Shown here: positions 1-64,000 of the stretch, in pieces
Layout of the letters: every line of letters begins with the position of its first letter
Numbering within the stretch: position 1 is the stretch's first letter
Source of the DNA: Macrostomum lignano
Taxonomy: Eukaryota
NCBI GenBank assembly: GCA_002269645.1
Contig: NIVC01000168.1
Span: 723,297-787,296 of the forward strand
Length of the DNA stretch: 64,000 nucleotides
Reading direction: 5' to 3'
Program-made: the position numbers and the translations under genes
Notes under the pieces: generated by a model
Database searches by the model: none
Told to the model about the DNA's origin: nothing
The model's input: only the letters and a program-made list of their open reading frames with translations

Positions 1-70
1 AAAGGTAAAGAACTGGAAGGAAAGCACTAATCTGTCTGAGTCGCCCGAGCAGGCTAACGGCTTCCTCGAC

Positions 71-2323
71 TTGGCAGAGGATAGCCTAACAAATGTGCTC
101 GAACGGAAAGAAGACAGATCTGTGGCATTTCTTCTGGAGCAGCTGCAGCTCAGTAGGACTAAAAAGGCAGCAAGAGTCTACTCTCAAGAGCTAATAGTTC
201 TAAGCTATATGATTTGCTCCATCAGCACCTCCGCTTACAATGCTCTGCGTGAGCAAGAAGTTCTTCCCCTCCCGTCAGTGAGAACGCTGCAAAATGTCAC
301 CAGACGAGTTGGACGGGATGGATTGAGTAGCCACGGCTACCTGCGCCTTCGAGCAAGTAAGCTGACTCAGATGGAGAAGGTGGTGCTGCTAATGGTGGAT
401 GAGATTTACATAAGCCAACCGAATCCAATACTGCGCCGGGCAAGTACGCGGAGTCGATGAATGCGGAGCGATTGCTACAACGTACTGCTGCGTCATGATT
501 AAGTCCATTGCTGGGAAGTACAAGGACATGGAGCAATGCATGCTGTGGCCAACTTAACAGCCAAGAAGCTTCACACTTGGTTTCAAGATGTGATGGAACT
601 GCTGCGAGCTTTGCATTTTACTGTGATTGCCGTCTCACTTGACAATGCTGCAGTCAATCGTAAATTCGCCACTGACTACATCTGCGACGGAGAGCTCAAG
701 ACCTCGGTCATAGACAAAACCCCGGGTCAGCCGATGTTCGTTTTCTTCGATCCTGTGCACAACCTCAAGAACATCTACAACAATTTCCAAGTCAGAAAAA
801 ACTTCCAATGTCCCGCCTTTCCACCTGTTTTGCTGCGCACTTGTGAGGCACAGTTTCAGCAAATCACTGATCTGTAGAATATCGAAGCCTGCAAAACAGT
901 GCGACTGTTTCACAAGTTGAGTCCAACTGTAATCAGCCCCCGAAGCATTGAAAAATCATCCGCGAAGTTGGCAGCGGCGGTTTTAGCGAGTCAACACGCG
1001 ACGCGCTCAAGTACTACTCCGATCACGAATGAAAGGACTGGACCGACACCGCAGAAAATTCATCGGCGCTGTGCTTAAGCTCTGGAAAATTCTTAATGTC
1101 AAGACGGTATCAAAAGGCCGGCGAAAGCGCGACATAAATCAGGATCCTGTGCGGTCATCTCTCGACTGGAAGCTTCAGTATCTGGAGGAATTCAGCGAAT
1201 TTCTTCAGGTGAGGAAAAGAAGAGAACATAAGTGTACTTACAGTACAACCAAAATAGGCCAAGTAGAGTAGAGTAGGGTATATATACTTATATAGTATAG
1301 TTTACTTTAAATAACGGACGTCTTAGTATAGTAAAAGTATATGACAAGAAAAAGAAAAGCCAGTTTAAAATTCTTTTTCATTTCACACACATAATTTCAG
1401 TCTTGGGTAACTTCCGGCAGCCGCGGCTTGTCCAGGTAGACCTTCCTGGCTTGTCGCCATACCTGCCGAGCTATCGCTGCCTTTGCGAGGCACCTTCTGG
1501 ACCGTGAAGACTTTTCCTACGTCCTACTCGGCGCCCTGCAGTCCGACAGCATCGAGCACAGATTTGGTTGGCTTCGCCAGATGTCTGGAGCGAACTATTT
1601 CATCTCGGCCAGGCAGCTCTCCGAGAGCAACCGAAAGATCGCAGCTATCAGTTGCTCAAGTTCTCGCAGTTTTCGCTCCACGATATTGACCGTGCAATCG
1701 CTGAGTCGACTTATTTTCCTGATGTTGAGTCCAACATGAAGAAACTGGCTCAGGAGATGGCAGCAAAAATGGAGATGACTTTTCAGCCCGGAGAATCCGA
1801 CTGCACTGTCATCTACTACATGAGCGGCTGCATCGCAAAGAAGCTTCTGCAGAACAGGCGTGGCTGCGAGTCCTGCCGGGAGCTTCTGCTTGAGTCAGAT
1901 GTTCTGCCTCCTCTTGAAGCAGATGCTCCGGTCCAGTCCGCTGCCTCCAATTTTATTGACGAGATCAATCGCGGCGGGTTGTCCAAGCCGGCTGCAATTG
2001 TTTTCAATCTCGTAAGCCACTGTTGGAGAATTTTTGAGGAGATTCGACAGAGCGAAACACTGCGATGCCAGCTGCTCTGCGCTTCGAGCCAGGTGCTGCT
2101 GTTCTCCAACCTCGTGGACGAGCTGATGGAGGATGGTGTCTTCATGGAAAGCTTTTTTGGTCGCACTATCTGTTCTCAAGGCCACTGCATCAAGGGCGGC
2201 GTTGTCAGGTTCTTCTTTAACTCGATGATGAAGAACCTGTCGAAGGACTTGTCAGCAGCCAGCACCGCTGCCAGAAGAAGTAGGAAGCTGGCGAAGCTTT
2301 CCAGCCTGTGCACTGACAAGTAA
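71..2323 (+). pseudogene. Decayed P-element/THAP9-family transposase, frameshifted, with an in-frame stop near 875 and one probable intron near 1209-1400
   Basis: Family motifs are spread over shifting frames: LPSVRTL, LMVDEIYI, IAVSLDNAAVNRK, FFDPVHNLKNIYNNF, HKLSPTVISPRSIEKSSAKLA, YVLLGALQSDSIEHRFGWLRQMSGANY, IYYMSGCIAKKL, GGLSKP. Probable splice sites are cag|gtgagg and atttcag|. The left terminus lies outside the window. Confidence 0.85.
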
Positions 2324-4043
2324 GGCAATGATCATATCATATTAATATTCATTGGAACTGTATAAATGGACATGTTCTCAATTGGCCAAACCGGCCTTAT
2401 CTTGCAGGGGGGTAAAAAACCTTGCGTGTCCCTGTGCTAGCTTAAGAAGTCCCTGTGCCAAGTTCACTCTGCCAAGCTCAAGCCACGTCACTACTAAGTT
2501 CCTCGCCACAGATAGTGCAGCCTCCATTCGATCACGCCACTGCCCCGAGTGGGGATCACGCCACGCCTTCACCGTCGCCACTTCATCACCATTATTGTTG
2601 CCTGCCGCAGTGCCCAAAGTACCATAGTACGGATTCAGCGCCAATCAGGCCCAGTCCCACTCTTATATTGCCGACGGGAATCTATAGCGAGCGAGCCTAA
2701 ATAACCATAATCAATTATCGCCATCGGCCATAGCCTAACAATTGTATCAACTGTGTCTAAGTCTGAGTGCTACCGCTACACAAATTGCCTCCGTTATTAT
2801 TCGTCTTCGTCATTTGATCCTGGGACTGTGTCGCCTTAATCGTCACAGACACGAAATTGTCAAATAATTTGATTTAAAGTCATGTAGTTGCTTGAAAATT
2901 GACAAACTTTCTTTTGAGAAGTTGAAAACAACGTTGCTTTGGTAGGATAAATTGATGGTTAAATTTTATTTTGTTTAATTTCATTAGAATTAAATTCATT
3001 CAAAATTCATTAAAAACGAATAAAATAGGTATTAAGTCTGTATTAAATTAGACTTCTACAAGTTTCTTTAGCACATGGGAAAGTACATGGACCCGAAAAA
3101 GTACTCACATGTACTCGTAAAACGTTAGACTAAGTACAATACAATAAAAGTACAATACAATAAGTAATTTAAGTACAATAAATTACTCGCTTTTTACATG
3201 CATACGAGTACATTTTATGCATATATAAGACGATCACTAAAATAGGATTGAAACCAGCGCTTAAATGATGGCATTCCGGATCACTGCCATCAAATGATGT
3301 TAAAATTTATATGGTCAAGCAAACTTACATGCAATTTCTCATTTTCATCGCATCATTGATCAGTCTATTATTAATGATGTCTCATTCGATGGCGATGTGA
3401 ATCAACCCTAACGATAGAAGATTCGGTGACGTATACTATAAAGTTTTCAATCAGAGATTTAATATTTACGCTCGTAGTAGCTCGTAGAATATTTTTGCAA
3501 GAATAATTTACTTCTTCTAACGGCTTTATGTTCAGCTGAGTGTCAGCTAGTGGATACAAGCCTGGAATTAATTAAGCCAAGTAGTAAAAAATATAATTCA
3601 AGTTGATATTCAAATAATAATTCGTTTGCCTGCAAGTAATAAAGCTACGCTGCAGCTCACACTGGTTTTGTAGCTATTTTCAACATTTCAAAGTTAAATT
3701 TTAAGTTCCCGACATTGGTTAATGAATTTCCACAGCTAATATGACACTATACATGTAGCTGGAACTATTTGGTTTAATAATTTGTCGCTGAGTGGCCCAT
3801 CCAGTGCATGTAACATCTAGCTCGTACTTACAGTATACGAATGGATGGCCAATTGGTCGTGTTCCATCAGAAACTTTTTTGTTAAATTGTAAAATTTAGT
3901 ACGAGTATAGTACTTAGCAACCAAAAATAAAATACAGTGTTTAAGACTCCACGAAAAAAGGATTTTTTATCACAAAAGGTAATGAGAAGGTAATCAAATT
4001 CGAATCTGCGTACAGCTTTTAATGAGTGGACGAAGAAACGTAC

Positions 4044-6010
4044 TTACGAGTTGGGCAGCAATCGGTCAATCTTCTGGAAGATTTCCACCACCTCCTCGTA
4101 CCTGGTCACGTAAGACTCTCTCATTCTCTTGTGCGCGTGCTGCAGCTGCTCCAGGTTGTTGCTGAACCTTGCGAACAGGTAGTACTCAAGGAAGTCGGCG
4201 CTCTGGTCTTCCTTCAGCTCACTGAACCAGTCATTGATGCTCTGCAAGTCCGGCAGCAGCACCGCTCGCAGGCACTTCAGCAGACAGTCGAAGTTCATGT
4301 AGAAGGCCGCCTCGTTCGGAGCCACCCTTGCAGGGAAATACTTGGCCAGGTCGAGAGTGTCGCCCTGCTCCCGCTTGAATTTATTCAGGAATTTCAACTC
4401 CGGCCGCTTGTCGCTGTGGAAGCAGTGTTTCCAGGAATAGTCGTTCGTGTAGATCTCGGCCTTGATATGATTTCGAACTTTCTTCGCATCTTGCTCACCG
4501 GACAGCTCAGAGGTGAGCGGAAGCTGGCGTCTCACTCGATGCTGAGCAGAGTTTCTCAAAATCTCCTTCGCTCCATCCATATCGTTTCTGCTCAGTCTGT
4601 ACAGAACTTTCAAGCCTTCGCGAACTGAGTACGCATTTTCCGGCATCTTGGAGACAATTTCTTCGATTTTGTTTGACTTCGGACCCTGAGCAAGATCGGT
4701 CAGTGAGTTTTCCATGAGTCGTTGAATGTCTGCGTAGCCCTGAAGTGGCAGACTTACTCTGACAGGATAGAAGTAGGGCAGGAGAGTAAACGGGTGGTAG
4801 TAGAATGGATCAACACATTCACCGAGGCTGTTTACTTTGCCGATCCCCGATACCTTTTTCAAATAGTCCCTCACATGTCTGGATAAATCATTGATGACAG
4901 ATTTAAGGCGCTCCACTAATCTTTTCTTGTCTGAATGTTCGCCTTTTAAATAGAGTTCAGCATCCTTCAGAAAGAAATGGGACATGCACGCCAGCTCGAT
5001 TTTTCTGGGCTTCTTCATCTCGGTGAGCAAGAATTGAAGAGATTCTTTTAGCAGCTCAAATAAGTTGGCTCCTGTCCAGCGGTCACGGGGGGTGTTGCTG
5101 ATCATGAAGAATAAGACGGTCTTTGCGTGATACGATTTTAAACCAGGTGCGTTCTCTGACACAACTTCTCTCAGCAGGTACTTGACCAGAATGAACAGCT
5201 GACCCTGAACCGGCAACAGGCGCTTCATAATCTCCTTCTCCACAAAGCTGGTGCTCACTCGCATCTCATTTCTTTGCTTCCCAGTGGCCTCGTTTTTTCG
5301 GTGGTTTCTGATCAGATGCAGGATGAATTTTCGTTGTTTTTTGCTTTCCAGCGCTTTAATTGCATCAACGGTAGCCGTTGGAAAATTGCTTTGACCATCC
5401 AACATTTTCATGACATCAGCTGACGCCACCGCTGCTAGAGAGCAACAGCGGAAGGCCATGACTTCGTCAGTGGCTGGTCTGAGCTCTGATTCAATTGTCG
5501 TCTCTGCTGGCTTTGATTCTAAAAGCACAAATTGTTCATCGCCCAATGTTTAATCTAACTTAAAAAGTGAGGCACAATATACGAGTAGCTATTTAACGTA
5601 TGCGAATTGCTTCTTAAAGTAAACAAACCGTTCACTCAAGCTTTGACTCACCATAACTTGGGAAAATGACGTGTCCTTCTTCATATTCATGCTGTTTAAC
5701 TCCATCACAGCCACATCCAGAAATGTGAATGATTTCAGCCTTCTCCAAATGAGTAAAATCGATGTCGGATTTGGTCAGCAATCCGTTGATGCAGTAGAGG
5801 TTTTGTCCCCAACCGTCGCCGTAGCTTCCCATGATATAAATCTCATCGTTCAGCTCTGCGATGAGCTCGCGATGCTGTTCGGCCAGACACCTCTGGAAGA
5901 TCGCCCTGGGAAAGCCGATTCCCGACTTTAGCAGCGCCTTGTACAGCTGGTCACTGCTCAAATCGACTGGATTGGATTGCTCGATGATTGTGTCACCTGA
6001 AGCTTCCAAA
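4044..6010 (-). CDS. Mab-21/cGLR nucleotidyltransferase domain plus helical C-terminal region (exons 2-3 of the fusion)
   Basis: ORFs 5632..6009 and 4044..5546 carry the N- and C-lobe motifs of the cGAS/Mab-21 family. Confidence 0.88.
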
Positions 6011-9000
6011 CTAAAACAGATCCGGACATTATTTCAATTGTAAATTTACACTACAAGCGTACTAAAAAAGAAAAATTGATAATTGACTCACCTGCTCTCG
6101 ACATCTTCAGGAGATGTGGAGGGTTGCAGAATTTTCGTTAGTTTGCTGCTTACCGACAGCCGTTTGTGCTTCTCCGACAACCTCAATGCTTCCTCGATTT
6201 GTCGGTATTCCCATTGGTTGCACACCTGGGATGCTTTAAGAGCTCCAACTGTGTCGGGACGACCGAATATAACGGCCAGCTGTAGAACGTCATATTGGTT
6301 TGAGTTCTTCGCTTTCAAAGATTGCTGAGCAGCTCTGGACGAAATAAGCAGCTGGTCCAAAACATTGTGCCTCGAAATAGCTGCATGCATGGCGGCATTG
6401 TTACCATTATGATCTTGAATGCTTAAATCTGCTTTTATCCTGAGTAGCTCCTCAACACAGTCAAAATGGCCGTATCGTATTGCCAGCATCAGTGCGGTCA
6501 TTCCATCACTGTTTTTCAAATCGATACAGCCCGTCCCTGATTCAACACAAGTGACGCTTTTCTCACCAATCAGTCTAACAACACTAGCATGACCATTCTG
6601 GGCGGCAATCATGAGTGGCGTCATTCCGTGCTCGTCCTGCTGAGTCAGATCAGCCTTGTTCTCAATTAGAAGAGTCACTGATTTATCGAAGCCCGACTTT
6701 GCAGCGGTGTACAGTGCGGACTGCTTCTCTAAATTGACGTCATTCACATTCGCCCCAGCGTTCAGAAGTTGCTCTGTAAGCTCATAGTTTCCTTTTTCAC
6801 ATGAGTTGATCAATAGTGTGTTGTTGTTCCCGTCTCGTTCATTCGCCTGCTCCTTTGATTGGATCAATGCATTAACAGAATTTTTATCTAGGAGTGAAAA
6901 TATAAATGGCAACATTAAAGAAGATAGCGCTGCTCCAGCTTCGTGCAGCAAACTATAGACCTCTGAAGCGGAGTCAGCTAAACTCAAAGCAGACTGGTTA
7001 TCATTGTTTACTTTGTTAAGATCAGCACCGGCACGAATGAGCTGTTTTACAATTTCTGATCGCTTATTGAAAGAGGCGGCCATAGTGGGAGTGCAGCCAT
7101 TTTTTCCTGGTAAGTCAATGTCTGCTGCAGATTCCAGTAGGCAGTTCGTGACAACTTCAAAACCTTCTTGACAAGCAATGTGCAATGCCGCAGCTCCGTC
7201 AGATCTCTGTGAGTCAATCGCTACTCCAGCACGAACCAGATGTTCAACCATTCGCAAATTGCACCCAAAGCAGCTACAGATAAGAGCCGTGTCTCCTTCC
7301 TTAGTTACAGCGCTTATGTCTGCTCCGCACTGAATGAGGAACATCGCAAGCTTATTGTGCCCATTGGATACTGCTCTGTGCAGTGCAGTGGATTCACCTT
7401 TTCCTGGTCTATCGATATTTTCTCCATTTCTTAGAATAATTTGAACAATTTGATCTTTTCCTGACTGCGCAGCCAAATGCAAAACAGTGTCGGACTCTGC
7501 ATCCTGAATGGTGAAATCTGCACCGTGGTTGATCAGGAGCTCAAATATTTCCAGTCGTCCACTGAACGCTGCGATGTGGAGAGCAGTTGTCAAATTGTTG
7601 TCTTTTCTATCCAAATCGATATTTTTTCTGAGCAACTCTCGCACGATAGAAATGTTTTCAGACACGACTGCGAGGTGCAGGGCGCTGGACCCGTCCTTTG
7701 TAACGGCGCCTAAATGAGCGCCCGCTGCTAACAAAGTCTGAACTGTCAAAAGATTGCCATTGAGACATGCGAGTAGCAGGGGTGTCGTGTCGTTCTTCCC
7801 CAAGATTTCCAATTTCGCACCAGCAGAAATAAGCAATCGGGCTATATCTGTGTGCCCCCACTGAGCAGCCAAGTGCAAGGCAGTGGCTCCATGACCTTCT
7901 CTGTCATTGACGTTGGCACCAGATTCAATTAGTCTTTTGACGATCTTCAAGCAACCAAAGTAGGTTGAAAGGATTAAAGCAGTATTTCCATCACTATCCT
8001 TCTTGTTTACATCAGCTCTTGCATCAATCAGTAGTTCTACTATGATTTCGTGTTTATTCGCAACAGCAAGAATGAGCGGTGTGGCCTGACCTTTGCCTTG
8101 GGCATCGATGTCACTATGTGACCGCAGTAACATTTTCGCGATTTCAAAATGACCATTTTGAGCGGCCATGTGAAGCGCGGTGCTACCATTAGCGTTTCGA
8201 ATTTTCGGATCTGCGCCGAGTTCAAGAAGGCATTTAGCGGCCTTTTCCTTGCCAAAGTAGGCTGCGATGGTGAGTGCGGTGTCGCCATCGCTGTCCTGCT
8301 TGTCGATCGAGGCACTTGCATCGAACAGGAGCTGAATAACTTCAGCGTCATCATTCAGAGCTGCAGAAATCAATGCAGTCTTTCCTTGTGCAGCCTCAGA
8401 ATCAACGGTAGCTTTTTTGCTAAGGAGAAGCCACACAACAAGTTGATGACCATTTTGGGAGGCCAGAATCAGTGGCGTAGCCTGACCTTTTCCTTTGCTG
8501 TCAATATCACCCCCAGCATCCAATAGCATTTGAACGATTTCGTAGTGACCACTTTGAGCTGCCATGTGAATAGCTGTGCTGCCGTACTCATCTCGAATGT
8601 TGACACTCGCACCCGCGTTAAGAAGCATCTCGATGACTCCTGTATTGTTGCTGAACGCAGCGGACATCAATGCTGTTCGTCCATCAAAAGCTCGAAGATC
8701 AGCATTCGCTTGCTTACTGAGCAATATTTTCACTACATCAGCGTGGCTATGCATTGCAGCCAGCATGAGTGCAGAATATCCATCATTATTTACCGCGTCA
8801 ATCAGGGCATCATTATCTAACAGTAGCTGAGCCACGTCTCCACGTCCATTTAGAGAGGCCCGAATCAGAGGTGTTGTTCCATTCTTGCCAATGGCATTTA
8901 CATTGGCCCCATGTTCGAGCAGAAATCTAGTGATCTCAGGATGCCCATTTTGAGCAGCAACATGCAGAGCTGTGCACCCGTTTCGGTCTCCGTGATTGAC

Positions 9001-12000
9001 ATCAGTTTCATCAGTAATGAGTAGCGAAACGATTACAAAGTGTCCGGAGTACGCGGCTCCAATAAGCGGAGTGTCACCTTCGAGGTTCGCCAGACTGGGA
9101 TTCGCCCCATTTGCGATCAAGAGCTCAACAATGCTGTTGTAGCCAAGCAGTGAGGCGTAGAACAAGGCCGTATTACCCATGAGATCCTGTTGATTCACAT
9201 GGGCTCCAGCCAGCAGAAGCTGAACTGACTCATGGTGACCCATGCAGCTGGCAAGGATGATCGGAGTCGCATTCCCTTTCCCGATGCAGTTTATGTCAGC
9301 GCCTTTGCTGATGAGCCATTTTATCACGTCTGTGTGGCCCGTCTGGGCTGCGAGTAAAATCGGCGTCGCCCTCTCGTTGTCTGCGGCGTTAACATCTGCA
9401 GATTTACTGACCAGCAGCTCAGCGATGTCCATTCTATTGAGCAGGGATGCTAGCAGAATGGGAGAATGGCCGTGCTTATTCTTTACATTGGGGTTCGCCC
9501 CCGCAGCCAGAAGTAGCCGAGCAATTTCGAGCGAGGAGACGAATACTGCGTAGAAGAAGGCTGTGTTGCCCTTATTGTCAGGTAAGTCAACTTTGGCGTT
9601 TTTGGAAAGCAGCAGCTCTACGCAATCTTTATGCCTACAATATGTGGCGAGTAGCAACGGTGAATCTCCGTCATCGTCAACAATGTTTACATCAGCTTGA
9701 CGCTCAATCAGAAGTTGCATAACCTCGAAGTGCCCACGAGTTGCTGCCAGCGTTATGGCGGCTGCACCGCCTTTACCTCTGGAGTTGATATCAGCGCCGG
9801 ATTCTAAAAGCAGCTTCACAACTTCAACGTGACCATTTTGTGACGCACAGTGTAGTGAGTTGTGCTTTTCATTGGCGACAGCGTGAATATTGGCCTGGTG
9901 CTTCAGAAGCAAACGGACGGCTTCTACCTGACCATCGAATGCGCTGCAAATCAACGGCGTCTCTCCAGCGTCATTTGGTAAGTTGGGATCAGCTTGGTTC
10001 TCCAGCAAGCACTCAATGACCTCAATATTTCCAACAGCTACAGCCGCCAGGAGCACAGACTGGTTGCCTAAATTTTTACTCTGCTGATTGACATTAGCAC
10101 CCATCGAAACTAGCAGGTATGTAATATCCGGGAAATTCTTGAGTACAGCAAAATGCAAAGCACTCACTCCATTTTCATCTTGATGGTCGATGTTTAAGGT
10201 CTTATCCACTAGCATTTCGACTGCTTCAAAGCAGCCCGAGTAGCAAGATAATGTTAAAGCAGAATCACTTTGAGAGTTCGTCAGATTCACATCTGCACCA
10301 GAATCCAACAGCATTTTCACCAGCTTCGGGTGTCGGTTCAGACATGCCAGCATGAGTGGTGTGGCTCCATTTTTCCCTTTCAAATTCACATCTGCACCAG
10401 CTAGCATAAGCAGGCTCGCAATCTCAAGGCTGCCATCTTGAGCAGCACAGTGCAAAGGCTGAACACCCTCTGATGCTCGAACATGGATGTCTGCTCCGTG
10501 TTTAATTAATATTTTAACAGTTTCAGCACTCTTTGAAAAGGATGCATAGTGCAGGCAAGTTGTGCCATCCGAGCTTTGCGAATTGATGTTTTTTGAAGCA
10601 GCAGCCAGCATTCTAGCGACCTCAGGATTGCCGAGAGCGCATGCCATCATTAAGGCTGTGAGTCCATGAGCAGCGTCGGTCAAATCGGGGTCTGCTTTCG
10701 CGGATAACAAAATCTCGACGGAAGCAGCGCAGCCTCGGAAGGAAGATATGGCAGCAAGCATAAGTGCTGTTACTCCATCGGAATCCTGTAAGTTTGGATT
10801 TGCTCCGGCTTCAACCAGCATTTCGACAACGGGGATTTTTTCACTCGCGCATGCCAGCATCAGGGAAGATCTTCCAAGCGCATCCTGGTGATTAATGTCT
10901 GCTCCAAATTTTATTAAAATTTCACACATTTGAGATACATAATCTTTCATACCTCTTACACAGGCAGCCATCAAGCAGCTGAGCCCATTATGATAAGCAA
11001 AATTAATCTCTGCTCCACTTATTAAAAGAAGCTCCAAGATTTCAGGCCTATTGTTTACACAAGCCGACAAAATTGCCGTGCTCGTATTCTTCCCTCGACT
11101 GTTCACATCGGCCATTGCGCCGACGAGCATTTTCACTATTGGAAGGCAGCCCTGTTGAGTAGCACAATGGATTGCACGGGCTCCTTCCGCATCTTGAATC
11201 TCTAGATCAGCACCCGCATCAATGAGCAGCTCTGCGCATGGCATTCTACAGAAATAAGCCGCAAGTATCAGTGCTGTGTTTCCATTCTTGTCTTGTTGAT
11301 TAACGGCAGCACCAGAGTTTAGTAGCATCAGAACAATGTCATCGAAGCCCCGTTCCGATGCCAAGATTAGAGCTGATTGCAGATCCAAATCTACAGCGTT
11401 CACATCAGCAGAGTACATTAGTAGTAATTGGACAATGTCGGTGAATCCTCCCATTGCAGCAACTGTCAATGGGAACTGACCAAACAATCCAGATTTATCT
11501 GGATCCGCCCCAAACGAAAGAAGCTTCAGAACTGCATCCGTGTTGTTCAGGGCACATGAAGTGAATAAAGCAGATAATCCAAAATCACTTGAGTGGTTAA
11601 CATCCACCCCTGACTCCAAGATCAGACTCAGTGTTTTGACTGACCTGCTGACAGCTGCCAAGGTCAAAGCGGAGTCGCCACTATCGTTTGTAGCGTGAGG
11701 GTCGGCACCCACAGACAGCAGCTCCTTGACTATGTCAGACCTTCCATGAAGGGACGCAATCGTAAGCGCAGTGTTTCCATTCTTTCCTCTGATTTCTAGC
11801 GCTGCTTCAGCAAGCAAAAGCAAGACGAGAACCTCGTAGTGACCATTCTGAGCCGCCATGTGCAGAGCAGTTGATCCATGACTGTCTCTGAGATTCGGAT
11901 TGGCGCCAGCTGACAGAAGCAGCGCAGTTGCCATCAGCTGGCCCGTGTAGGCGGCCAGAATGAGTGCACTGTCTCCATCCTCATCCTGATAGTTTACATC

Positions 12001-14360
12001 AGCACCAGCGAGCAGCAAGTCTGAAGCGATTTCAAAGTGGCCTTGAATGCTGGCCAAGATAAGCGGTGTTCCACCTCCCTTTCCGATCCAATTGACATCA
12101 GCTCCTGCATCAATCAGTAGAGAAACGATTTCTCTGTGGCCATTCTGAGCAGCGAGAAGTAACGGAGTTGCGAGTGTGCCATCGACATAGTCCGGATTTG
12201 CGTCAGCTTCCAATAATAGTTTGACCACAGCCAGGTGACCGGAGTAGGCAGAGTGGGTGAGGGCTGCTCTTCCCATGCAGTCGTATGCATTAACATTGAC
12301 GCCCTTCTTGATGAGCAGGTTCACAACCTCGTCCAAACCTTTGGCAGCTGCAATGATGATTGGTGTGGCGTCACCCTTGCCCACATGCTCGGTGTCTGCT
12401 CCAGCCTCAATCAACTGCTCGGCAATACTCAAATAACCATTCTGAGCAGCGCAAGACAACGCTGAGCCTCCTTCGTTATCCGATGGGCTCACCAACGCCT
12501 GAGCTTTCAGTAGTGCGACCACTATTTTCTCAAAGCCTAAGAAAGAAGCAATAATTAGTGGTGTATTTCCTCCGTCATCTCTTGTCTCAACATCGGCTTG
12601 CGACTTGAGCAGCAACTCAACAACATCCGAATGACCATTCTGGACAGCGAGTCGCAACGGAGTTCCTCCTCTCTTGCCCCTCCAGTCGACATCGGCTCCA
12701 GCATGCAGCAGGTCTCTGCAGAGCTTGACGTGTCCGATTTGAGCAGCCATTATGAGAGGCGTTGCGTTCTGATAGTCCGGCATATCGACATTGGCTCCGG
12801 CTTTGATCAGCACTGCTGCGGTGTCTCTGTATCCGCTCTGAGCTGCGAGTCGCAACGGAGTTCCATCGTTTCTGCCCTTCCAGTCCACTTCCGCACCTGC
12901 AGATAGCAGAGCATCACAAATCTGCGAGTAGCCGCTCTGAGCTGCGAAAATCAGCGGCGTCGCTCTTTGAAAGTCGGCTGCGTCCACCTCGGCTCCAGAG
13001 TGCAAGAGCAGCCGTGTGACCTCCAAGTGACCCTCAGCTGCTGCGAAATGAAGAGCCGTCTTTCCCTCGATATTCGTTTTGTTGATCTCTTCCGGCTCGC
13101 TGCTCACGATAAATTCCACATCTTGCAAGTTTCCACTCCATGCAGCCTCCATCAGCTGAGTTCTCTGCATTCCTGAGAACAAGTTACTGAGCTGGGTTTG
13201 AAGCTCAGAAACCTTCTGCTTTGGCTCTTCAGCCTGAGGTCCGTACGGCCTGGCCTTGAACTTTGGAGCCCTCAGATTGGCGTAAGTCTGCAGACTGACC
13301 AGAATCGCGCTGCTTCTGGTCTCAGCCGCCACATCGAAAATCGAGTTTCCGCTGCTGTCAAAGACGTCGGCTTCTGCCCCGGCCTCGAGCAGCTGCTTCA
13401 CCACGGCCTCTCGACCTGCTTGCACAGCGAGCCATAGCGCTGTTCTCCCGAAGCTGTCCCGGTCTTCCAGCAGCTCCTTGGTATGCGCCAACTGGCTGAC
13501 GATCTCCTCGTGTCCGAGCTGCGCGGCCATCATCAGCGGTGAGCAGCCGCCTTCGTTGGCGATCCTCGGGTCGGCACCGGCCCGCAGCAGCTGAGCGGCG
13601 ATCTCGCGGTGTCCCTCTTGACAGGCGAGCAGCAGCGGGCTTGTTGAGTCGTTCTGCAGCAGATTCACGTCTGCACTGGCTTCAATCAGGTGAGCAACAA
13701 CATTTCCGTGCCCGTTCTGAGCGGCTGCACTCAGAGGCGACGTCCCAAACTCGTCCTGGACGTTGATGCGAGCACCTCGATCCACCAGTAACTTGACGAT
13801 TGCCTCGTGTCCATTTTGAGCAGCCATTATCAGCGGTGAAACAGGCTTTTCAGGAATATCAAGATTTGATCGTTTGCTCATCATCAGAATGAGCAGTTCC
13901 TCTCGGCCGAGCTCGCATGCTGTGATGACCTGCCAGGTCAGGTCTGCATTGCTTGGTGCGCACTGCAGCACCATCTGCATCAGCTCAGGCTCATCGTCTC
14001 TCAAAAAATTCTCCATCAGCTCGTCGAAGGTTTGTAAATCCAAGAAAGGCGAATCTGTCTTTTGAAGAATCAACCGCGCGACATTCACGTGACCTCCTCG
14101 GAGAGCCGCTAGTAAAGCCGTCTCTCCCTGATCGTTCCTAACGTCCAGTCGAGCTGAGAAGTCAAGGAGAGTGTGCACAATGTTCACGTGATCGGCTCTC
14201 GCAGCGATCAGTAGTGGCGTGTCTCCCGCTGCGTCGGTATCGTCCGGAGCGAAGCCAGCCTGAAGCAGCTCCAAAACTCTCTCGGACTGTCCGACGCTGC
14301 TCGCGACGTGCAGCTCTGTTCGACCTTGGCTGTTGCGACGATTTGGCGTTTTCTTTACCT
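4044..14360 (-). CDS. Giant ankyrin-repeat / cGAS-like receptor (Mab-21 nucleotidyltransferase) fusion; exons 14360-6092, 6010-5652, 5518-4044; start codon in an unlocated upstream exon
   Basis: Donor AG|GTGAGT at 6091 joins acceptor ttttag| at 6011 in phase 2 (AGT then TTG). Donor G|GTGAGT at 5651 joins acceptor gcttttag| at 5519 in phase 1 (GAA). Both joins keep frame. The frame is open upstream of 14274 to acceptor tttcag| at 14361 and adds one more ANK repeat (GRTELHVASSVG). NTase motifs are GSYGDG, SDID and TDEVMAFRC. Mab-21 motifs are EMRVSTSFVEKEI, LFILVKYL, LKSYHAKTVLFF and CMSHFFLKDAELY. Confidence 0.88.
6092..14360 (-). CDS. Ankyrin array exon (8,269 nt; roughly 75-80 ANK repeats)
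   Basis: Recurrent 33-aa G-x-TPL/TAL-x-x-A-x-x-x-G-H-x-x-x-V-x-x-LL-x-x-GA pattern throughout ORF 6088..14274. The repeat count is estimated from length. Confidence 0.97.
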
Positions 14361-14907
14361 CTGAAATTTAGTTTTGGGCTGATAGAAATTGGCTGGCAAT
14401 AATGACACTTGACAGAAATATCGATAAATAACAAATTACTATAACAGTTGTATGCAATTTAGTACGAATAAAATCAGGGCTCCAGTGCCAGGCGTGTTAA
14501 CTGTTGATCTACATGCATTCCGCCGCCTTAGATAGACTAAAATATCTTAAAATTCTTTCCTAACAGCATATCTTGCTTATTTGAATTTGCGAAAATACAT
14601 CATTACTAGGCACAGCTTTTTTACTCGTGACAGATAAAAATAGTTCTACACTCATAAGAAAAACTTTTTGTATTGATCAGGTAAGAAAAATAACAAAAAC
14701 AATTGCAGACTGCCCAGTCTGATGAGAGATCGAAAGTGCATTCAACACACAGAATGCCTTTGTACTTGTGCTCGAGTGCGTCTGAGCGCATGCTTATAAA
14801 TGCATTTTTTTACTAAATTGTTAGTAGAAAGAAATTTGGGAATTGGGGGCTCTCGATTCAAAATGACTAAATTCTTACATTATTTTGGGAATCGCTATTG
14901 TTAGCAC

Positions 14908-15043
14908 TCATTTTGGCTCCACATGCTTTCATTTTGGCTCCACATACACTCATTTTGGCTTCACATGCACTAATTTTGGCTCCACATGCACTCATTTTGG
15001 CTCCACATGCACTCATTTTGGCTTCACATGCACTCATTTTGGC
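14908..15043. repeat. 21-bp minisatellite (cattttggctccacatgcact), about 6-7 copies
   Basis: Direct tandem repeats. Confidence 0.9.
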
Positions 15044-15249
15044 ACCGCAGCCCGGCACTTACTTTTTAGCGCCACAGGTGGGCAATCATTTTGGCGCTAT
15101 ATTTTGACTCCCTGAAGCACAATTATTGATTTCTATAATGAGTCACATGATGGAGCGTGGGGGGACAAAGCATTGGCATGCCCCCCATAGCTTTTACTGG
15201 GGGAACACGTCCCCCCAGTCTTCCCGGTGGCGACGCTTCTGCTTAATGG

Positions 15250-15380
15250 CACGCACCCTAAACGACACGCACCCTAAACGACACGCACCCTTAACGACAC
15301 GCACCCTTAACGAAACGCACCCTTAACGACACGCACCCCTAACGACACGCACCCTTAACGACACGCACCCTTAACGACAA
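15250..15380. repeat. 16-bp tandem repeat (ttaacgacacgcaccc), about 8 copies
   Basis: Direct tandem repeats. Confidence 0.9.
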
Positions 15381-15615
15381 CACCTAATATTTCTTCATGC
15401 AAGCAAAATTAAAATTACCTAAGTTAACTACTTTCAGTAGAAACAGTAGCATTTTAATTCTAAAAATAAATAGCCACGATAATGCTTTTTTTAGTAGCTG
15501 GCACATGATGAAGTGCACCAATATTATTCAATGTACATAAAATCGCTTAAGACAGAAGGAAAGGTCTTATGAAGCTCTTTAGAACAGCTGCACTGCTCCT
15601 GAGCTCAGGCAAAAT

Positions 15616-15803
15616 GGGACGCTTTCATAAGACCTAAACTTCATCATATTGTCTAAAATTCACAACGTCTAAAACTGAATGTGAAAGTGTGCAGAGATTT
15701 TAGACGCAGTGAAATTCAAAATTTCATTAGGCATAAAATTTAGGCGATGTGAAGTCATGTGCTTCAAAGGCGTTGTGAAATTTAGGTCTTTATGAAGCGC
15801 CCC
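15616..15803. mobile_element. MITE-like element with terminal inverted repeats
   Basis: gggacgctttcataagacctaaa is inverted relative to tttaggtctttatgaagcgccc. No clear TSD. Confidence 0.55.
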
Positions 15804-16519
15804 AGCAAAGTTTATCTCATTCCCTGGACAATAAACCGTCTATCTATACGGTCGTACAGCTGTTGAACGCAAACAATTGGCAAACTAAACTTGATCGTCT
15901 CATACTCATTGTGATTGTGTATGGCCACTTTTCTCTCCGAAACGCCCAGACTGTGGTTGAATTAGTAAACACCTGTCTGTTATTTTCGGACTGTTTATGT
16001 CAGTAGAAAAAGTTAAATAATAGCAATAATAAACTTTAGTTGCACTCATTTCTCAGTGCGTGCGTACGGCCTTAGATAACAATTAGCGGCCTCTTCGTCT
16101 CTTTATAATCATCTCACATTCGAGCTTCGTAAAAACTGTCTGGCTGCTTCTGCGAGTCTGGCAGTCCAAGCCTCGAGCAGTAGCTACCGGCTAACTGTAC
16201 ATTAAAGCCGCAAAGTTCCACATTTATAATTACAATATGCGGCACATTGGCACTGTTTACTGCTGTGTAATGTTTAGGAACAAAAAATTAATGCATTTTT
16301 CTGGTTTGGAAATTATTGGCAGTCGTTTCTGCAGCCCTGAACTGCCGCAATGTTTGACCAGTGCCATCGCAGCTTATAGTTCAGCACAATGACCTTCATT
16401 TTTACCTTCTTCATTAAATTTATGTGATGGTAGTAGAGCACAATCGAAACAAAAAAATTGAAAAGGAAATTATTGTTGCTGAAAACATCAGCGCCCCGGT
16501 AATTGAAACTATGAGGACT

Positions 16520-17470
16520 CAAATACCTCCAGATCCTCCATTGGATTGCAGCTTTGCTCCCAGATCCTCCATTGGATTGCAGCTATGCTCACAGATCCTC
16601 CATTGGATTGCAGCTATGCTCCCAGATCCTCCATTGGATTGCAGCTTTGCTCCCAGATCCTCCATTGGATTGCAGCTATGCTCCCAGATCCTCCATTGGA
16701 TTGCAGCTTTGCTCCCAGATCCTCCATTGGATTGCAGCTTTGCTCCCAGATCCTACATTGGATTACAGCTATGCTCACAGATCCTACAGTGGATTACAGC
16801 TATGCTTCCAGATTTTATAGTGGATTGCAGCTATGCTCACAGATCCTACATTGGATTACAGCTATGCTCACAGATTTTGCTTTGGATTACAGCTTTTCTC
16901 ACAGATCCTACAGTGGATTACAGCTATGCTCACAGATCCTACAGTGGATTACAGCTTTTCTCACAGATCATACAGTGGATTACAGCTTTTCTCACAGATC
17001 CTACAGTGGATTACAGCTATGCTCACAGATCCTACAGTGGATTACAGCTTTTCTCACAGATCATACAGTGGATTACAGCTTTTCTCACAGATCCTACAGT
17101 GGATTACAGCTTTTCTCACAGATCATACAGTGGATTACAGCTTTTCTCACAGATCCTACAGTGGATTACAGCTTTTCTCACAGATCATACAGTGGATTAC
17201 AGCTATGCTCACAGATCCTACAGTGGATTACAGCTTTTCTCACAGATCATACAGTGGATTACAGCTTTTCTCACAGATCCTACAGTGGATTACAGCTTTT
17301 CTCACAGATCATACAGTGGATTACAGCTATGCTCACAGATCCTACAGTGGATTACAGCTTTTCTCACAGATCCTACAGTGGATTACAGCTTTTCTCACAG
17401 ATCCTACAGTGGATTACAGTTATCCCTTCTATATACTACAGTGGATTGTAGCTATGCTCCTAGAACTTAC
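16520..17470. repeat. 31-bp minisatellite (cagatcctccattggattgcagctatgctcc drifting to cagatcctacagtggattacagcttttctca), about 30 copies
   Basis: Tandem units; the translations repeat every 31 aa (3 x 31 nt). Confidence 0.95.
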
Positions 17471-18164
17471 ATTGGACTGCATTTCATCTCCAATTCAATT
17501 CATATTCCATATTGCATAGCCTTAAAACCAGCTGGAAATCAAACTCGCTGGGCACGAGAACTCACCAGACTCTTCAGCTCCGTCATCATCGACCCCAGCC
17601 TCCATGATGCTCAGGACGCAGAGCCTCAAAGGAACTGCGAGAAAAGATGGATATTTATGAATTTAAACATTTCCCGATTGGCTTCAGTGAGCATAAATCA
17701 TTGGATTAACAAACCTTTCCTTTCTTGAAAGTTTCCTGGAAAATCTTGAAATCAATGCTTTTAGAGACTGGTTTTTCTAGCCAGAAATTCTTTTTGCCAG
17801 GAAAATAAATGGTACCTTGTAGTCATTAATGACTGCAGTAATGCTTCTATGCATATACACGTACAAGCGTTTCCCCAAACTAGGTACTAACATTCCAGCG
17901 TACCCCTCTGTACGTTCATTGAATTAATGCACATTATGAATTCAGTGTACATTGCAGTTTGTTATTTTGCAGTCTGAAACTAAGTGAAAATGGTTAGAAA
18001 AAGCCTATTTATGTACATGTATGTCATGCATAGGATTAACGAAGCAAGGCAGTATTTTGATTCACAAAAGTTAAAGAGCAGGTGGACTCTATATGAGTAC
18101 CTGTACTCAAAGTATGTCAGGTCTGCACTATTTAGTGTGTCAGTTCTGTACTGTTTCGTGTGTC

Positions 18165-19545
18165 AGGTTAGACTGTATCAGGTCAGACTGTGTCAGGTCA
18201 GGCTGTGTCAGGTCAGGCTGTGTCAGGTCAGGCTGTGTCAGATCAGGCTGTGTCAGGTCAGGCTATGTCAGGTCAGGCTGTGTGAGGTCAGGCTGTGTGA
18301 GGTCAGGCTGTGTGAGGTCAGGCTGTGACAGGTCAGGCTGTGTCGGGTCAGGCTGTGTCAGGTCAGGCTATGTCAGGTCAGGCTGTGTCAGGTCAGACTG
18401 TGTCAGGTCAGGCTGTGTCAGGTCAGGCTGTGTCAGGTCAGGCTGTGTCAGGTCAGGCTGTGTCAGGTCAGGCTATGTCAGGTCAGGCTGTGTGAGGTCA
18501 GGCTGTGTGAGGTCAGGCTGTGTGAGGTCAGGCTGTGACAGGTCAGGCTGTGTCGGGTCAGGCTGTGTCAGGTCAGGCTATGTCAGGTCAGGCTGTGTCA
18601 GGTCAGGCTGTGTCAGGTCAGGCTGTGTCAGGTCAGGCTGTGTCAGGTCAGGCTGTGTCAGGTCAGGCTGTGTCAGGTCAGGCTGTGTCAGGTCAGGCTG
18701 TGTCAGGTCAGGCTATGTCAGGTCAGGCTGTGTGAGGTCAGGCTGTGTGAGGTCAGGCTGTGTGAGGTCAGGCTGTGACAGGTCAGGCTGTGTCGGGTCA
18801 GGCTGTGTCAGGTCAGGCTATGTCAGGTCAGGCTGTGTCAGGTCAGGCTGTGTCAGGTCAGGCTGTGTCAGGTCAGGCTGTGTCAGGTCAGGCTGTGTCA
18901 GGTCAGGCTGTGTCAGGTCAGGCTGTGTCAGGTCAGGCTGTGTCAGGTCAGGCTATGTCAGGTCAGGCTGTGTGAGGTCAGGCTGTGTGAGGTCAGGCTG
19001 TGTGAGGTCAGGCTGTGACAGGTCAGGCTGTGTCGGGTCAGGCTGTGTCAGGTCAGGCTATGTCAGGTCAGGCTGTGTCAGGTCAGGCTGTGTCAGGTCA
19101 GGCTGTGTCAGGTCAGGCTGTGTCAGGTCAGGCTGTGTCAGGTCAGGCTGTGTCAGGTCAGGCTGTGTCAGGTCAGGCTGTGTCAGGTCAGGCTGTGTCA
19201 GGTCAGGCTGTGTCAGGTCAGGCTGTGTCAGGTCAGGCTGTGTCAGGTCAGGCTGTGTCAGGTCAGGCTGTGTCAGGTCAGGCTGTGTCAGGTCAGGCTG
19301 TGTCAGGTCAGGCTGTGTCAGGTCAGGCTGTGTCAGGTCAGGCTGTGTCAGGTCAGGCTGTGTCAGGTCAGGCTGTGTCAGGTCAGGCTGTGTCAGGTCA
19401 GGCTGTGTCAGGTCAGGCTATGTCAGGTCAGGCTGTGTCAGGTCAGATTGTGTCAGGTCAGGCTGTGTCAGGTCAGGCTGTGTCAGGTCAGGCTGTGTCA
19501 AGTCAGGCTGTGTCAGATCAGGCTGTGTCAGTTCAGGCTAATCAG
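18165..19545. repeat. 15-bp satellite (tcaggtcaggctgtg) with 210/240-bp higher-order repeat
   Basis: The variant block gtgag x3, gtgaca, gtcgg, ctatg recurs at about 18271, 18481, 18721 and 18961. Confidence 0.97.
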
Positions 19546-19559
19546 GTCTGAAATTGAAG

Positions 19560-19990
19560 AGTTTAAGAGTGGTGATCAGTCACTCAAAAACTCCCACTTC
19601 TAGACACTGGGGAACAAGTGCCTAGGTATTTACCAGTTCAAATAACTTACTGCGGCGGATCCTCTTGTGGTTGGTAGACTTCTGGTTCTTGCGGTGTGTG
19701 TGACTCTGTCTAACTTGGCTGAGCAGTAGTGACGGCCGATTTGGAGTATTCTTGAGTCCTTGACTTTTATCTGTGAATCGACCAAAACGAGAGCGAATCA
19801 GAATTCTTGTGACGGTCCTCGAGCTCGGAATTAACAATCGAACGTGCGCCCTAATGAACAATTGAATTCTCTAATTTTCTGTGATAGGTCCTCCTGAAGG
19901 GCGGCTTCTTCGTTACGTCCGAAACGTAACGGATAACTCAACTAAATCAATAAATCCTCTAGGAATATATCCTAGGAAACAAGGAGGCCT
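19560..19990 (+). mobile_element. Probable degraded Penelope-like element 3' fragment (GIY-YIG remnant followed by a hammerhead-like motif)
   Basis: Frameshifted IYQFK...CGGS.CG..TS and RPNEQLNSLIF resemble a PLE endonuclease C-terminus. These are followed by cctgaagggcg...cgtccgaaacgt. Confidence 0.45.
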
Positions 19991-20678
19991 TTCTCAACTG
20001 TGTCGACAATAAACAGCTCTCGTAAACTGAATGAATCAACTTATTAACGCTAACAATAAAAGAACTGAAACCGGTAAACGCTTACCAATTGGACAGGTGT
20101 GGTCCCTCAAAGATTGGTCTTCTTGTTTCTTCGGAGTCTTCTTAGAGACCGCTCTGAGTCTGAATTTTTTACTCGAATTTTCACTTATATTTATAGCAAA
20201 ATTTTGGAGAAAAATCGGTTTGGGATTGGGTATTTACTTAGGTAAAAAATGTTTGATTAAGCGGTCATGCATGTTTGAGCATCACCATTTAAGAAGTTAA
20301 ACAAATACAGCTGTTGAAATCCGGTTCCTTGATCAAACAATGTAGGGTTCTAAATCATTCTGTTTGCGCGTGATTCCTAAAATAGATATGACTCATTTTG
20401 AAAGAAATTGACTTTCTTAGAATATTACTTTAAGTAGAGCATTACGGTATGGTTTAATAACTCTCTACAAAATTTTAGAGTTCAGTAGAGTCACAACTTT
20501 GCATGGAAATGCATGGTTGATCGTCTAACATCCGTCGGGCACAGCATGATAACAGTGCTACCTGACACTTGCTGCTAGAAGTGAAAGCATAGTGCGTCTT
20601 TGAAGCGTATGTTTTCGGTAAATTAGGGATGGAACGACAGTCGACCCACAGCCAGTCAGTCAAGCATTCTGCTGAACC

Positions 20679-21123
20679 CTAAGCACACGGATAAGCACGC
20701 AGGGTGTACACCAGGCCAGAATTTTTCATAGTCATCTGCAGGTATAAATAGATAGTTTTGGAGGTAGTCACAACACGGCAGTCTGTACCACAAATGAGGA
20801 GTGCTGGGTATGCTTCCAGTCAGCATATCCGTGGTCATCAGTATCGTGGGTTGTGTAGAGGATCGGAGGTCTCTGTCTGGAAAAAATTAACGGCAAACGA
20901 TAACTGTCAGTAATAATCGTAATAATGAGCTGACACTGCCGCAGCCAAACAGGTGCCGCTTGATTGATGATTGGGAATAAAACAGCCTGTGCCCTGGCTG
21001 CCAGAGGTCTGCAATTCTGCCAGCACCCGATAGAGAAAAAGTTAGCAAACAATCCAGCTGCCCAGGCCAGCTAAAACTGGCTGACTGTGCGGCCTTCCAG
21101 ACGCCTGTCTCTGTGTCCTCTAC
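20679..21123 (-). CDS. Last three exons of a small unidentified gene (21123-20951, 20876-20789, 20735-20679)
   Basis: Canonical GT-AG introns of 74 and 53 nt with compatible phases give VEDTETGVWKAAQSASFSWPGQLDCLLTFSLSGAGRIADLWQPGHRLFYSQSSIKRHLQRPPILYTTHDTDDHGYADWKHTQHSSFVMTMKNSGLVYTLRAYPCA*. Upstream exons are unresolved. Confidence 0.4.
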
Positions 21124-21961
21124 CTAAGGGCATTTTAAACAGCAGCCCCTCTGCAATTGCTTCCACGCTATCCGAAATTATGCCATTATATAATTGATGC
21201 AATGCCGTGCGATGCAGTCTAAAAAAGGTAGCTCTTGACTGCAGAGAGGAGGTCGAGGTTGTTATAGCAATGGTTCCATGTCTGAAGCAACTGTATAAAC
21301 ACTCTAGGAAATCCGCTGAACATTTCTAATTTAAGTTGTTAGCCTGCGGAATCCAGCTACGCAAACAATGATCACTAGCTGCAAGCTGGCTGCTCAGGTA
21401 GTTGCATGCAACGGTGTACGAATTGTTATTTATATTGAGTGACCGTTTCTGTGCCTCTGAGGAGTTTCTGACAATGCAAGTCAGGAAATCCAAAATCAGT
21501 AAAAAAACAGATAACAGGAGTAAATCTATGAGGCTCGTATTTGTAGCGATCTGGTAGGGAGCAACTGCATGTTAATTCTTTAGATGCAGGGGCGGTCACA
21601 GAATTTTATCGTTTCATCAGTGTAAGAACTCTGACAAGCCGTGAGTTTGTTCGGATCGATACCGATAGCAAAGTCCTAATTACGAGTCAATGCCGATGCG
21701 TGTATTTAAATATTAGTTAATGGGGGGGTTGGCGCGTGCATGGCTAGAGGGTTGAATGTACGCCGATATAGAATGACAGAGAAATAGAAAGAGGCCAACC
21801 CGCAATGCACACAAATACTCAATAGCTAGTAAATACAGCACTGAGAGCTGCTACAGCGCAAGCCTACATGTTCCACCTTGTAGTCAGCGAGTTTTTCTGT
21901 GGTAAAAACCTATTCAATTAGTAAGCCTCCAAGTTCTGTCGTTTCCCGCCTCGAGTATTGA

Positions 21962-22163
21962 GTAGTCCAAGGAGTTCTACTATTAGCAATCTGGAGTGGA
22001 AACGAGTTTTACCTCATGAGGCCACGCAAATTGTTAAGATAAGGAGCCAGCACTGAATGTCTATGGCTCTGTCTGACTCTGTCTATGCTAATCTGGCCTC
22101 ATGAGGTAAAACTGAAAAACTCGTTTCCACTCCAGGTTGCTAACTATAGAACTCCTTGACTAG
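21962..22163. mobile_element. MITE with about 65-bp terminal inverted repeats
   Basis: agtccaaggagttctactattagcaatctggagtggaaacgagttttacctcatgaggcca is mirrored by tggcctcatgaggtaaaa...aaactcgtttccactccaggttgctaactatagaactccttgact. Confidence 0.75.
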
Positions 22164-22331
22164 TCCCTGCCTCGACATGTAAAAAAATTGACATGCAACT
22201 GCTGACTACTGGATCGCTGCAAATGAGAAGCCGCGCCCGATTGGCTGACCAGCAGAATCAGTAGCTTTCTGACCAGCAACACTTGCTGAGTACGGGGCTG
22301 ATATGGGTGTTTATGAAAATCTATCTATCGG

Positions 22332-22338
22332 TATAAAA
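22332..22338 (+). promoter_or_regulatory. Candidate TATA box of the mosaic lectin gene
   Basis: TATAAAA lies about 110 nt upstream of the signal-peptide ATG at 22444, with an inverted CCAAT (gattgg) near 22220. Confidence 0.4.
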
Positions 22339-22443
22339 AGGTTTACGCCAAACTCTGTAAAGAAAAAAACTGGATTGAACTGGATAGCGTAGCATCCGCA
22401 TATTTTGAATACAATCAAACCGATTGCGAGAAAAAAGCAGGCA

Positions 22444-25400
22444 ATGGTGCAGCCATTGTGCACCTTCGCTGGCCCCATTTGCTGGCTTCTGTCGGCATTC
22501 TTGGCTCTGTGCGTCAGCGCCCAGAATATTGGTATGCCTGTGATTGCATTTTATCTCTAAAAAATAACTGCTAAAAATGAAAGACCTACGGTGTCAATGG
22601 GATCCTTGAGATCAAACTTAGTGTCAGATTTATCCATATAAACTGACAACTAATCGTATCCTTCCCTATCTCTTCAATCATTCTATGTAACTTTTTGCGT
22701 GTGGTGGCCCCCAATTGGGCCGTTTTATTTTGTTCTAGTGTGTGCACAATCTATTTAGAGCGGTTCGTATATTAGTTGCACGATCGATATCTCAGGCCTC
22801 TACGAGGGCGAGGCGCACGAAGAGGCCCAGTTCTTTTAATTTCAAATATACGACGAGCTAGCCTGGATCTCGCCTCGGTTTATACTCTCCCTTCCGACTT
22901 TTACGACCGTTTAAGTAATTTGTATTACAGATTTAAACGCAGTTAACAGATAAGACCGTCTGTTGCTAAATTTAGCATTAAGTGTTAGCTCATTCTTAGT
23001 TAATTCTTCCCACTGGCAATTGAACACTTGGTGCTTTTAACTTTCTTCGCTAAATATTCTAAGCCTCTTAACGAAGTAAGAGCGCAATCACATTTGCTTT
23101 TCGCATCTATCCTAATTTTTGTCTGAGGTAGGATTCTTGACTTGTGCCGATCTGACATTTCTGGTACAGCCAAGGGTACATTGAGTGTGTAGCACTATGT
23201 TGTTATTAAAACTGCATGAAATGACGAAAGATGCTTAGCGGTAGTATTTAATAGATAAAGAATCCTTCAATCTTTGTTCAATCTCAGGGTGCAAAATTGT
23301 GTTAATGAAGGCAATCTCAAGAAGTCACGACCTCGTTGATTCTTTAGGTCCGGCTCAGCTCGACAAACTCAGCCAGTCGCCAGCCGGTCTCGGCCGCTAC
23401 ATGCCGGCAGCCTGGGCCATCCCCAAGTCCACAGTAGCGAACCAGGGCCAGAACTCCCTGATGCTGACTGCCACAGCCTCTGGGCCCTTCATCCAGGGTG
23501 CTTACCTGACAGAGATGCCCGTGTGGATCTACTTTCCATTCGACTTCAACGTCACCGGCTTTCTGGTCTATGGCAACATGTCTCGTTCGACTAGTCCGGC
23601 AGGACGGGTGACCAGCTTCAAGGCGGGCTACTCAACCACGAAGTCCTACCTGACCTCAGGCTCCACCGTGTACATCATGGGAGGATCCGGCTCGCCTGTG
23701 AGTAACATTTTCTAGTCGGTCGCTCGCGTCCGGCCCCGGGTCGACGGGCGCCACCATGATCGACGCCGTCTGGGGCAGCCTCGCCGACCTCGCGGCCCGG
23801 GGAACCTCGGTCCACCTGCAGTGGGTGCCTGGCCACGCGGGAATCCCAGGCAACGAGGCCGTGGACGAGATCGCCAAGCAAGGCACCACGCTGGCGCAAG
23901 GCACCGCGCCCGTACCGCTAGCTGCCGCGCAGGCTGCCGTCCGCCGCTACTGCCTCGCCCGCTGGCACCAGATCTACAACGCGGCGGCCACCGAGGCGGC
24001 GAGCACGAGCTCGCTTGCCTGGCACCTTGCCTGCACGGCGGGCCGCCTGCCGCCTCAGCCGACAAGCGACCTCACGCGGCGGCAGGAGCGGCTGATCTGC
24101 CAGCTGCGCGCCGACCGCTGCCCGGCCCTGCGGGGCTTCCAGGCCGCCATCGGCGTTGACGTGGCCCCCACCTGCCGCCTCTGTGGCGATGGAGAGGAGA
24201 CGGCGGCCCATCTGCTGATCTCCTGCCCCGCCCTGACATCACACCGCTGCCGCCTCTGGGGGCCAAGCCCGGAGCCCGCGGCAGTTTTCGAGAACTGCGT
24301 CGCGGTGTTGAACTTCCTCGGGAAGGCGGGCGCCATCTGACGCCCGGTGCCATGGGCCCTGGCCCGAGCACGCCCGAAGAAGAAGAAGAAGAAGCTAGGA
24401 ACTTACTTATGATTTATAATTTCTAACCCTCAGCCTTCCACTAATCATCACCTTCCTAAGACAAACATATTAGTGATTAGATTTTGAATAAATGAGTGAC
24501 ACATGTAGCTCTGTATAAATATATTCAGTAGTCGCAAGCAAGATTGAATAATAGATGATAAATCATCGCATTTTAATAACCCCCCCCACGCAACCCCTTC
24601 AAAATGTCCAAATCAACGGATTATGCGCCGTTCCCAGACTCGCAATTCTCGCCGATTCCCCGATTCTGGCCGATGAACCCCCGCATAACATAAGAGATAT
24701 ACAAAACGCTTTAAAGAGGAAGCAGACATTTCGAGTGGCCTGCCCTCACCATTTACAATGCCGTCATCAAGCACTTGTGGCTTTTTGTTTTGTAAGAGTA
24801 GTACAGTTGTCCAAAACTGCTACACACTGAACTTTTGAGAGGATCGATGAGAGGATCGACTGTAGGGGCGGAGCAGCTCCACGATCCCTGGTTGGGTTCC
24901 GTTCGCAGCTACAATAATTTAATTGGGGCTTGTGCACGAAAATTAGCCGGGGGTCGTCGTGCGATGCAAAACTATGAGAGCCGACCCCCAAGGCACAGAG
25001 TCGACATGCCAGATATACTAGACATACTAGACATACTAGACATACTAGACATACTAGACATACTAGACATACTAGACATACTAGACATACTAGACATACT
25101 AGACATACTAGACATACTAGGTAGCAGACACCATGTGCTAACATAAGCTAGCAAATATAGCTAAGCCAGTTGGCATATAATAGAGAACATCACTTGAGAA
25201 GTTTTTCTGCCATTTCAAGTCAGTTATTATGCTACAAAGGTTTTACATTTGCATGCTTTCTTTCAGAAAACCTTTTCTGTCTTCTACGCCGATGCCAGCA
25301 CTCCAAGTTTTGTGCCCTTGGAAGTGTCCATGGTAACCCAGCTGGCGCTCTTCGAAGTTGCGACATGCCAGACGGCCTGCGTCCTGCAGCTGGATTTGGT

Positions 25401-28400
25401 CGGGTATCCGAGTACTACAGGTAATGCTTTTGCTACCGGAAAGTTTGCTACAGCTTTTCAGAACAAAACTTAATGACTGCATCTAGAAATAATTTTTTTG
25501 TGATAAATCACTCACAGCCTGCCCCGGCATCCCGACTGCTGAGTACACTTCGTCGATTACCAAGACCGCCCAGGAGACGCTGGTGATGCTGAACTTCACA
25601 CGAATTTACTACCTGACCAGCTTCGTACTGCGAGGTCTTTCGGCTGAGCCAAACTTCTGGCTATCCTATCAGAAAGTGCTCGGAGAGCCAGCCGAGAACC
25701 TGACTCACGCTTGGAACTCCAGCCTCTATCTGGTATGTTTCTGCTGCATTTTCCTAAAGATTGGGGCTTCGAAAGATTTGATGGTGGGGTTGAATAAGCG
25801 CGCATCACATTAGCACGCATGTGTCTCTTTTTGCTAGTCGGTACAGAAGCGCGCACTGGCATAAGCGCGCAGGCAATTTTACGGGTGAAACAGAAGCGCA
25901 TGATGTACCGATAAACGCGGGACAGTGCAGGTCTGCGCTGCTCCCGACAGGCCGACCGGCACTGACCCCAGAACCTCGACAGCACTGGCGATCTCAACCT
26001 CAGGCAACAAAGGTGGGGCCAGAAACTTCAGCAGCCACTGTGTTACTCTCTGGTCCAAAGCACTGCGGCTGATGAACGGCTGAAGACCACTGCATGTCAG
26101 ACCACTGCATGTCAGACCACTGCTGACGACAGCCTGGCAGAAGTAAAACCAGCAGCCTCGGGCTTCGGCATAACCCTGCCAGCCAAAAAGTGGCAAACTC
26201 GACGCACTCTATTGTTAGAAGTCCCCAACCACCCAGCGCTAACTGCACTGACTTGATGGGAGAGCTGAAAAAAGCGGTTGCTTCTTATTCTAACTTTAAG
26301 CTGCAGTATTCAGATACGCGCTTGTGTCACTGACAGCTGTTTATAAATGCGCGCTTGTGTCACTGACAGCTGTTTATGAATGCGCGCTTGTGTCACTGAC
26401 AGCTGTTTATAAATGTGCGCTTGTGTCACTGACAGCTGTTTATGAATGCGCGCTTGTGTCACTGACAGCTGTTTATGAATGCGCGCTTGTGTCACTGACA
26501 GCTGTTTATAAATACGCGCTTGTGTCACTGACAGCTGTTTATAAATGCGAGCTTGTGTCACTGACAGCTGTTTATGAATGCGCGCTTGTGTCACTGACAG
26601 CTGTTTATAAATGTGCGCTTGTGTCACTGACAGCTGTTTATGAATGCGCGCTTGTGTCACTGACAGCTGTTTATGAATGCGCGCTTGTGTCACTGACAGC
26701 TGTTTATAAATGCGCGCTTGTGTCACTGACAGCTGTTTATAAATGCGAGCTTGTGTCACTGACAGCTGTTTATAAATGCGCGCTTGTGTCACTGACAGCT
26801 GTTTATGAATGCGCGCTTGTGTCACTGACAGCTGTTTATGAATGTGCGCTTGTGTCACTGACAGCTGTTTATAAATGCACGATTGTGTCACTGACAGCTG
26901 TTTATAAATGTGCGCTTGTGTCACTGACAGCTGTTCATAAATGCACGCTTGTGTCACTGACAGCTGTTTATGAATGCGCGCTTGTGTCACTGACAGCTGT
27001 TCATAAATGCACGCTTGTGTCACTGACAGCTGTTCATAAATGCGCGCCTATGTCAGGCGCTTAATAATGCGTCCCGGATTAGGTACATGTACCAATATAC
27101 ACAACTTCCCCTAAGAAATGCACTTCAGTTCAATGTTTCACATTGCAAATACGCACTTTGTTCCAGTTCCCCGTCACTTACGCGGACGAACGCTTTGTCG
27201 TGCCGTTTATTCTAACACCCGTGCAGCTACAGATCCACCTGTCTCCGACATCGGCCGTGACTGGAATTGACAGTCTGACTGGCTGCGCCATAGAGAGTAA
27301 GTTCAGAATTGACATGCCCTTTTTGCTGGGAGAGTACTGTTGAGCTTGCATCAATTATCTTTGCCTTCACGTTGCTAGTGAAACAATTTAACCCATGTAG
27401 CGTAATTAATCCGGTAGAATCCTCATCTCTAAACTATTCGTTGGAATTTTAGCCGGAAGCTGATGTCGGATAGGCTGATTGGTGGTGATTCCTGGGCCGG
27501 GGTCTTGCAGCCTAGTTGATGCTGCAAGCACTCACTCAAATCATGCATTGGCGCAGCTATGCAGCAGCAAGTGCTCTGCCAGCCGTCTATGGCACTGACT
27601 GGGGTCAGACCAGTTGCAGAGGTACTTAATTGCAAACGTATGAGTTGAGCCAAAGGTTCAAATTAAACCAGGGAAGATTCAGTCGCACGATTCATGCTGG
27701 CCTCACGCAGAATGGGACAGAAGGTTTAAAAAAGACGCAGTATATTTATTAAATGCGTAATCGCAGGATTAACAGTAGAACTACCAAAGGAAGGGGGAAT
27801 CCCCCCCTGCACCGGAACGGAACAACGCCGGCGCATGAAACTCCGGAACACAGGCTAACTTTTTGTACCGCACCTTCTCAAACAAGAATAAAGTCGCCAG
27901 CTTCCGGACCGTCGAGATATTCAACGATTTTGCCAGAAGGTCGGATTTTTCCCATTAGCGCTAACGTATTCATTACACCCAAACGCCCCAGTGCAGCCTT
28001 GCAAAGCATTCAAATTTCATCAGCACGTTGACCACATGTGTCTGCATCAGCTCTGACTTCGTTGTTCACTGGCCTTCACCCAGGCGGAGCATATGGACAT
28101 TCAACAGGTGGCACCAGGTTACTATGGACAACCCTGATGCGAATTTCTTAGTTTCACTGATCAAGCCTCGACAGTGGAAGACCTCAACTGCTGGACATAC
28201 TCAGCTAGTCTCTCAAGCATTCCCGTTATCACTCCGACGCCGTCGGAATCGTCAGAACCCCCCCCCCTCGGTAGTTCTACGGGCGGAAAAATGGCCTTGT
28301 ATTCCTTCCTATGGTCTGTGCCATAAGCGGCTGGCAGAGCACCTGCTGCTGCAGATCTGCACCAATGCATGATTAACCTCTACCCTCGCCTCCCTCTACC

Positions 28401-31400
28401 GTCCCAGAAGTGATGAACGGACCACACCTCGAAAGCAAGTAACTGATATGGACTGTAGAATCCACTGGTCATATGCTAGCCTACCTGCCAGAGTTTTTAA
28501 CTCAGCTACCTCACTGTACTCGTATCTGGAAGCAGTCGCAGAGGCCCCAGATTTTTCCACCAATTAATCCAAATTACTGTTGAGCTGTAGAGCAGAGCAA
28601 CCCGATGGTTTTGCATACTGTATCTCCTAGGATCTGACACTGTCTATCAGAACTGCACGATTGCACATCGCTAGACTAGTAAATAAGCAATCAGATCAAT
28701 ACACCTATTTTCAACTTGTTTTCAGCCTGCCCGCCTGGCTGGATGCGGGGACTGACAGGCTTTTGCTGGCACCGAGAGGAGTCAGAAGTCGCTTGGTCAG
28801 AAGCTGATCAGTTCTGTACGTCTGGCCTCGCTTGGGGAGGCTGGCGTGGTCGGCTGCTGCTTGGAAAGACGGTGGTGGAGAGAAACATTCTGATGAACGG
28901 GTGAGCAAACGGGTGAAGCTTCACCAGCTGATCGCCATCAAAAAAGGACAAATTTCGATCACACGACTCATACATCAACTTTCATTTCTTTGCACATCGG
29001 TCGTGTGATTTGGTGGCTCATTTGATGTCATCGTGTGAATCAACCGTAAAGGCTACACGCAGGAATTTTATGGACCACTTTACAGAGTGGTGAGAGAGCC
29101 AAGTACAAAAGCTTAGCCTGGGAGCGCGTACAAAGGGCTTAAGAGCCAGTCTGCAGCAAAATGGAAAAAGCAAACGCGTTAGATTGTCTGGGCGTAGATA
29201 GCGTTCGTATTGCAACATCACTCTTATAAAAATCAGCTTTATGATCAATATTTGATAAACTAATCATTTTTTTCAATATTCACACAAAAGCGCTACCATT
29301 GAGTCATCATTCGGAGTATACCACGTCGGACTTCGGCGCAATTCAACGACAAACAAGTGGCTCTGGAGCGATGGCACACAGCCGGAGGCGGGCACCTACT
29401 ACATGGCCAGGCCGCCGCCCGACTGCGCCGCCTTGGACAGCAGCAAAGCCGCAGTTGTCACCGTGCCTTGCACATCAAAGCTGCACTTCATCTGCCAGCT
29501 TGATATGTACATGGGTATGTGTTAATGAGGCCCAGGGTAATGCAGCTCGGTTTTTTAATGAACCAAGAAAAGGAGCAAATTCCGTACTATCGTTATCTCG
29601 CATCAAACTTCAGTGCTTTGCTTTAAGCTTCTTTCAAAACTCCGACACTCATATATCCAACACTTCATATCTCCGACACTTCATATCTCCGACACTTCAT
29701 ATCTCCGACACTTCATATCTCCGACACTTCATATCTCCGACACTTCATATCTCCGACACTTCATATCTCCGACACTTCATATCTCCGACACTTCATATCT
29801 CCGACACTTCATATCTCCGACACTTCATATCTCCGACACTTCATATCTCCGACACTTCATATCTCCGACACTCATATATCCAACACTTCATATCTCAGAC
29901 ACTCATATATCCAACACTTCATATCTCCGACACTTCATATCTCCGACACTTCATATCTCCGAAACTTCATATCTCCGACACTTCATATCTCCGACACTCA
30001 TATATCCAACACTTCATATCTCCGACACTCATATATCCAACACTTCATATCTCCGACACTCATATATCCAACACTTCATATCTCCGACACTTCATATCTC
30101 CGACACTTCATATCTCCGACACTTCATATCTCCGAAACTTCATATCTCCGAAACTTCATATCTCCGACACTTCATATCTCCGACACTTCATATCTCCGAC
30201 ACTTCATATCTCCGACACTTCATATCTCCGACACTTCATATCTCCGACACTTCATATCTCCGACACTTCATATCTCCGACACTTCATATCTCCGACACTT
30301 CATATCTCCGACACTTCATATCTCCGACACTCATATATCCAACACTTCATATCTCAGACACTCATATATCCAACACTTCATATCTCCGACACTTCATATC
30401 TCCGACACTTCATATCTCCGACACTTCATATCTGAAACACATCCTCTTAACAGCAAATAAAAAGTGTAAAGATATCGTGTTACACCATAAAAAATTAACG
30501 GGCTTTCAGATCACGTGACCGATACGCATGAAGTACTTATGGCCAAGCGCCACATTTGTGGAGTCGGGGTAGAGGATGACGTAATCACCCTAACTGGCTA
30601 CAGCAATCTGCTAAGGCTGCTCACACTGGACAGTTTAGTCACTGACCAGATTGAAACCACTACCAAGAATTCAGCGGCCTACTCGACCACGACTTCCACT
30701 GGTAGCTGCGAGTCGCTGTTGGACGTCTACTTCACTACCTACTACGTGTTCCCAATCCGGAAAGGTACGAAATTAGGGTATAACGACGTGTATACGTTTC
30801 AACATTTCTCTAGATACTCGTATGCACCGGTGTTTCTTGCGAGCCAAACTATTTAACAATGCAGGTTGCGCCCTGCCGCTGTTTAACCAGAAGGACAGCC
30901 AGCTTGAGGTCCGGTTCGATGCGTCCAGCAGCAACTATCGGAGGCACGCCAACTATTCTGTGGTGGGCGCTACCCTTGCCTATGAAGGTTAGAGATTTTT
31001 TTGTACTATGCTTTTCCATAAAGAATCATTGTCCTTAAAATTCAAATACGAGCGTACGTCGTTCAAGCAACTTTCATGCAGATTTTTGCTAAGAACAAAC
31101 TGATCTTTACAACCTTATAGAGTCACTTTCCCTAGTTAGAAATTTTAAACTTTTAAAACAAGGTGTTTTCTAGGATACCTGCAACATGGGTTGGGATACA
31201 TTACTTTCGAAAAAAATATGTCCCCTGTCTTACCCTGTCTTAGGGGGTGCAGGCGGCCCCACCGGCTAAGCCACACAAAACAGCGCAAAGAGCCAATCAA
31301 AACCCAGCACGGGGCAGGGCGCAGCCTACGTGTCACAACAGGGCCTGTCGCAGCCAACCAGAGCAGAGAACGAGGCAGGGTGCACGGCCGAGGGGCACAT

Positions 31401-34400
31401 CAAAGCCCAGCAGCCATGCATGCCAACTCCCCATCCAGCCAGACCCTAAGCTAAGTGAACCATGCCCTGACTGACCGACAAGAGCACAGAGACTACAATA
31501 ACTTTGGCAAATCTAGTAACTGTTCAAGCCAAATAGTCTATGACCTCAAGAAATCAAACTCCGTCAGTCCCAGAATCCATCCAAATGTGTGCTAGGATGT
31601 ACACATTAGCACACATTACTGTTTCTAACCCGAAGTTGGAAATTACCCGAACCTAAAGGAGATAACTAACCGATGGAATCGCTTCGAATCAGCTAAAAAT
31701 CTCTTGTATGCCCTCTTTTTCCTAATTGCAAATATACGATCGATACCGGATTGGTTCGTTACTGCATTGAATTAGTTGTAAGCAACCTGTTACATTCAAG
31801 ATCACCTGAAGTGCACCGTCACCGGTGATGATTACGAGTTTTACGACTACGGAGTAACGATGACCCAGTCCGGTCGAGCCTGTCAGGCCTGGACTGGAAC
31901 CTACGCTGCGTACAATCGCTCCTGCATCACAGGTGGGCCAATTGTCATGAATTAACAAATCGCTCAATTTTTTATACACTCCTACTTTTTCTTACTCGTG
32001 ATAGAATGCCTGCTGCTATTTCAGTTACCCTAATTATGCGACGAAATGCCAGGCTCAAGGCTCGGGAACAACGGAGTATTGCCAGCCGGATGTCGACAGT
32101 CTGCTGTGTGGTCAGTGATATTCAATATCCTATAATATATCATGGCCATGCATAAAAATAATTAATATAGTCACTCGTCAACAATTGCAGTTCCCAACTT
32201 TAAGCCACTTTCGGACTTATATGGAACTGCGGAGTTCTCCATCACGTCACAGAAGGTGTTTTACTACAACGATGTCCGCATACCCAGCCCCACATTCAGC
32301 TTGGAAAAGGTTACGCTGAACACAGGCCCTGTCGGCGTTGACAATCCTATTCACTATTGGAGGCTCATTGCGGATCTGAAGTCTAGTCACCAGATTCTGT
32401 CTGGGGAAATTTACTTCACTCTATGTGAGCGCTACTGGTGTAGCTCTTAATTTTCTTTTAATATGCTTGCCTTGTAGAGCTGTAGCCTAGTGGTTAGAGC
32501 GGCGGACAAACGACTTAAAGGTCGAGGGTGCGATTTCCGATCCCATTGGAACACTTTGTGTCCTTGATCAAGACACTTAACTCTACATTGCTTCAGTTCA
32601 CCCAGCTGTAAAATGGGTGCCACCATTAGCTGGGGTAATTGAGGGTCGACTGAAGCGACCCCTCAGTCCTTGGACTGAACAGCCGTACACAGCCTTCAGA
32701 TGCGCCGCGCAATAGCTGCGGCTGAGCTGCCGGTTGCACATCTGCCCATTAGGGTAGGTGTAATCAATTAAAAAAGTTTTAAAAACTCTGTGACAAGGCA
32801 CCATAGGAAGCTTTAATTTGATATTCAAATAGCATTACGAGCGAAATATAAGCCCGTATAAATATAAAAAGAGTAATTGCTCAGGAGAAAATTCTCAAAC
32901 TCAGAGTCGGAGCAATTGCTCAATCGTGAGAATATTCTCTGAGTCTGAGCAAGTGCTCATCGGGGGTATGAATAAAGAATAAACTCAAACTCTGAGAATA
33001 TTCTCCGTAGCTTGAGTAAATGATCAGAATGCTTTTGGCCACAGACAAAAATCGTTCATACGGCTTTTTGCCGTTAGTACGGCTTTTTACGGCTTCGTAG
33101 GGCTTCTTACTTACAACTGCTTTTTCTCTCGCTTCTCACTTTTGAGAGTTTACATGCGCTAAGCTTAAGTTCAGAAGCAAACATCTAGCATTTTCGTTCC
33201 TTACGGAGACTTCCAGTCGTACGACTTCTTTGGGCCACGATGGACGGAAATGACGCCGAAGACGGGTTGTTCGTAAAAGTTGTCTCTCGCTACCCGTCGT
33301 CCTCGACAAATTTAGTCTATGGTAGTAGTTTTATTCTTATTGACCTGAGTAATTGCTCAATCTCAGAGTATTTGCTCTGAAATCATAGCAAATTCTCTTG
33401 AGAAAAATCTCATGAGCATATGCTCATGAGCAATTTCTCAGTTTATTCATACAGGCCCGAGTCAATGCTTGAGTTGGAGCAGTTGCTCATTTTATTCATA
33501 TGGCCTATAATTTCACTGGTTTCAGCACTGAACAACTTCACTGTGAAAGTCAGCAGAGATTGGAACTCCAGCCTCGGCGAGCTCGCATTCGAGGCCTGGC
33601 CCCTCTGCTACATCTACAACCTGCCGGAGCAAGCTTCATCACCGCTGAAGTTCTGGTGCGAGAGGCCCATTGCTGGTCGCTACGTGGCCTTTCTGCAGGG
33701 TTTGGCGATAGGAAAGCTTTCCATCACTACCCTGCAACTGCATGCGGAGGAAGGTTAGTCGGCTAAATGTATACTAAAGTAATATTCAGCAAGTACTCAA
33801 ATACATAAGAGGGAACGGAAGCCTTAACGATCTTTAATATCTGTAACCTGCAGAAAATTTTGAAGAAACCGGGACATATCCGTATCTGATTCGTCGAGTG
33901 CCAGCCAAAATAATGAGCTCCGATTCTATACAGCGAAACAACACGCTGAAAATGTTTGCCCGCTTAAGGAATTCCGGACTGAAGCTGTGGCTGACCAATC
34001 GGTACGAGCATGCCGATGTCCTCAACTCTGTAAGTCCATGGTGAAATCATGATGTTAGTAAAGCAAATCCATCGACAACTTAATCACTCAGGACGGTAAA
34101 CTCGAAAATCATGGCGAAAAAAAATTAGAGGCTCGTTTGAAAGAATGTTCTATGGCCACGCCTCATATAATCGGCCGGATGCAGAAAGCTTAGTCCAGAC
34201 TAGCTAGTCCGGACTTGGGTAGTTCAGTCTATAGTCTATGGTCTAGCTACCCTAGTTCTGTCTACAGTAGACCGGTCTAACTTTGCGTTTCTGCATACCA
34301 AATCCAAGTCCAGACTAGCTTTTCAAGACCGGACTACCCTAGACAGAGCTTTCTGCATACGGCCCAAAGAGCCCTTTTGACTGAAAGCCTTACTAATGCC

Positions 34401-37400
34401 AGGGGTGTGGGGGGGCATATTCACTATGCACTGTGCAAATGTATATACAAAACGTGGCTCTTTCCTATACTGTTGGTCAAGTTTCTGATATTTGCTTTGT
34501 TTTCTTAATTTTTACTAATGTTTTAATTGTTAAAGCAATCACAGCGCAATTTAATAAAAAGTGTATTATATACTTACAGATTCTATAAGGCTTAGCCATA
34601 GAACAATGCTTTTAAACGAGCCTCTAACTTTTTTTTCGCCATGATTTTCGAGTTTACCGTCCTTAGGGATTAAGTTGTCCTTGCGCAAATCTACAATTAC
34701 AAACCCATAATCAGTAGACAGCATATGCAGGTAAATAGGAGACCCCTATTGGCTTCCGCTATCGCCCTTTTTTCAGCGAAACAATATTTTAGTATCCTTA
34801 CCATAAGCTGGCACTTTAGTTAGTTTTATTACCCAGAAGCGTAAATTGAAAGCAGGTACGAAGTAATAATATTCTTAAATCGAACTTATTCATACAGTTA
34901 TATATCGCTAGTTCAATTAGTTTAGGTCATGAAATTTCTGATTTTAAATCTGTCGCATGTGCTTCAACGGTATGAAAACATCCCATCCACTCGCAGCCTC
35001 GCTGGGAGATCTCAATCGGCGGCAACGGCACCGCCGCATTCCTCAGCGAGGCTGCGGTTCGCACTGGAGACTCATCCAGCCCGAGCACGCTGGCCTCCAT
35101 GATTCTGACGGGCGCCAGCGGCTCAGTCGCTGCCACCACCGACGACTATCAAAGCCTGCAGCTGGTCTGGACGCAGCTGGGAGTCGATGTCAGCATTGGT
35201 GGAGTTCTACTCGCCAACCTGACAGTTCCCAGCCCAACTAACGGGCTGCAGATCCAAACAGTAGGCTACACCACTCTGGGAGATGGATCAGACAGCACGA
35301 GGGCTCACGTAATGTTTGACATGCCCAGTAAGTTATTGAGATTTGTACTACACTGATATGAACTTGATGATGAAGATGCTGCATTCATTGTTTAAAAATT
35401 GTAGATGACAGACAAATTGGAATTTGGTCTCCAATGGTTTCACTGAACTTTCCTTCTGGGTGTGCTTCATATGACCAATACATTCAGGCAAGATGCTCTT
35501 TTCTAAATGCAGAATTAATTGTTTTCATTCCCCGTAAAGCTGTCTTTTCTAATTAATTTGTTATATCGAAACGAAATTTATACGTAGGTGTCATTTTTGA
35601 AGTCGGTCACAGCCTTTGTGCTGGCAACTCAGAGCGGAACTGACAGAGCGCTGGGCAATTTACAATACCCGAGATATTTAATATTGTCTCACTCAACTGA
35701 TGGCGAGTCTTTTGTTCCGTACCCTTTGGTAAGAAATACTAATGCTAGATGCTCAATTTGGTGTCATTCTTTTTTAATACTTTTTTTCGTGGGTTTACCA
35801 ATGATACAAATTGTTGGTCAACAGTTCTGTAATAACATGCTTGATTAATCACCCGCAGAAAATCATCGCGGCCAGAAAACTCCGCACAGACTCGTACACC
35901 TCTCTGCATGGCTTGTTCCCGGAACTGACTGGCAAAATGTTTCGCATGTACAGGGTTTCCTTTTACTACCGGTGGGAGTCGCGCTGGATGCTGTACGGCT
36001 GTCTGTCAAGTATGAGCTATCTACAACTATAACTAAATATAAATATTAAAAGTTACTCAAAAAGTGCGCAGTCAAATTTTTGCTTCTTCAGATCGAACAG
36101 CCTACAATCCGCCACCTGTGCTCATGTCCCGCTATTTACCTCTGGTCAGCAGCGACATTTCCTCCGCCAAGTATATCACTGACGCAAGTAGAAAACCTTT
36201 CGCATCAACTTGGAATGTCGAAAGCGCAGGACCTTGGATTGCTGTTGACTTTGTGTCGCTGAGATACATCGAATTTGCTCTGGTATTCGGCTACAACTTG
36301 CACCACTACAGTAAGCATTGCTTATCCTACAATTGGAGTTGTAGCCCAGTGGTCAGAGCGTCGGACTCACGACTTGAAGGTCGGGGTTCGATTCCCGATC
36401 CCACTGGAAAAATTCGTCTCCTTGAGCAAGACACTTAACTCTGCATTGCTTCAGTTCACCCAGCTGTAAAATGGGTGCCAGCATCAGCTGGGGTAATTGA
36501 GGGTGTGTGGCGACCCCCTAGTCCTTGGACTGAACAGCCGTACACATCCTTCAGATGCGCCACGCAATAGCTGCGGCTGAGCTGTCGGTTGCACATCTGG
36601 CCAAATTATAATTACGAATAACGAACGAATAACGGACCCATTCTGGAAATCTCTTGTGCAAATTTCATCCTAAATCTATTTGTCTTCTTTGTTTCAGACT
36701 TGGCCTCAAAGAGAAAAATGTCTACTTAGCCACATTCGCTACCAACAAGTCGGCCTATTCGGAAGCCGATTCAATTTTCGTCGCGCGGAACTTTTATGCC
36801 GTACTGAAGCAGCCGTGGCGGGTTAACGTTGGCATGGTGAGGGGCTCTTTTAGCTGCATAGCGGACTGAACAAACAATTATGCGATGCAGTATGCAGTTA
36901 AATCAGGATGTTTTACAAAGTAACTGAGTACGACTGCCTCATCAACCTGCTATATTTCTGCCCACTTAGGAGCGTCGCCACCGGGAGGGACAGCGTCAGG
37001 GTGACATGCCCCGCCCCCAGTAAAAACTATGGGTGGACATTGTCCTCCCTCCCCACCTGGAGTCCTGGAGAACGTTATGGAGATCAATAGTTTTGCTTCG
37101 GGGTGACAAAATACAGCGCCATGAATGCATGCGGCGCCAAAGTGATCGTGGCAAACAACAAAATCCCAAAGTAATGTAGAAATTTAGTCATGTAGAATTC
37201 TAGGCTTTGTCCCCCACCATAAAATCCATGGCGACGCCCCTGTGCCCTCCAGTCGCATTTTATTCAGTTCTAATAATTTGTTCTCGGACCACACTATGCA
37301 GTATTTACGACTCGTCACTTGACAGGATCGTGAAGACAATTTTTTACGATCCCACGGCTTGTGCATAATTTTTCCTCCCATTTTACATCAGTCGGATAAT

Positions 37401-40400
37401 TCGATGACTTGCTAGATGGCAGTGTAAAAGAGCGCGCTTGTCTTCCGAAAATCTACTCATTCGAAACTCAGGATCAGTTCAGAGCTTGCAGGAAAATTCT
37501 ACAAGTTAGCGAAAATACTGGCAGTAGTGGAGCCCGCTCAGAGCTAGACAGACTGTCTTTATCATGTAATATCCAAAGAGAATTACTCAGTACCGGACCA
37601 CACTAGCAAATCGCCCAGACTCCATCATCTCGAGACCAGTTGGGAAACCAGTTTACAGTAAAGTTGGCATCACAGCTAAAAATGTGAAACTGTCAAAATT
37701 GACGAGTAGCGAAATCATGTGAAACTGTCAACATTGACGAGTAGCGAAATCATGTGAAACTGTCAACATTGACGAGTAGCGAAATCATGTAAAACTGTCA
37801 AAATTGACGAGTAGCGAAATCATGTGAAACTGTCAACATTGACGAGTAGCGAAATCATGTGAAACTGTCAACATTGACGAGTAGCGAAATCATGTGAAAC
37901 TGTCAACATTGACGAGTAGCGAAATCATGTGAAACTGTTAACATTGACGAGTAGCGAAATCATGTGAAACTGCCAAAATTGACGAGTAGCGAAATCATTT
38001 GAAACTGTCAACATTGACGAGTAGCGAAATCATTTGAAACTGTCAAAATTGACGAGTAGCGAAATCATGTGAAACTGTCAACATTGACGAGTAGCGAAAT
38101 CATGTGAAACTGTCAACATTGACGAGTAGCGAAATCATGTGAAACTGTTAACATTGACGAGTAGCGAAATCATGTGAAACTGCCAAAATTGACGAGTAGC
38201 GAAATCATTTGAAACTGTCAACATTGACGAGTAGCGAAATCATTTGAAACTGTCAAAATTGACGAGTAGCGAAATCATGTGAAACTGTCAACATTGACGA
38301 GTAGCGAAATCATGTGAAACTGTCAACATTGACGAGTAGCGAAATCATGTGAAACTGTCAACATTGACGAGTAGCGAAATCATGTGAAACTGTCAACATT
38401 GACGAGTAGCGAAATAATGAGGACTGCGAGATCAAAGACTAAGAGAACAAGACCTGTCCAAAGTGCCATATGGGAATAGAAAGTGAAGTTCACTTCTTGT
38501 TTAAGTGTAACTTGTAACTGTTACAGTGCTCCCTTTTATAGTGATAAATTCAAACAGGAAATTTCGGATAAAGTTTTTAATTTTAAAAACCTTACTGCAG
38601 AGGAGAAAGTATTTTACCTAATGAACCAAGAAGATAGAGACATACTCGTTATGGAAGTTCAGAATTCATCAACGATCTGACACAAGCCAAAGTGAAACTG
38701 CCCCAAGGGTTTACGGTGGTACCGAAAAGATATGCTCGAGCTGACTCTCGAATGAGCTGTTTGCGTTATTCGTCTCACTGCTACTAAAATATTAATACTA
38801 AATAATTCTGGGAATCTTGCCTATCAAACTTTTGCATTTAAGGTCGCTCGAATGCTGGGTTTGGCTAAGACTAACACCAGTCTCTGCACTCCAGACTGTA
38901 CGTTGAAAATTACTGAGCTCGAAATCTACGGAAATCCGCTAAGTGAGCCTCTAAAACATTTTTGTCCTTTATCGCCCTGCGTACTAATAAAATACGAGTT
39001 CGTATAACGTAACCTCTAATTGTAACAATTCTTGGAAGCAGGATATTGCTTACGGAAATATCACGAGTCTTTCGAACTAGGTCAGACGCATAACAATAAG
39101 ATGCTTAATTTAGGCGAAGAAATCGTTCATTGAATCCTTAATCTACAAGCGTACCTTGGATGGATCTCAAAAGAAACCTTTTCTTAGTATTGAGATTATT
39201 GAGCTCAAATTCAATAGTATTCAGCATCCCGGAAGCAATAAAGAGTCCAATTAAAACCCTGCGCATGAGAAACAAAGCATTTTTGTGATTCTTCTAATGC
39301 CCCGCCACCGTGCCAGATGTCACAGACTCCAACATCCCAAAGCATACGACGTGGCAATCGGTTTTGGAAGCCGTTTCCCCTCAACCGGTGTTCAGCATGC
39401 CGACGTCGACAGCGTGTGCAACTACTGCGCGGACATGTACTCGCTGCCGCTGGATTTTCCGGGCGACGAAAGCTTCCACCATGCTTTCATTGACCCTGTC
39501 AGCGATTGGCTCTCTCTGTACCTGCCTTACACGTATGCACTGACTGGCTTGCTGATTCGGGGCGGCTACAGACGATTCGATAGTCTGCACGGCATGGTCA
39601 CCAGCTTTCAGGTGTTCTATTCGGCTGATCGAAACAGTGAAAAACTTGTGCCTTTCACAGATCTGCATGACGGTTCCACGGTAAGTGGTAGGAATCAATA
39701 TTTCATCTATCAGTTGTCAATTTTCAATCTGAAACCGGCTGTTCATCAGCTAAATGGAGTTCACTAAAACAGCGCAGTAGTAATAATAACAACAAAGTTG
39801 AGAAATCATAGCATTTGTCCTAGGCCTCGAACTAGAGCTGCTAAAATACCAGTTTCGTCTGCGGCTCGGGAGTGGTTGAAAACTGAAATGATTTCTGCCA
39901 GCTGCTTTTGCTGCTAAGAGTTCGTGAGCCAGCGATAAAGTCAGGATTGGGAGGTAGTCGCATATCGTCGAAGAGCTAGATCGGAGGGTTAGCGACGCTT
40001 TACCGAAGAAACTTGGGGTAGTGGTGCTATTTTAAGTGGCTGGATGGCAGAGTGAAACGCGTCCTATTCTCGAGCCAGAGTCCACGGGCTCGATTCCACG
40101 TGCGGTCACAAAATTTTGTGATTGGTGCTGGGCAATTGGTCTGAGGCTTCTCGTGCCAGTCAAGGCCATGGGCTACATTGCCAGATATTGTCCGACGATG
40201 TGAAATTCACTGCCGCAGTAATCGGGACCCATGGCAACGAAAGTGAACCCCCGAACTAATTGGGGAAGCTGTTTTGAGAAGTAAACACTTTAAAGAACCT
40301 TGAAAGAGGCAATTTCATTGTAAACTTTACATTCTTTTCTTTCCTCTTTCTATCCAAACTTAAAATAAGAAGTAAAAATAGTGCTCAATGTGCGTTCTGA

Positions 40401-43400
40401 ATTTGTTAGTTTGCAGAAGGGCTGCGGGCACTGCCGCAAATCAGACGACAGTCGACCCGCAGTCATGCGCAGTCCGCTGACCTCTGAGCACGCACACGGG
40501 TTCGTGCGCATGTACACGCTCGTACAGAATGTACAACGGACCTAACTGTCTATTGTCAGACATGTGTGCATACTCTGTTTCTTTGAGGTTTACCACCGTG
40601 GGCGTAAATCGCATGACAAGCCACAGAACGAGTTTGAACGCACTTTAGGGCGATAACCAGACGCGTTGCAGTGGAGCTATTCTGCATCCCCTCAAGATTG
40701 CGTTGGGATCTTTTAGCAGAGAAATACTCCAACATTTGTAAAGCGTAGCCAGAAGACTTCCACTTAAACTTAACATTTAGGTGTCATTTGACGGGCCAAA
40801 AGTCTACGTAGAGACCGCCAGAGTCAATTTTCAACGGTCCATACTGGCCAAGTTGGTGCAAGTCAAAGTGACAGGCAGCTGTGGAAGAAGGCAGCTGAAA
40901 ATTGACTTAGTTGGCTATCCTAATGAGCCGGTGAGTCAAAATCTTTTTGACACAATGATTCATCAGAATATATTGATTGAATTGTATTACTTGACAGACT
41001 ACAAGTATATCCAACTTTTTAGCAGCCGAAGTTATCAGGGAAGCGATTGTTCAGCTAGAGGGGACCTCCACTCTGTCTGTGACGTTTAGTTCATTCTACC
41101 ACCTGAGCAGGATAGCGGTAAACAGAACTACCAGCTCTCTCCTAAGCTTCTACATTACTTACGAAGTTGATGGAGAGCCAAGTGCGACACTCCAAGTACA
41201 GGGAGACATATGGATGGTAAGATCTTCACCTCTGCTACTATGCAACTTGCTGGTGTAGCCAATTCTACGTGTAGCACAGTAAAGCTGCAAAAATTGCGCT
41301 TTCAGTTCGAAACAAGAGCCCTGCAAGCGAACTTCGAGTTCCCGATTCTTCTGGCGCCGATCGAATTGAAAATTCACTTCACCAATGGCTCTCTGCAGCA
41401 GCACGAGGTCACCTTCTTGGGCAAGCAGTCCGACCCTTGCCCGCCAGGATTCGTGCCCATGGGTGACACCTGCCTGCACCTGAGCCCCGTGCTGGCTCTC
41501 AGAGACTCGGCTCGAAGAGTCTGTCGTTCGTTTGTGTGGGCCGGCACCCGAGGCGACCTGCTCATGCCGAAGGATGCATCTGTGCTGAGCTACTTGGCTG
41601 TTTGGTGAGCTTTCCAAGTACTGAGAGTCCTTACAGATATTTATATGATAGATTCCCACAGATTTGCACTGGCAATCAACTTAGTCGAGAATACTTTTAC
41701 TGTTTGCATGAATTCGCACTGGCAAAACTAACTTGGTCAATTGTTGTCTAAGAGTATTCATTAAGAGAATTCCGTTACCACATGCCAGAGCCATAAAATA
41801 GTGTTTTGCACCGAAAATGACAATGCTTATCTTTTTAAAAGACTAGAAATCTGTCTTAAAAGCGATGTAGGAGCGTTAAAAAGCTGATTTGCCAGCACAA
41901 ATAGTACTCAATACGTCATAGCACTCGTTCTTTTGTACCCTAAATTCATTAGCTAACATGTACAAAGCATATCAGCAGCCAGACCATTGTTATGAGTTGG
42001 ACCACTACTAACGATTCACCCCAATGTCTACATGCTGTGAATCCACAGGGTTGACTACCTGATTCACGTGGGAATTGTGAGAAGCGGTTCCGTCTGGCAG
42101 TGGCTCGACGGCACCCCAGTGCCCAGCAGCCACTGGAAGCTGGGCCAGCCGGGAGATGTCTATGGCCTGTGGAGCACCAGTCAGGCAGCGCTGGTGGCAG
42201 CGGCTGATGGTGAAAAGCAAATGTTCGCGTGTCAACTGGCGCAGGCGCAGCAAGGGTCCGGTACGAAAACCCAATGCAAGCATGATATTTTACCTTTCAT
42301 CTTTAGCCACATTGAGCTATCAATACAAACTTGCTCTATATGGCTTATATATGTTTATAGTTACTATTATAATTATTTAGCTCTTAAACTTGGTGAAATT
42401 TTACTCAGGCAATAGTCGAACGCTGCAGTTGGGTCACGTAGCATTTGCCGATGAAAGACCGAGTTACGGAGGAAGTTTCACGTCGGCCTGCGTAGCCCAC
42501 GGAAGCCCGAGCACCAGCCGGTCCAAACAGCTGCTGTACAATCGGCTGCACTTGATGGATGAGTCTCTTGGCCGATTTAGCATCAGCCACACGCAGAGCA
42601 GCTCGACCGCAATCTTTGCCTGCAGCGTCACCAGCGACCTGCTCAGCGGAAATGCCGACTCAAGCATCCGATCCGTCTCTGCTGTCACAGCAAATAAAGG
42701 TTCATCAGGGTGTTGCTCTTGCAAGTGTTTTTTTATAGAAAACATATAAAAATATTTTATTTTCCAGACTGCTTGAAACCCCTGCTTGGCCAAGACGGTT
42801 TAGCTCAGACGTCCAGCTTCCCATTCTCGGCTTCGTACTTCGATGCCGAAAGCTCTCATTTGGGAAGTGGAATGCGGCTGAGAGGTACGTTTCACTCGAG
42901 AACTTAGAATTTGACAAGAAATTTATGATGTGCAATAAAAAGAGTAATTTCGAGTCAGTTTTATGGAACGTTTTACAAGTACCATTGCAACAATGCGCAC
43001 TTTGTCCAAAAACAGCCAACTGCCTGATAGCCCAAGGTGACAAGGAAAACTACGTCTACCCAGTGAACGTCACAGCCTACGGTCGCGTGTGTCTGAGTAC
43101 AGCCTCTACAGGAAATAAGAGAGACTATAAGAACTACTGTATAAGTAGTGAGTAGAGTCTGTTGATTATTGTGGTTTTATCTAACCACTGTTGAAGGTAC
43201 CTGACAACGGATCTTCAAAAATGGCAAGAAAAATTTTACTCTTTGCAGCAACGTTGACGGAAGCGCCATTTTGTTACGTCGACGTGTCCAACACGAAACA
43301 AAGTTGCATACTGCACAATTGCTGTAAGGATAATCTTTCTCTGACAATTAATGGATATTTCTGAGTTCTACTTTTAATTTACACAGGTAATTATTGAGGC

Positions 43401-46400
43401 AGGTATCCACAGTAAATAATTACCTCATTAATTACCTTTGAAATTCTAGTGCACAACTACAGCCCATGGAGCGCCAGCTCGCGAATGTCCCACAACATCG
43501 CCTATTTCAAAACCATCTACTTCAACGGCCAAAGGCTGCAGAATCTGAGCAGGACCAACCAGGGCTTCCTGCGGGTCATGACCGGCTCGCTGGCACCCGC
43601 TGTCGGCTCGCAGCTCCACAGTTTGGTTGTAGACTTCAAGAGCCTTCACTTCATCAATGGAGTGGACTTAATAGCAGGTTGGTGGCTTTTTCAACTAACT
43701 GGCTGCATTGTGATTCTGGATGTTTGCTATTCTGGGAAACATTTCCCAACAACGTTATCTTGATGCATGCGGTCAATTTCGAAGGGAATAATTCCAAAGG
43801 AATGCCAAAACCACTTGAAGCTATGGTAAAGCAGGACAGGACGCTTTAGTTTCACTGAATTTTTCTCCAGGCCGTTTTAGTTGCAAGATGCACTACTGAG
43901 ATAGACGTCCATGTTGCGTGTATTGAACTTAAGATGCATAGCACTCCATTTTCATAAGGGACCTTTTCATTTGATACAATCTAATAGCCAGCCCCGATGC
44001 ACTTACAGCCGGCCTACAGCCCGGCCTCAGACTTTACGTGGGCAACTCTTGGCAGGCGTCTCTCGGTGACGTCACCTATGCTGACTGGCCCCAGTGCGGA
44101 GCAGCTGAGGTGCCGCAGCTCAGCACCGACTACAGCATCGCCTGCGTGACAGGCAGCCGGCCGTATCGATTTCTAGCTCTGATCCGTCGACGGGAGCTGG
44201 GATCGCTCAACATCACGGCGCTCATGGTGTATGGCAAAGAGTGTGAGTAACTTCAAAGCCGAATGCTTTGACAGGTCGTCGATTAGATGGTCTCATTTGT
44301 TGAAGTTGAAATTTGTGTAACAGCACAAAGTTTTTCTACGTCTTTGACGGGGTCCGCAAGCATCGCACCTAAATTGATGTCTAAACGTGTTTCTAATTGT
44401 AGCTTTAACCATTGAAAGAGTCTACTTGATTTAAACCCAAAAGAAGAATCAAAAACAGCATTGGCAGGAAAGGGAATGCGCGGAAGCAACCCCATAAAAG
44501 CAACAGCTCGAATTAAAAGTGCATTTGGCATCACGAATGCAAACAGCAATGCAAGAAAATTGGAAAAATAAAAGTTTAAAGAAAAAAATTTGAGCTCACG
44601 CAGGCAGCCAAAAAACGCAGAGTCAACTGAGCGAGACGCCAATTAAAGGGGCGACGGCGCAGAGGCTAAAGCCCAGCACCACCCCACGCACGCAGAGCCA
44701 AGCACCCCCACACAGCGCGGACAGAGGGAGAGAGAACGTAGGCAAAGCGACACAAGGCAGGGCAGAGGAGAGGGGTTTAAAACTTGTTATTGACTAGTCA
44801 AGACCAGTCTCAAACCAACGCAATATCCCGAGATGTCACCTAACTTGATTAAAAAAGTTTTTTTTCTGCATTTTATGTTTACCAGGTATTGCATATAGGC
44901 CAGTGTATTGTTGATAGGAGCTATGCTTCGAGGCTCAACTGGTTGTCATCATAGAGCCGACATCAATTATTGAAAAAGTCGGCTGAGGTGTGCTGGGAAG
45001 ATGGGTGGAAAACTTCCGCGGGGTCATAATTGATCGTTATTGCTGCTGCAGAGTAAGCCACTGGAATGGTCAGGCTATAGCCACTATAAGCCACTACAGT
45101 CAGAAAAAAGTTAGCGATAATTCACTGTTAGTGGAGGTTGATGGCTTTCCAGCTCTGCCGCTGATCAACGCGGCAGTCAGTCTATAGTTAGCAAGGGGCA
45201 AATTGTCAAGCCCAATTTGCTGATCCCTGTGCTTGCGGGGGAGTTGGTCCTCATTGTCGTCAAGCGCTTCTAGATACGTATACAGAAGGAATGACTTACT
45301 GATTGTAGATTGGTACACGTGTTTGTGTCGTAATCAAGAACTATTCATTTTAGGCTCGTAGTAGGACACTACATGCATTGAACATATTTATTTATTATAT
45401 TATTATTGTGACGTATTAATGTGGCGGCCTCGAGAATAATCAGCGAAGGCAAATGAGTACGGCAGAGGCAATTTTGTAGCGGTAGCACTTGGCAATAATA
45501 TCAGTTAATGCGACCAATGGCCACAGACTTAGTTTATTGGAACAGTTGTTATTGTCAACAGAGAAAGGTCAAAATACAAGTTGGATTCGTAACGATGCAC
45601 TGGCGGCTACACAACAATGAGTTAGATAGCTTAGGTAGTAGAAGTGGCGTGACTGAGAGTGGCAGAGGCGTGGCCAGGGCCGTGGCGGAGTGAGGCAGGA
45701 AGAGAAGGCAACCAAACAGGAGTGCCGGGCGGCAAGGGTCTACAGGCGGGGACGCAAAGCCAGGATCCAAGATAACCCGAGCGCACGGCCAGACAGAACT
45801 GATAAAGAGCGGGCTGGGGGTGGGCGCTCGAGGAGAACTTAGTATAATTAATGCGCGGCTTTTCTATTGGCCGGCTGAGAAAAACAGAAAACAGAAATTA
45901 TCGATCGCGCACTGTACGCAGGCTTTACAAATGTACGCAGCTTTTTAAAATTCTTTGGGCACTACTTTAAGCAGACGACGCGAGAGAACGAAACTAATAA
46001 TATTATAGATTGGTACCGTATGTCAAAACCGCCCTTGGCGGGGCTACTTAAACTGACAACGTCACAGTATCTAATTATATTGACTATTCCTTTTAAGAGG
46101 CATGAACTTAAAATTCCGAAAAACAAAGGCAATTCAGGTATTGTAGTCCTATTCTTGTACTTTTAACTTATTGATTTGGCAGTTATTTACTCGCAAATGA
46201 GGTATTTTGTGACGGTCCAACATGTAACATGCAAGGACCACTGTATATGGTCTAGTTGTGGTCTAGTGGTCCTTGTGTGTAGTGATCCTCACAATAGAAC
46301 TTGGTGAAAATCATCGCTGGCTCCAGATCAGGTCCATTATTAATTTTACAATTTTTTTTTCAAATCCGTCTGGCAAAATTGAATGAGCTGAGCAAGGAGT

Positions 46401-49400
46401 TTGGACGCTTTTCACACATTTATGGTCTATTCCCATCTGAATTTCAGACTACTCCCTGGACGAGCGCGTGCAGCTTCGGCCCGAGTGGCTGCCGAACTCA
46501 GTGGTGGACACCTCGGTGCCGATCGGACAAGCCAGCTTCAATGCTCGACTGAGGCAGCAAACTCTGAAGGTGTGGCTCACCAACCAGACAGGCTACGACT
46601 TAGCCATGCTCAATGTAAGTGCCAATGCAGTCTTAGCAACTATATCTACCAGTGTAGTCATACTTGACTATATAACTAACTAAATCATTATCAAACACCT
46701 TCCAGAAGCGCTACATCGTCCACCTGTCTGGCAACGGAAGCAGCATCCGCCTGTCCAACTGCACCATCGAGCACAAGGACTACGGTCAGCCTGACTTCGT
46801 CCTCACTTCACTACCGATGAACTTCACTGGAACCTCGAATCCGATTGTCTTTAACACTGACGAGTTCGCCAACCTGAGAGTCACATGGGAGATGGATGAA
46901 GCCAGTGGAGCTATGAAAATATTCACCTTTATCGAGGGCCAGTTGCTAGGCGGCTGCTTTGACAGCGACTACAGGATCGCCGTGAGCCGAGTGGGCTACT
47001 CGGGACTGCAGGTTCCAACGGATCCCTACGCGACTGCGGAAGCATCTCCACAGGTTTGGTTTAACCAGACCGATTCAAGCACCATGGGGGCCTTCTCACC
47101 CAGCCTTCTGAGTTACCTGACCGATGGCCCCAGCTCCACGAGCAAAGTATTTATTCAGGTAAATGCGTGAAAATTGAAGCATTTTAAAATTGAAGGGACA
47201 AATTAATACAAAATTACTTGGAAAGTCCCCTTCACATAATAAAGGCGCTTTTTCGACAACGAATGCGAATATTCTCCGTTGCCTTGGGCGGTGGAGCTGA
47301 CGTCACACAAGTTAGTGGCGCATCTAGCAGTGTGACAGAGTTCTCCGTGGCCACCAGCGAGGAAGGCAGCTTCTGGGAGATGTACCGTAGGGTTAGTTCT
47401 TACTTTTTGACAACAATAGTGTTTCAATATGAAGTGAGCGGTTTGAATAAATGTTTTTCAAGGCGATCATTCAAACTTTTAGTATTTTAGTATTTACAAG
47501 GACTTCAGTAAAACTCCAAAACATCAACAAAATTCTCGATTCCAATGATTCTAGACTTTGCCAGGAGTCTTCGTTTCGCATCACGTGACGAAGTACCGCC
47601 TGCTGCCAGAGCCGACTGTGAAGGGCGTTCGCCTCTACCCGCGAAAGTGGCAGAACGGACTCGAACTTCGCTGGCAGCTCTACGGATGTCAGGACGCTAG
47701 CAGCGGTGCGCACCATCGTGATCTTGCTGTCATGCATACGATCGATGCCTTAGCAAATTTTATTTCATTCATGCCTTTAGTCCTAAATCCTTCAAAGTAA
47801 TTATTTGAATGATTAAATCGCAATTCAAACTCTTCAGTACCATCGAGTCCGGTTTTGCTGTCTCGTTGGCACCCGACTGGGTCCAACAACATCACTCTGG
47901 GTAGTGCCGGACTGGCCGTCGACGGAAACTTAACCAATCACGTGCTCTCAGGACTGTGCATCCGCGCGTCACCCACAGCCGGCCTGCCGTACGTGCATTG
48001 GCTGGTCAGCCTTGGCGAGCAGAAAATAATCAGCCACATTTTCATTGTTGACATGGTCGAGAGCTTGGGTTAGCTGAAATCTGTGTTGTTGTCCATTGTT
48101 AAACTTATTATCTACTCAAAGCAAATAAAAGAAAGTTAAGCAAAATCTATGCTTTACTAATAAATATTTCAGCGAGTGTCCAGCAGACCATCGAAGAGAT
48201 GCAGTCAGTCAGCGTTTTCGTCGGTAACAGCACCGACACTTCTTTAGCCAGCATTGTTGAAACATGGACCGGCGGATTTATGAAGAGCCACATTTGGAAT
48301 GTGGAAGTTGATAGAGTGAGTGATGAACCAAATTTCCTGACTTTACACAGACGAAACGAATTCTTTATTACAACTATTTCCGGCTAAAATCTATAGATTG
48401 CATCGGTTGCCGGTCTCCTAAAGCCGGCAACGCTTGGAGGCTTCTCGTTCTGCGAGTTTGAAATCTACGGCTATCCAAACATCGGTGAGTAGCCATTTTG
48501 AACAGAGACGTGTTACCGAATCTTGAAATCAACCTGGTTAACTTAAAAATTTGAATTTTAGCCGCGTACTACTATATCAACTCTGCAATCGGACTGGAGG
48601 ACGGCAGAGTCCAAGTCACTCAGCTGGGAGTCGGACAGACCGCTCCAGTCAGTCCCTTTGACGGCTTCAGCCACCCGACTCCTTTCATGGCGGCGCTGAA
48701 CCGACCGATGCTCGGCGGTCTGCCACCCGCCGCTTTCTTTCCTACCGGTGAGAGCCGTTAGGCTTGGGATGCCTGGGAATTCTATAGTTTGCGATCTCTG
48801 GGATTTCTATAGTTTGGGATGCCTGGGAATTCTATAGTTTGTGATCCCTGGGACTTCTATAGTTTGGGATGCCCGGGATTTCTATATTTTGGGATGCCCG
48901 TGATTTCTATAGTTTGGGATGCCCGGGATTTCTATAGTTTGGGATGCCTGGGATTTCTATAGCTTGGGATGCCTGGGATTTCTATAGCTTGGGATGCCTG
49001 GGATTTCTATAGCTTGGGATGCCTGGGATTTCTATAGCTTGGGATGCCTGGGATTTCTATAGCTTAGGATGCATGGGATTTCTATAGTTTGGGATGCCAG
49101 GGATTTCTATAGCTTGGGATTCCTGAGATTTCTGTACTTTTTCCTGGAAACGAACTCTGGCGACTGAAAATGCACAAACGTTTCAGTTGGAACAACTGAG
49201 ATTTTCCTGGAGGTTCAACTGGACGTCACTCACATGATCTGCGGTCTGGTTTGGCAGGGCAGTGGTGTTTTCAGCGACCTGGCCGCCAACGGAACCAACA
49301 GCTACAATGCATTTGTTGCAACCGTCGAACTTCTTTATGGTAACTCAACCAAATCGCTACAAGCCTACTCAGTGTACGGAGCGCTGGGACTCAGCACTGT

Positions 49401-52400
49401 GAGTTTTATTGCTCATTGCCTTCGAATCTCGCCAATTTTTTTAACGTGTTGGAAATCTGCTCAGTGTAAATTTGCGTGTTTGTATACAATGGAATTATAA
49501 AAAAAATATTCGCTTGCAGACCATCAGCACAGGTCTGACAGACAGCGTCACACCCCATCGAATGTCACTCAGCAGCCCTTTTCGGGCTAAGGTTGTTCGG
49601 CTGCTGCCAAAGACTTCCAAGAACCTTCGGTTGCTTCGGTTTGAGCTTCTTGGCTATCCGGAAGGTGAGTGAAGACTGTTAAAATTTACTTTGTATAACC
49701 TATCACTTGCTGAGACTTGATAAATGTGTTTCCCACTTGCTAGCTTCTGTCCCGAGCTTTGCACAGAATTGTCGCATTAAAATTTAGACTGTAACTGGCT
49801 GGACTCACCAGAGGCAACAGTCAGTGCTGTGTCTTCCAACTCTGCTCAAATACTGCTATCCAGTCCTTACGTTGTGACGGGTTGGAGGCTTACCGGCGGC
49901 TCGGGCAATGCCACATTCAGCTTGAGCTTCATCAGCTTGCGAAATGGAAGTCTTCAGACCGTGAGGAGCGGTGACGTACCAAACGTAATCAAAGCTCGCT
50001 ATCCATTGCATTCAGCTTCATACCTTATTGGCTCAATTTAATCTCTAAGCGTTTTAAATGCTCCAGGTGTTCAACTGCAGTCTGGGCAGCGAGCAGTACC
50101 TCCCGCTGGCTGTGTACACCACAAAACTGTTCATCAATTTCTCAGACCCAGCCCAGCTAAGCACTGCAATCTCGCTTCGCGGCTGCCCAATGGCAGGTAG
50201 GAAAACTACGAGCAGTAGCTAGCTCCCACGCATACCCCGTTAATCCGAAGTGCATGGAGTAAGCTTGTACATTACTGTCTAAACAACTCACAGGGCGCTG
50301 CAACGCTCATATGCGACGTATCAAGTATCAAAAAATGCTAATTCGAAATTATATCAAAATTTAAGAACTCAGCGAAAGCAAATATTTTAGCAAAAACCTG
50401 TTTAATAACAGCTAGAATTTTCTGGTAGAAATTTAAAAACATTTTGAAAAATTAGGTCGCAATTATATTCTTAGCTAGCTTTGCTGCAGATCAGCTAGCT
50501 ATACATGCATGTCTCATGCAGATCAGCTAGATATACATGCATGTCTCATTCAGATCAGCTAGATATACATGCATGTCTCATGCAGATCAGCTAGCTATAC
50601 ATGCATGTCTCATGCAGATCAGCTAGCTATACATGCATGTCTCATGCAGATCAGCTAGATATACATTCATGTCTCATGCAGATCAGCTAGCTATACATGC
50701 ATGTCTCATGCAGATCAGCTAGCTATACATGCATGTCTCATGCAGATCAGCTAGCTATACATGCATGTCTCATGCAGATCAGCTAGATATACATGCATGT
50801 CTCATGCAGATCAGCTAGCTATACATGCATGTCTCATGCAGATCAGCTAGATATACATGCATGTCTCATGCAGATCAGCTAGATATACATGCAGATCAGC
50901 TAGATATACATGCAGATCAGCTAGATATACATGCAGATCAGCTAGATATACATGCAGATCAGCTAGATATACATGCATGTCTATACATGCAGGTCAGCTA
51001 GATATTGCATGCAGATCAGCTAGATATACATGCATGTCTATACATGCAGGTCAGCTAGATATTACATGCAGATCAGCTAGATATACATGCATGTCTATAC
51101 ATGCAGGTCAGCTAGATATTACATGCAGATCAGCTAGATATACATGCATGTCTCATGCAGATCAGCTAGCTATACATGCATGTCTCATGCAGATCAGCTA
51201 GATATACATGCATGTCTCATGCAGATCAGCTAGATATACATGCATGTCTATACATGCAGGTCAGCTAGATATTACATGCAGATCAGCTAGCTATACATGC
51301 ATGTCTACACATGCAGATCAGCTAGATATACATGTCCGTGATACATGCATGTCTATTTTCCAACTTCTCTACCTGAGGTCAGCTCAGGGATTCTCACATA
51401 GCCACTCGGCGAGTAGATTGGTTTGTTTATTATAACGCGAGTTGACAATGCGTGGGAGTAATTTCTGCCTCAATTTTCTGCGTACTACAACAAAAATGAA
51501 GCTAATTTGACCAGCCTTCCGTCGCCTTACAAATGTTTCACAGAATGCCCGACAAATTCGCTACGCCACGGCCGCTTCTGTTACTGGGCGCCGTTTTCGG
51601 ACAGCAACCGGCCGCACACGGTGGCAAACAGGCGGGTGGCTCAGAGCATCTGCCAGTCCGCCAGCTGGCTGGGCGCAGGTCAGCTGGCGCGCATGACAAC
51701 CGAGACCGAGCTGCAGCTTTTCAGCTTCATTTTTAGGCAGCTGCAAAATAGGTTTGTACTTTCAAACTGGCGTGCATGACTTATTGATGTTACCTGTACA
51801 TGGCAACATAATTTGTACTTGCGATCGCTTCAGGTCAGGGTCGGTTCGCATCAATCGATAAGCAAACATCAGAGCAAACTGGATAGACCTCCAATCCCCA
51901 TATGTGAAATTATTAGCCAGGAGGTCTAAGGGTGTTAAGTAACAGGAGGGCGTAGCCAGGACTTTTCAATTAAAGGGCCTGTTTCTATCTTTGTCAAGCG
52001 CCAGCATCCCTGGGGTCTACGTAATGCGGCAAATAATAATTTTTATCGCAGCTTTTGTCGAATCCATCGATTCGTGTTAGCCATTGGAAAAGGTAATCTA
52101 TATTCCATAAATCCCAATGTTTTAAGCTCGATCCCAGCGTACAAGTTCGTGCACATTGACGGCCAGCGCAGCAACAGCACAGGTCAGTTTGAGTCCTACA
52201 CTGGCCAGGCCGTAGCTGCTCACCTGAACAACTGGGCGAGTGCCAACGAGTCGGGCGACTGTCTAGTAGCCGAGATTGGCGAGCGGATGCAGTGGCGCAC
52301 GGTGGCCTGCGACAGCGAGACCGCGGTGCACCCGTTTTTGTGCGAGCTTCCCGCAGCTCCGGGTCAGTGCTCTACCGTGATTATTAATGTTCTGTAAACA

Positions 52401-55400
52401 TCTCCTACATCATCCTAGTTGCTGCAGGAATATTGGACTAAAATATATTTCTTTTCATTTCTAAAAATATAAATTTTACGGGCAAATGCGATTCCAGGCA
52501 CTCGATGCGACACCAAAATTTATCTGCCAGCCCTGAGTCCGTCTGCTTTGACAGAGATAAGTCTGTACCAGAGTGCTGAGCCGACAGGCAAGTCACTGTT
52601 GGACTGTCAGCTGAACGCCACGAGAAACTGCAGCGCAGTGCGGCTGTCGGGCCCAGTTGCCACATGCACCGTGGATTCAAGCGATGCGTCGCAGAAACTG
52701 CCACTGGCAGCCCTCAACAGCACCGTTCGGTTCTCTTGCTACGGTACGATGTTCTTTCGAATTGCACCTCGGTTATGTATTGCTTTAAAAAAATTCCAAA
52801 TCACGTCCGACGTGTAGATTCGAACTGCGACAGCGCACTAATCAGCCGCGATCCGGCGGACAATCGGTCGGTGGAAATTGCTGGCATCACTGCCAAGTCG
52901 AGTCTGGCTGGATTCGCTCCCGAGCGGATTGCGTTTAACTATATTGCAAATGGCAAGTGAGATTTGTGCTTATCGAGCACCATCTGCTGCTATAAATTCA
53001 TGTAAATATGTATGTATGCGGCAGTAAATCAAGGCGAAAGTCAACCTGAAGGAAGTACGCTCGTACGAGCATGCAAGTACGCACTTGCAGTGTGCACAGC
53101 ATCCCTGACTTTCTCCTATCTTCAGGCATGTGCGAATTTTTGTGCAAAATTGTGCCCTTAGAAACTGGCTTTTACAAACGTAAATTCCACGGTCACCCTT
53201 AGATCAATTTAGGTGCACTATTGGAGATTCAGAGTCATTACTGGTCCGCTATTCAGGCCCTAACTCAAACTGAAACTTATGAATCATTGCAGATTCAAGC
53301 GTTGGAACATACGGGTTCTTCAGAGCAGCCAGCAACAGCTTGGAAGAATGGCTACAGGTAGATTTTCTGCATAAAGTGACCGTGCAATCCGTTGCTATGT
53401 CAGGAGTCTACTGCTTGTCTGGCCTGGAAAGGGAAGCTGTGACCAGCTACATCATTTTGTACTCGCTATCCGGACTTTACTGGGGCTTTGCACCAGGAGT
53501 GAGTGAGCCTGTAGAGACGCAGAAAAGTACCAGATTATCAGTAAAAAAAAACAGAATCTTTAAAAACTGATTATTAAATCCATTATATATAATCCATCAA
53601 TAGATTATGCGAGGTCCCGCCGGCTATCCTCAAAGCTGCATCTCAACGGTGGAGCGCCTCTCCAGTCCCATTGTGGGTCGGAGCTTCCGCCTCTATCCAC
53701 TGCACCTGACTGGCAGGCTGGCCGGCAAACTCGAGCTATTCGGCTGCTCAGCTCAGGTGTCGCTGGAAGCTCCAGCAGTGCCAGTGTGGCCCCACCAGTT
53801 GACGGTCAGAACGCAGCATTCATCGGCTGGCGCTGCCACCAGCTGGCCTGATGGTCCCGCGTCGCTTCTGCTGCCCCTAACGGAGGCAGTTGGCGCCCTG
53901 GCTGGAAACTTTTACGAGCTGCCAGTGAATGCCTCGGTTCGGCTGACTTTTTCTGTGCTGCATCGGGTGTTCAGCGTGATTACAGCAGGCTACAACGGAT
54001 CGTACATCAGCTCATATGATCTCCGGTACGGCCAGACAGACGACGCGCTGCCTGTCGATGTACCGCGAGCCAACATGCCGGATCGCACGCTTCTTGGCAG
54101 CGTCATTTCCCAGCTGAAGTTCACCGAGGACCTGCCGAGCTCTTTGGTAGTGAAATATCTTGAGCTGACGCCAAGGCACTACTATGGCGATGCGAGGCTT
54201 CAGTTTGGCGTTCTGGCATTTCCTGTTGGTGAGTTCGTGAGAGTCAAGTTATTCCTATTGTAGTTTCTATTTTTATTAAAAGCAACCGAATGTTTCACCA
54301 ACAGAATGCCCTGCACTGACCAACGGTTCATTCAGCGTGGTTGAGAGCGCTCCCCCAGGCCAGGTGCAGATCTCGTTTTCGCTGCAAAATATGAGCTATC
54401 TCACCAATGTAACGGTCGATGTTCGTCTGGCACTCGGAGTTGACAAAGGTGTTGTTCTCTTCAGAGTCACTGGCAGTCCAGAGGAGCAGGTGTGAATCTT
54501 TAAAGTATATATTAATTACTAGTAACTTGGGATATTTTACGAAGTACGCTGCTAATGCTGAGGAATAAGAAAAAACTAAAATCAAACACTGCAGACAATA
54601 ACTGTGAACAATGGAACAAACCGTGTGTGGCTAAATCGCACATTTGCGGCAAAGTCCGGATACCTGCAGGCCAATTCATCGGAAATTGTCAGTCTCAGCA
54701 TCCTGAACATCTACGCTTGCGCAAGTGGAGGTAAGTTCTTACTCAAGAAACATTTTGAAGTTTTGGACTTAGTTTTGCTCCTTTGAGCTCTGGTTAATAA
54801 AATTGATGCATTGTGCTTCAAATTTGTTGCCGAACGTGAGCTTAATTATGATGAGCTGTCATTTGGTAAGTACTTTGAAGTATCGTGTGAAATAACTCAA
54901 AAGTTATCCTTAAAAATGCCATTTTACATTAGCTTGACTTACTTGACTTAGCAGGGGCTCCGGGAATCAGGATGTAGCGGGGTGGCGTTGACGACCATTC
55001 CGCTAACCCCTGTCGACCGCGGGCAGCTGGTGTGAGATTAGGTGGTGTTGGTGTCTGCAGTGCGGTTCCCCCTCCGGATGGTATACGAGGTGGATGGTCG
55101 CTCGCCCGGTAGCCCTTAGGTAGCGGACGAGCTGGTGGAAAAAATAAGACCTATCTCACCAATGTAACGGTCGATGTTCACTGGAGTTGACAAAAGATTC
55201 TCGGGCCTGAAAATCCTGGAAGGTCCGGGTTTGGGCCGAGGTAGGTGAGCCTGTCCTGAGTAAATACGGGACATTCACAGATGAAGTGCCCGCATTCTCG
55301 ACACCGGAGAGGCAGAAAGGTCTTTTTCCTCACTGCAGATTTTCCCTGGAGGTAGCGATAGCTGGTAAAACAGCTGCGGCCTGAGGGAGCCATGGGTACC

Positions 55401-58400
55401 GCCCTGATGTCCCTGCAGTCGAGTCCAAGCAGGGCCCTGCGGAGGGTGGGGTTTCCATCTGCTTTAATACAGCTGTTTTCACCAAACCTCGTACAAATGC
55501 TTTCAACAGACTGTCCAGTGAACTTCTATTATCATGAGGGCGCCTGCCGGCACCACCTTGTCGATGGCATCGGCGGCATCCCTCGCTCTGTTGCTGAGGC
55601 CTACTGCAAGAGCGTTCACTGGCTGAAGTCAGGAGGCCTGTTCCAGCCAACCAGCTACTATGACTATGCAGCTTTGCGACTGGCCTATGTTGACTTGTCA
55701 CTGTGAGTAAAATAGCTCTTTTTGTCTCTAGCTGGCTGGTGTAAAGCACTCTCTACTACGCCTTCCTCAAATCATCTGTCAAATTGCGCCTTAGTGTTTC
55801 TGAAAGCGCTAACTAAAAATTCCTCCCGACAGGAACGTCTGTTACGAAAATTGTTTTATTTGACGCTCCAAATCCTATTTTAAATAGTCAGTTGGCTTGC
55901 TTCGACATTTAAAGCAAAGAACTAAAGATGTGTTGTTTAAGAACCCCAAATTGGTCCTTCCAATGTTAAAAGTAGCGCCAACGTGTGATGTAAAGACTAC
56001 AGCAGCAGAATTACCTCTTTTCACAAATTTCTGCAGAAAATTCAATCAAAGCCAGCAGCCACTGCGCCGCGACGCCAGCTTTCACATGGACGCCAGACAG
56101 CGCCCATCCGACGGTCAGTGGGTCACGAGTTCGAACTCCAGCCTGGCTTGGAGCCACTGGGCGCCCAGCCAGCCAGCGGTCGGGTCCTGCGCCACCTCGC
56201 GTCTCACTGAAGAGGCCTGGACTTCTGTTGATTGCGACTCCAGCCGAGCCCACGTCATCTGCCAGATCGAGGCTGGTCAGTTTTTTTTGCTGCGGCTTCA
56301 ATTGTTGCTCGATCTTGGATCGAAGCAGTGTTTTTCCGGAGCCCGCAAAACATAAATTTAGGGCACGAATCTTAATCGCTTTGTTGTGGGAAGACCATAC
56401 ATAGGAAGCATCGAGTCCTTACTTCAACTCGGGGGTTGGAGAGGGAAGAGAGGGGAGAGAGTAGAAGGGAGGGAGGAAAGGGAGAGGTAAGAGAAAGGAG
56501 AGAGTAGAGAGGAGAGAGGAGAGAGGAGAGAGAGATGAGAAAAGAGCGAAGAAGGGGGAGGGAAGAGAAGAGAAAAGAGGAGGGAGATGGAAGAGAGAGA
56601 AGGGAGAGAAGAGAGGAGAGGGAAGCGATAAAGGGGCGAGAGAAATGAGAAAAAAGAGGAGAGGGGGAGAGAGAGAGGAGAGAGGAGAGAGGAGAGAGGA
56701 GAGAGGGAGAGAGAAGAGAGAGAAGAGGGGAGAGGGAAGAGAGAAAAAGAGGAGAGAGGGGGAGAGGGGAGAGGGAAAAGAGAAGAGAGGAGAGATGGGG
56801 AGAGGGGGAGAGGGAAGAGAAAAAGAGGAGAGAGGGGGAGAGAGAAGAGAGGAAAGAGGGGAGAGGAGACAGAGAGAGGAGAGAAGAAAGCTGAGAAGAG
56901 ATGAGAAGAGACACCAACCTCGAGCGGGCTGGATTGCTATTGAGAAGTTTCAAAGGCCCCGCGGGCGGGAGTTCTCTGACCCTACTCTAACTAGTCCATT
57001 CTCATTTGTAAAGAATGCCTTCCAATCTGAGTTGGCTTTGCTTGTGTTTTTTCAGTCTACACCAGCGGGGTAGGGTTCTTTGATTATTAAACGCCACTAA
57101 CAATTTTTTTCAAGAATTTTTTGTGATTATTAACTTGCTGATGTTTCAGTGACAGCTTGAAAAAAGTCTTTATTTTTTCTTCTAGACGAGAATCAGCATC
57201 TGGACTGCAGCAGGCCGTTCTACAATGTGATTTTCAACTACTCGGGAAATGCAGAGGGCAAGCGGGCACTTTACTATGGCAGCATTCAGTCTGCACTCGT
57301 TAAGTGCCAGGCCGGCGCCTGCAACACACACATGTCCTGAAGCCTTCTCAAGGTGAAAATAAAGTCAGCCTCAAATGACAGTGATTTATGCATTCACCTG
57401 AACCTTAGCAAGGTATACGTGCAATTTTAAAAAAATCTACCAAGCTATCTCCATTCTACAAGTACTTCATTCCATAGCTTGTGATAATGTATAATTTGCA
57501 TTGATTGTACATATGGGTAGAACCGTAGATCAAGGTACATGTAAGTTAAACCAGTGATAGCCGATTTCAATTATAGTAAACCAACTTAGGTGATGCAACA
57601 AATATAAAGTTTCATGTAACTCAGCGGGGGTTTGGGTTGTGTGGCTTTGCCAATGTACTCAAATTTGGTCCCTCTGGCCCATGAGCTTGAGTATGCTCTG
57701 TCCAGTGTACTTGACTCTAGACTGTTATAGGCATGTTGGTTGTATGCTTCCTACTTGTATAATAAAATCAATTGATGATAAATTCTGCAAGGCACGATTT
57801 CTTTTCACAAACCAAGCTCGACCTGTATTTGTTAGTGACTTGACTTGCAGTCCATAGTGAGCTTCAAGCCTACTTTCAATATTTCTACTCACCTTGCCAT
57901 ACATGTATAAAGAAATGAGCCATGCAACGCATGCACTATCACACGAAGAAAATCGCCTCAAGATCTGCTTGTTGTGCTACAAAAAGGGCTCATCAATGCA
58001 ACGAATAGGTAATGCCTCGCTGAAACGCATTCAGGCACACTTTTTGCCCAACTACAATGCGAATGATGAGCAGCTACCTGCAGCACTCTGTGCCCGATGC
58101 AACAAGCTTCTGGCTGACGTCGACAAGGGCATAAAAGCGCCGAATGTTTTGCCGAACTCCTCTGAGGTCGTAAAGGTGAGCCCAACAAAGATTACGCGAC
58201 AGTCCAGCAGTTGTGCTTGCAAAATATGTGAGACTGCCCGGTTCAACCCGATTGGGAAAGGACTGGGAAAATGGAAACCAGAGCCACATTCGCTTGGACG
58301 ACCCGCGTGTTCGGATCCAGATCATGGTCTGCCACCGGCACAACCTGTTGTCATCTGCCAGCGCTGCCACTCAATGGTTGGCAGAGGTTTGCCTCACTAC

Positions 58401-61400
58401 TGCACGCAAACACAGCGACGAGAAATTCTATTCAGTAAGTTGTCGCTAGACCGTCGAGGTGCCGAAATCCACGCAAGTGACGTGATCAAAGCTAAGGCTG
58501 CTTCCACCGGCTCAAACTCTAGATTTCAATTGGCAACTAGAGGTCGTGATCTTACAGTGTGTGTTGGGCAACGGGCTGGTAGTTCTACATCAATGAGAGG
58601 TGGCTGCGCCGTACCAGCAGAGGAATTCAGCCGATTCCAGCAGACGCTGTGTTTGAGCAGTCGGCAAACTAAGTTGGCCGCCCAATTTTTTCGAGCATGG
58701 AAAGGACGCAAGAGCATTGAGCCAAATTTGCGCAGCAAACTGAGCGCCATCGACTCTGCTCTAGATGATTTGTTTGAGTTGACTAACCTAGAGATGGACT
58801 GTGCCAAAGGAAAAAGGGAAATGCGCAGCATTGTATTCTGCACTGATCCTCTGGCTCTGATTGACAGAGTGATGGCACGTCGTCAGGTCAGTGCAGATGA
58901 CGGCGCATTGATTAAAGTTGGCATCGACAGCGGAGGTGGCTTCTTGAAATTTTGTGTTAGCATTGTGTCTGCTCAAGGTTTAAAAGATCAACCTACCGGA
59001 AGTCGCAGCACGTACGCAGAAGGCGCATGCCGTTTCCATTTTGAGGATGGAGGAGTCCGTAAACTGCTCCTGCTTGCCATTGCCGAATCTGTTTCCGAGT
59101 CCTACGATAATCTGCAGCAGATCCTGAATCTTCTTAATTTGCAAGGATTTTCATTCTGTGCAGCAGTTGATATGAAAATTTCGAATGCGATCCTGGGACT
59201 TCAGTGCTGCAGCAGCACCCATCCCTGCCCTTGGTGTAAGACTGCCAGGATCGATTTTTCTAATCCAGACCGCACGAACGTGTTGAGATCGATCGGCGGT
59301 ATTCGGCTACAGGCATTTGAGTACCAGCGCACTGTAGAAGAAAAAGCGCCGCGCAACGTGTCTGCTGCTGCTTTCAAAAACTGTGTGCGTTCTCCTCTGC
59401 TCGAAGTTCCAGACAGCACAATGGTGCTCCAGGCCATTCCACCAATGGGGCTGCATCTCTTGCTTGGCGTGACCAATCGACTATTCGAAGAACTGGAAAC
59501 TCAACTGCGAGGACTCGAAGACTGTCAGATAAGCACCGATGACTGGCTACAGCAGCTTGGCCTTCGACGACCATTGCAGAACGGTGGGAACTTTGCCGGA
59601 AACGCCTGCGAGTGTCTTCTAAATGGCGTCGACATTTTGATTGCAATGCTGGCTCAGCACAATGTGTTTTCGGCAATGCCTGTAGCTCATGCCCTACGCT
59701 GCTTCCGCGATGTGAAGGCTTCGTGCTTTGGTATGAGTGTGTGTGGAGACTTTGAGAATCGAGTCCGGGCATTCGAACAAGCCTATATCGATCTTGGAAT
59801 CCGCGTCACCCCGAAAGTCCACGCTGTTATTGACCACGTTGTCCAGTTTTTGAACATGTCCAATATAGCTGGAGAACCCAAGAAGGGACTTGGCTTCTGG
59901 TCTGAGCAGGTGGTTGAGACTGCACACCACGATTTCAGCAGCATGTGGCAAGACTTTCGGATCGATTTTCATCATCCATCGTATCCAGATCGACTGCGCA
60001 AGTGTGTTGTTGCATACTGCTCTCGTCATGCCTAAACAAAATGTGAACTAGCTAAATCAATCAAGACTGCGAATTAGGATTATACATTTCTCTTTATTGG
60101 GATGAACAAATAGTTCTTAGTCAGACCCTGTAGACTGGAAAGCGAAATTAAACAGAACATAAACAGGAAGTAAATAATTGGAATCTTTCAAAAAGCGTGT
60201 TATCTTACCCATTCAACCCACCGAAATACAATGTCCGCATTTCAAAATTCCATTCTAGCTTTGCAATGCATGCATAGAGATAGTTAGTTGACTAGAAAAT
60301 GAAATCTAAAAGAGACTAGAGGATCGCTAGCTATTCTCTTATCCCGATAGGACCCTAAAGTTATTTTTTCTTTTATTTATTATTGAATTAATGATAGGAA
60401 TACATTAGGTAGCTGGTGGAAACCTTAATTTAATTCTTTCTATGGTAAACTTATATTGCAGAAGTCCTTGTTCTTACCTATCATCATGGAAAGGGAATAG
60501 CTTCCTTTGAAAACTCAGCAGTATTTAATAGAAGGATATGCCTATGGTTCCAAGGGCCAAAATGGCATGAATACGAGAGCTGTGCAGCAAATTTACAGGC
60601 TCACAGCCAATGAGATGGTAGCTACGTATGAGGAGGGAATAATAGCTACAACTCAAAAGCAAGCGATAGAAAAATATCTGGGATAATATTCTCTCCATGC
60701 CTTGCATCACTCACGCACAATTTTGCGCAATGCTTCTTTGTCCACTTTTATGTAGCATTCTCTGTACTGTACGAGTGTTTATGCTGTTTTTTGTTACATT
60801 TAGTCACAATTATTCATTGATGTTTCAATTTATACTTTATACTTTGGACTTTGTAAGGTGATGGCATACCTATGAATTATAATGAAAAGTTTCTGACTTG
60901 TTTTAGGATCATTTTTTCAAATTTCACAAACTCTTGTAGACACTCATTTTTTGCATCACGCATATTGAAAACCAATAGTAATTAGGTCATATGGTAATAA
61001 AGTGCTGTAAATCAGAGATAGCTCGGGAGATTTTTTTGAAATTGCACATATGTTGTGCTAAGGTCCAGATGAGTGTGTAAATTATTGTCATTTCAGGCTG
61101 ACTTTATTTTCACCTTTAAAGGGCTTCAAGACATGTGTGCAACAGTCTTCAAGCCGGTGTTGGAGAGCCAGCCATCTACAGCTCAACCGTGCACTCGCGT
61201 TCCATTGGCTTTCAGCCCAGCTGGCTGCAGAATCAGTTCTTCATCGAACAAATCTGCCGAAGTAAGCGCGAACGGCTCTGATAAATTAAGTTTCGGTCTT
61301 CAGATTAAATAATTTTTCTGTGCTCCTACGACCTTTTTTTACTCAATATATTATATAGTATTTAATATTGCATTGCACCTGCCCCAATTGGGCCAGATGT

Positions 61401-63552
61401 GCAACCGACAGCTCAGTTGCAGCTATTGCGCGGCGCATCTGAAGGCTGTTCTGGGAAGGACTGGGGGTCACCACACACACCCTCAATTCCCCCAGCTGAT
61501 GCTTTCACCCATTTTGCAGCTGCATGGGTGAACTGAAGCAATGCAGAGTGTCTTGCTCATGAACGCAAATTGTTTCAGTGGGATCGGGAATCGAACCCCC
61601 GACCTTCAGGTTTTAAGTCCGACGCTCTAACCACTAGGCTACAATCCCCCTCTAAGCTACAACCCCTCTAAGCTACAACCCTAATATACAACCCCCTAAG
61701 CTACAACCCATCTAAGCTACAACCCCTCTGAGCTACAACCTCTTCTAAGCTAAAACCCCTCTTAAGCTACAACCCCTCTAAGCTACAACCCCTCTAAGCT
61801 ACAACCCCTCTAAGCTAAAACCCCTCTTAAGCTACAACCCCTCTAAGCTACAACCCCTTCTAAGCTACAACCCCTCTAAGCTACAACCCCTCTAAGCTAC
61901 AACCCCTTCTAAGCTAAAACCCCTCTAAGCTACAACCCCTCTAAGCTAAAACCCCTCTTAAGCTACAACCCCTCTAAGCTACAACCCCTCTAAGCTACAA
62001 CCCCTCTAAGCTAAAACCCCTCTAAGCTACAACCCCTCTAAGCTACAACCCCTTCTAAGCTAAAACCCCTCTAAGCTACAGCCCCTCTAAGCTAAAACCC
62101 CTCTAAGCTACAACCCCTCTAAGCTACAACCCCTCTATGCTACAACCCCTCTAAGCTACAACCCCTCTAAGCTACAACCCCTTCTAAGCTAAAACCCCTC
62201 TAAGCTACAACCCCTCTAAGCTAAAACCCCTCTTAAGCTACAACTCCTCTAAGCTACAACCCCTCTAAGCTACAACCCCTCTAAGCTACAACCCCTCTAA
62301 GCTACAACCCCTCTAAGCTACAACCCCTCTAAGCTACAACCCCTCTAAGCTACAACCCCTCTAAGCTACAACCCCTCTAAGCTAAAACCCCTCTAAGCTA
62401 CAACCCCTCTAAGCTACAACCCCTCTAAGCTACAACCCCTCTAAGCTACAACCCCTCTAAGCTAAAACCCCTCTAAGCTACAACCCCTCTAAGCTAAAAC
62501 CCCTCTTAAGCTACAACCCCTCTAAGCTACAACCCCTCTAAGCTACAACCCCTCTAAGCTACAACCCCTTCTAAGCTAAAACCCCTCTAAGCTACAACCC
62601 CTCTAAGCTAAAACCCCTCTTAAGCTACAACCCCTCTAAGCTACAACCCCTCTAAGCTAAAACCCCTCTAAGCTACAACCCCTCTAAGCTACAACCCCTC
62701 TAAGCTACAACCCCTCTAAGCTACAACCCCTCTAAGCTAAAACCCCTCTAAGCTACAACCCCTCTAAGCTACAACCCCTCTAAGCTAAAACCCCTCTAAG
62801 CTACAACCCCTCTAAGCTACAACCCCTCTAAGCTAAAACCCCTCTTAAGCTACAACCCCTCTAAGCTTCAACCCCTCTAAGCTAAAACCCCTCTAAGCTA
62901 CAACCCCTCTTAAGCTACAACCCCTCTAAGCTACAACCCTTCTAAGCTACATCCCCCTAAGCTACAGCCGCGATTATACTCAAATCAATCGGTAAAATTC
63001 TATTGACACCCATCATTTTGGTATCGGTAACAAAGTATTTTTAAAAGTAAAACGGGAAAAGTAGCTTTTCAGAGAAGTAACAATTGTTAAATTATAGTAA
63101 ATAGTAACGAGTGACTTACTGAACACTACCAATCTACCACTAGCAGAAGACTGCTGGCACAGCCTGACTTCTGCCATGTCCAACGTAAGCGCAACGCTGT
63201 TTACAAACGCCACGAATGGCAGCGATTCGCATTCGTTGATATCGTACACGACTCTGAGTAGCTCGAACGGAGTTTTCAACGGATACTTCTTGACGGTGCG
63301 CATCCGGTCAATTCAATTTCAAGGCTTCTCTGAAATTGGAGCATTAGTAAATTTATTGGCATAACCAATATTCGAAACCCGCAGATCACATTTAATAAGC
63401 AAGTTCGAGTGACCGGTTTCGGCTTCATGGGTGCGGGCAACAATTTAAGGATTGGAGACAAACCGGTTGCCTACGCAGCCGTGAAGCTGCTGTTCTTTGA
63501 AGCGGAAGCGGCTGCGTGGGTCAGTGCAGCAACGGCGCTAAGTCTGAACAAG
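22444..63552 (+). CDS. Giant multi-exon secreted/extracellular mosaic protein (F5/8C, CTLD, F-type lectin-like, kringle-like, FAMeT-like, PAN-like); continues beyond the window; interrupted by a transposon at 57327-61139
   Basis: Exon 1 (22444-22531) encodes the signal peptide MVQPLCTFAGPICWLLSAFLALCVSAQNI. More than 40 further candidate exons have canonical splice sites, and most checked junctions are phase-compatible (e.g. 23348-23697, 25267-25420, 25518-25732, 27167-27296, 28726-28900). A few junctions near 29510-30600, 31930-32010 and 33180 are unresolved. Confidence 0.85.
23348..25420 (+). CDS. F5/8 type C (discoidin)-like domain 1 (two exons)
   Basis: VWIYFPFDFNVTGFLVYG...RVTSFKAGYS...CVLQLDLVGYP. 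Confidence 0.7.
23716..24394 (+). mobile_element. 5'-truncated non-LTR retrotransposon (RNase H plus CCHC zinc knuckle, I/Ingi-like group) with (GAA)n tail
   Basis: VHLQWVPGHAGIPGNEAVDEIAKQG, then CRLCGDGEETAAHLLISCP. The segment is very GC-rich, ends in a (gaa)6 tail and is flanked by a possible 4-bp TSD CTAG (23712-23715 and 24395-24398). Confidence 0.9.
25010..25120. repeat. 9-bp tandem repeat (gacatacta), about 12 copies
   Basis: Direct tandem repeats. Confidence 0.95.
26310..27050. repeat. 33-bp palindrome-rich minisatellite (gtgtcactgacagctgtttataaatgcgcgctt), about 22 copies
   Basis: Tandem units; translation period of 11 aa. Confidence 0.97.
27773..28282. mobile_element. Possible non-autonomous DNA element with short TIRs
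   Basis: gtagaactacc..aagggg at the left is inverted relative to ccccccctcggtagttctac at the right. Confidence 0.4.
28726..29514 (+). CDS. C-type lectin domain 1 (two exons)
   Basis: CPPGWMRGLTGFCW...WSEADQFC...GRL; YHVGLRR...WLWSDGT...DCAAL...VPCTSKLHFICQ. Confidence 0.85.
29640..30432. repeat. 16-bp minisatellite (ctccgacacttcatat) with variant units, about 50 copies
   Basis: Direct tandem repeats. Confidence 0.97.
31801..32110 (+). CDS. Kringle-like domain 1
   Basis: CTVTGDDYEFYDYGVTMTQSGRACQAW...CYF...EYC. Confidence 0.55.
32191..33753 (+). CDS. F-type lectin (FTP)-like / galactose-binding-fold domain 1
   Basis: ATMDGND...; LNNFTVKV...C...FWCERPIAGRYV. Confidence 0.55.
32477..32765 (+). 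mobile_element. tRNA-derived SINE, copy 1
   Basis: A box tagcctagtgg, degenerate B box, and central ccttgatcaagacacttaactct...ctgtaaaatggg. Homologous to the copies at 36335 and 61385. Confidence 0.85.
33854..35327 (+). CDS. FAMeT (Methyltransf_FA)-like domain 1
   Basis: RWEISIGGNGTAAFL...DDYQSLQLVWTQLGVDVSIGG resembles YEIVIGGWGN...EFRxFWIxWxxGxIxVG. Confidence 0.5.
34074..34679. mobile_element. MITE with about 85-bp TIRs containing a nested second MITE (34173-34364)
   Basis: Outer acaacttaatc...ggacggtaaactcgaaaatcatggcgaaaaaaaattagaggctcgttt...gttctatggc is mirrored at 34595-34679. Inner termini are ggccggatgcagaaagct and agctttctgcatacggcc. Confidence 0.8.
35405..36009 (+). CDS. F5/8 type C domain (three exons; first intron GC-AG)
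   Basis: YIQVSFLKSVTAFVLATQ...HSTDGESF...ESRWMLYGC. Confidence 0.7.
36092..38941 (+). CDS. F-type lectin-like domain 2
   Basis: ITDAS...GPWIAVDFVSLRYIEFALVFG...TLKITELEIYGNP. Confidence 0.55.
36335..36605 (+). mobile_element. tRNA-derived SINE, copy 2
   Basis: A box tagcccagtgg, B box ggttcgattccc, same body as copy 1. Confidence 0.9.
36969..37241. mobile_element. MITE-like element; its terminus is shared with the sequence at about 15225-15240
   Basis: ggagcgtcgcca and tggcgacgcccc form inverted termini; gcgtcgccaccggga matches the reverse complement of 15225-15240. Confidence 0.55.
37400..38680 (+). mobile_element. Degraded non-LTR retrotransposon 3' end (CR1/L2-group-like), apparently interrupted by a 35-bp array
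   Basis: NKTCPKCHMGIESEVHFLFKC at about 38448-38510, followed by FKNLTAEEKVFYLMN in another frame. The left flank assignment is weaker. Confidence 0.55.
37685..38415. repeat. 35-bp minisatellite (gtgaaactgtcaacattgacgagtagcgaaatcat), about 21 copies
   Basis: Head-to-tail units with no spacers; internal GTCAA-ca-TTGAC hairpin. Confidence 0.97.
39317..40930 (+). CDS. F5/8 type C domain (start of the second cassette)
   Basis: DWLSLYLPYTYALTGLLIRGG...VTSFQVFYS...RQLKIDLVGYP. Confidence 0.75.
40036..40300 (+). mobile_element. Second tRNA-headed SINE-like element
   Basis: Acceptor-like stem GTGGCTG/CGGTCAC, A box tggcagagtg and B box ggctcgattcc, followed by a structured body. Confidence 0.55.
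41160..42260 (+). CDS. Linker module plus C-type lectin domain 2
   Basis: CPPGFVPMGDTCL...ARRVC...GDL; IHVGIVRSGSVWQWLDGT...WKLGQP...FACQ. Confidence 0.85.
43011..43325 (+). CDS. Kringle-like domain 2
   Basis: NCLIAQGDKENYVYPVNVTAYGRVC...NYC...PFCYV...QSCILHNC. Confidence 0.55.
43450..44244 (+). CDS. F-type lectin-like domain 3
   Basis: SLVVDFKSLHFINGVDL; LRLYVGNS...C...IAC...RFLAL...LNITALMVYG. Confidence 0.55.
46448..47158 (+). CDS. FAMeT-like domain 2
   Basis: FNARLRQQTLKVWLTN is paralogous to MFARLRNSGLKLWLTN at about 33950; RYIVHLSGNG...DEFANLRVTW. Confidence 0.5.
47290..50195 (+). CDS. F5/8C, F-type lectin-like, F5/8C and linker domains
   Basis: VRLYPRKWQNGLELRWQLYGC; LAVDGN...LC...W...SFCEFEIYGYP; AIGLEDGRV...RAKVVRLLP...LRFELLGYP. 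Confidence 0.75.
48765..49135. repeat. 25-bp minisatellite (gggatgcctgggatttctatagctt), about 15 copies
   Basis: Direct tandem repeats. Confidence 0.95.
50475..51345. repeat. 32-bp palindrome-rich minisatellite (gcagatcagctagctatacatgcatgtctcat) with 21-bp deletion variants
   Basis: Tandem units containing AGCTAGCT and ACATGCATGT. Confidence 0.95.
51512..52369 (+). CDS. C-type lectin domain 3
   Basis: CPTNSLRHGRFCY...AQSIC...GQLA; NWAS...GDCLV...QWRTVACD...PFLCE. Confidence 0.85.
52530..54730 (+). CDS. PAN-like module, two F5/8C domains and a linker (includes a GC-AG intron at 52953)
   Basis: EEWLQVDFLHKVTVQSVAMSG...VTSYIILYS...GRSFRLYP...KLELFGC; RVFSVITAG...ISSYDLRYG...RLQFGVLAFP. Confidence 0.75.
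54935..55330 (-). mobile_element. Non-LTR retrotransposon 3' fragment with short-repeat tail, carrying an inserted copy of host exon sequence
   Basis: CRECGHFICECPVFTQDRLTYLG...PRIF and FHQLVRYLRATGRA; tail aagtcaagtaagtcaag. Confidence 0.65.
55510..56275 (+). CDS. C-type lectin domain 4
   Basis: CPVNFYYHEGAC...AEAYC; WSHWAPSQP..GSCA...WTSVDC...HVICQ. Confidence 0.85.
56428..56915. repeat. Polypurine (GA/GGA) low-complexity tract
   Basis: Almost exclusively A and G on the + strand for about 490 nt. Confidence 0.95.
57327..61139 (+). mobile_element. Transib/RAG1-like (Chapaev-related) DNA transposon, 3,813 bp, apparently intact
   Basis: Termini CACACATG...CATGTGTG; imperfect TIRs of about 112 bp (57327-57438, 61028-61139); perfect 5-bp TSD CAACA at 57322-57326 and 61140-61144. 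Confidence 0.9.
57894..60035 (+). CDS. RAG1/Transib/Chapaev-type DDE transposase, 713 aa
   Basis: N-terminal H-x7-C-x2-C...P-x3-C-x2-C motif. Catalytic D (GIDSGG), D (AVDMK) and E (SEQVVETAH). Zinc ligands PCPWC and PKVHAVIDH. LHLLLG and FAGN motifs correspond to RAG1 LHCDIG and GN. The ORF is uninterrupted. Confidence 0.9.
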   Translation: MPYMYKEMSHATHALSHEENRLKICLLCYKKGSSMQRIGNASLKRIQAHFLPNYNANDEQLPAALCARCNKLLADVDKGIKAPNVLPNSSEVVKVSPTKITRQSSSCACKICETARFNPIGKGLGKWKPEPHSLGRPACSDPDHGLPPAQPVVICQRCHSMVGRGLPHYCTQTQRREILFSKLSLDRRGAEIHASDVIKAKAASTGSNSRFQLATRGRDLTVCVGQRAGSSTSMRGGCAVPAEEFSRFQQTLCLSSRQTKLAAQFFRAWKGRKSIEPNLRSKLSAIDSALDDLFELTNLEMDCAKGKREMRSIVFCTDPLALIDRVMARRQVSADDGALIKVGIDSGGGFLKFCVSIVSAQGLKDQPTGSRSTYAEGACRFHFEDGGVRKLLLLAIAESVSESYDNLQQILNLLNLQGFSFCAAVDMKISNAILGLQCCSSTHPCPWCKTARIDFSNPDRTNVLRSIGGIRLQAFEYQRTVEEKAPRNVSAAAFKNCVRSPLLEVPDSTMVLQAIPPMGLHLLLGVTNRLFEELETQLRGLEDCQISTDDWLQQLGLRRPLQNGGNFAGNACECLLNGVDILIAMLAQHNVFSAMPVAHALRCFRDVKASCFGMSVCGDFENRVRAFEQAYIDLGIRVTPKVHAVIDHVVQFLNMSNIAGEPKKGLGFWSEQVVETAHHDFSSMWQDFRIDFHHPSYPDRLRKCVVAYCSRHA
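61385..61650 (-). mobile_element. tRNA-derived SINE, copy 3
   Basis: Minus strand ggggattgtagcctagtggttagagcg...ggttcgattccc followed by the same body as copies 1 and 2. Confidence 0.9.
61651..62966. repeat. 16-17-bp satellite (cccctctaagctacaa), about 80 copies, contiguous with the SINE 5' end
   Basis: The minus-strand unit GGGGTTGTAGCTTAGA matches the SINE head GGGGATTGTAGCCTAG. Confidence 0.97.
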
Positions 63553-64000
63553 GTACGAGTGGTTTCTAAAGGACTAATTGACTTTTAACAGTAGAAAGAC
63601 CACGCTATTTTCCCCATGGGAAAGACCACGGGGATGTATTACAAATACATCCAACCCATTTCACGATAGTTCGCAAACCGAATTACCGATTTTCTTAAAA
63701 TTCCACCATATGGATCAAATTTTTCCGCCCTTTTCGACGAACTAACTTTCAAAGTTATCCGACATCAGCATCGTCAAGATATTCAACGATTCTTGTCGAA
63801 GACACTGGTGGCAAGGACAACCAACACTACACTCTATAAACCTTTATGATGAAAAATGTGTGTATTTGAAATACACCCCTTTGGCGGCTTGCTGAGCAAG
63901 GCGAAAATTAAAGGAACACGGTTGGTTTTATATTTGATTATGCCCGTGGGCTAAATAGAGTAGCGCGGTGCGTAGAAGCAAAAGTGGTGTCATAGACTAA

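What the first reader, a model, noticed from the sequence alone, without database searches (positions are those of the whole stretch)
4044..14360. About 75-80 ankyrin repeats spliced in frame to a cGAS-like nucleotidyltransferase: a candidate giant sensor-enzyme immune receptor
Seen in sequence: three separate ORFs join through canonical GTGAGT/AG sites with exact phase match into at least about 3,360 aa, and the apparent ORF stop at 6088 is part of the donor site. Established: cGLRs are innate-immune receptors that make cyclic dinucleotides or related oligonucleotides, and ankyrin arrays serve as ligand-binding scaffolds. Inference: the very long ANK solenoid may replace nucleic-acid sensing with protein or ligand sensing, or provide autoinhibition. 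Accessory domains on invertebrate cGLRs are known, but I do not know of an array this long.
Basis: partly seen in the sequence, partly recalled or inferred. Interest (0 to 1): 0.9.

Follow-up and report, generated by a model that had tools for sequence, protein, structure and literature searches.

The report
Giant ankyrin-repeat cGAS-like receptor gene
This flatworm (Macrostomum lignano) gene joins about 76 ankyrin repeats to a cGAS-like signalling enzyme with an intact active site; it is an unannotated, unusually large member of an ankyrin–cGLR family that a 2023 survey of animal immune sensors had already catalogued.

Summary
On the minus strand, an 8.27-kb open exon (14360..6092) encodes about 76 ankyrin repeats. 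It joins in frame, through GTGAGT/AG introns of 81 and 133 nt, to two exons encoding a 611-aa C-terminal module.

That module is a Mab-21/cGLR nucleotidyltransferase:
- Pfam Mab-21_C scores above its cut-off.
- A family profile matches Sp-cGLR1 and cGAS in the PDB.
- hhalign against bona fide Mab-21 proteins gives 99.9% probability.
- The AlphaFold model (pLDDT 88.8) matches only MAB21L1, cGAS, Sp-cGLR1 and MB21D2.
- The GS, DxD and D catalytic residues are present.

The window comes from Macrostomum lignano, which holds a large paralogous family (77 cluster representatives with E<1e-10). These paralogs share the ANK–linker–NTase–helical-extension plan and a conserved intron position and phase, but carry only 0–24 repeats.

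Li et al. 2023 already listed ANK–cGLR fusions and cloned five M. lignano proteins, two of which visibly belong to this family. None is named among the 15 active enzymes they analysed in depth. The architecture is therefore known. What is new is this unannotated gene and the length of its array.

I add a candidate first exon (17605..17566) and a terminal mini-exon (3561..3543), giving 3,385 aa. The immune-sensor function is inferred and has not been shown.

The parts
17566..17605 (-). Candidate exon 1 (inferred). ATG in an A(-3)/G(+4) context, 13 codons (MEAGVDDDGAEES) plus 1 nt, then a GTGAGT donor in phase 1 that completes GAG with the AG at 14360-14359.
   Evidence: This is the only non-satellite ATG-to-GT[AG]AG candidate with the right phase in the 6 kb upstream, and it keeps the full CDS in frame. 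There is no transcript evidence. The alternative is SL trans-splicing at the TTTCAG acceptor.
14361..17565 (-). Putative intron 1 (3,205 nt), or an outron if the gene is trans-spliced. It contains 21-nt, 16-nt and 31-nt satellite arrays.
6092..14360 (-). Giant ankyrin exon (8,269 nt). It holds about 76 ANK repeats in four blocks: 3, 5, about 62 continuous, and 5. A roughly 75-aa non-ANK tail leads into the linker.
   Evidence: The acceptor TTTCAG| lies at 14361/14360.
6011..6091 (-). Intron (81 nt), GTGAGT...TTTTAG. The apparent TGA stop of the ANK ORF (6090-6088) lies inside the donor, so retaining this intron would give an ANK-only protein.
5652..6010 (-). Exon encoding the linker, the N-terminal spine helices and the first half of the NTase core. 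It carries the GS motif (MGSYGDGW), the DxD motif (SDIDF) and a conserved H-x3-CxC...GH cluster.
5519..5651 (-). Intron (133 nt), GTGAGT...TTTTAG, phase 1. Its position and phase are conserved in the M. lignano paralogue locus L001.
4048..5518 (-). Exon encoding the third catalytic Asp strand (RPATDEVMAF), the Mab-21_C lobe (LKSYHAKT, SHFFLKD) and a family-specific helical extension of about 265 aa.
4044..4046 (-). TAA stop, used if the last intron is not removed. It overlaps the GTAAGT donor at 4047-4042.
3543..3561 (-). Probable terminal mini-exon, adding ...S-LVSTS and a TGA stop after a 486-nt intron (acceptor TTCCAG|).
   Evidence: It reproduces exactly the C-terminus of P0007 (UniRef A0A1I8J5X5, M. 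lignano), which is 100% identical to the last 109 residues encoded upstream. P0007 is itself a predicted model, not a cDNA.

Best explanation
This is one protein-coding gene of the flatworm Macrostomum lignano, about 3,385 aa and roughly 363 kDa. It is a divergent, unannotated paralogue of the species' expanded ANK–cGLR family.

Architecture (shown): a very long ankyrin solenoid of about 76 repeats (acidic, pI 5.1); a roughly 90-aa linker; a Mab-21/cGAS-fold nucleotidyltransferase with an intact GS...DxD...D catalytic centre and the SYH-KT nucleotide-stacking motif (pI 8.7); and a family-specific helical C-terminal extension packed into the same predicted body.

Mechanism (inferred): it works as a cGAS-like pattern-recognition receptor. 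The enzyme module is held inactive until a ligand is recognised, then makes a nucleotide second messenger (a cyclic di- or oligonucleotide) from NTPs. The ANK array is the variable recognition or regulatory module. It would bind a protein or other non-nucleic-acid ligand, or act as a scaffold or autoinhibitor, as the repeat arrays of NLRs and TLRs do.

Why I infer an immune role: the family has expanded in this lineage, its repeat number is highly variable (0–24 in paralogues, about 76 here), the charge of its NTase module has diversified (pI 5.3–10.0), and some paralogues are fused to caspase domains.
For: Gene structure:
- The splice is in frame with consensus sites.
- Exon 3 has no Met before the NTase core.
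- Intron position and phase are conserved with paralogue L001.
- Dozens of M. lignano proteins have ANK repeats, then the same linker, then the same module.

Family assignment:
- Pfam Mab-21_C scores 31.7 bits against a cut-off of 24.1.
- The family profile against PDB sequences gives Sp-cGLR1 E=1.4e-7, cGAS 2.8e-7 and MAB21L1 2.8e-4.
- hhalign against 20 proteins, 8 of which I scanned and found to carry Pfam Mab-21 + Mab-21_C, gives probability 99.9 and E=5e-33, with GS, SDxD and D-x-V-x-A aligned.
- The AF2 model has pLDDT 88.8 and pTM 0.90. Its only significant Foldseek matches are MAB21L1, cGAS, Sp-cGLR1 and MB21D2.

Active site: G62, S63, D83, D85, D138, Y250 and K253 are present here and conserved in 29–35 of 35 family members.

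Immune context:
- Li et al. 2023 classify these M. lignano proteins as cGLRs and list ANK–cGLR as a recurrent architecture (PMC9980059).
- PAA45980.1, cloned in their screen, sits in the cluster of P0015, which hits my query at E=2e-56.
- Paralogues P0070 and P0040 carry a Peptidase_C14 domain.
Against: - No transcript evidence for any junction was available. The first exon is only a candidate.
- Pfam's Mab-21 NTase model (PF03281) does not hit the protein directly. Structural similarity to solved cGLRs is moderate (TM about 0.5 on the target, rmsd 7–9 Å), and the best structural match is MAB21L1, which has no immune role.
- Li et al. cloned five M. lignano proteins, two visibly of this family. 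None is named in the main text, and flatworms are not among the taxa listed for their 15 active enzymes, so catalysis is unproven for the whole family.
- The same paper notes that most platyhelminths lack cGLRs. I could not check whether M. lignano has STING or another receptor for such a signal.
- Nothing in the sequence says what the ANK array binds. The NTase module's basic pI (8.68, above the 8.5 that Li et al. associate with nucleic-acid sensors) leaves nucleic-acid sensing by the enzyme module open.
Confidence: 0.6

Rival explanations
1. The NTase module itself still senses nucleic acid, as cGAS and cGLR1 do. The ANK array is not the sensor. Instead it serves as a scaffold, localisation device, oligomerisation platform or autoinhibitor that sets where and when the enzyme can fire.
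For: The NTase+Mab-21_C module has pI 8.68, above the >8.5 that Li et al. report for dsDNA/dsRNA-sensing cGLRs. About half of the paralogues' modules are equally basic. A conserved H-x3-CxC...H/C cluster in the N-lobe could be a metal-stabilised surface element, loosely reminiscent of the cGAS zinc thumb.
Against: The five M. lignano NTase constructs were tested with dsDNA and poly I:C, and none is named among the active enzymes analysed in depth. The Cys/His cluster sits at a different place in the fold from the cGAS Zn thumb. The large variation in ANK number among paralogues is more typical of a recognition module.
Confidence: 0.2
2. It is a Mab-21-fold protein with a role outside immune signalling, comparable to MAB21L1/2 or MiD49/51. 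It would act structurally or regulatorily, for example as a giant cytoskeletal or membrane scaffold, with no second-messenger synthesis.
For: The best Foldseek matches are MAB21L1 chains. No activity is reported for relatives. Ankyrin arrays are classical scaffolds.
Against: MAB21L1-type proteins lack a functional active site (Li et al.). Here GS, DxD and D are intact and conserved across a family that is otherwise only about 33% identical, which argues for selection on catalysis. By sequence profile the closest solved relative is Sp-cGLR1, an active cGLR.
Confidence: 0.13
3. The ANK ORF and the Mab-21 ORFs are two separate adjacent genes, possibly an operon resolved by SL trans-splicing, and the in-frame junction is coincidental.
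For: No cDNA was available. M. lignano has operons and trans-splices about 30% of its genes (PMC8629364). Retaining the 81-nt intron would terminate the ANK protein immediately.
Against: - Exon 3 has no ATG before the conserved N-terminal helices; the first Met is inside the GS motif strand.
- The SL's ATG would be out of frame at this acceptor.
- The acceptor is TTTTAG, not the [T/C]TNCAG trans-splice motif.
- Paralogue gene models all span ANK to NTase.
- The splice sites are consensus and the phases match exactly.
Confidence: 0.04
4. It is a dead or untranscribed duplicate, that is, a pseudogene of the ANK–cGLR family.
For: The current public protein sets do not annotate it, apart from a 114-aa fragment. 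It sits among satellites and transposon relics.
Against: 10,158 nt of coding sequence has no internal stop or frameshift, all splice sites are intact, and all catalytic and fold-defining residues are kept, even though the protein is only about 33% identical to its nearest paralogues. That pattern is not expected without purifying selection.
Confidence: 0.03

Closest known systems
Macrostomum lignano ANK–cGLR proteins catalogued by Li et al. 2023 (e.g. PAA45980.1, PAA86972.1; PMC9980059)
   Same: Same species. Same order of parts: ANK repeats, linker (…LSxxLxxAGF…), GS/DxD/D NTase, Mab-21_C, helical extension. Homology reaches E about 1e-56 to 1e-69 over nearly the whole 611-aa module. Intron position and phase are conserved in one paralogue.
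   Different: Only about 30–36% identical. It has about 76 repeats against 0–24 in the 34 paralogues counted. It is not present as a protein record apart from a 114-aa fragment.
Stylophora pistillata cGLRs, including Sp-cGLR1 (PDB 8gjy) and the coral ANK- or death-domain-fused cGLRs
   Same: Sp-cGLR1 is the best solved-structure relative by sequence profile (E=1.4e-7) and a Foldseek match. Li et al. describe coral cGLRs fused to ANK repeats.
   Different: Sp-cGLR1 is a stand-alone dsRNA sensor that makes 3'3'-cUA. Here the N-lobe is strongly diverged (no direct PF03281 hit), a Cys/His-rich insertion lies between the DxD strand and the third-Asp strand, and a 265-aa C-terminal extension is added.
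Vertebrate cGAS
   Same: Bilobed Mab-21 fold, GS + [DE]x[DE] + D catalytic centre, and the SYH-KT motif of the C-lobe.
   Different: It has no cGAS-type zinc thumb at the equivalent position and no disordered basic N-terminus. An enormous ANK array stands in its place. The activating ligand and the product are unknown.
MAB21L1 (PDB 5eog/5eom) and MB21D2 (7lt1)
   Same: These are the top Foldseek matches (E about 1e-5, TM about 0.52 on the target).
   Different: According to Li et al., MAB21L1-type proteins lack a predicted functional active site. This protein keeps one.
Repeat-array innate immune receptors and long ANK solenoids (ANK/TPR/WD40/LRR-bearing NLR/STAND proteins; NOMPC with 29 ANK repeats; ankyrins with 24). 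From general knowledge, not tested here.
   Same: A long, variable solenoid attached to a signalling enzyme, in a lineage-specific expanded family.
   Different: The output domain is a nucleotidyltransferase, not a NACHT/NB-ARC switch or an ion channel. The continuous run of about 61 repeats is roughly twice the length of those characterised arrays.

Membership tests
cGLR / Mab-21 superfamily | Mab-21 C-terminal lobe (Pfam PF20266) above the curated cut-off | tested here: met
   31.7 bits against a gathering score of 24.1, residues 230–325 of the 611-aa module.
cGLR / Mab-21 superfamily | Direct match to the Pfam Mab-21 NTase-core model (PF03281) | tested here: not met
   No PF03281 hit even at E<=1. 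The N-lobe is too diverged for the single-sequence HMM test.
cGLR / Mab-21 superfamily | Homology of the whole NTase core plus C-lobe to bona fide Mab-21 proteins by profile methods | tested here: met
   hhalign of family profile A3 against A4 gives probability 99.9, E=5.3e-33 over 296 columns. A4 holds 20 proteins; the 8 of them that I scanned carry PF03281 + PF20266. Profile against PDB sequences: Sp-cGLR1 1.4e-7, cGAS 2.8e-7.
cGLR / Mab-21 superfamily | Bilobed cGAS/Mab-21 three-dimensional fold | tested here: met
   AF2 model with pLDDT 88.8 and pTM 0.90. The only Foldseek PDB hits with E<1e-3 are MAB21L1, cGAS, Sp-cGLR1 and MB21D2 (probability 1.0, TM 0.43–0.53 on the target). This is a predicted structure, not an experimental one.
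cGLR (catalytically competent subset) | Active-site G-S motif and the [D/E]h[D/E] ... [D/E] metal-binding triad | tested here: met
   G62-S63, D83-I-D85 and D138 are present. They are conserved in 34, 33, 32, 30 and 29 of 35 family members and align with GS / SDxD / D-x-V-x-A of Mab-21 proteins. They lie on beta1/helix, beta2 and a later strand of the model.
cGLR (functional definition) | Ligand-dependent synthesis of a nucleotide second messenger | not testable with these tools
   This needs biochemistry. The M. lignano constructs cloned by Li et al. are not named among the 15 active enzymes they analysed in depth.
cGLR (functional definition) | A cognate receptor (STING or other) in the same genome | not tested
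   No eukaryotic genome search remained available. None is encoded in this 64-kb window: the window holds only one copy of the family module, and the other long ORFs that I scanned gave no relevant Pfam hit.
M. lignano ANK–cGLR expansion | N-terminal ANK array + conserved linker + NTase + family-specific C-terminal helical extension, in that order | tested here: met
   Alignments A1 and A2 and the representative search: 53 hits with E<1e-30. All 19 that I looked up among the top 77 are M. lignano.
M. lignano ANK–cGLR expansion | Shared gene structure | tested here: met
   A phase-1 intron lies in the fourth codon after the conserved EEGHVxxP, both in the window (TAT G|GTGAGT) and in paralogue L001 (GCT G|GTACGT). 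Only one paralogue was compared.
Ankyrin-repeat proteins | Tandem 33-residue ANK repeats | tested here: met
   Pfam Ank_2 1451 bits and Ank 1316 bits. 76 HMM hits, with 65 of 75 spacings equal to 33 aa.

The most novel reading that the evidence does not exclude
The roughly 61-repeat continuous ankyrin superhelix, about twice the length of the longest characterised ANK arrays, may be a direct, non-nucleic-acid sensing surface. It might also act as a mechanical or oligomerising element whose ligand-induced change switches on a cGLR enzyme. That would make this the first cGLR shown to be controlled by an appended repeat solenoid rather than by nucleic acid binding to the enzyme core. In a flatworm lineage otherwise thought to have largely lost cGLR signalling, it would imply a receptor repertoire built on the NLR/TLR logic of variable repeats plus a conserved output domain.
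Probability: 0.3. Interest if true: 0.75.

Novelty: new member of a known kind. Interest (0 to 1): 0.5.

Why it matters
Ligands are known for only a small minority of animal cGLRs, and all known ligands are nucleic acids. Li et al. name the inactivity of many cGLRs in vitro, which they ascribe to unknown ligands, as a key limitation of their screen.

A family in which the same enzyme module is attached to ANK arrays of 0 to about 76 repeats is a natural experiment on whether appended repeat domains supply ligand specificity. The extreme member is the obvious place to look for a bound partner.

M. lignano is a tractable laboratory animal; from my general knowledge it supports RNAi and transgenesis. 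The question is therefore testable.

In practical terms, the gene is missing from current protein sets and should be annotated.

Tried and rejected
- First AF2 run with a 2-sequence alignment: pLDDT 33, unusable. Replaced by the 35-sequence run.
- The search for homologous proteins with alignment A1 returned nothing, not even P0001. I treat this as a tool limitation, not a biological result.
- The word-indexed search with the C-terminal module found only one paralogue. The exhaustive representative search was needed to see the family.
- The scan of prokaryotic genome contigs with the family motifs found no relative. That collection holds no eukaryotes, so it says nothing about flatworms.
- The search with the N-terminal 464 aa found only generic ANK proteins at or below 37% identity. 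No existing model gives the true N-terminus.
- The look-up of encoding contigs for P0007: not on record.
- SL trans-splicing as the source of the start codon. The acceptor TTTCAG fits the published [T/C]TNCAG motif, but the SL's terminal ATG would read ATG-AGG-TAA. It falls in frame only if the AG two bases downstream is used. This is left open, and a cis exon at 17605..17566 is offered instead.
- Higher-order periodicity or recent block duplication in the ANK array: none. Identity at lags of 33 to 132 residues is flat at about 0.27 and TRF finds nothing.
- Neighbouring ORFs scanned for STING, TIR, caspase or other partners: nothing. There is only an RNase H/zf-RVT relic and unassignable ORFs.
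- A second copy of the module in the window: none.


Full report
**What is in the sequence.** The minus strand carries three long ORFs, at 6088..14274, 5632..6009 and 4044..5546. The first ORF's apparent stop, TGA at 6090-6088, lies inside a consensus donor (AG|GTGAGT, last exon base 6092). An acceptor TTTTAG| opens the next ORF at 6010. A second GTGAGT donor follows base 5652, and a second TTTTAG| acceptor precedes 5518. The introns are 81 and 133 nt long. Joined, the frame is open for 3,369 codons, from the stop just upstream of the acceptor TTTCAG| at 14361/14360 to TAA at 4046-4044.

**The ankyrin array.** Pfam Ank_2 scores 1451 bits and Ank 1316 bits. An HMM iterated on the protein itself finds 76 repeats, and 65 of the 75 spacings are exactly 33 residues. 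The repeats fall into blocks of 3, 5, about 62 and 5, and about 61 of them form one continuous run. They are old and diverged:
- Mean pairwise identity of the 28-residue cores is 34% (maximum 68%).
- Tandem Repeats Finder sees nothing at the DNA level.
- There is no higher-order period.

The array is therefore neither an assembly artefact nor a recent amplification. The region is acidic, with pI 5.1.

**The C-terminal 611 residues: sequence evidence.**
- Pfam finds Mab-21_C (PF20266) above its curated cut-off (31.7 against 24.1 bits). It does not find the Mab-21 NTase model PF03281.
- A single-sequence search of the PDB gives only marginal cGAS hits, at E about 0.009.
- An exhaustive HMMER search of 1.84 billion cluster representatives finds 143 relatives, 77 of them with E<1e-10.
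- All 19 of the top 77 representatives that I looked up are Macrostomum lignano proteins. Most have ANK repeats followed by the same linker and module.
- The weaker hits are ordinary Mab-21 proteins. All ten that I scanned have Mab-21_C, eight also have PF03281 above its cut-off, and some add TPR repeats.
- A profile of 11 family modules matches Sp-cGLR1 (8gjy, E=1.4e-7), cGAS (2.8e-7) and MAB21L1 (2.8e-4) in the PDB.
- hhalign of that profile against 20 of the weaker hits, 8 of them confirmed as Mab-21 proteins, gives probability 99.9 and E=5.3e-33 over 296 columns. The family's GS, SDID and RPAxDxVxA motifs are superposed on their GS, SDxD and DxVxAxRC motifs.

**The C-terminal 611 residues: structure evidence.** With a 35-sequence alignment AlphaFold2 gives pLDDT 88.8 and pTM 0.90; with only two sequences it failed. 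The only Foldseek matches in the PDB with E<1e-3 are MAB21L1, mouse cGAS, Sp-cGLR1 and MB21D2. TM is about 0.5 on the target, so the fold is recognisably Mab-21 but diverged.

**Active site.** The numbering below is for the 611-aa module.
- G62-S63 follows the first strand, D83-x-D85 opens the long second strand, and D138 lies on a later strand.
- These residues are conserved in 34, 33, 32, 30 and 29 of 35 family members.
- The C-lobe SYH-KT motif is kept: Y250 in 34 of 35 members and K253 in 35 of 35. It aligns to cGAS SYHVKT.
- The window's protein has every one of these residues. It is therefore predicted to be catalytically competent, unlike MAB21L1-type proteins.
- A conserved H96-x3-C100-x-C102 ... 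H114 / C146 cluster sits between the DxD strand and the third-Asp strand. This is a possible metal site, at a different position from the cGAS zinc thumb. That reading is an inference.
- Residues of about 346–611 form a helical extension conserved across the family and folded into the same predicted body. It has no Pfam match.

**One gene or two.** Five observations favour one gene.
- Exon 3 (6010..5652) has no Met before the conserved N-terminal helices. Its first Met lies inside the GS-motif strand.
- The M. lignano gene models all run from ANK repeats through the linker into the module.
- In paralogue locus L001, ANK repeats lie immediately upstream. The intron after EEGHVxxP is at the same codon and phase as here: GCT G|GTACGT there, TAT G|GTGAGT here.
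- The acceptor at 6010 is TTTTAG, not the published trans-splice motif [T/C]TNCAG, and the SL's ATG would be out of frame there.
- No transcript data were available, so the junctions remain predicted.

**Source organism and annotation status.** P0007 (UniRef A0A1I8J5X5, M. lignano, 114 aa) is 100% identical to the last 109 encoded residues, so the window comes from M. lignano. Neither the module nor the N-terminal 464 residues has any other near-identical protein in the databases searched. The gene is in effect unannotated.

**Extensions to the gene model.**
- 3' end. P0007 ends ...LLPNSLVSTS. That sequence is reproduced if the GTAAGT overlapping the TAA stop (donor after base 4048) is spliced to TTCCAG| at 3562. 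This adds a 19-nt exon, 3561..3543.
- 5' end. Exon 2 starts in phase at the acceptor TTTCAG|. The only non-satellite upstream ATG exon with a matching phase is 17605..17566. It has A at −3 and G at +4, encodes MEAGVDDDGAEES, and ends in a GTGAGT donor.
- With both additions the CDS is 10,158 nt, encoding 3,385 aa with a single terminal stop.
- An alternative for the 5' end is SL trans-splicing. The 35-nt M. lignano SL ends in ATG (PMC8629364), but that ATG is in frame only if the AG two bases downstream of the main acceptor is used. Both readings of the 5' end are inferences.

**Comparison with what is known.** Li et al. 2023 (PMC9980059) catalogued about 3,000 animal cGLRs.
- They report that 87% are stand-alone enzymes and that some carry TPR or ANK modules. 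They describe coral cGLRs fused to ANK repeats and death domains.
- Their domain table lists several M. lignano PAA accessions with Ank_2 hits.
- Their 140-enzyme screen included five M. lignano proteins. Two of the construct sequences visible to me (PAA86972.1 and PAA45980.1) are plainly this module. PAA45980.1 belongs to the cluster of P0015, which matches my query at E=2.3e-56.
- No M. lignano enzyme is named in the main text, and flatworms are not among the taxa listed for the 15 active enzymes. The authors state that many cGLRs appear inactive, probably because their ligands are unknown.
- They also note that most platyhelminths encode no cGLRs beyond Mab21-like proteins.
- Their table contains other cGLR entries with ANK hits at positions beyond residue 2000, so very large ANK-bearing cGLR models exist elsewhere.

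The architecture is thus already known and this is a new member of it. What sets it apart is the array length: about 76 repeats against 0–24 in 34 paralogues.

**Likely mechanism.**
- Shown: a repeat solenoid covalently linked to a catalytically intact Mab-21-fold NTase, in a large and diversified lineage-specific family.
- Inferred: a ligand-gated cGLR that makes a nucleotide second messenger, with the ANK array as the recognition or regulatory module.
- Supporting circumstantial evidence: the variable repeat number, the wide spread in charge of the NTase module (pI 5.3–10.0), and two paralogue representatives carrying a caspase (Peptidase_C14) domain after the module.
- Open: this module's pI is 8.68, above the 8.5 that Li et al. 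associate with nucleic-acid sensors, so nucleic-acid sensing by the core is not excluded. The product, the ligand and the downstream receptor are all unknown.

**Verdict.** Function is inferred. This is a new member of a known kind and of moderate interest. Its value lies in offering an extreme, tractable case for testing whether appended repeat arrays give cGLRs their ligand specificity.

Noticed in passing
window 16530-17419, 15242-15379, 14904-15043 (inside the putative first intron): Three satellite arrays: 31 nt x 28.7 copies, 16 nt x 8.6 copies and 21 nt x 6.7 copies, at 90–93% matches.
   Followed up: partly
window 18159-19539: A 15-nt minisatellite (TGTGTCAGGTCAGGC) with 92 copies at 95% matches and strong GC skew. 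It creates a spurious 482-aa ORF of SGCVR repeats on the plus strand.
   Followed up: partly
window 57861-60032 (+): A 724-aa open frame rich in Cys and His (CxxC pairs near the N-terminus) with no Pfam or PHROGs match. It may be a domesticated or relic transposase-like gene.
   Followed up: partly
window 23756-24340 (+): An ORF with an RNase H tail (PF00075, 31 bits) and a sub-threshold zf-RVT match. This is a retrotransposon relic.
   Followed up: no
window 6088-6090 and 4044-4046 (minus strand): Both apparent stop codons, TGA and TAA, are embedded in consensus donors (GTGAGT and GTAAGT). Intron retention would therefore end translation at once: an ANK-only isoform at the first site, and a C-terminus 5 aa shorter at the second.
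   Followed up: partly
M. lignano paralogues P0070 (PAA93319.1, 2111 aa) and P0040 (1099 aa): The same Mab-21-like module is followed by more ANK repeats and a caspase domain (Peptidase_C14, 96 and 90 bits). In P0070 the DxD motif reads DIN, so that copy may be catalytically dead. P0036 also carries WSC and RING domains, but it is an older, possibly merged model.
   Followed up: partly
C-terminal module residues 96-146 (window about 5725-5440, minus strand): A conserved H-x3-C-x-C ... G-H ... C-C cluster lies between the DxD strand and the third catalytic Asp strand. C102 is invariant in 35 of 35 members. It is a candidate metal-binding insertion with no counterpart at that position in cGAS.
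   Followed up: partly
P0007 / UniRef A0A1I8J5X5: The only database protein identical to this gene is a 114-aa fragment named 'Ras-GEF domain-containing protein'. The sequence gives no support for that name, and the locus is otherwise unannotated.
   Followed up: partly
L001 (M. lignano NIVC01000876.1) 8934-9974: A 346-aa ANK-repeat ORF lies directly upstream of the annotated start of paralogue P0001. That model is probably truncated at its 5' end.
   Followed up: no

What the first reader, a model, noticed from the sequence alone, without database searches (positions are those of the whole stretch)
22444..63552. Giant secreted multi-lectin mosaic protein spanning more than 41 kb
A signal peptide is followed by four CTLDs, about seven or eight F5/8C-like domains, about four F-type-lectin-like domains, two kringle-like, two FAMeT-like and two PAN-like modules, and the gene is still open at the window end. 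I do not recognise this combination. Three classes of carbohydrate-binding fold in one chain suggest a pattern-recognition, mucus/adhesive or receptor ectodomain role (inference). No transmembrane segment is seen so far.
Basis: partly seen in the sequence, partly recalled or inferred. Interest (0 to 1): 0.75.

Follow-up and report, generated by a model that had tools for sequence, protein, structure and literature searches.

The report
Giant flatworm discoidin/C-type-lectin mosaic gene
The window holds a real, very large multi-exon gene of the flatworm Macrostomum lignano that encodes a secreted protein of at least 3,447 residues built from repeated discoidin, C-type-lectin-like and other modules; only a fragment of it is in public protein databases, and its function is unknown.

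Summary
The observation largely holds. From the ATG at 22444 I could chain 52 exons, all with GT-AG introns. They give one uninterrupted 3,447-codon reading frame up to 56275. The frame starts with a signal-peptide-like segment and has no other transmembrane-like stretch.

The window is Macrostomum lignano. UniProt fragment A0A1I8G7X9 is about 100% identical to exons 39.3-44.25 kb and reproduces my independently derived splice junctions.

Domain support:
- **C-type lectin-like domains:** four. Two pass Pfam's threshold; the other two are supported by PDB or profile matches.
- **F5/8C discoidin domains:** six solid (profile against PDB, E about 1e-28), plus two doubtful.
- **Kringle-like modules:** two, moderately supported; one is only a half domain.
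- **FAMeT-like modules:** two, weakly supported.
- **"F-type-lectin-like" and "PAN-like" modules:** real repeated modules, but no Pfam or PDB support for those names.

The protein is a duplicated super-module of about 1,150 residues followed by a partial third round. Outside M. lignano, only the C-type-lectin part finds relatives among 1.84 billion proteins.

Continuation from 56.3 to 63.5 kb is unproven. The canonical sugar-binding motifs are absent from the lectin-like domains, so "multi-lectin" describes folds, not shown activity. I rate it a lineage-specific variant of the known invertebrate mosaic adhesion/recognition proteins, of moderate interest.

The parts
22444..22531 (+). Exon 1: start codon plus signal-peptide-like segment; ends in intron phase 1
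   Evidence: Sequence read. It is the only strongly hydrophobic 19-residue window apart from one CTLD core strand. It is the only plausible Met plus hydrophobic start in the locus.
23288..25420 (+). D1, discoidin (F5/8C) domain. Exons 23288-23697 and 25267-25420; an alternative acceptor lies at 23348.
   Evidence: It is a member of the D-class profile, which hits PDB discoidin domains at E 1e-28. No Pfam hit on its own. A retroelement fragment (RNase_H + zf-RVT, 23702-24337) sits in its intron.
25518..27296 (+). X1, about 110-residue beta-sandwich module with a Cys at each end. Exons 25518-25732 and 27167-27296.
   Evidence: Paralogous to X2-X4. No Pfam or PDB sequence hit. The fold is inferred from the X2 model.
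28726..29514 (+). CTLD1. Exons 28726-28900 and 29291-29514.
   Evidence: Pfam Lectin_C 34.7 bits, above the 22.6 cut-off. PDB ovocleidin-17 E 1.5e-6.
30573..30987 (+). Y-I, Ser/Thr-rich Cys-containing linker module. Exons about 30573-30764 and 30865-30987; the 5' border is uncertain.
   Evidence: Supported by paralog models P0011 and P0015. No Pfam or PDB hit.
31801..31932 (+). Kr-I, kringle-like half module (44 residues, 3 Cys)
   Evidence: The Kr profile hits only kringle proteins in PDB, E 1e-6. Paralog models splice it directly to the next module, with no second kringle exon. The candidate second exon at 32005 is out of phase.
32191..33753 (+). Exons 32191-32424 and 33526-33753.
   Evidence: Exons supported by P0011 and P0015. 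Four paralogous copies exist. No Pfam or PDB support for the F-lectin name.
33905..35327 (+). FAM-I, FAMeT (Methyltransf_FA)-like module. Exons 33905-34029 and 34997-35327.
   Evidence: 27% identical to FAM-II. Smith-Waterman z 3.5 against a true Methyltransf_FA domain. hhalign P 0.0027. No Pfam hit.
35613..36009 (+). Dfam-I, discoidin domain. It begins in the 3' end of the previous exon; further exons 35613-35728 and 35859-36009.
   Evidence: D-class profile member.
36092..38942 (+). S-I', second-type 'F-lectin-like' module ending ...CTLKITELEIYGNP. Exons 36092-36310, 36712-36836 and 38843-38942.
   Evidence: The exon junction NVGM|VARMLG matches paralog model P0005. No PDB hit. SINE-like and minisatellite insertions lie in its introns.
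39343..40930 (+). D2, discoidin domain. Exons 39343-39680 and 40781-40930.
   Evidence: Identical to UniProt model P0002. Pfam F5_F8_type_C E 0.0017. D-profile member.
40998..41437 (+). X2. Exon 40998 (or 41025)-41216 and the first part of exon 41306-41604.
   Evidence: P0001/P0002. It is the only region of the AlphaFold model with pLDDT above 70. Foldseek top hits are galactose-binding-domain-like folds at weak E 5e-3, and the tool does not report which query region aligned.
41438..42260 (+). CTLD2. Rest of exon 41306-41604 plus exon 42049-42260.
   Evidence: PDB CTLD E 6e-4. It is the part of P0001 that matches CTLDs of other animals, E down to 1.6e-17. No Pfam hit.
42409..42884 (+). Y-II. 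Exons 42409-42699 and 42768-42884.
   Evidence: P0001/P0002/P0003. No Pfam or PDB hit.
43016..43323 (+). Kr-II, kringle-like module with six Cys. Exons 43016-43147 and 43249-43323.
   Evidence: Pfam Kringle E 0.019, below the cut-off. Kr profile against PDB. Junction as in P0001.
43450..44242 (+). S-II. Exons 43450-43677 and 44009-44242.
   Evidence: P0001/P0002. The public model reads through the 44242 donor to a stop at 44248.
46448..47020 (+). FAM-II, FAMeT-like module. Exon 46448-46614 and the first two thirds of exon 46706-47158.
   Evidence: Smith-Waterman z 4.4 against a true Methyltransf_FA domain. hhalign P 0.0027. The AlphaFold model is unusable, pLDDT 36.
47021..47705 (+). Dfam-II, discoidin domain. 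End of exon 46706-47158 plus exons 47245-47391 and 47555-47705.
   Evidence: Pfam F5_F8_type_C E 8.4e-5. D-profile member.
47838..48484 (+). S-II', ending ...FSFCEFEIYGYP. Exons 47838-48068, 48173-48315 and 48397-48484.
   Evidence: Paralogy with S-I'. No PDB hit.
48562..49664 (+). D3, discoidin domain. Exons 48562-48747, 49187-49398 and 49520-49664.
   Evidence: Pfam E 0.035. D-profile member.
49812..50196 (+). X3. Exons 49812-49960 and 50067-50196.
   Evidence: Paralogy.
51544..52362 (+). CTLD3. Exons 51544-51751 and 52052 (or 52127)-52362; the acceptor is uncertain.
   Evidence: 31.8 bits against a profile built from CTLD1, 2 and 4. No Pfam hit.
52555..52743 (+).
   Evidence: No Pfam hit, no PDB hit, and no similarity to a true PAN domain, z -1.1.
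52818..53759 (+). D4, best-preserved discoidin domain, with both terminal Cys. Exons 52818-52956 and 53324-53498 plus the start of exon 53604-54228.
   Evidence: Pfam F5_F8_type_C 32.7 bits, above the 28.2 cut-off, E 9e-8.
53760..54228 (+). D5, divergent discoidin-like module within one exon
   Evidence: Only weak similarity to the D profile, E 0.008 among 27 units. No Pfam hit.
54305..54730 (+). X4. Exons 54305-54489 and 54595-54730.
   Evidence: Paralogy.
55510..56275 (+). CTLD4. Exons 55510-55702 and 56037-56275. It ends at a phase-1 GT donor; read-through would stop at 56353.
   Evidence: Pfam Lectin_C 24.8 bits, above the 22.6 cut-off. Sequence read.
56276..63552 (+). Unverified continuation. 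Predicted weak exons 57186-57303, 61122-61261, 63147-63295 and 63385-63552 are interrupted by a 713-residue ORF (57894-60032) and by minisatellites.
   Evidence: These are exon-chaining predictions only. No similarity to the gene or its paralogs. The 63.1-63.5 kb pair is only faintly discoidin-like, E 0.003 in a 27-unit set.

Best explanation
Positions 22444-56275 (at least) are one protein-coding gene of the free-living flatworm Macrostomum lignano. It encodes a secreted, non-membrane-anchored (as far as seen) modular glycoprotein of at least 3,447 residues.

The gene arose by tandem duplication of a super-module of about 1,150 residues: discoidin, X beta-sandwich, CTLD, Ser/Thr-rich Y linker, kringle-like, S module, FAMeT-like, discoidin, S' module. 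This unit is present twice. It is followed by a partial third round: discoidin, X, CTLD, P, discoidin, discoidin-like, X, CTLD. Most domain borders fall on phase-1 introns, which is the exon-shuffling pattern.

Shown: the gene structure, the signal-peptide-like start, the CTLD and discoidin identities, the internal duplication, and the restriction of the family to M. lignano paralogs.

Inferred: the protein acts outside the cell as a multivalent binding scaffold in matrix, mucus or adhesive material, or in recognition of foreign surfaces. Many weak binding modules on one chain would give avidity. Because the CTLDs lack the canonical calcium/sugar ligands, the binding may be to proteins, lipids or non-canonical glycans rather than classical lectin binding.
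For: - 52 exons with GT-AG borders give one open frame of 10,342 nt without a stop.
- Intron phases are 30 in phase 1, 16 in phase 0 and 5 in phase 2.
- The splice junctions I derived independently match UniProt models A0A1I8GUP4 and A0A1I8G7X9 (97% and about 100% identity).
- Paralog model P0005 runs across the S'-to-discoidin-to-X junction. P0011 and P0015 run across Y, Kr and S. This supports continuity across module borders.
- Gaps between modules are of intron size, for example 78 nt at 48484/48562 and 400 nt at 38942/39343.
- Only one Met plus hydrophobic start is plausible, and there is no later transmembrane-like window.
- Domain identities: Lectin_C above threshold twice; F5_F8_type_C above threshold for D4; D profile against PDB discoidins E 1e-28; Kr profile hits kringle proteins only.
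- Paralogous exons at about 27-34% identity keep open frames and key residues.
- All family-profile hits in the whole window lie on the plus strand within the chain.
Against: - No transcript evidence was available.
- Public databases hold only a 766-residue fragment of this locus. A search with modules I and III found nothing.
- Many domains are so divergent that Pfam misses them. Several discoidin copies have lost the terminal cysteines.
- Kr-I is a half domain whose candidate second exon is out of phase.
- AlphaFold models are mostly of low confidence.
- The 3' end is not defined. Read-through at 56275 would end the protein at 56353. Nothing convincing follows for 7 kb.
- The function is entirely inferred from domain types.
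Confidence: 0.6

Rival explanations
1. The locus is a tandem array of two to four separate paralogous genes, roughly one per super-module, and not one giant gene.
For: The super-module is tandemly duplicated. The only public model covers a single sub-region, 39.3-44.25 kb, and ends at a stop reached by reading through the 44242 donor. Modules I and III have no public model.
Against: The public models lack a start Met and begin in intron sequence, so they are fragments. No internal signal-peptide exon was found. Junctions between super-modules are short, phase-compatible GT-AG introns. A paralog model spans the equivalent junction (P0005).
Confidence: 0.17
2. The region is a decaying or unexpressed relic of a mosaic gene (a pseudogene), and its domain-like exons are no longer functional.
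For: Most modules are extremely divergent from family consensus. Cysteines have been lost. Kr-I is a half kringle. The introns are full of minisatellites and transposon fragments. There is no public model for two thirds of the locus.
Against: 10.3 kb of coding sequence in 52 exons has no stop or frameshift and keeps intact GT-AG sites. Old internal duplicates at about 30% identity still keep open frames and core residues. A 97%-identical second copy is annotated. The same half-kringle arrangement is kept in two paralogs, so it is a feature of the family and not recent damage.
Confidence: 0.08
3. The 3,447 residues are the ectodomain of a membrane receptor. Its transmembrane and cytoplasmic parts would lie beyond 56.3 kb or outside the window.
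For: The frame is open at a conserved phase-1 donor at 56275. Distant CTLD relatives include membrane proteins such as mannose-receptor-like proteins and a CTLD-Sushi receptor kinase.
Against: No transmembrane-like segment or homologous exon was found in 56.3-64 kb. The gap holds a transposon-like ORF and repeats.
Confidence: 0.15

Closest known systems
UniProt A0A1I8G7X9 / A0A1I8GUP4 (Macrostomum lignano, 'C-type lectin domain-containing protein' / 'F5/8 type C domain-containing protein') and paralog fragments A0A1I8GE34, A0A1I8HGR7, A0A1I8J0E9, A0A1I8GDF2, A0A1I8GZE6
   Same: A0A1I8G7X9 is about 100% identical to window exons 39336-44247. A0A1I8GUP4 is 97% identical. The others are 28-74% identical paralogs with the same module order.
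   Different: All are uncharacterised fragments of 215-766 residues, without start codons or with read-through ends. None shows the full architecture of at least 3,447 residues. Their automatic names are erratic.
Invertebrate 'macrophage mannose receptor 1-like' multi-CTLD mosaics, e.g. Anneissia japonica XP_033107417 (12 Lectin_C + Methyltransf_FA + PAN_1)
   Same: Large extracellular chains that mix many CTLDs with a FAMeT-type domain and other adhesive modules. Its CTLDs are the detectable relatives of CTLD2.
   Different: Similarity is limited to one CTLD (residues about 250-350 of P0001). That protein has no discoidin, X, S or kringle-like modules. The flatworm protein has only 4 CTLDs and is dominated by discoidin-type modules.
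Discoidin- and lectin-rich marine adhesion proteins (sea-urchin nectin with six discoidin domains; sea-star Sfp1; flatworm Mlig-ap1/Mlig-ap2)
   Same: Giant secreted proteins of marine invertebrates built from repeated discoidin, C-type-lectin or galactose-binding modules. M. lignano itself uses such proteins for temporary adhesion (PMC6410801; the comparison with nectin and Sfp1 is discussed there and in PMC10057474).
   Different: Mlig-ap1 and Mlig-ap2 have Lys/Arg-rich repeats, vWD, C8, TIL, EGF, LDL-receptor and TSP-1 domains (PMC6410801). None of these was found here. No sequence similarity was tested or found. Expression in adhesive glands is unknown.
Vertebrate discoidin-domain proteins (coagulation factors V/VIII C domains, neuropilin b1/b2, lactadherin)
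   Same: The D-class profile aligns over the whole discoidin domain with E 1e-16 to 1e-28.
   Different: Those proteins have one or two discoidin domains in quite different contexts. Several flatworm copies lack the N- to C-terminal disulfide.

Membership tests
C-type lectin-like domain (Pfam PF00059) | Profile match above the curated threshold | tested here: met
   CTLD1 scores 34.7 bits and CTLD4 24.8 bits, against a 22.6 cut-off. CTLD2 and CTLD3 fail Pfam. CTLD2 matches PDB CTLDs (E 6e-4) and foreign CTLDs (E 1.6e-17). CTLD3 scores 31.8 bits against the profile of the other three.
C-type lectin (functional, calcium-dependent sugar binding) | EPN or QPD tripeptide plus WND motif that ligate calcium and sugar | tested here: not met
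   Read from the sequences and the alignment. CTLD2 has QPG where EPN sits. CTLD1 has RPPPD, CTLD3 ANESGD and CTLD4 SQPAVG. None has WND. Motif knowledge is from the CTLD literature, not from a tool.
F5/8 type C (discoidin) domain (PF00754) | Profile match over the whole domain | tested here: met
   D4 scores 32.7 bits, above the 28.2 cut-off. The profile of seven D copies hits FVIII, FV, neuropilin and lactadherin discoidin domains at E 1e-16 to 3e-28. D5 and the 63-kb pair are only weak.
F5/8 type C (discoidin) domain | Disulfide between Cys at the domain start and end | tested here: inconclusive
   D4 has both Cys. Dfam-I and Dfam-II have the C-terminal ...YGC. D1-D3 end in ...VGYP or ...LGYP without a Cys.
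Kringle (PF00051) | Profile match above threshold and six-Cys triple-loop pattern | tested here: inconclusive
   Pfam E 0.019, 15.7 bits against a 34.3 cut-off. The Kr profile hits only kringle proteins in PDB, best E 1e-6. Kr-II has six Cys in 69 residues. Kr-I and its paralogs have only the first half with 3 Cys.
F-type lectin (fucolectin/FTP) | Profile similarity to F-lectins and the His/Arg/Arg fucose-binding motif | tested here: not met
   No Pfam hit. Two profiles find no F-lectin in PDB. No relation to the D profile by hhalign. Only motif-level resemblance seen by eye (AVDGN......CEFEIYG).
Methyltransf_FA / FAMeT domain (PF12248) | Profile match to PF12248 | tested here: inconclusive
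   No Pfam hit. Smith-Waterman against the bona fide domain of XP_033107417 gives z 4.4 and 3.5, while control units give z of 0.3 or below. hhalign P 0.0027, probability 11%. The motifs FxAR..L.LWLTN and YxVxxxGNG are collinear by eye. The structure model is unusable.
PAN/apple domain (PF00024) | Profile match and Cys pattern | tested here: not met
   No Pfam hit. The Y/P profile has no PDB hit. Smith-Waterman against a true PAN_1 domain gives z -1.1 to 1.7.
Macrophage mannose receptor family | Ricin-type and fibronectin type II domains, 8-10 CTLDs, transmembrane anchor | tested here: not met
   No such Pfam hits. Only four CTLDs. No transmembrane segment in 3,447 residues.
Macrostomum adhesive proteins Mlig-ap1 / Mlig-ap2 | Lys/Arg-rich repeat regions, vWD-C8-TIL, EGF arrays, TSP-1 repeats (PMC6410801) | tested here: not met
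   None of these domains was found by Pfam. Lys is 2.6% and Arg 4.8% of residues.

The most novel reading that the evidence does not exclude
The locus represents a Macrostomum-specific family of giant secreted mosaic proteins. Several of its repeated modules (X, S/S', Y, P) would be new domain families, or extreme derivatives of the galactose-binding-domain-like fold, with no detectable relatives elsewhere. They would be combined with discoidin, CTLD, kringle-half and FAMeT-like modules in an architecture not described in any animal. The family may serve a flatworm-specific extracellular function such as mucus, rhabdite, adhesive or egg-shell material, or surface recognition.
Probability: 0.35. 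Interest if true: 0.5.

Novelty: new variant of a known kind. Interest (0 to 1): 0.36.

Why it matters
If the gene is expressed as one chain, it would be among the largest predicted secreted proteins of a model flatworm. It is also badly under-annotated: public models cover about a fifth of it.

It illustrates how tandem super-module duplication and phase-1 exon shuffling build lineage-specific extracellular giants. It also adds a candidate to the set of discoidin- and lectin-rich proteins that marine invertebrates use for adhesion, mucus or recognition.

The four unassigned module types could define new domain families. None of this overturns current knowledge; the value lies in annotation and comparative study.

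Tried and rejected
- **X-joined ORF query:** a homolog search with 37 raw ORFs joined by 'XX' (3,970 residues) returned nothing. A 100%-identical UniProt fragment exists, so that negative result was a tool or query artefact. It was superseded.
- **Pfam on unspliced ORF concatenations:** found almost nothing. Domains split by introns need splicing first.
- **My own exon-chaining predictor**: gave a useful draft, but it mis-called several exons (the CTLD1 acceptor, X2a, the D4 N-terminal exon, the S-I N-terminal exon). These were corrected by hand with paralogy and paralog protein models.
- **Spliced sequences:** I used P0001 instead.
- **MAFFT alignment of 36 exon fragments to P0001** (A1): nonsense, so discarded.
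- **AlphaFold of P0001 with 7 paralog rows:** mean pLDDT 41.8, with only X2 usable.
- **AlphaFold of the FAM-II exon:** pLDDT 36, unusable.
- **PDB profile searches** for S (A3), S' (A7), Y/P (A9) and X (A10): no meaningful hit.
- **hhalign of the S profile against the D profile:** no relation.
- **The look-up of encoding contigs** for P0001, P0011 and P0005: not on record.
- **Module I + III query:** no hit.
- **Identity with Mlig-ap1/ap2 or the kringle anchor-cell protein Tmed-krg1:** considered and rejected on domain content (PMC6410801, PMC9229212).
- **ORFs in 56.3-64 kb:** no similarity to the gene or its paralogs.
Full report
**What the window is.** The window is eukaryotic: 39-55% G+C, many minisatellites and transposon fragments, and short exons. 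A spliced query from the middle of the finding hit UniRef entry A0A1I8GUP4 of Macrostomum lignano at 97% identity. That entry is 741 residues and named 'F5/8 type C domain-containing protein'. Its cluster-mate A0A1I8G7X9 (766 residues, 'C-type lectin domain-containing protein') is about 100% identical to window exons between 39336 and 44247. The window is therefore from this free-living marine flatworm. About one fifth of the finding is already deposited as uncharacterised fragment models. They have no start Met, begin in intron sequence and end by reading through a splice donor.

**Checking the observation: gene structure.** No eukaryotic gene finder was available. I wrote a small exon-chaining program with a self-trained 3-periodic Markov coding score and generic splice-site weights. 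I then curated its output by hand, using internal paralogy, candidate splice sites and paralog protein models.

The result is a chain of 52 exons from the ATG at 22444 to the donor after 56275. It has these properties:
- 10,342 coding nucleotides, or 3,447 codons, with no stop.
- AG/GT at every intron border. The one exception is the public model's non-canonical 40930|41025 junction, which I replace with the in-frame canonical acceptor at 40998.
- Median intron length 163 nt.
- 30 of 51 introns in phase 1.

Every junction I had derived for 39.4-44.2 kb before finding the UniProt entries is reproduced in them. This is an independent check of the method. Paralog fragments from other M. lignano loci confirm the module I junctions 30764|30865|30987|31801|31932|32191|32424|33526 and 36836|38843.

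Exon 1 encodes MVQPLCTFAGPICWLLSAFLALCVSAQNIG, followed by a GTATGC donor. This is the only strongly hydrophobic segment of the protein apart from a CTLD core strand. It is also the only credible Met plus hydrophobic start in the locus.

**Checking the observation: domains.**

| Module type | Copies | Support |
|---|---|---|
| CTLD | 4 | CTLD1 and CTLD4 pass Pfam's threshold (34.7 and 24.8 bits; cut-off 22.6). CTLD2 matches PDB CTLDs at E 6e-4 and is the part of P0001 that finds relatives in other animals (E to 1.6e-17). CTLD3 scores 31.8 bits against a profile of the other three. |
| Discoidin (F5/8C) | 6 + 2 weak | See below. |
| Kringle-like | 2 | Pfam only E 0.019. A profile of the five available copies hits exclusively kringle proteins in PDB (plasminogen/angiostatin E 1e-6, HGF, ROR1). 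|
| FAMeT-like | 2 | No Pfam hit; weak pairwise and profile support. |
| 'F-type-lectin-like' (S) | 4 | Real four-copy module; the name is unsupported. |
| 'PAN-like' (Y, P) | 2 + 1 | No support from Pfam, PDB profile or comparison with a true PAN domain. |

- **Discoidin.** Once its N-terminal exon (52818-52956) was recognised, D4 passes Pfam (32.7 bits; cut-off 28.2; E 9e-8). Dfam-II gives E 8e-5, D2 E 0.0017 and D3 E 0.035. The alignment holds six window copies plus one paralog copy from P0005. Its profile hits discoidin domains of factor VIII, factor V, neuropilin and lactadherin at E 1e-16 to 3e-28 over the whole domain. D5 and the exon pair at 63.1-63.5 kb are only faintly similar.
- **Kringle-like.** Kr-II has six cysteines in 69 residues. 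Kr-I is only the first half (44 residues, three cysteines). Its candidate second exon at 32005 is out of phase. Two paralogs have the same half-module spliced directly to the next domain. The half domain is therefore a family feature.
- **FAMeT-like.** Both copies align to the same part of a genuine Methyltransf_FA domain, taken from crinoid protein XP_033107417. The shuffle z-scores are 4.4 and 3.5, while five control modules give z of 0.3 or below. hhalign gives P 0.0027 but only 11% probability. A structure model of the FAM-II exon was useless, with pLDDT 36. I regard the label as plausible but unproven.
- **'F-type-lectin-like'.** I call these S-I, S-I', S-II and S-II'. They get no Pfam hit and no PDB hit with two different profiles, and hhalign shows no relation to the discoidin profile. 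The name rests on motif resemblance only.
- **X modules.** There are four copies of about 110 residues, each with a cysteine at either end. X2 is the only part of the AlphaFold model of P0001 with pLDDT above 70. The Foldseek matches of that model are all galactose-binding-domain-like sandwiches (neuropilin b1, APC10, CBM32, factor VIII C). They are weak (E about 5e-3), and the tool does not say which query region aligned.

**Architecture.** Self-comparison shows that exons of 23-36 kb are paralogous, in order, to exons of 39-48 kb at about 27-34% identity. The protein reads as follows:
- SP
- [D, X, CTLD, Y, Kr, S, FAM, D, S'] twice
- [D, X, CTLD, P, D, D-like, X, CTLD]

It has 73 cysteines and 52 N-glycosylation sequons, and Ser plus Thr make up 18% of residues. 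Old duplicates that keep open frames, splice sites and core residues argue for long-term constraint.

**One gene or several?**

For one gene:
- An unbroken phase-compatible chain.
- Intron-sized gaps at super-module borders: 400 nt at 38942/39343 and 78 nt at 48484/48562.
- No internal signal-peptide exon.
- A paralog model (P0005) that crosses the S'-to-D-to-X border.

Against one gene:
- No transcript data.
- The only public model covers 39.3-44.25 kb.
- A search with modules I and III found no deposited protein.

I put about 0.6 on a single gene, 0.17 on several genes and 0.08 on a non-functional relic. A further 0.15 goes to a variant of the single-gene reading in which a membrane anchor lies downstream.

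**The 3' end.** The second exons of CTLD1, 2, 3 and 4 all end a few codons after the last cysteine, at a phase-1 GT. This suggests the donor at 56275 is used. Beyond it, no ORF up to 64000 shows similarity to the gene, to its module profiles or to its paralogs. The interval holds a GA-rich repeat, an intact 713-residue ORF without Pfam hits (57894-60032), and a 1.3-kb 16-mer array. Read-through at 56275 would add 25 residues and stop at 56353. The secure span is 33.8 kb, not 41 kb.

**Relatives and novelty.** A full HMMER scan of 1.84 billion representative proteins with P0001 found only 21 hits at E of 1e-3 or better.
- The close hits are all M. lignano fragments at 28-74% identity. This is a multi-copy, lineage-restricted family.
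- The distant hits align only to CTLD2. Examples are 'macrophage mannose receptor 1-like' proteins of Branchiostoma and of the crinoid Anneissia. The crinoid protein carries 12 Lectin_C, one Methyltransf_FA and one PAN_1 domain.

Mixing CTLDs with FAMeT and PAN modules thus has a precedent. The discoidin, X, S and kringle-half combination has none that these searches could find.

The gene is not Mlig-ap1 or Mlig-ap2, the known M. lignano adhesive proteins. Those have Lys/Arg-rich repeats and vWD, EGF, TIL, LDL-receptor and TSP-1 domains (PMC6410801). It is also not the six-kringle anchor-cell protein type (PMC9229212).

**Likely mode of action (inference).** The protein has a signal peptide, many N-glycosylation sequons, Ser/Thr-rich linkers and about 26 small binding-type modules on one chain. 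These features fit an extracellular multivalent scaffold of matrix, mucus or adhesive material, or a recognition molecule that works by avidity.

None of the four CTLDs has the EPN/QPD and WND motifs needed for classical calcium-dependent sugar binding. CTLD2 has QPG at that position (alignment). Discoidin domains in other proteins bind lipids, collagen, peptides or galactosides (established knowledge of factor V/VIII, DDR, neuropilin and Dictyostelium discoidins). The ligand class is therefore open, and 'multi-lectin' should be read as a statement about folds.

**Verdict.** It is a lineage-specific variant of a known kind of protein and is partly present in databases as fragments. Its function and 3' end are unknown. 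Interest is moderate.

Noticed in passing
window 4047-14274, minus strand: A single uninterrupted 2,728-residue ORF (6091-14274) consists almost entirely of ankyrin repeats; Pfam matches 39-45 repeat stretches. Downstream on the same strand lies an ORF (4047-5546) with a Mab-21 C-terminal (cGAS-like) domain. This may be one ankyrin-Mab21 gene.
   Followed up: no
window 18093-19538, plus strand: A 482-residue Cys-rich repetitive ORF with weak keratin-B2-like hits lies in a block with strong positive GC skew (+0.29). It may be a gene or just a repeat.
   Followed up: no
window 57894-60032, plus strand: An intact 713-residue ORF with Cys-rich N-terminal motifs and no Pfam hit sits in the gap after CTLD4. 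It is probably transposon-derived.
   Followed up: partly
window 23702-24337: A fragment of a non-LTR retrotransposon (end of RNase H plus zf-RVT) lies in the sense orientation inside the intron that splits discoidin domain D1.
   Followed up: partly
window 32478-32768 and 36263-36608: Two copies of a SINE-like element of about 300 bp lie in introns. Their translated pieces are 77-89% identical.
   Followed up: no
window 26317-27055, 29640-30433, 37682-38419, 48764-49140, 50485-51334, 56448-56884, 61634-62966: Large minisatellite arrays fill many introns of the gene. Periods are 33, 16, 35, 25, 32/64, 7 and 16 nt, with up to 83 copies.
   Followed up: partly
window 40930/41025 versus 40998: The public model joins 40930 to 41025, which implies a non-canonical GT..CA (or TG..AG) intron. 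A canonical acceptor at 40998 keeps the frame and gives an X2 N-terminus of the same length as in the paralogs.
   Followed up: partly
proteins P0003-P0005, P0011, P0015, P0023 (M. lignano paralogs): The UniRef names of these near-identical or clearly paralogous fragments are mutually inconsistent: Omp85, TRAPPC9, DDE Tnp4, WIF, CUB, Kringle. Such names should not be used as evidence.
   Followed up: partly
A homolog search with ORFs joined by 'XX' spacers returned no hit, although the query contained long stretches 100% identical to a database protein. The same region without spacers was found at once. Negative results from X-joined queries are unreliable.
   Followed up: partly

Follow-up and report, generated by a model that had tools for sequence, protein, structure and literature searches.

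The analysed window is a stretch of 64,000 nt from the genome of the flatworm Macrostomum lignano, and all positions given here are counted from its first letter. At 57327-61139 it contains a whole transposon, which is flanked by two copies of the 5 bp target site duplication (TSD) CAACA (left copy at 57322..57326, right copy at 61140..61144), with a mismatched flanking base on either side. The element is bounded by imperfect terminal inverted repeats (TIRs) of 134 nt each, located at 57327..57460 on the plus strand and at 61006..61139 on the minus strand, which are 82% complementary in the alignment. The TIRs begin CACACATG, the left one CACACATGTCCTGAAG; both arms start with exactly CACACATGTC, and the termini are of the CAC...GTG type. 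An 18-nt terminal pattern has two matches in the window, both at the element ends, compared to 0.12 expected. The initial annotation of this locus had described CAC termini with a 5 bp TSD, which is correct for this copy, and long, imperfect TIRs of about 112 bp, which proved to be long and imperfect but somewhat longer than given.

A proximal A-rich, nonamer-like tract, AAAATAAAG, is located at 57356..57364 (plus strand), 22 nt past the first seven bases (CACACAT), and recurs on the minus strand at 61102-61110 with equal spacing, in agreement with the A-rich tract noted before at 21-23 nt past the heptamer. It is aligned with an exact AAAAAAATC of a second M. lignano family (L004). A distal exact AAAAAAATC lies at 57429..57437 (plus strand) within the conserved block TGCAATTTTAAAAAAATC, 95 nt past the heptamer, and corresponds to 61029-61037 in the right arm; in both arms it occupies positions 103-111 from the end. 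Three families have conserved A-tract motifs in their TIRs, and exact AAAAAAATC was found in the TIRs of the same number, this element's own and two related ones. Between the two ends of the element there is no spacer asymmetry of the 12/23 type.

The transposase is encoded by a single exon at 57903..60035 (plus strand), an ORF of 710 aa which starts with the first ATG at 57903 and has no internal stop, as expected from the intact DDE ORF reported initially. A second in-frame ATG follows at 57915, and the ORF listing begins at TTG 57894. In the NCBI annotation the gene is recorded as “hypothetical protein”. The protein has an N-terminal, 165-aa Chapa-type zinc domain (57942..58403, plus strand; H14...C167) with 13 conserved Cys/His residues. 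Its first module, of the C4 type, is ZAD-like (about aa 18-79); the other parts are a second cluster of Cys residues, a linker with an AT-hook-like GRP and a CCHC knuckle. The GRP motif (G132 R133 P134; 58296..58304, plus strand) is located in a disordered basic linker and is conserved among relatives. The zinc motif H14-x7-C22-x2-C25 ... P59-x3-C63-x2-C66 (710-aa numbering) is invariant or nearly so in 74 relatives; the H-x7-C-x2-C...P-x2,3-C-x2-C motif claimed earlier is thus present from H14 to C66, and the domain was identified as Chapaev/RAG1-type by HMM. Judged from the sequence, the catalytic core would consist of D342, D423 and E672 together with C(2)C, LH and H(4)H zinc motifs in a RAG1-like arrangement, all on the plus strand. 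The predicted first catalytic Asp, D342 (58926..58928), lies in GIDSGGGFLK and is invariant in the 74 relatives. The predicted second, D423 (59169..59171), lies in AVDMK, is invariant there as well and aligns with the second Asp of RAG1 in the profile search. It is followed after 19 and 22 residues by the cysteines of C442-x2-C445 (59226..59237), then by the LH motif L517-H518 and by H640-x4-H645 (59820..59837); these three zinc motifs are invariant or nearly invariant in the 74 relatives. The predicted catalytic Glu, E672 (59916..59918), is likewise invariant, lies in WSEQVVETAH and aligns with the SEGNES motif of RAG1.

Outside the transposase gene the element contains no ORF above 78 aa. 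The non-coding 3' part (60036..61005, plus strand) is AT-rich, differs between copies by indels and contains no ORF above 61 aa and no second gene. Between the stop codon and the end of the element (60036-61139, 1.1 kb) the G+C content is 35%, and with 61 aa as the longest open frame no RAG2-like gene is present there. The ORFs listed in the 0.58 kb 5' of the transposase ORF do not exceed 78 aa and lack conservation. Because the flanking ORFs are too short (≤78 aa), a kelch-type RAG2-like gene cannot be present, and the absence of RAG2 stated in the initial annotation is confirmed.

In the public M. lignano assembly, five further independent insertions with 98.5-99.4% identity were found besides the window copy, and identity across the six is 98.5-99.8%. 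Each of them is flanked by a perfect TSD, of 5 bp in four cases (CAACA, TCTCC, GGGTA, TAATA) and of 4 bp in two (TTAA, GTCA). Four of the six insertions carry the intact 710-aa ORF. An R172* nonsense codon is common to two insertions, and since the same codon occurs at different loci with different TSDs, these copies were mobilised in trans. Between the copies, 25 variable sites fall in synonymous and 15 in non-synonymous codons, and 1.9% of the coding sites vary compared to 3.2% of the non-coding ones. Purifying selection acts between the copies of this family, which was recently mobile and is apparently active. As a side result, a host exon interrupted by the element was considered, as an 85-aa frame with splice-like borders is open across the reconstructed empty site; with no Pfam match and no homologue, this candidate is unsupported.

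Within an active family, the window copy itself could be a dead or crippled passenger which is moved only by the transposase of other copies. It carries four private amino acid changes that are absent from the five other insertions (N175I, G253S, E446K and P497S), of which N175I affects a majority-conserved position, and the defective R172* copies demonstrate that mobilisation in trans takes place. On the other hand, the ORF of the window copy is intact with all invariant catalytic and zinc residues present, and its TIR ends are identical to those of the other copies. We consider a passenger copy possible, although rather unlikely.

Chapaev transposons, distant relatives of Transib and of the immune recombinase RAG1, were reportedly described by Kapitonov and Jurka in 2007. 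They belong to the Transib superfamily, and the Chapa domain was found in Chapaev, Chapaev3, TransibSU and RAG1 (Kapitonov and Koonin 2015, PMC4411706). Relatives of the M. lignano transposase fall into 3034 clusters (E<1e-3), which are mostly collinear and 650-750 aa long. A Pfam search with the transposase returned nothing significant. The window protein aligns end to end with XP_065683561.1 (P0048) of Hydra vulgaris (30% identity, 711 columns, E=3e-97), which is the Chapaev-5_HM transposase according to its 90% identity to the published, OCR-read N-terminal fragment. The N-terminal family HMM matched the published Chapa sequences of Chapaev-2_HM (3.9e-20), Chapaev-1_AA (1.1e-12), Chapaev-5_HM (1.6e-10) and Chapaev-1_HM (2.2e-9), and since these named references are N-terminal fragments that were taken by OCR from the PDF of a supplement, the comparison covers this domain. 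Chapaev3 sequences gave no significant match to the same HMM (E 0.57-57).

The published Chapaev architecture is a Chapa domain followed by a Transib/RAG1-like core, with neither RING nor RAG2 (Kapitonov and Koonin 2015, PMC4411706). Because the M. lignano element has this architecture, we regard it as a family that is new and apparently active but belongs to a known group, and not as an intermediate. The element at 57327-61139 is very probably an autonomous cut-and-paste transposon of the Chapaev group (CMC / Transib superfamily) that belongs to its RING-less subgroup and was recently mobile in M. lignano. This subgroup includes Chapaev-1/2/5_HM of Hydra and Chapaev-1_AA of Aedes. The element shares with it the CAC...GTG termini, a single transposase gene without RING or RAG2, the Chapa start H-E-E-N-R-x2-C-x2-C followed by ...P-x3-C-x2-C...TR-x-C-x-C-x-IC-x2-AR, the full-length collinearity with the Hydra Chapaev-5_HM protein, and C(2)C, LH and H(4)H, which are the Chapaev/CMC signature (PMC4079192; PMC12730594). 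It differs in its host, since the flatworms are a new phylum for the subgroup as far as could be found, and in its TIRs, which are long (134 nt) and imperfect and contain two A-tract motifs at each end. A point against the Chapaev assignment is the TSD of 5 bp in four of six insertions and 4 bp in two, as the published hallmark is 3-4 bp (PMC4079192); the sizes in M. lignano overlap this range but lie higher. Chapaev3 (Merrow, Garfield, Conan) resembles the element in its CMC-type core, CAC ends and cysteine-rich N-terminus. In contrast, its TSDs are 3-bp TWA, whereas those in M. lignano have 4-5 bp and none is TWA, and its N-terminus begins with a motif of the C-x-N-x-x-D-x-F-C-Y-x-C-G type.

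A single-sequence search (phmmer, PDB chains) detected no similarity of the transposase to RAG1, RAG1L or HzTransib. The family profile, when compared with the PDB, reached zebrafish RAG1 (2.2e-5) and BbRAG1L (1.1e-4), and the profile alignment extends from the second Asp to CxxC and through LH, NGN and HxxxxH to SE..E. A structure prediction against RAG1, as recommended in the initial annotation, yielded an AF2 model with a pLDDT of 89.8 and a RAG1-like fold. In a Foldseek search of the PDB with this model all 44 matches at E≤0.001 were RAG1 or BbRAG1L (best 5.3e-14), with up to 677 aligned columns and an identity of about 13%. As the Pfam and single-sequence PDB searches gave no significant match, the kinship with RAG1 was revealed only by profiles and the structure model. 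The model supports a transposase that is RAG1-like in its predicted fold, with an RNase-H DDE core and ZnC2/ZnH2 modules as in RAG1. With RAG1, BbRAG1L and TransibSU the element would share the fold of the RAG1 core, matched by the model over about 580-680 columns. Further similarities to RAG1 are the identical spacing from the second Asp to CxxC (+19/+22), HxxxxH and the catalytic motif W-S-E-x3-E, and RAG1 and RAG1L also have a Chapa-type N-terminal zinc region. RAG-mediated transposition in vitro gives a mixture of 5 and 4 bp TSDs, similar to that observed here. TransibSU and RAG1L proteins are more than 30% identical to the RAG1 core across about 600 aa, whereas the M. lignano protein requires a profile for its detection. 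Unlike RAG1 and RAG1L, the M. lignano element has no RING, no ZFA and no RAG2-like gene, and it is a multi-copy, mobile element and not a host gene.

The initial annotation had interpreted the combination of Transib ends and 5 bp TSDs with a Chapa/RAG1 N-terminus as a lineage that stands between Transib, Chapaev and RAG1L and is relevant to how the V(D)J recombinase originated. The 5 bp majority among the TSDs, CAC, about 22 bp and an A-tract on both ends, the exact Transib-type nonamer AAAAAAATC in three families and the profile and fold searches that reach RAG1 and BbRAG1L are in line with such a lineage. However, both the N-terminal domain and the whole protein group with named Chapaev families, the architecture was already described in 2015 and more than 3000 relative clusters have the same layout, while RAG1, RAG1L and Transib give no direct sequence match and the structural alignments only about 13% identity. 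That interpretation had moreover been made dependent on 5 bp TSDs in other copies, and two of the six TSDs have 4 bp; TSD length is variable even within Transib itself (bioRxiv 10.64898/2026.08.26.747230). An undescribed intermediate lineage is therefore improbable, and the element is better placed in the described Chapaev group.

A canonical Transib transposon, such as HzTransib or Drosophila Transib1-5, would also have a DDE core of the same superfamily, CAC ends, mostly 5 bp TSDs and an arrangement of heptamer, spacer of about 22-23 bp and A-rich nonamer, and its nonamer consensus AAAAAAATC occurs in the M. lignano TIRs. Its ends combine the heptamer CACAATG with the AAAAAAATC nonamer, compared to CACACAT, 22 nt and AAAATAAAG in M. 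lignano. However, the canonical Transib transposase consists of the core alone without any N-terminal zinc domain (PMC4411706), in contrast to the 165-aa Chapa domain found here. Transib ends show a 12/23-type difference, whereas the spacers are equal on both M. lignano ends, and HzTransib was matched neither by sequence nor by profile or fold search, which makes this assignment extremely unlikely. A domesticated host gene or an assembly artefact, for which nothing more than the NCBI annotation speaks, is refuted by full TIRs, perfect TSDs and near-identical copies at six unrelated loci and can practically be dismissed.

Three details of the element look new. These are the TSD of mostly 5 and sometimes 4 bp, the RSS-like ends (CAC, about 22 bp, A-tract) with exact AAAAAAATC in the TIRs of three families, and the ZAD-like module together with an AT-hook-like GRP motif in the N-terminal domain. 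Loci of related families were analysed as well. In L004, the second M. lignano family (49% aa identity), the ends are CAG and no TSD adjoins them; a TCTGT repeat is obtained when both ends are shifted by 2-3 nt, but this signal is too weak. L005 (26% aa identity) has 135-nt TIRs at 99% with the ends CACAGTTG, the marine family L012-L015 has the ends CACAGTTGTCCTGAAGG, and L026 has 529-nt TIRs with CACTGTG ends. A clean TSD was found at none of L004, L005 and L026. The flanks of L005, L012-L015 and L026 are unrelated with no readable TSD, probably because short-read assemblies join the flanks of different copies. A locus search with a 9-sequence alignment retrieved only three short metagenome contigs without usable ends, and a further homologue search with a large alignment contributed hardly anything more.

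By analogy with RAG1, BbRAGL and Transib, a transposition mechanism can be proposed. A transposase dimer would bind both 134-nt TIRs via the subterminal A-tract motifs and pair the ends, after which nicks would be made beside the terminal CAC. Hairpin formation on the flanking DNA would release the element, and its 3'-OH ends would be joined to the target at positions staggered by 5 bp, in some cases by 4 bp, giving the observed TSDs. DNA binding by the AT-hook and an NBD-like region, as well as the hairpin chemistry, are proposed entirely by analogy; no RAG2-like partner is encoded by the element or would be needed.

Among the branches of the transposon clade from which RAG1 arose, Chapaev has been studied least, and we found no published structure or activity assay of any Chapaev element in the literature. 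For the origin of V(D)J recombination, on which the initial annotation had taken the element to bear, it provides supporting detail (the RAG1-like fold, the mixture of 5 and 4 bp TSDs and the RSS-like ends) but no new evolutionary intermediate; it is a good new specimen and not a missing link. Tentatively, this Chapaev lineage may have retained an end architecture and an integration geometry that could be ancestral to the entire Chapaev-Transib-RAG clade. This layout may comprise a heptamer-like CAC end, a spacer of about 22 bp, a AAAAAAATC-type A-tract read by an AT-hook/NBD-like element and a stagger of mostly 5 bp, occasionally 4 bp as for RAG in vitro. If this is true, the family, still active in a transgenesis-capable flatworm, would be the first experimentally tractable Chapaev element, with which it could be tested directly whether the recognition of heptamer and nonamer and the hairpin chemistry are older than the split between Chapaev and Transib. 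The family has intact, near-identical copies as well as defective ones mobilised in trans, and transgenesis works in its host. It therefore offers a practical opportunity to study the function of a Chapaev transposase for the first time, and it is possibly a new gene-delivery tool for M. lignano.

The region at 57327-61139 of the window comprises a complete transposon. Its TIR arms (57327-57460 and 61006-61139) are inverted over 134 nt with 82% complementarity and were recovered by the repeat search as one long inverted repeat. Exact CACACATGTC opens both arms, and in the pairwise alignment the similarity ends exactly at that base. The 18-nt terminal pattern has two sites in the 64-kb window, against 0.12 expected, and both are the element ends. 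CAACA forms the five bases outside each end, and the next base outward differs. A single ORF of 710 aa in the middle of the element, with its first ATG at 57903 and its stop at 60035, encodes the transposase. No ORF of more than 78 aa was found in the 0.58 kb before or the 1.1 kb after it, and a second gene inside the element, RAG2-like or other, cannot be present. With 35% G+C, the 3' part is AT-rich; it differs among copies by indels. The coordinates and every feature listed by the initial annotation were found to be correct; only the TIRs are somewhat longer than the roughly 112 bp assigned to them.

Several features were observed around the element. GA-rich low-complexity DNA just upstream (56372-57073) gives rise to long spurious ORFs on both strands, and a short tandem array with a 13-18-nt unit (CTAAGCTACAACCCC) lies just downstream (61634-61695). 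When the empty site is reconstructed by joining 57187-57326 to 61145-61266, it is spanned by an open frame of 85 aa that is preceded by a polypyrimidine-AG and followed by a GT, as would be seen if the insertion had hit an exon. This frame has no Pfam match and no homologue and may be due to chance. Further away, an uninterrupted ORF of 2728 aa consisting almost entirely of ankyrin repeats (6088-14274, minus strand) adjoins a 500-aa ORF (4044-5546, minus strand) with a match to the Mab-21 C-terminal domain (E=1.2e-7).

The Transib superfamily comprises Transib, TransibSU (with RAG1), Chapaev and Chapaev3 (Kapitonov and Koonin 2015, PMC4411706). The Chapa domain, a complex N-terminal zinc finger, is common to Chapaev, Chapaev3, TransibSU and RAG1 and is missing from canonical Transib; Additional file 5 of that study gives the sequence of this domain for named Repbase families, among them the RING-less Chapaevs (Chapaev-1_HM, -2_HM, -5_HM and Chapaev-1_AA). 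Chapa domains of the RING-less set start with HEENR-x2-C-x2-C, followed by P-x3-C-x2-C and TR-x-C-x-C-x-IC-x2-AR, and the window protein has the same N-terminal pattern. An HMM of the family's N-terminus (175 alignment columns), compared with the published Chapa sequences at Z=1e6, matched Chapaev-2_HM (3.9e-20), Chapaev-1_AA (1.1e-12), Chapaev-5_HM (1.6e-10) and Chapaev-1_HM (2.2e-9), followed by the RAG1L proteins of bat star (3.9e-4) and sea urchin (0.033); among these sequences there was no significant match to Chapaev3 or to RING-bearing Chapaevs. Over the full length, the window protein aligns with P0048, a Hydra vulgaris protein (XP_065683561.1) representing a 24-member cluster on Hydra chromosomes, at 30% identity over 711 columns (E=3e-97). 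P0048 is 90% identical to the Chapaev-5_HM fragment, as read by OCR. Together with the published Chapaev/CMC signature C(2)C, LH and H(4)H (PMC4079192; PMC12730594), the Chapa match and this alignment place the element, as judged by its sequence, among the already described Chapaevs, whose known architecture it shares.

Pfam and single-sequence PDB searches with the window protein yielded nothing significant. Relatives were collected with HMMER by exhaustively scanning 1.8 billion representatives; 3034 clusters fell below E=1e-3, of which 375 were also below E=1e-30. The clusters are mostly 650-750 aa long and match from about residue 5 through the end, so the family is large and its architecture fixed. 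In one M. lignano gene model, P0028 (UniRef A0A1I8I628, 2033 aa), annotated as 'Arf-GAP with coiled-coil, ANK repeat and PH domain-containing protein 2', a segment has 49% identity to the window transposase; the model is probably chimeric, with a transposon fragment merged into it. Invariant or nearly invariant in 74 full-length members are H14, C22, C25, P59, C63, C66, C104, C106, C109, C152, C155, H165 and C167 in the N-terminal part, and D342, E399, D423, K425, C442, C445, L517-H518, H640, H645, E668, E672 and H675 in the core, as numbered in the 710-aa protein. The profile of these 74 members matched zebrafish RAG1 (3jbw, E=2.2e-5; 6dbi, 6.7e-5) and amphioxus BbRAG1L (6b40, E=1.1e-4) in the PDB and had no credible PDB match beyond these two. 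The aligned stretch begins at the second Asp, includes the CxxC, LH, NGN and HxxxxH motifs and ends at the SE..E motif. The spacing from the second Asp to the CxxC (+19/+22) and the HxxxxH agree with mouse RAG1 (D708, C727, C730, H937 and H942).

A confident AlphaFold model was obtained from the alignment of the 74 sequences (mean pLDDT 89.8). All 44 Foldseek matches to the PDB at E<=0.001 were RAG1 or BbRAG1L chains, with a best E-value of 5.3e-14 and matches spanning 570-680 columns; Hermes followed as the first match past these chains (E=0.026). The earlier designation as RAG1-like therefore holds for the fold and for the catalytic architecture. HzTransib was absent from the profile and Foldseek PDB matches, though RAG1 and BbRAG1L were found; either Chapaev cores are nearer to RAG1/RAGL than to this insect Transib, or it was missed by a search filter.

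The N-terminal domain was also modelled alone (pLDDT 84). Its first zinc module (about residues 18-79, or about 14-75 in 706-aa numbering; window 57954-58140) was nearest to Drosophila ZAD domains in Foldseek. The best of these, Pita (7pok_C; probability 0.99, E=0.06, 2.5 Å, 62 columns), and a sub-threshold Pfam zf-AD match (E=0.028) agree on a likeness to ZAD, neither being significant alone. In the model, this likeness to an arthropod domain may connect the Chapa domain structurally with ZAD. Since ZAD domains dimerise in a zinc-dependent manner, the ZAD-like module could serve to dimerise the transposase. The disordered basic linker that joins the second Cys cluster to the CCHC knuckle holds a conserved [KR]GRP motif with an AT-hook-like core (G132-R133-P134; window 58296-58304), conserved among the 74 relatives in 55/74 (G), 49/74 (R) and 52/74 (P). 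About 80% of these relatives have a motif of this kind. The non-core zinc region of RAG1 reportedly has a role in nucleic-acid binding and nuclear import. In the nonamer-binding domain of RAG1, a GGRPR motif contacts the nonamer A-tract (PMC12711392). By analogy with both, we propose that the GRP linker reads the A-tracts of the TIRs.

The first seven bases of the element, CACACAT, agree with the RSS heptamer CACAGTG and the Transib consensus CACAATG at positions 1-4 only. AAAATAAAG follows 22 bases after CACACAT with the same spacing at both ends, and the ends are without the 12/23-type asymmetry. A second Chapaev family was observed in the M. lignano genome (L004, NIVC01000691.1, 4503-7870; 49% aa identity). 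It has 216-nt TIRs at 99% identity and ends in CAGCGCG instead of CAC; an adjacent TSD is missing, and a TCTGT repeat appears only after shifting both ends by 2-3 nt. No clean TSD was found in three related families (L004, L005 and L026). In the alignment, the TIRs of the window element and L004 are collinear homologues, and the proximal AAAATAAAG aligns with an exact AAAAAAATC of L004 located 21 nt after its first seven bases. This 9-mer, AAAAAAATC, has been published as the nonamer consensus of Transib (Kapitonov and Jurka 2005, PMC1131882). Three related Chapaev families have it as an exact match in their TIRs, at variable distance from the end: 103 nt in the window element (57429-57437; 61029-61037, minus strand) and nowhere in it outside the two TIRs, 29 nt in L004 (4531-4539; 7834-7842), and 144 nt in L012, a marine-metagenome family with 38% aa identity (around 182-190). 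In both TIRs of the window element, the block TGCAATTTTAAAAAAATC occupies positions 94-111 counted inward from the end; it is also found at position 101 in L004 with one mismatch, and as TGCATTTTGAAAAAAATC at position 144 in L012. The outermost 16 nt are also alike between families (CACACATGTCCTGAAG vs CACAGTTGTCCTGAAG). We take these motifs to be conserved candidate binding sites of the transposase. The identity of AAAAAAATC with the Transib nonamer could be due to common descent or to a chance likeness of A-tracts, and is regarded as a lead.

M. lignano hypothetical proteins are 99% identical to the window protein, and copies were surveyed on the contigs of assembly GCA_002269645.1 that encode the 90%-identity protein cluster. 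Seven more loci carry the whole element with 98.5-99.4% identity to the window copy. Three of them (L001-L003) have common flanks and represent one insertion on homeologous or duplicated contigs; the remaining loci have unrelated flanks, giving six independent insertions with the window copy counted. A perfect direct repeat abuts the CAC...GTG ends in 6/6 insertions. It is 5 bp long in four (CAACA, TCTCC, GGGTA, TAATA) and 4 bp in two (TTAA, GTCA), neither of which fits a 5-bp reading. The transposase ORF is intact in 4/6 insertions. Two copies, L024 (NIVC01001009.1, 2735-6563) and L025 (NIVC01000997.1, 2736-6563), have the nonsense codon R172* in common. They occupy different loci with different 5-bp TSDs, and the defective copies were therefore mobilised in trans. 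Among the copies, 25 variable sites fall in synonymous and 15 in non-synonymous codons, and 1.9% of coding vs 3.2% of non-coding sites vary. Such a pattern characterises a lineage that has kept transposing while selection maintained a functional transposase. The window copy has four private amino-acid changes (N175I, G253S, E446K, P497S).

For an element with the DDE/zinc architecture, the fold, the multi-copy mobility with 4-5 bp TSDs and the trans-mobilised defective copies demonstrated here, the reaction would proceed by analogy with RAG1, BbRAGL and Transib. A transposase dimer would bind and pair the TIRs and nick at the CAC border, hairpins would form on the flanks, and strand transfer would occur at a 5-bp, sometimes 4-bp, stagger. 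With 5-bp and 4-bp TSDs in a 4:2 ratio, the insertions are similar to the products of RAG-mediated transposition in vitro, in which the TSD was 5 bp in 92% of the intermolecular and in 69% of the intramolecular events, mostly being 4 bp in the others (PMC1131882).

The initial annotation had proposed a new architecture and a lineage intermediate between Transib, Chapaev and RAG1L. This reading is not retained, since the architecture is that of published Chapaevs and some copies have TSDs other than 5 bp. The novelty left is modest. It consists of a new, young Chapaev family in a flatworm (no paper linking Chapaev with Macrostomum was found), ends with RSS-like motifs, an N-terminal domain with ZAD-like and AT-hook-like features, and TSDs of 4-5 bp, against the 3-4 bp given for Chapaev. 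TSDs of 2, 3 and 5 bp have been described inside one Transib lineage (2026 preprint, bioRxiv 10.64898/2026.08.26.747230), and within the Chapaev/Transib/RAG clade elements can no longer be classified firmly by TSD length.
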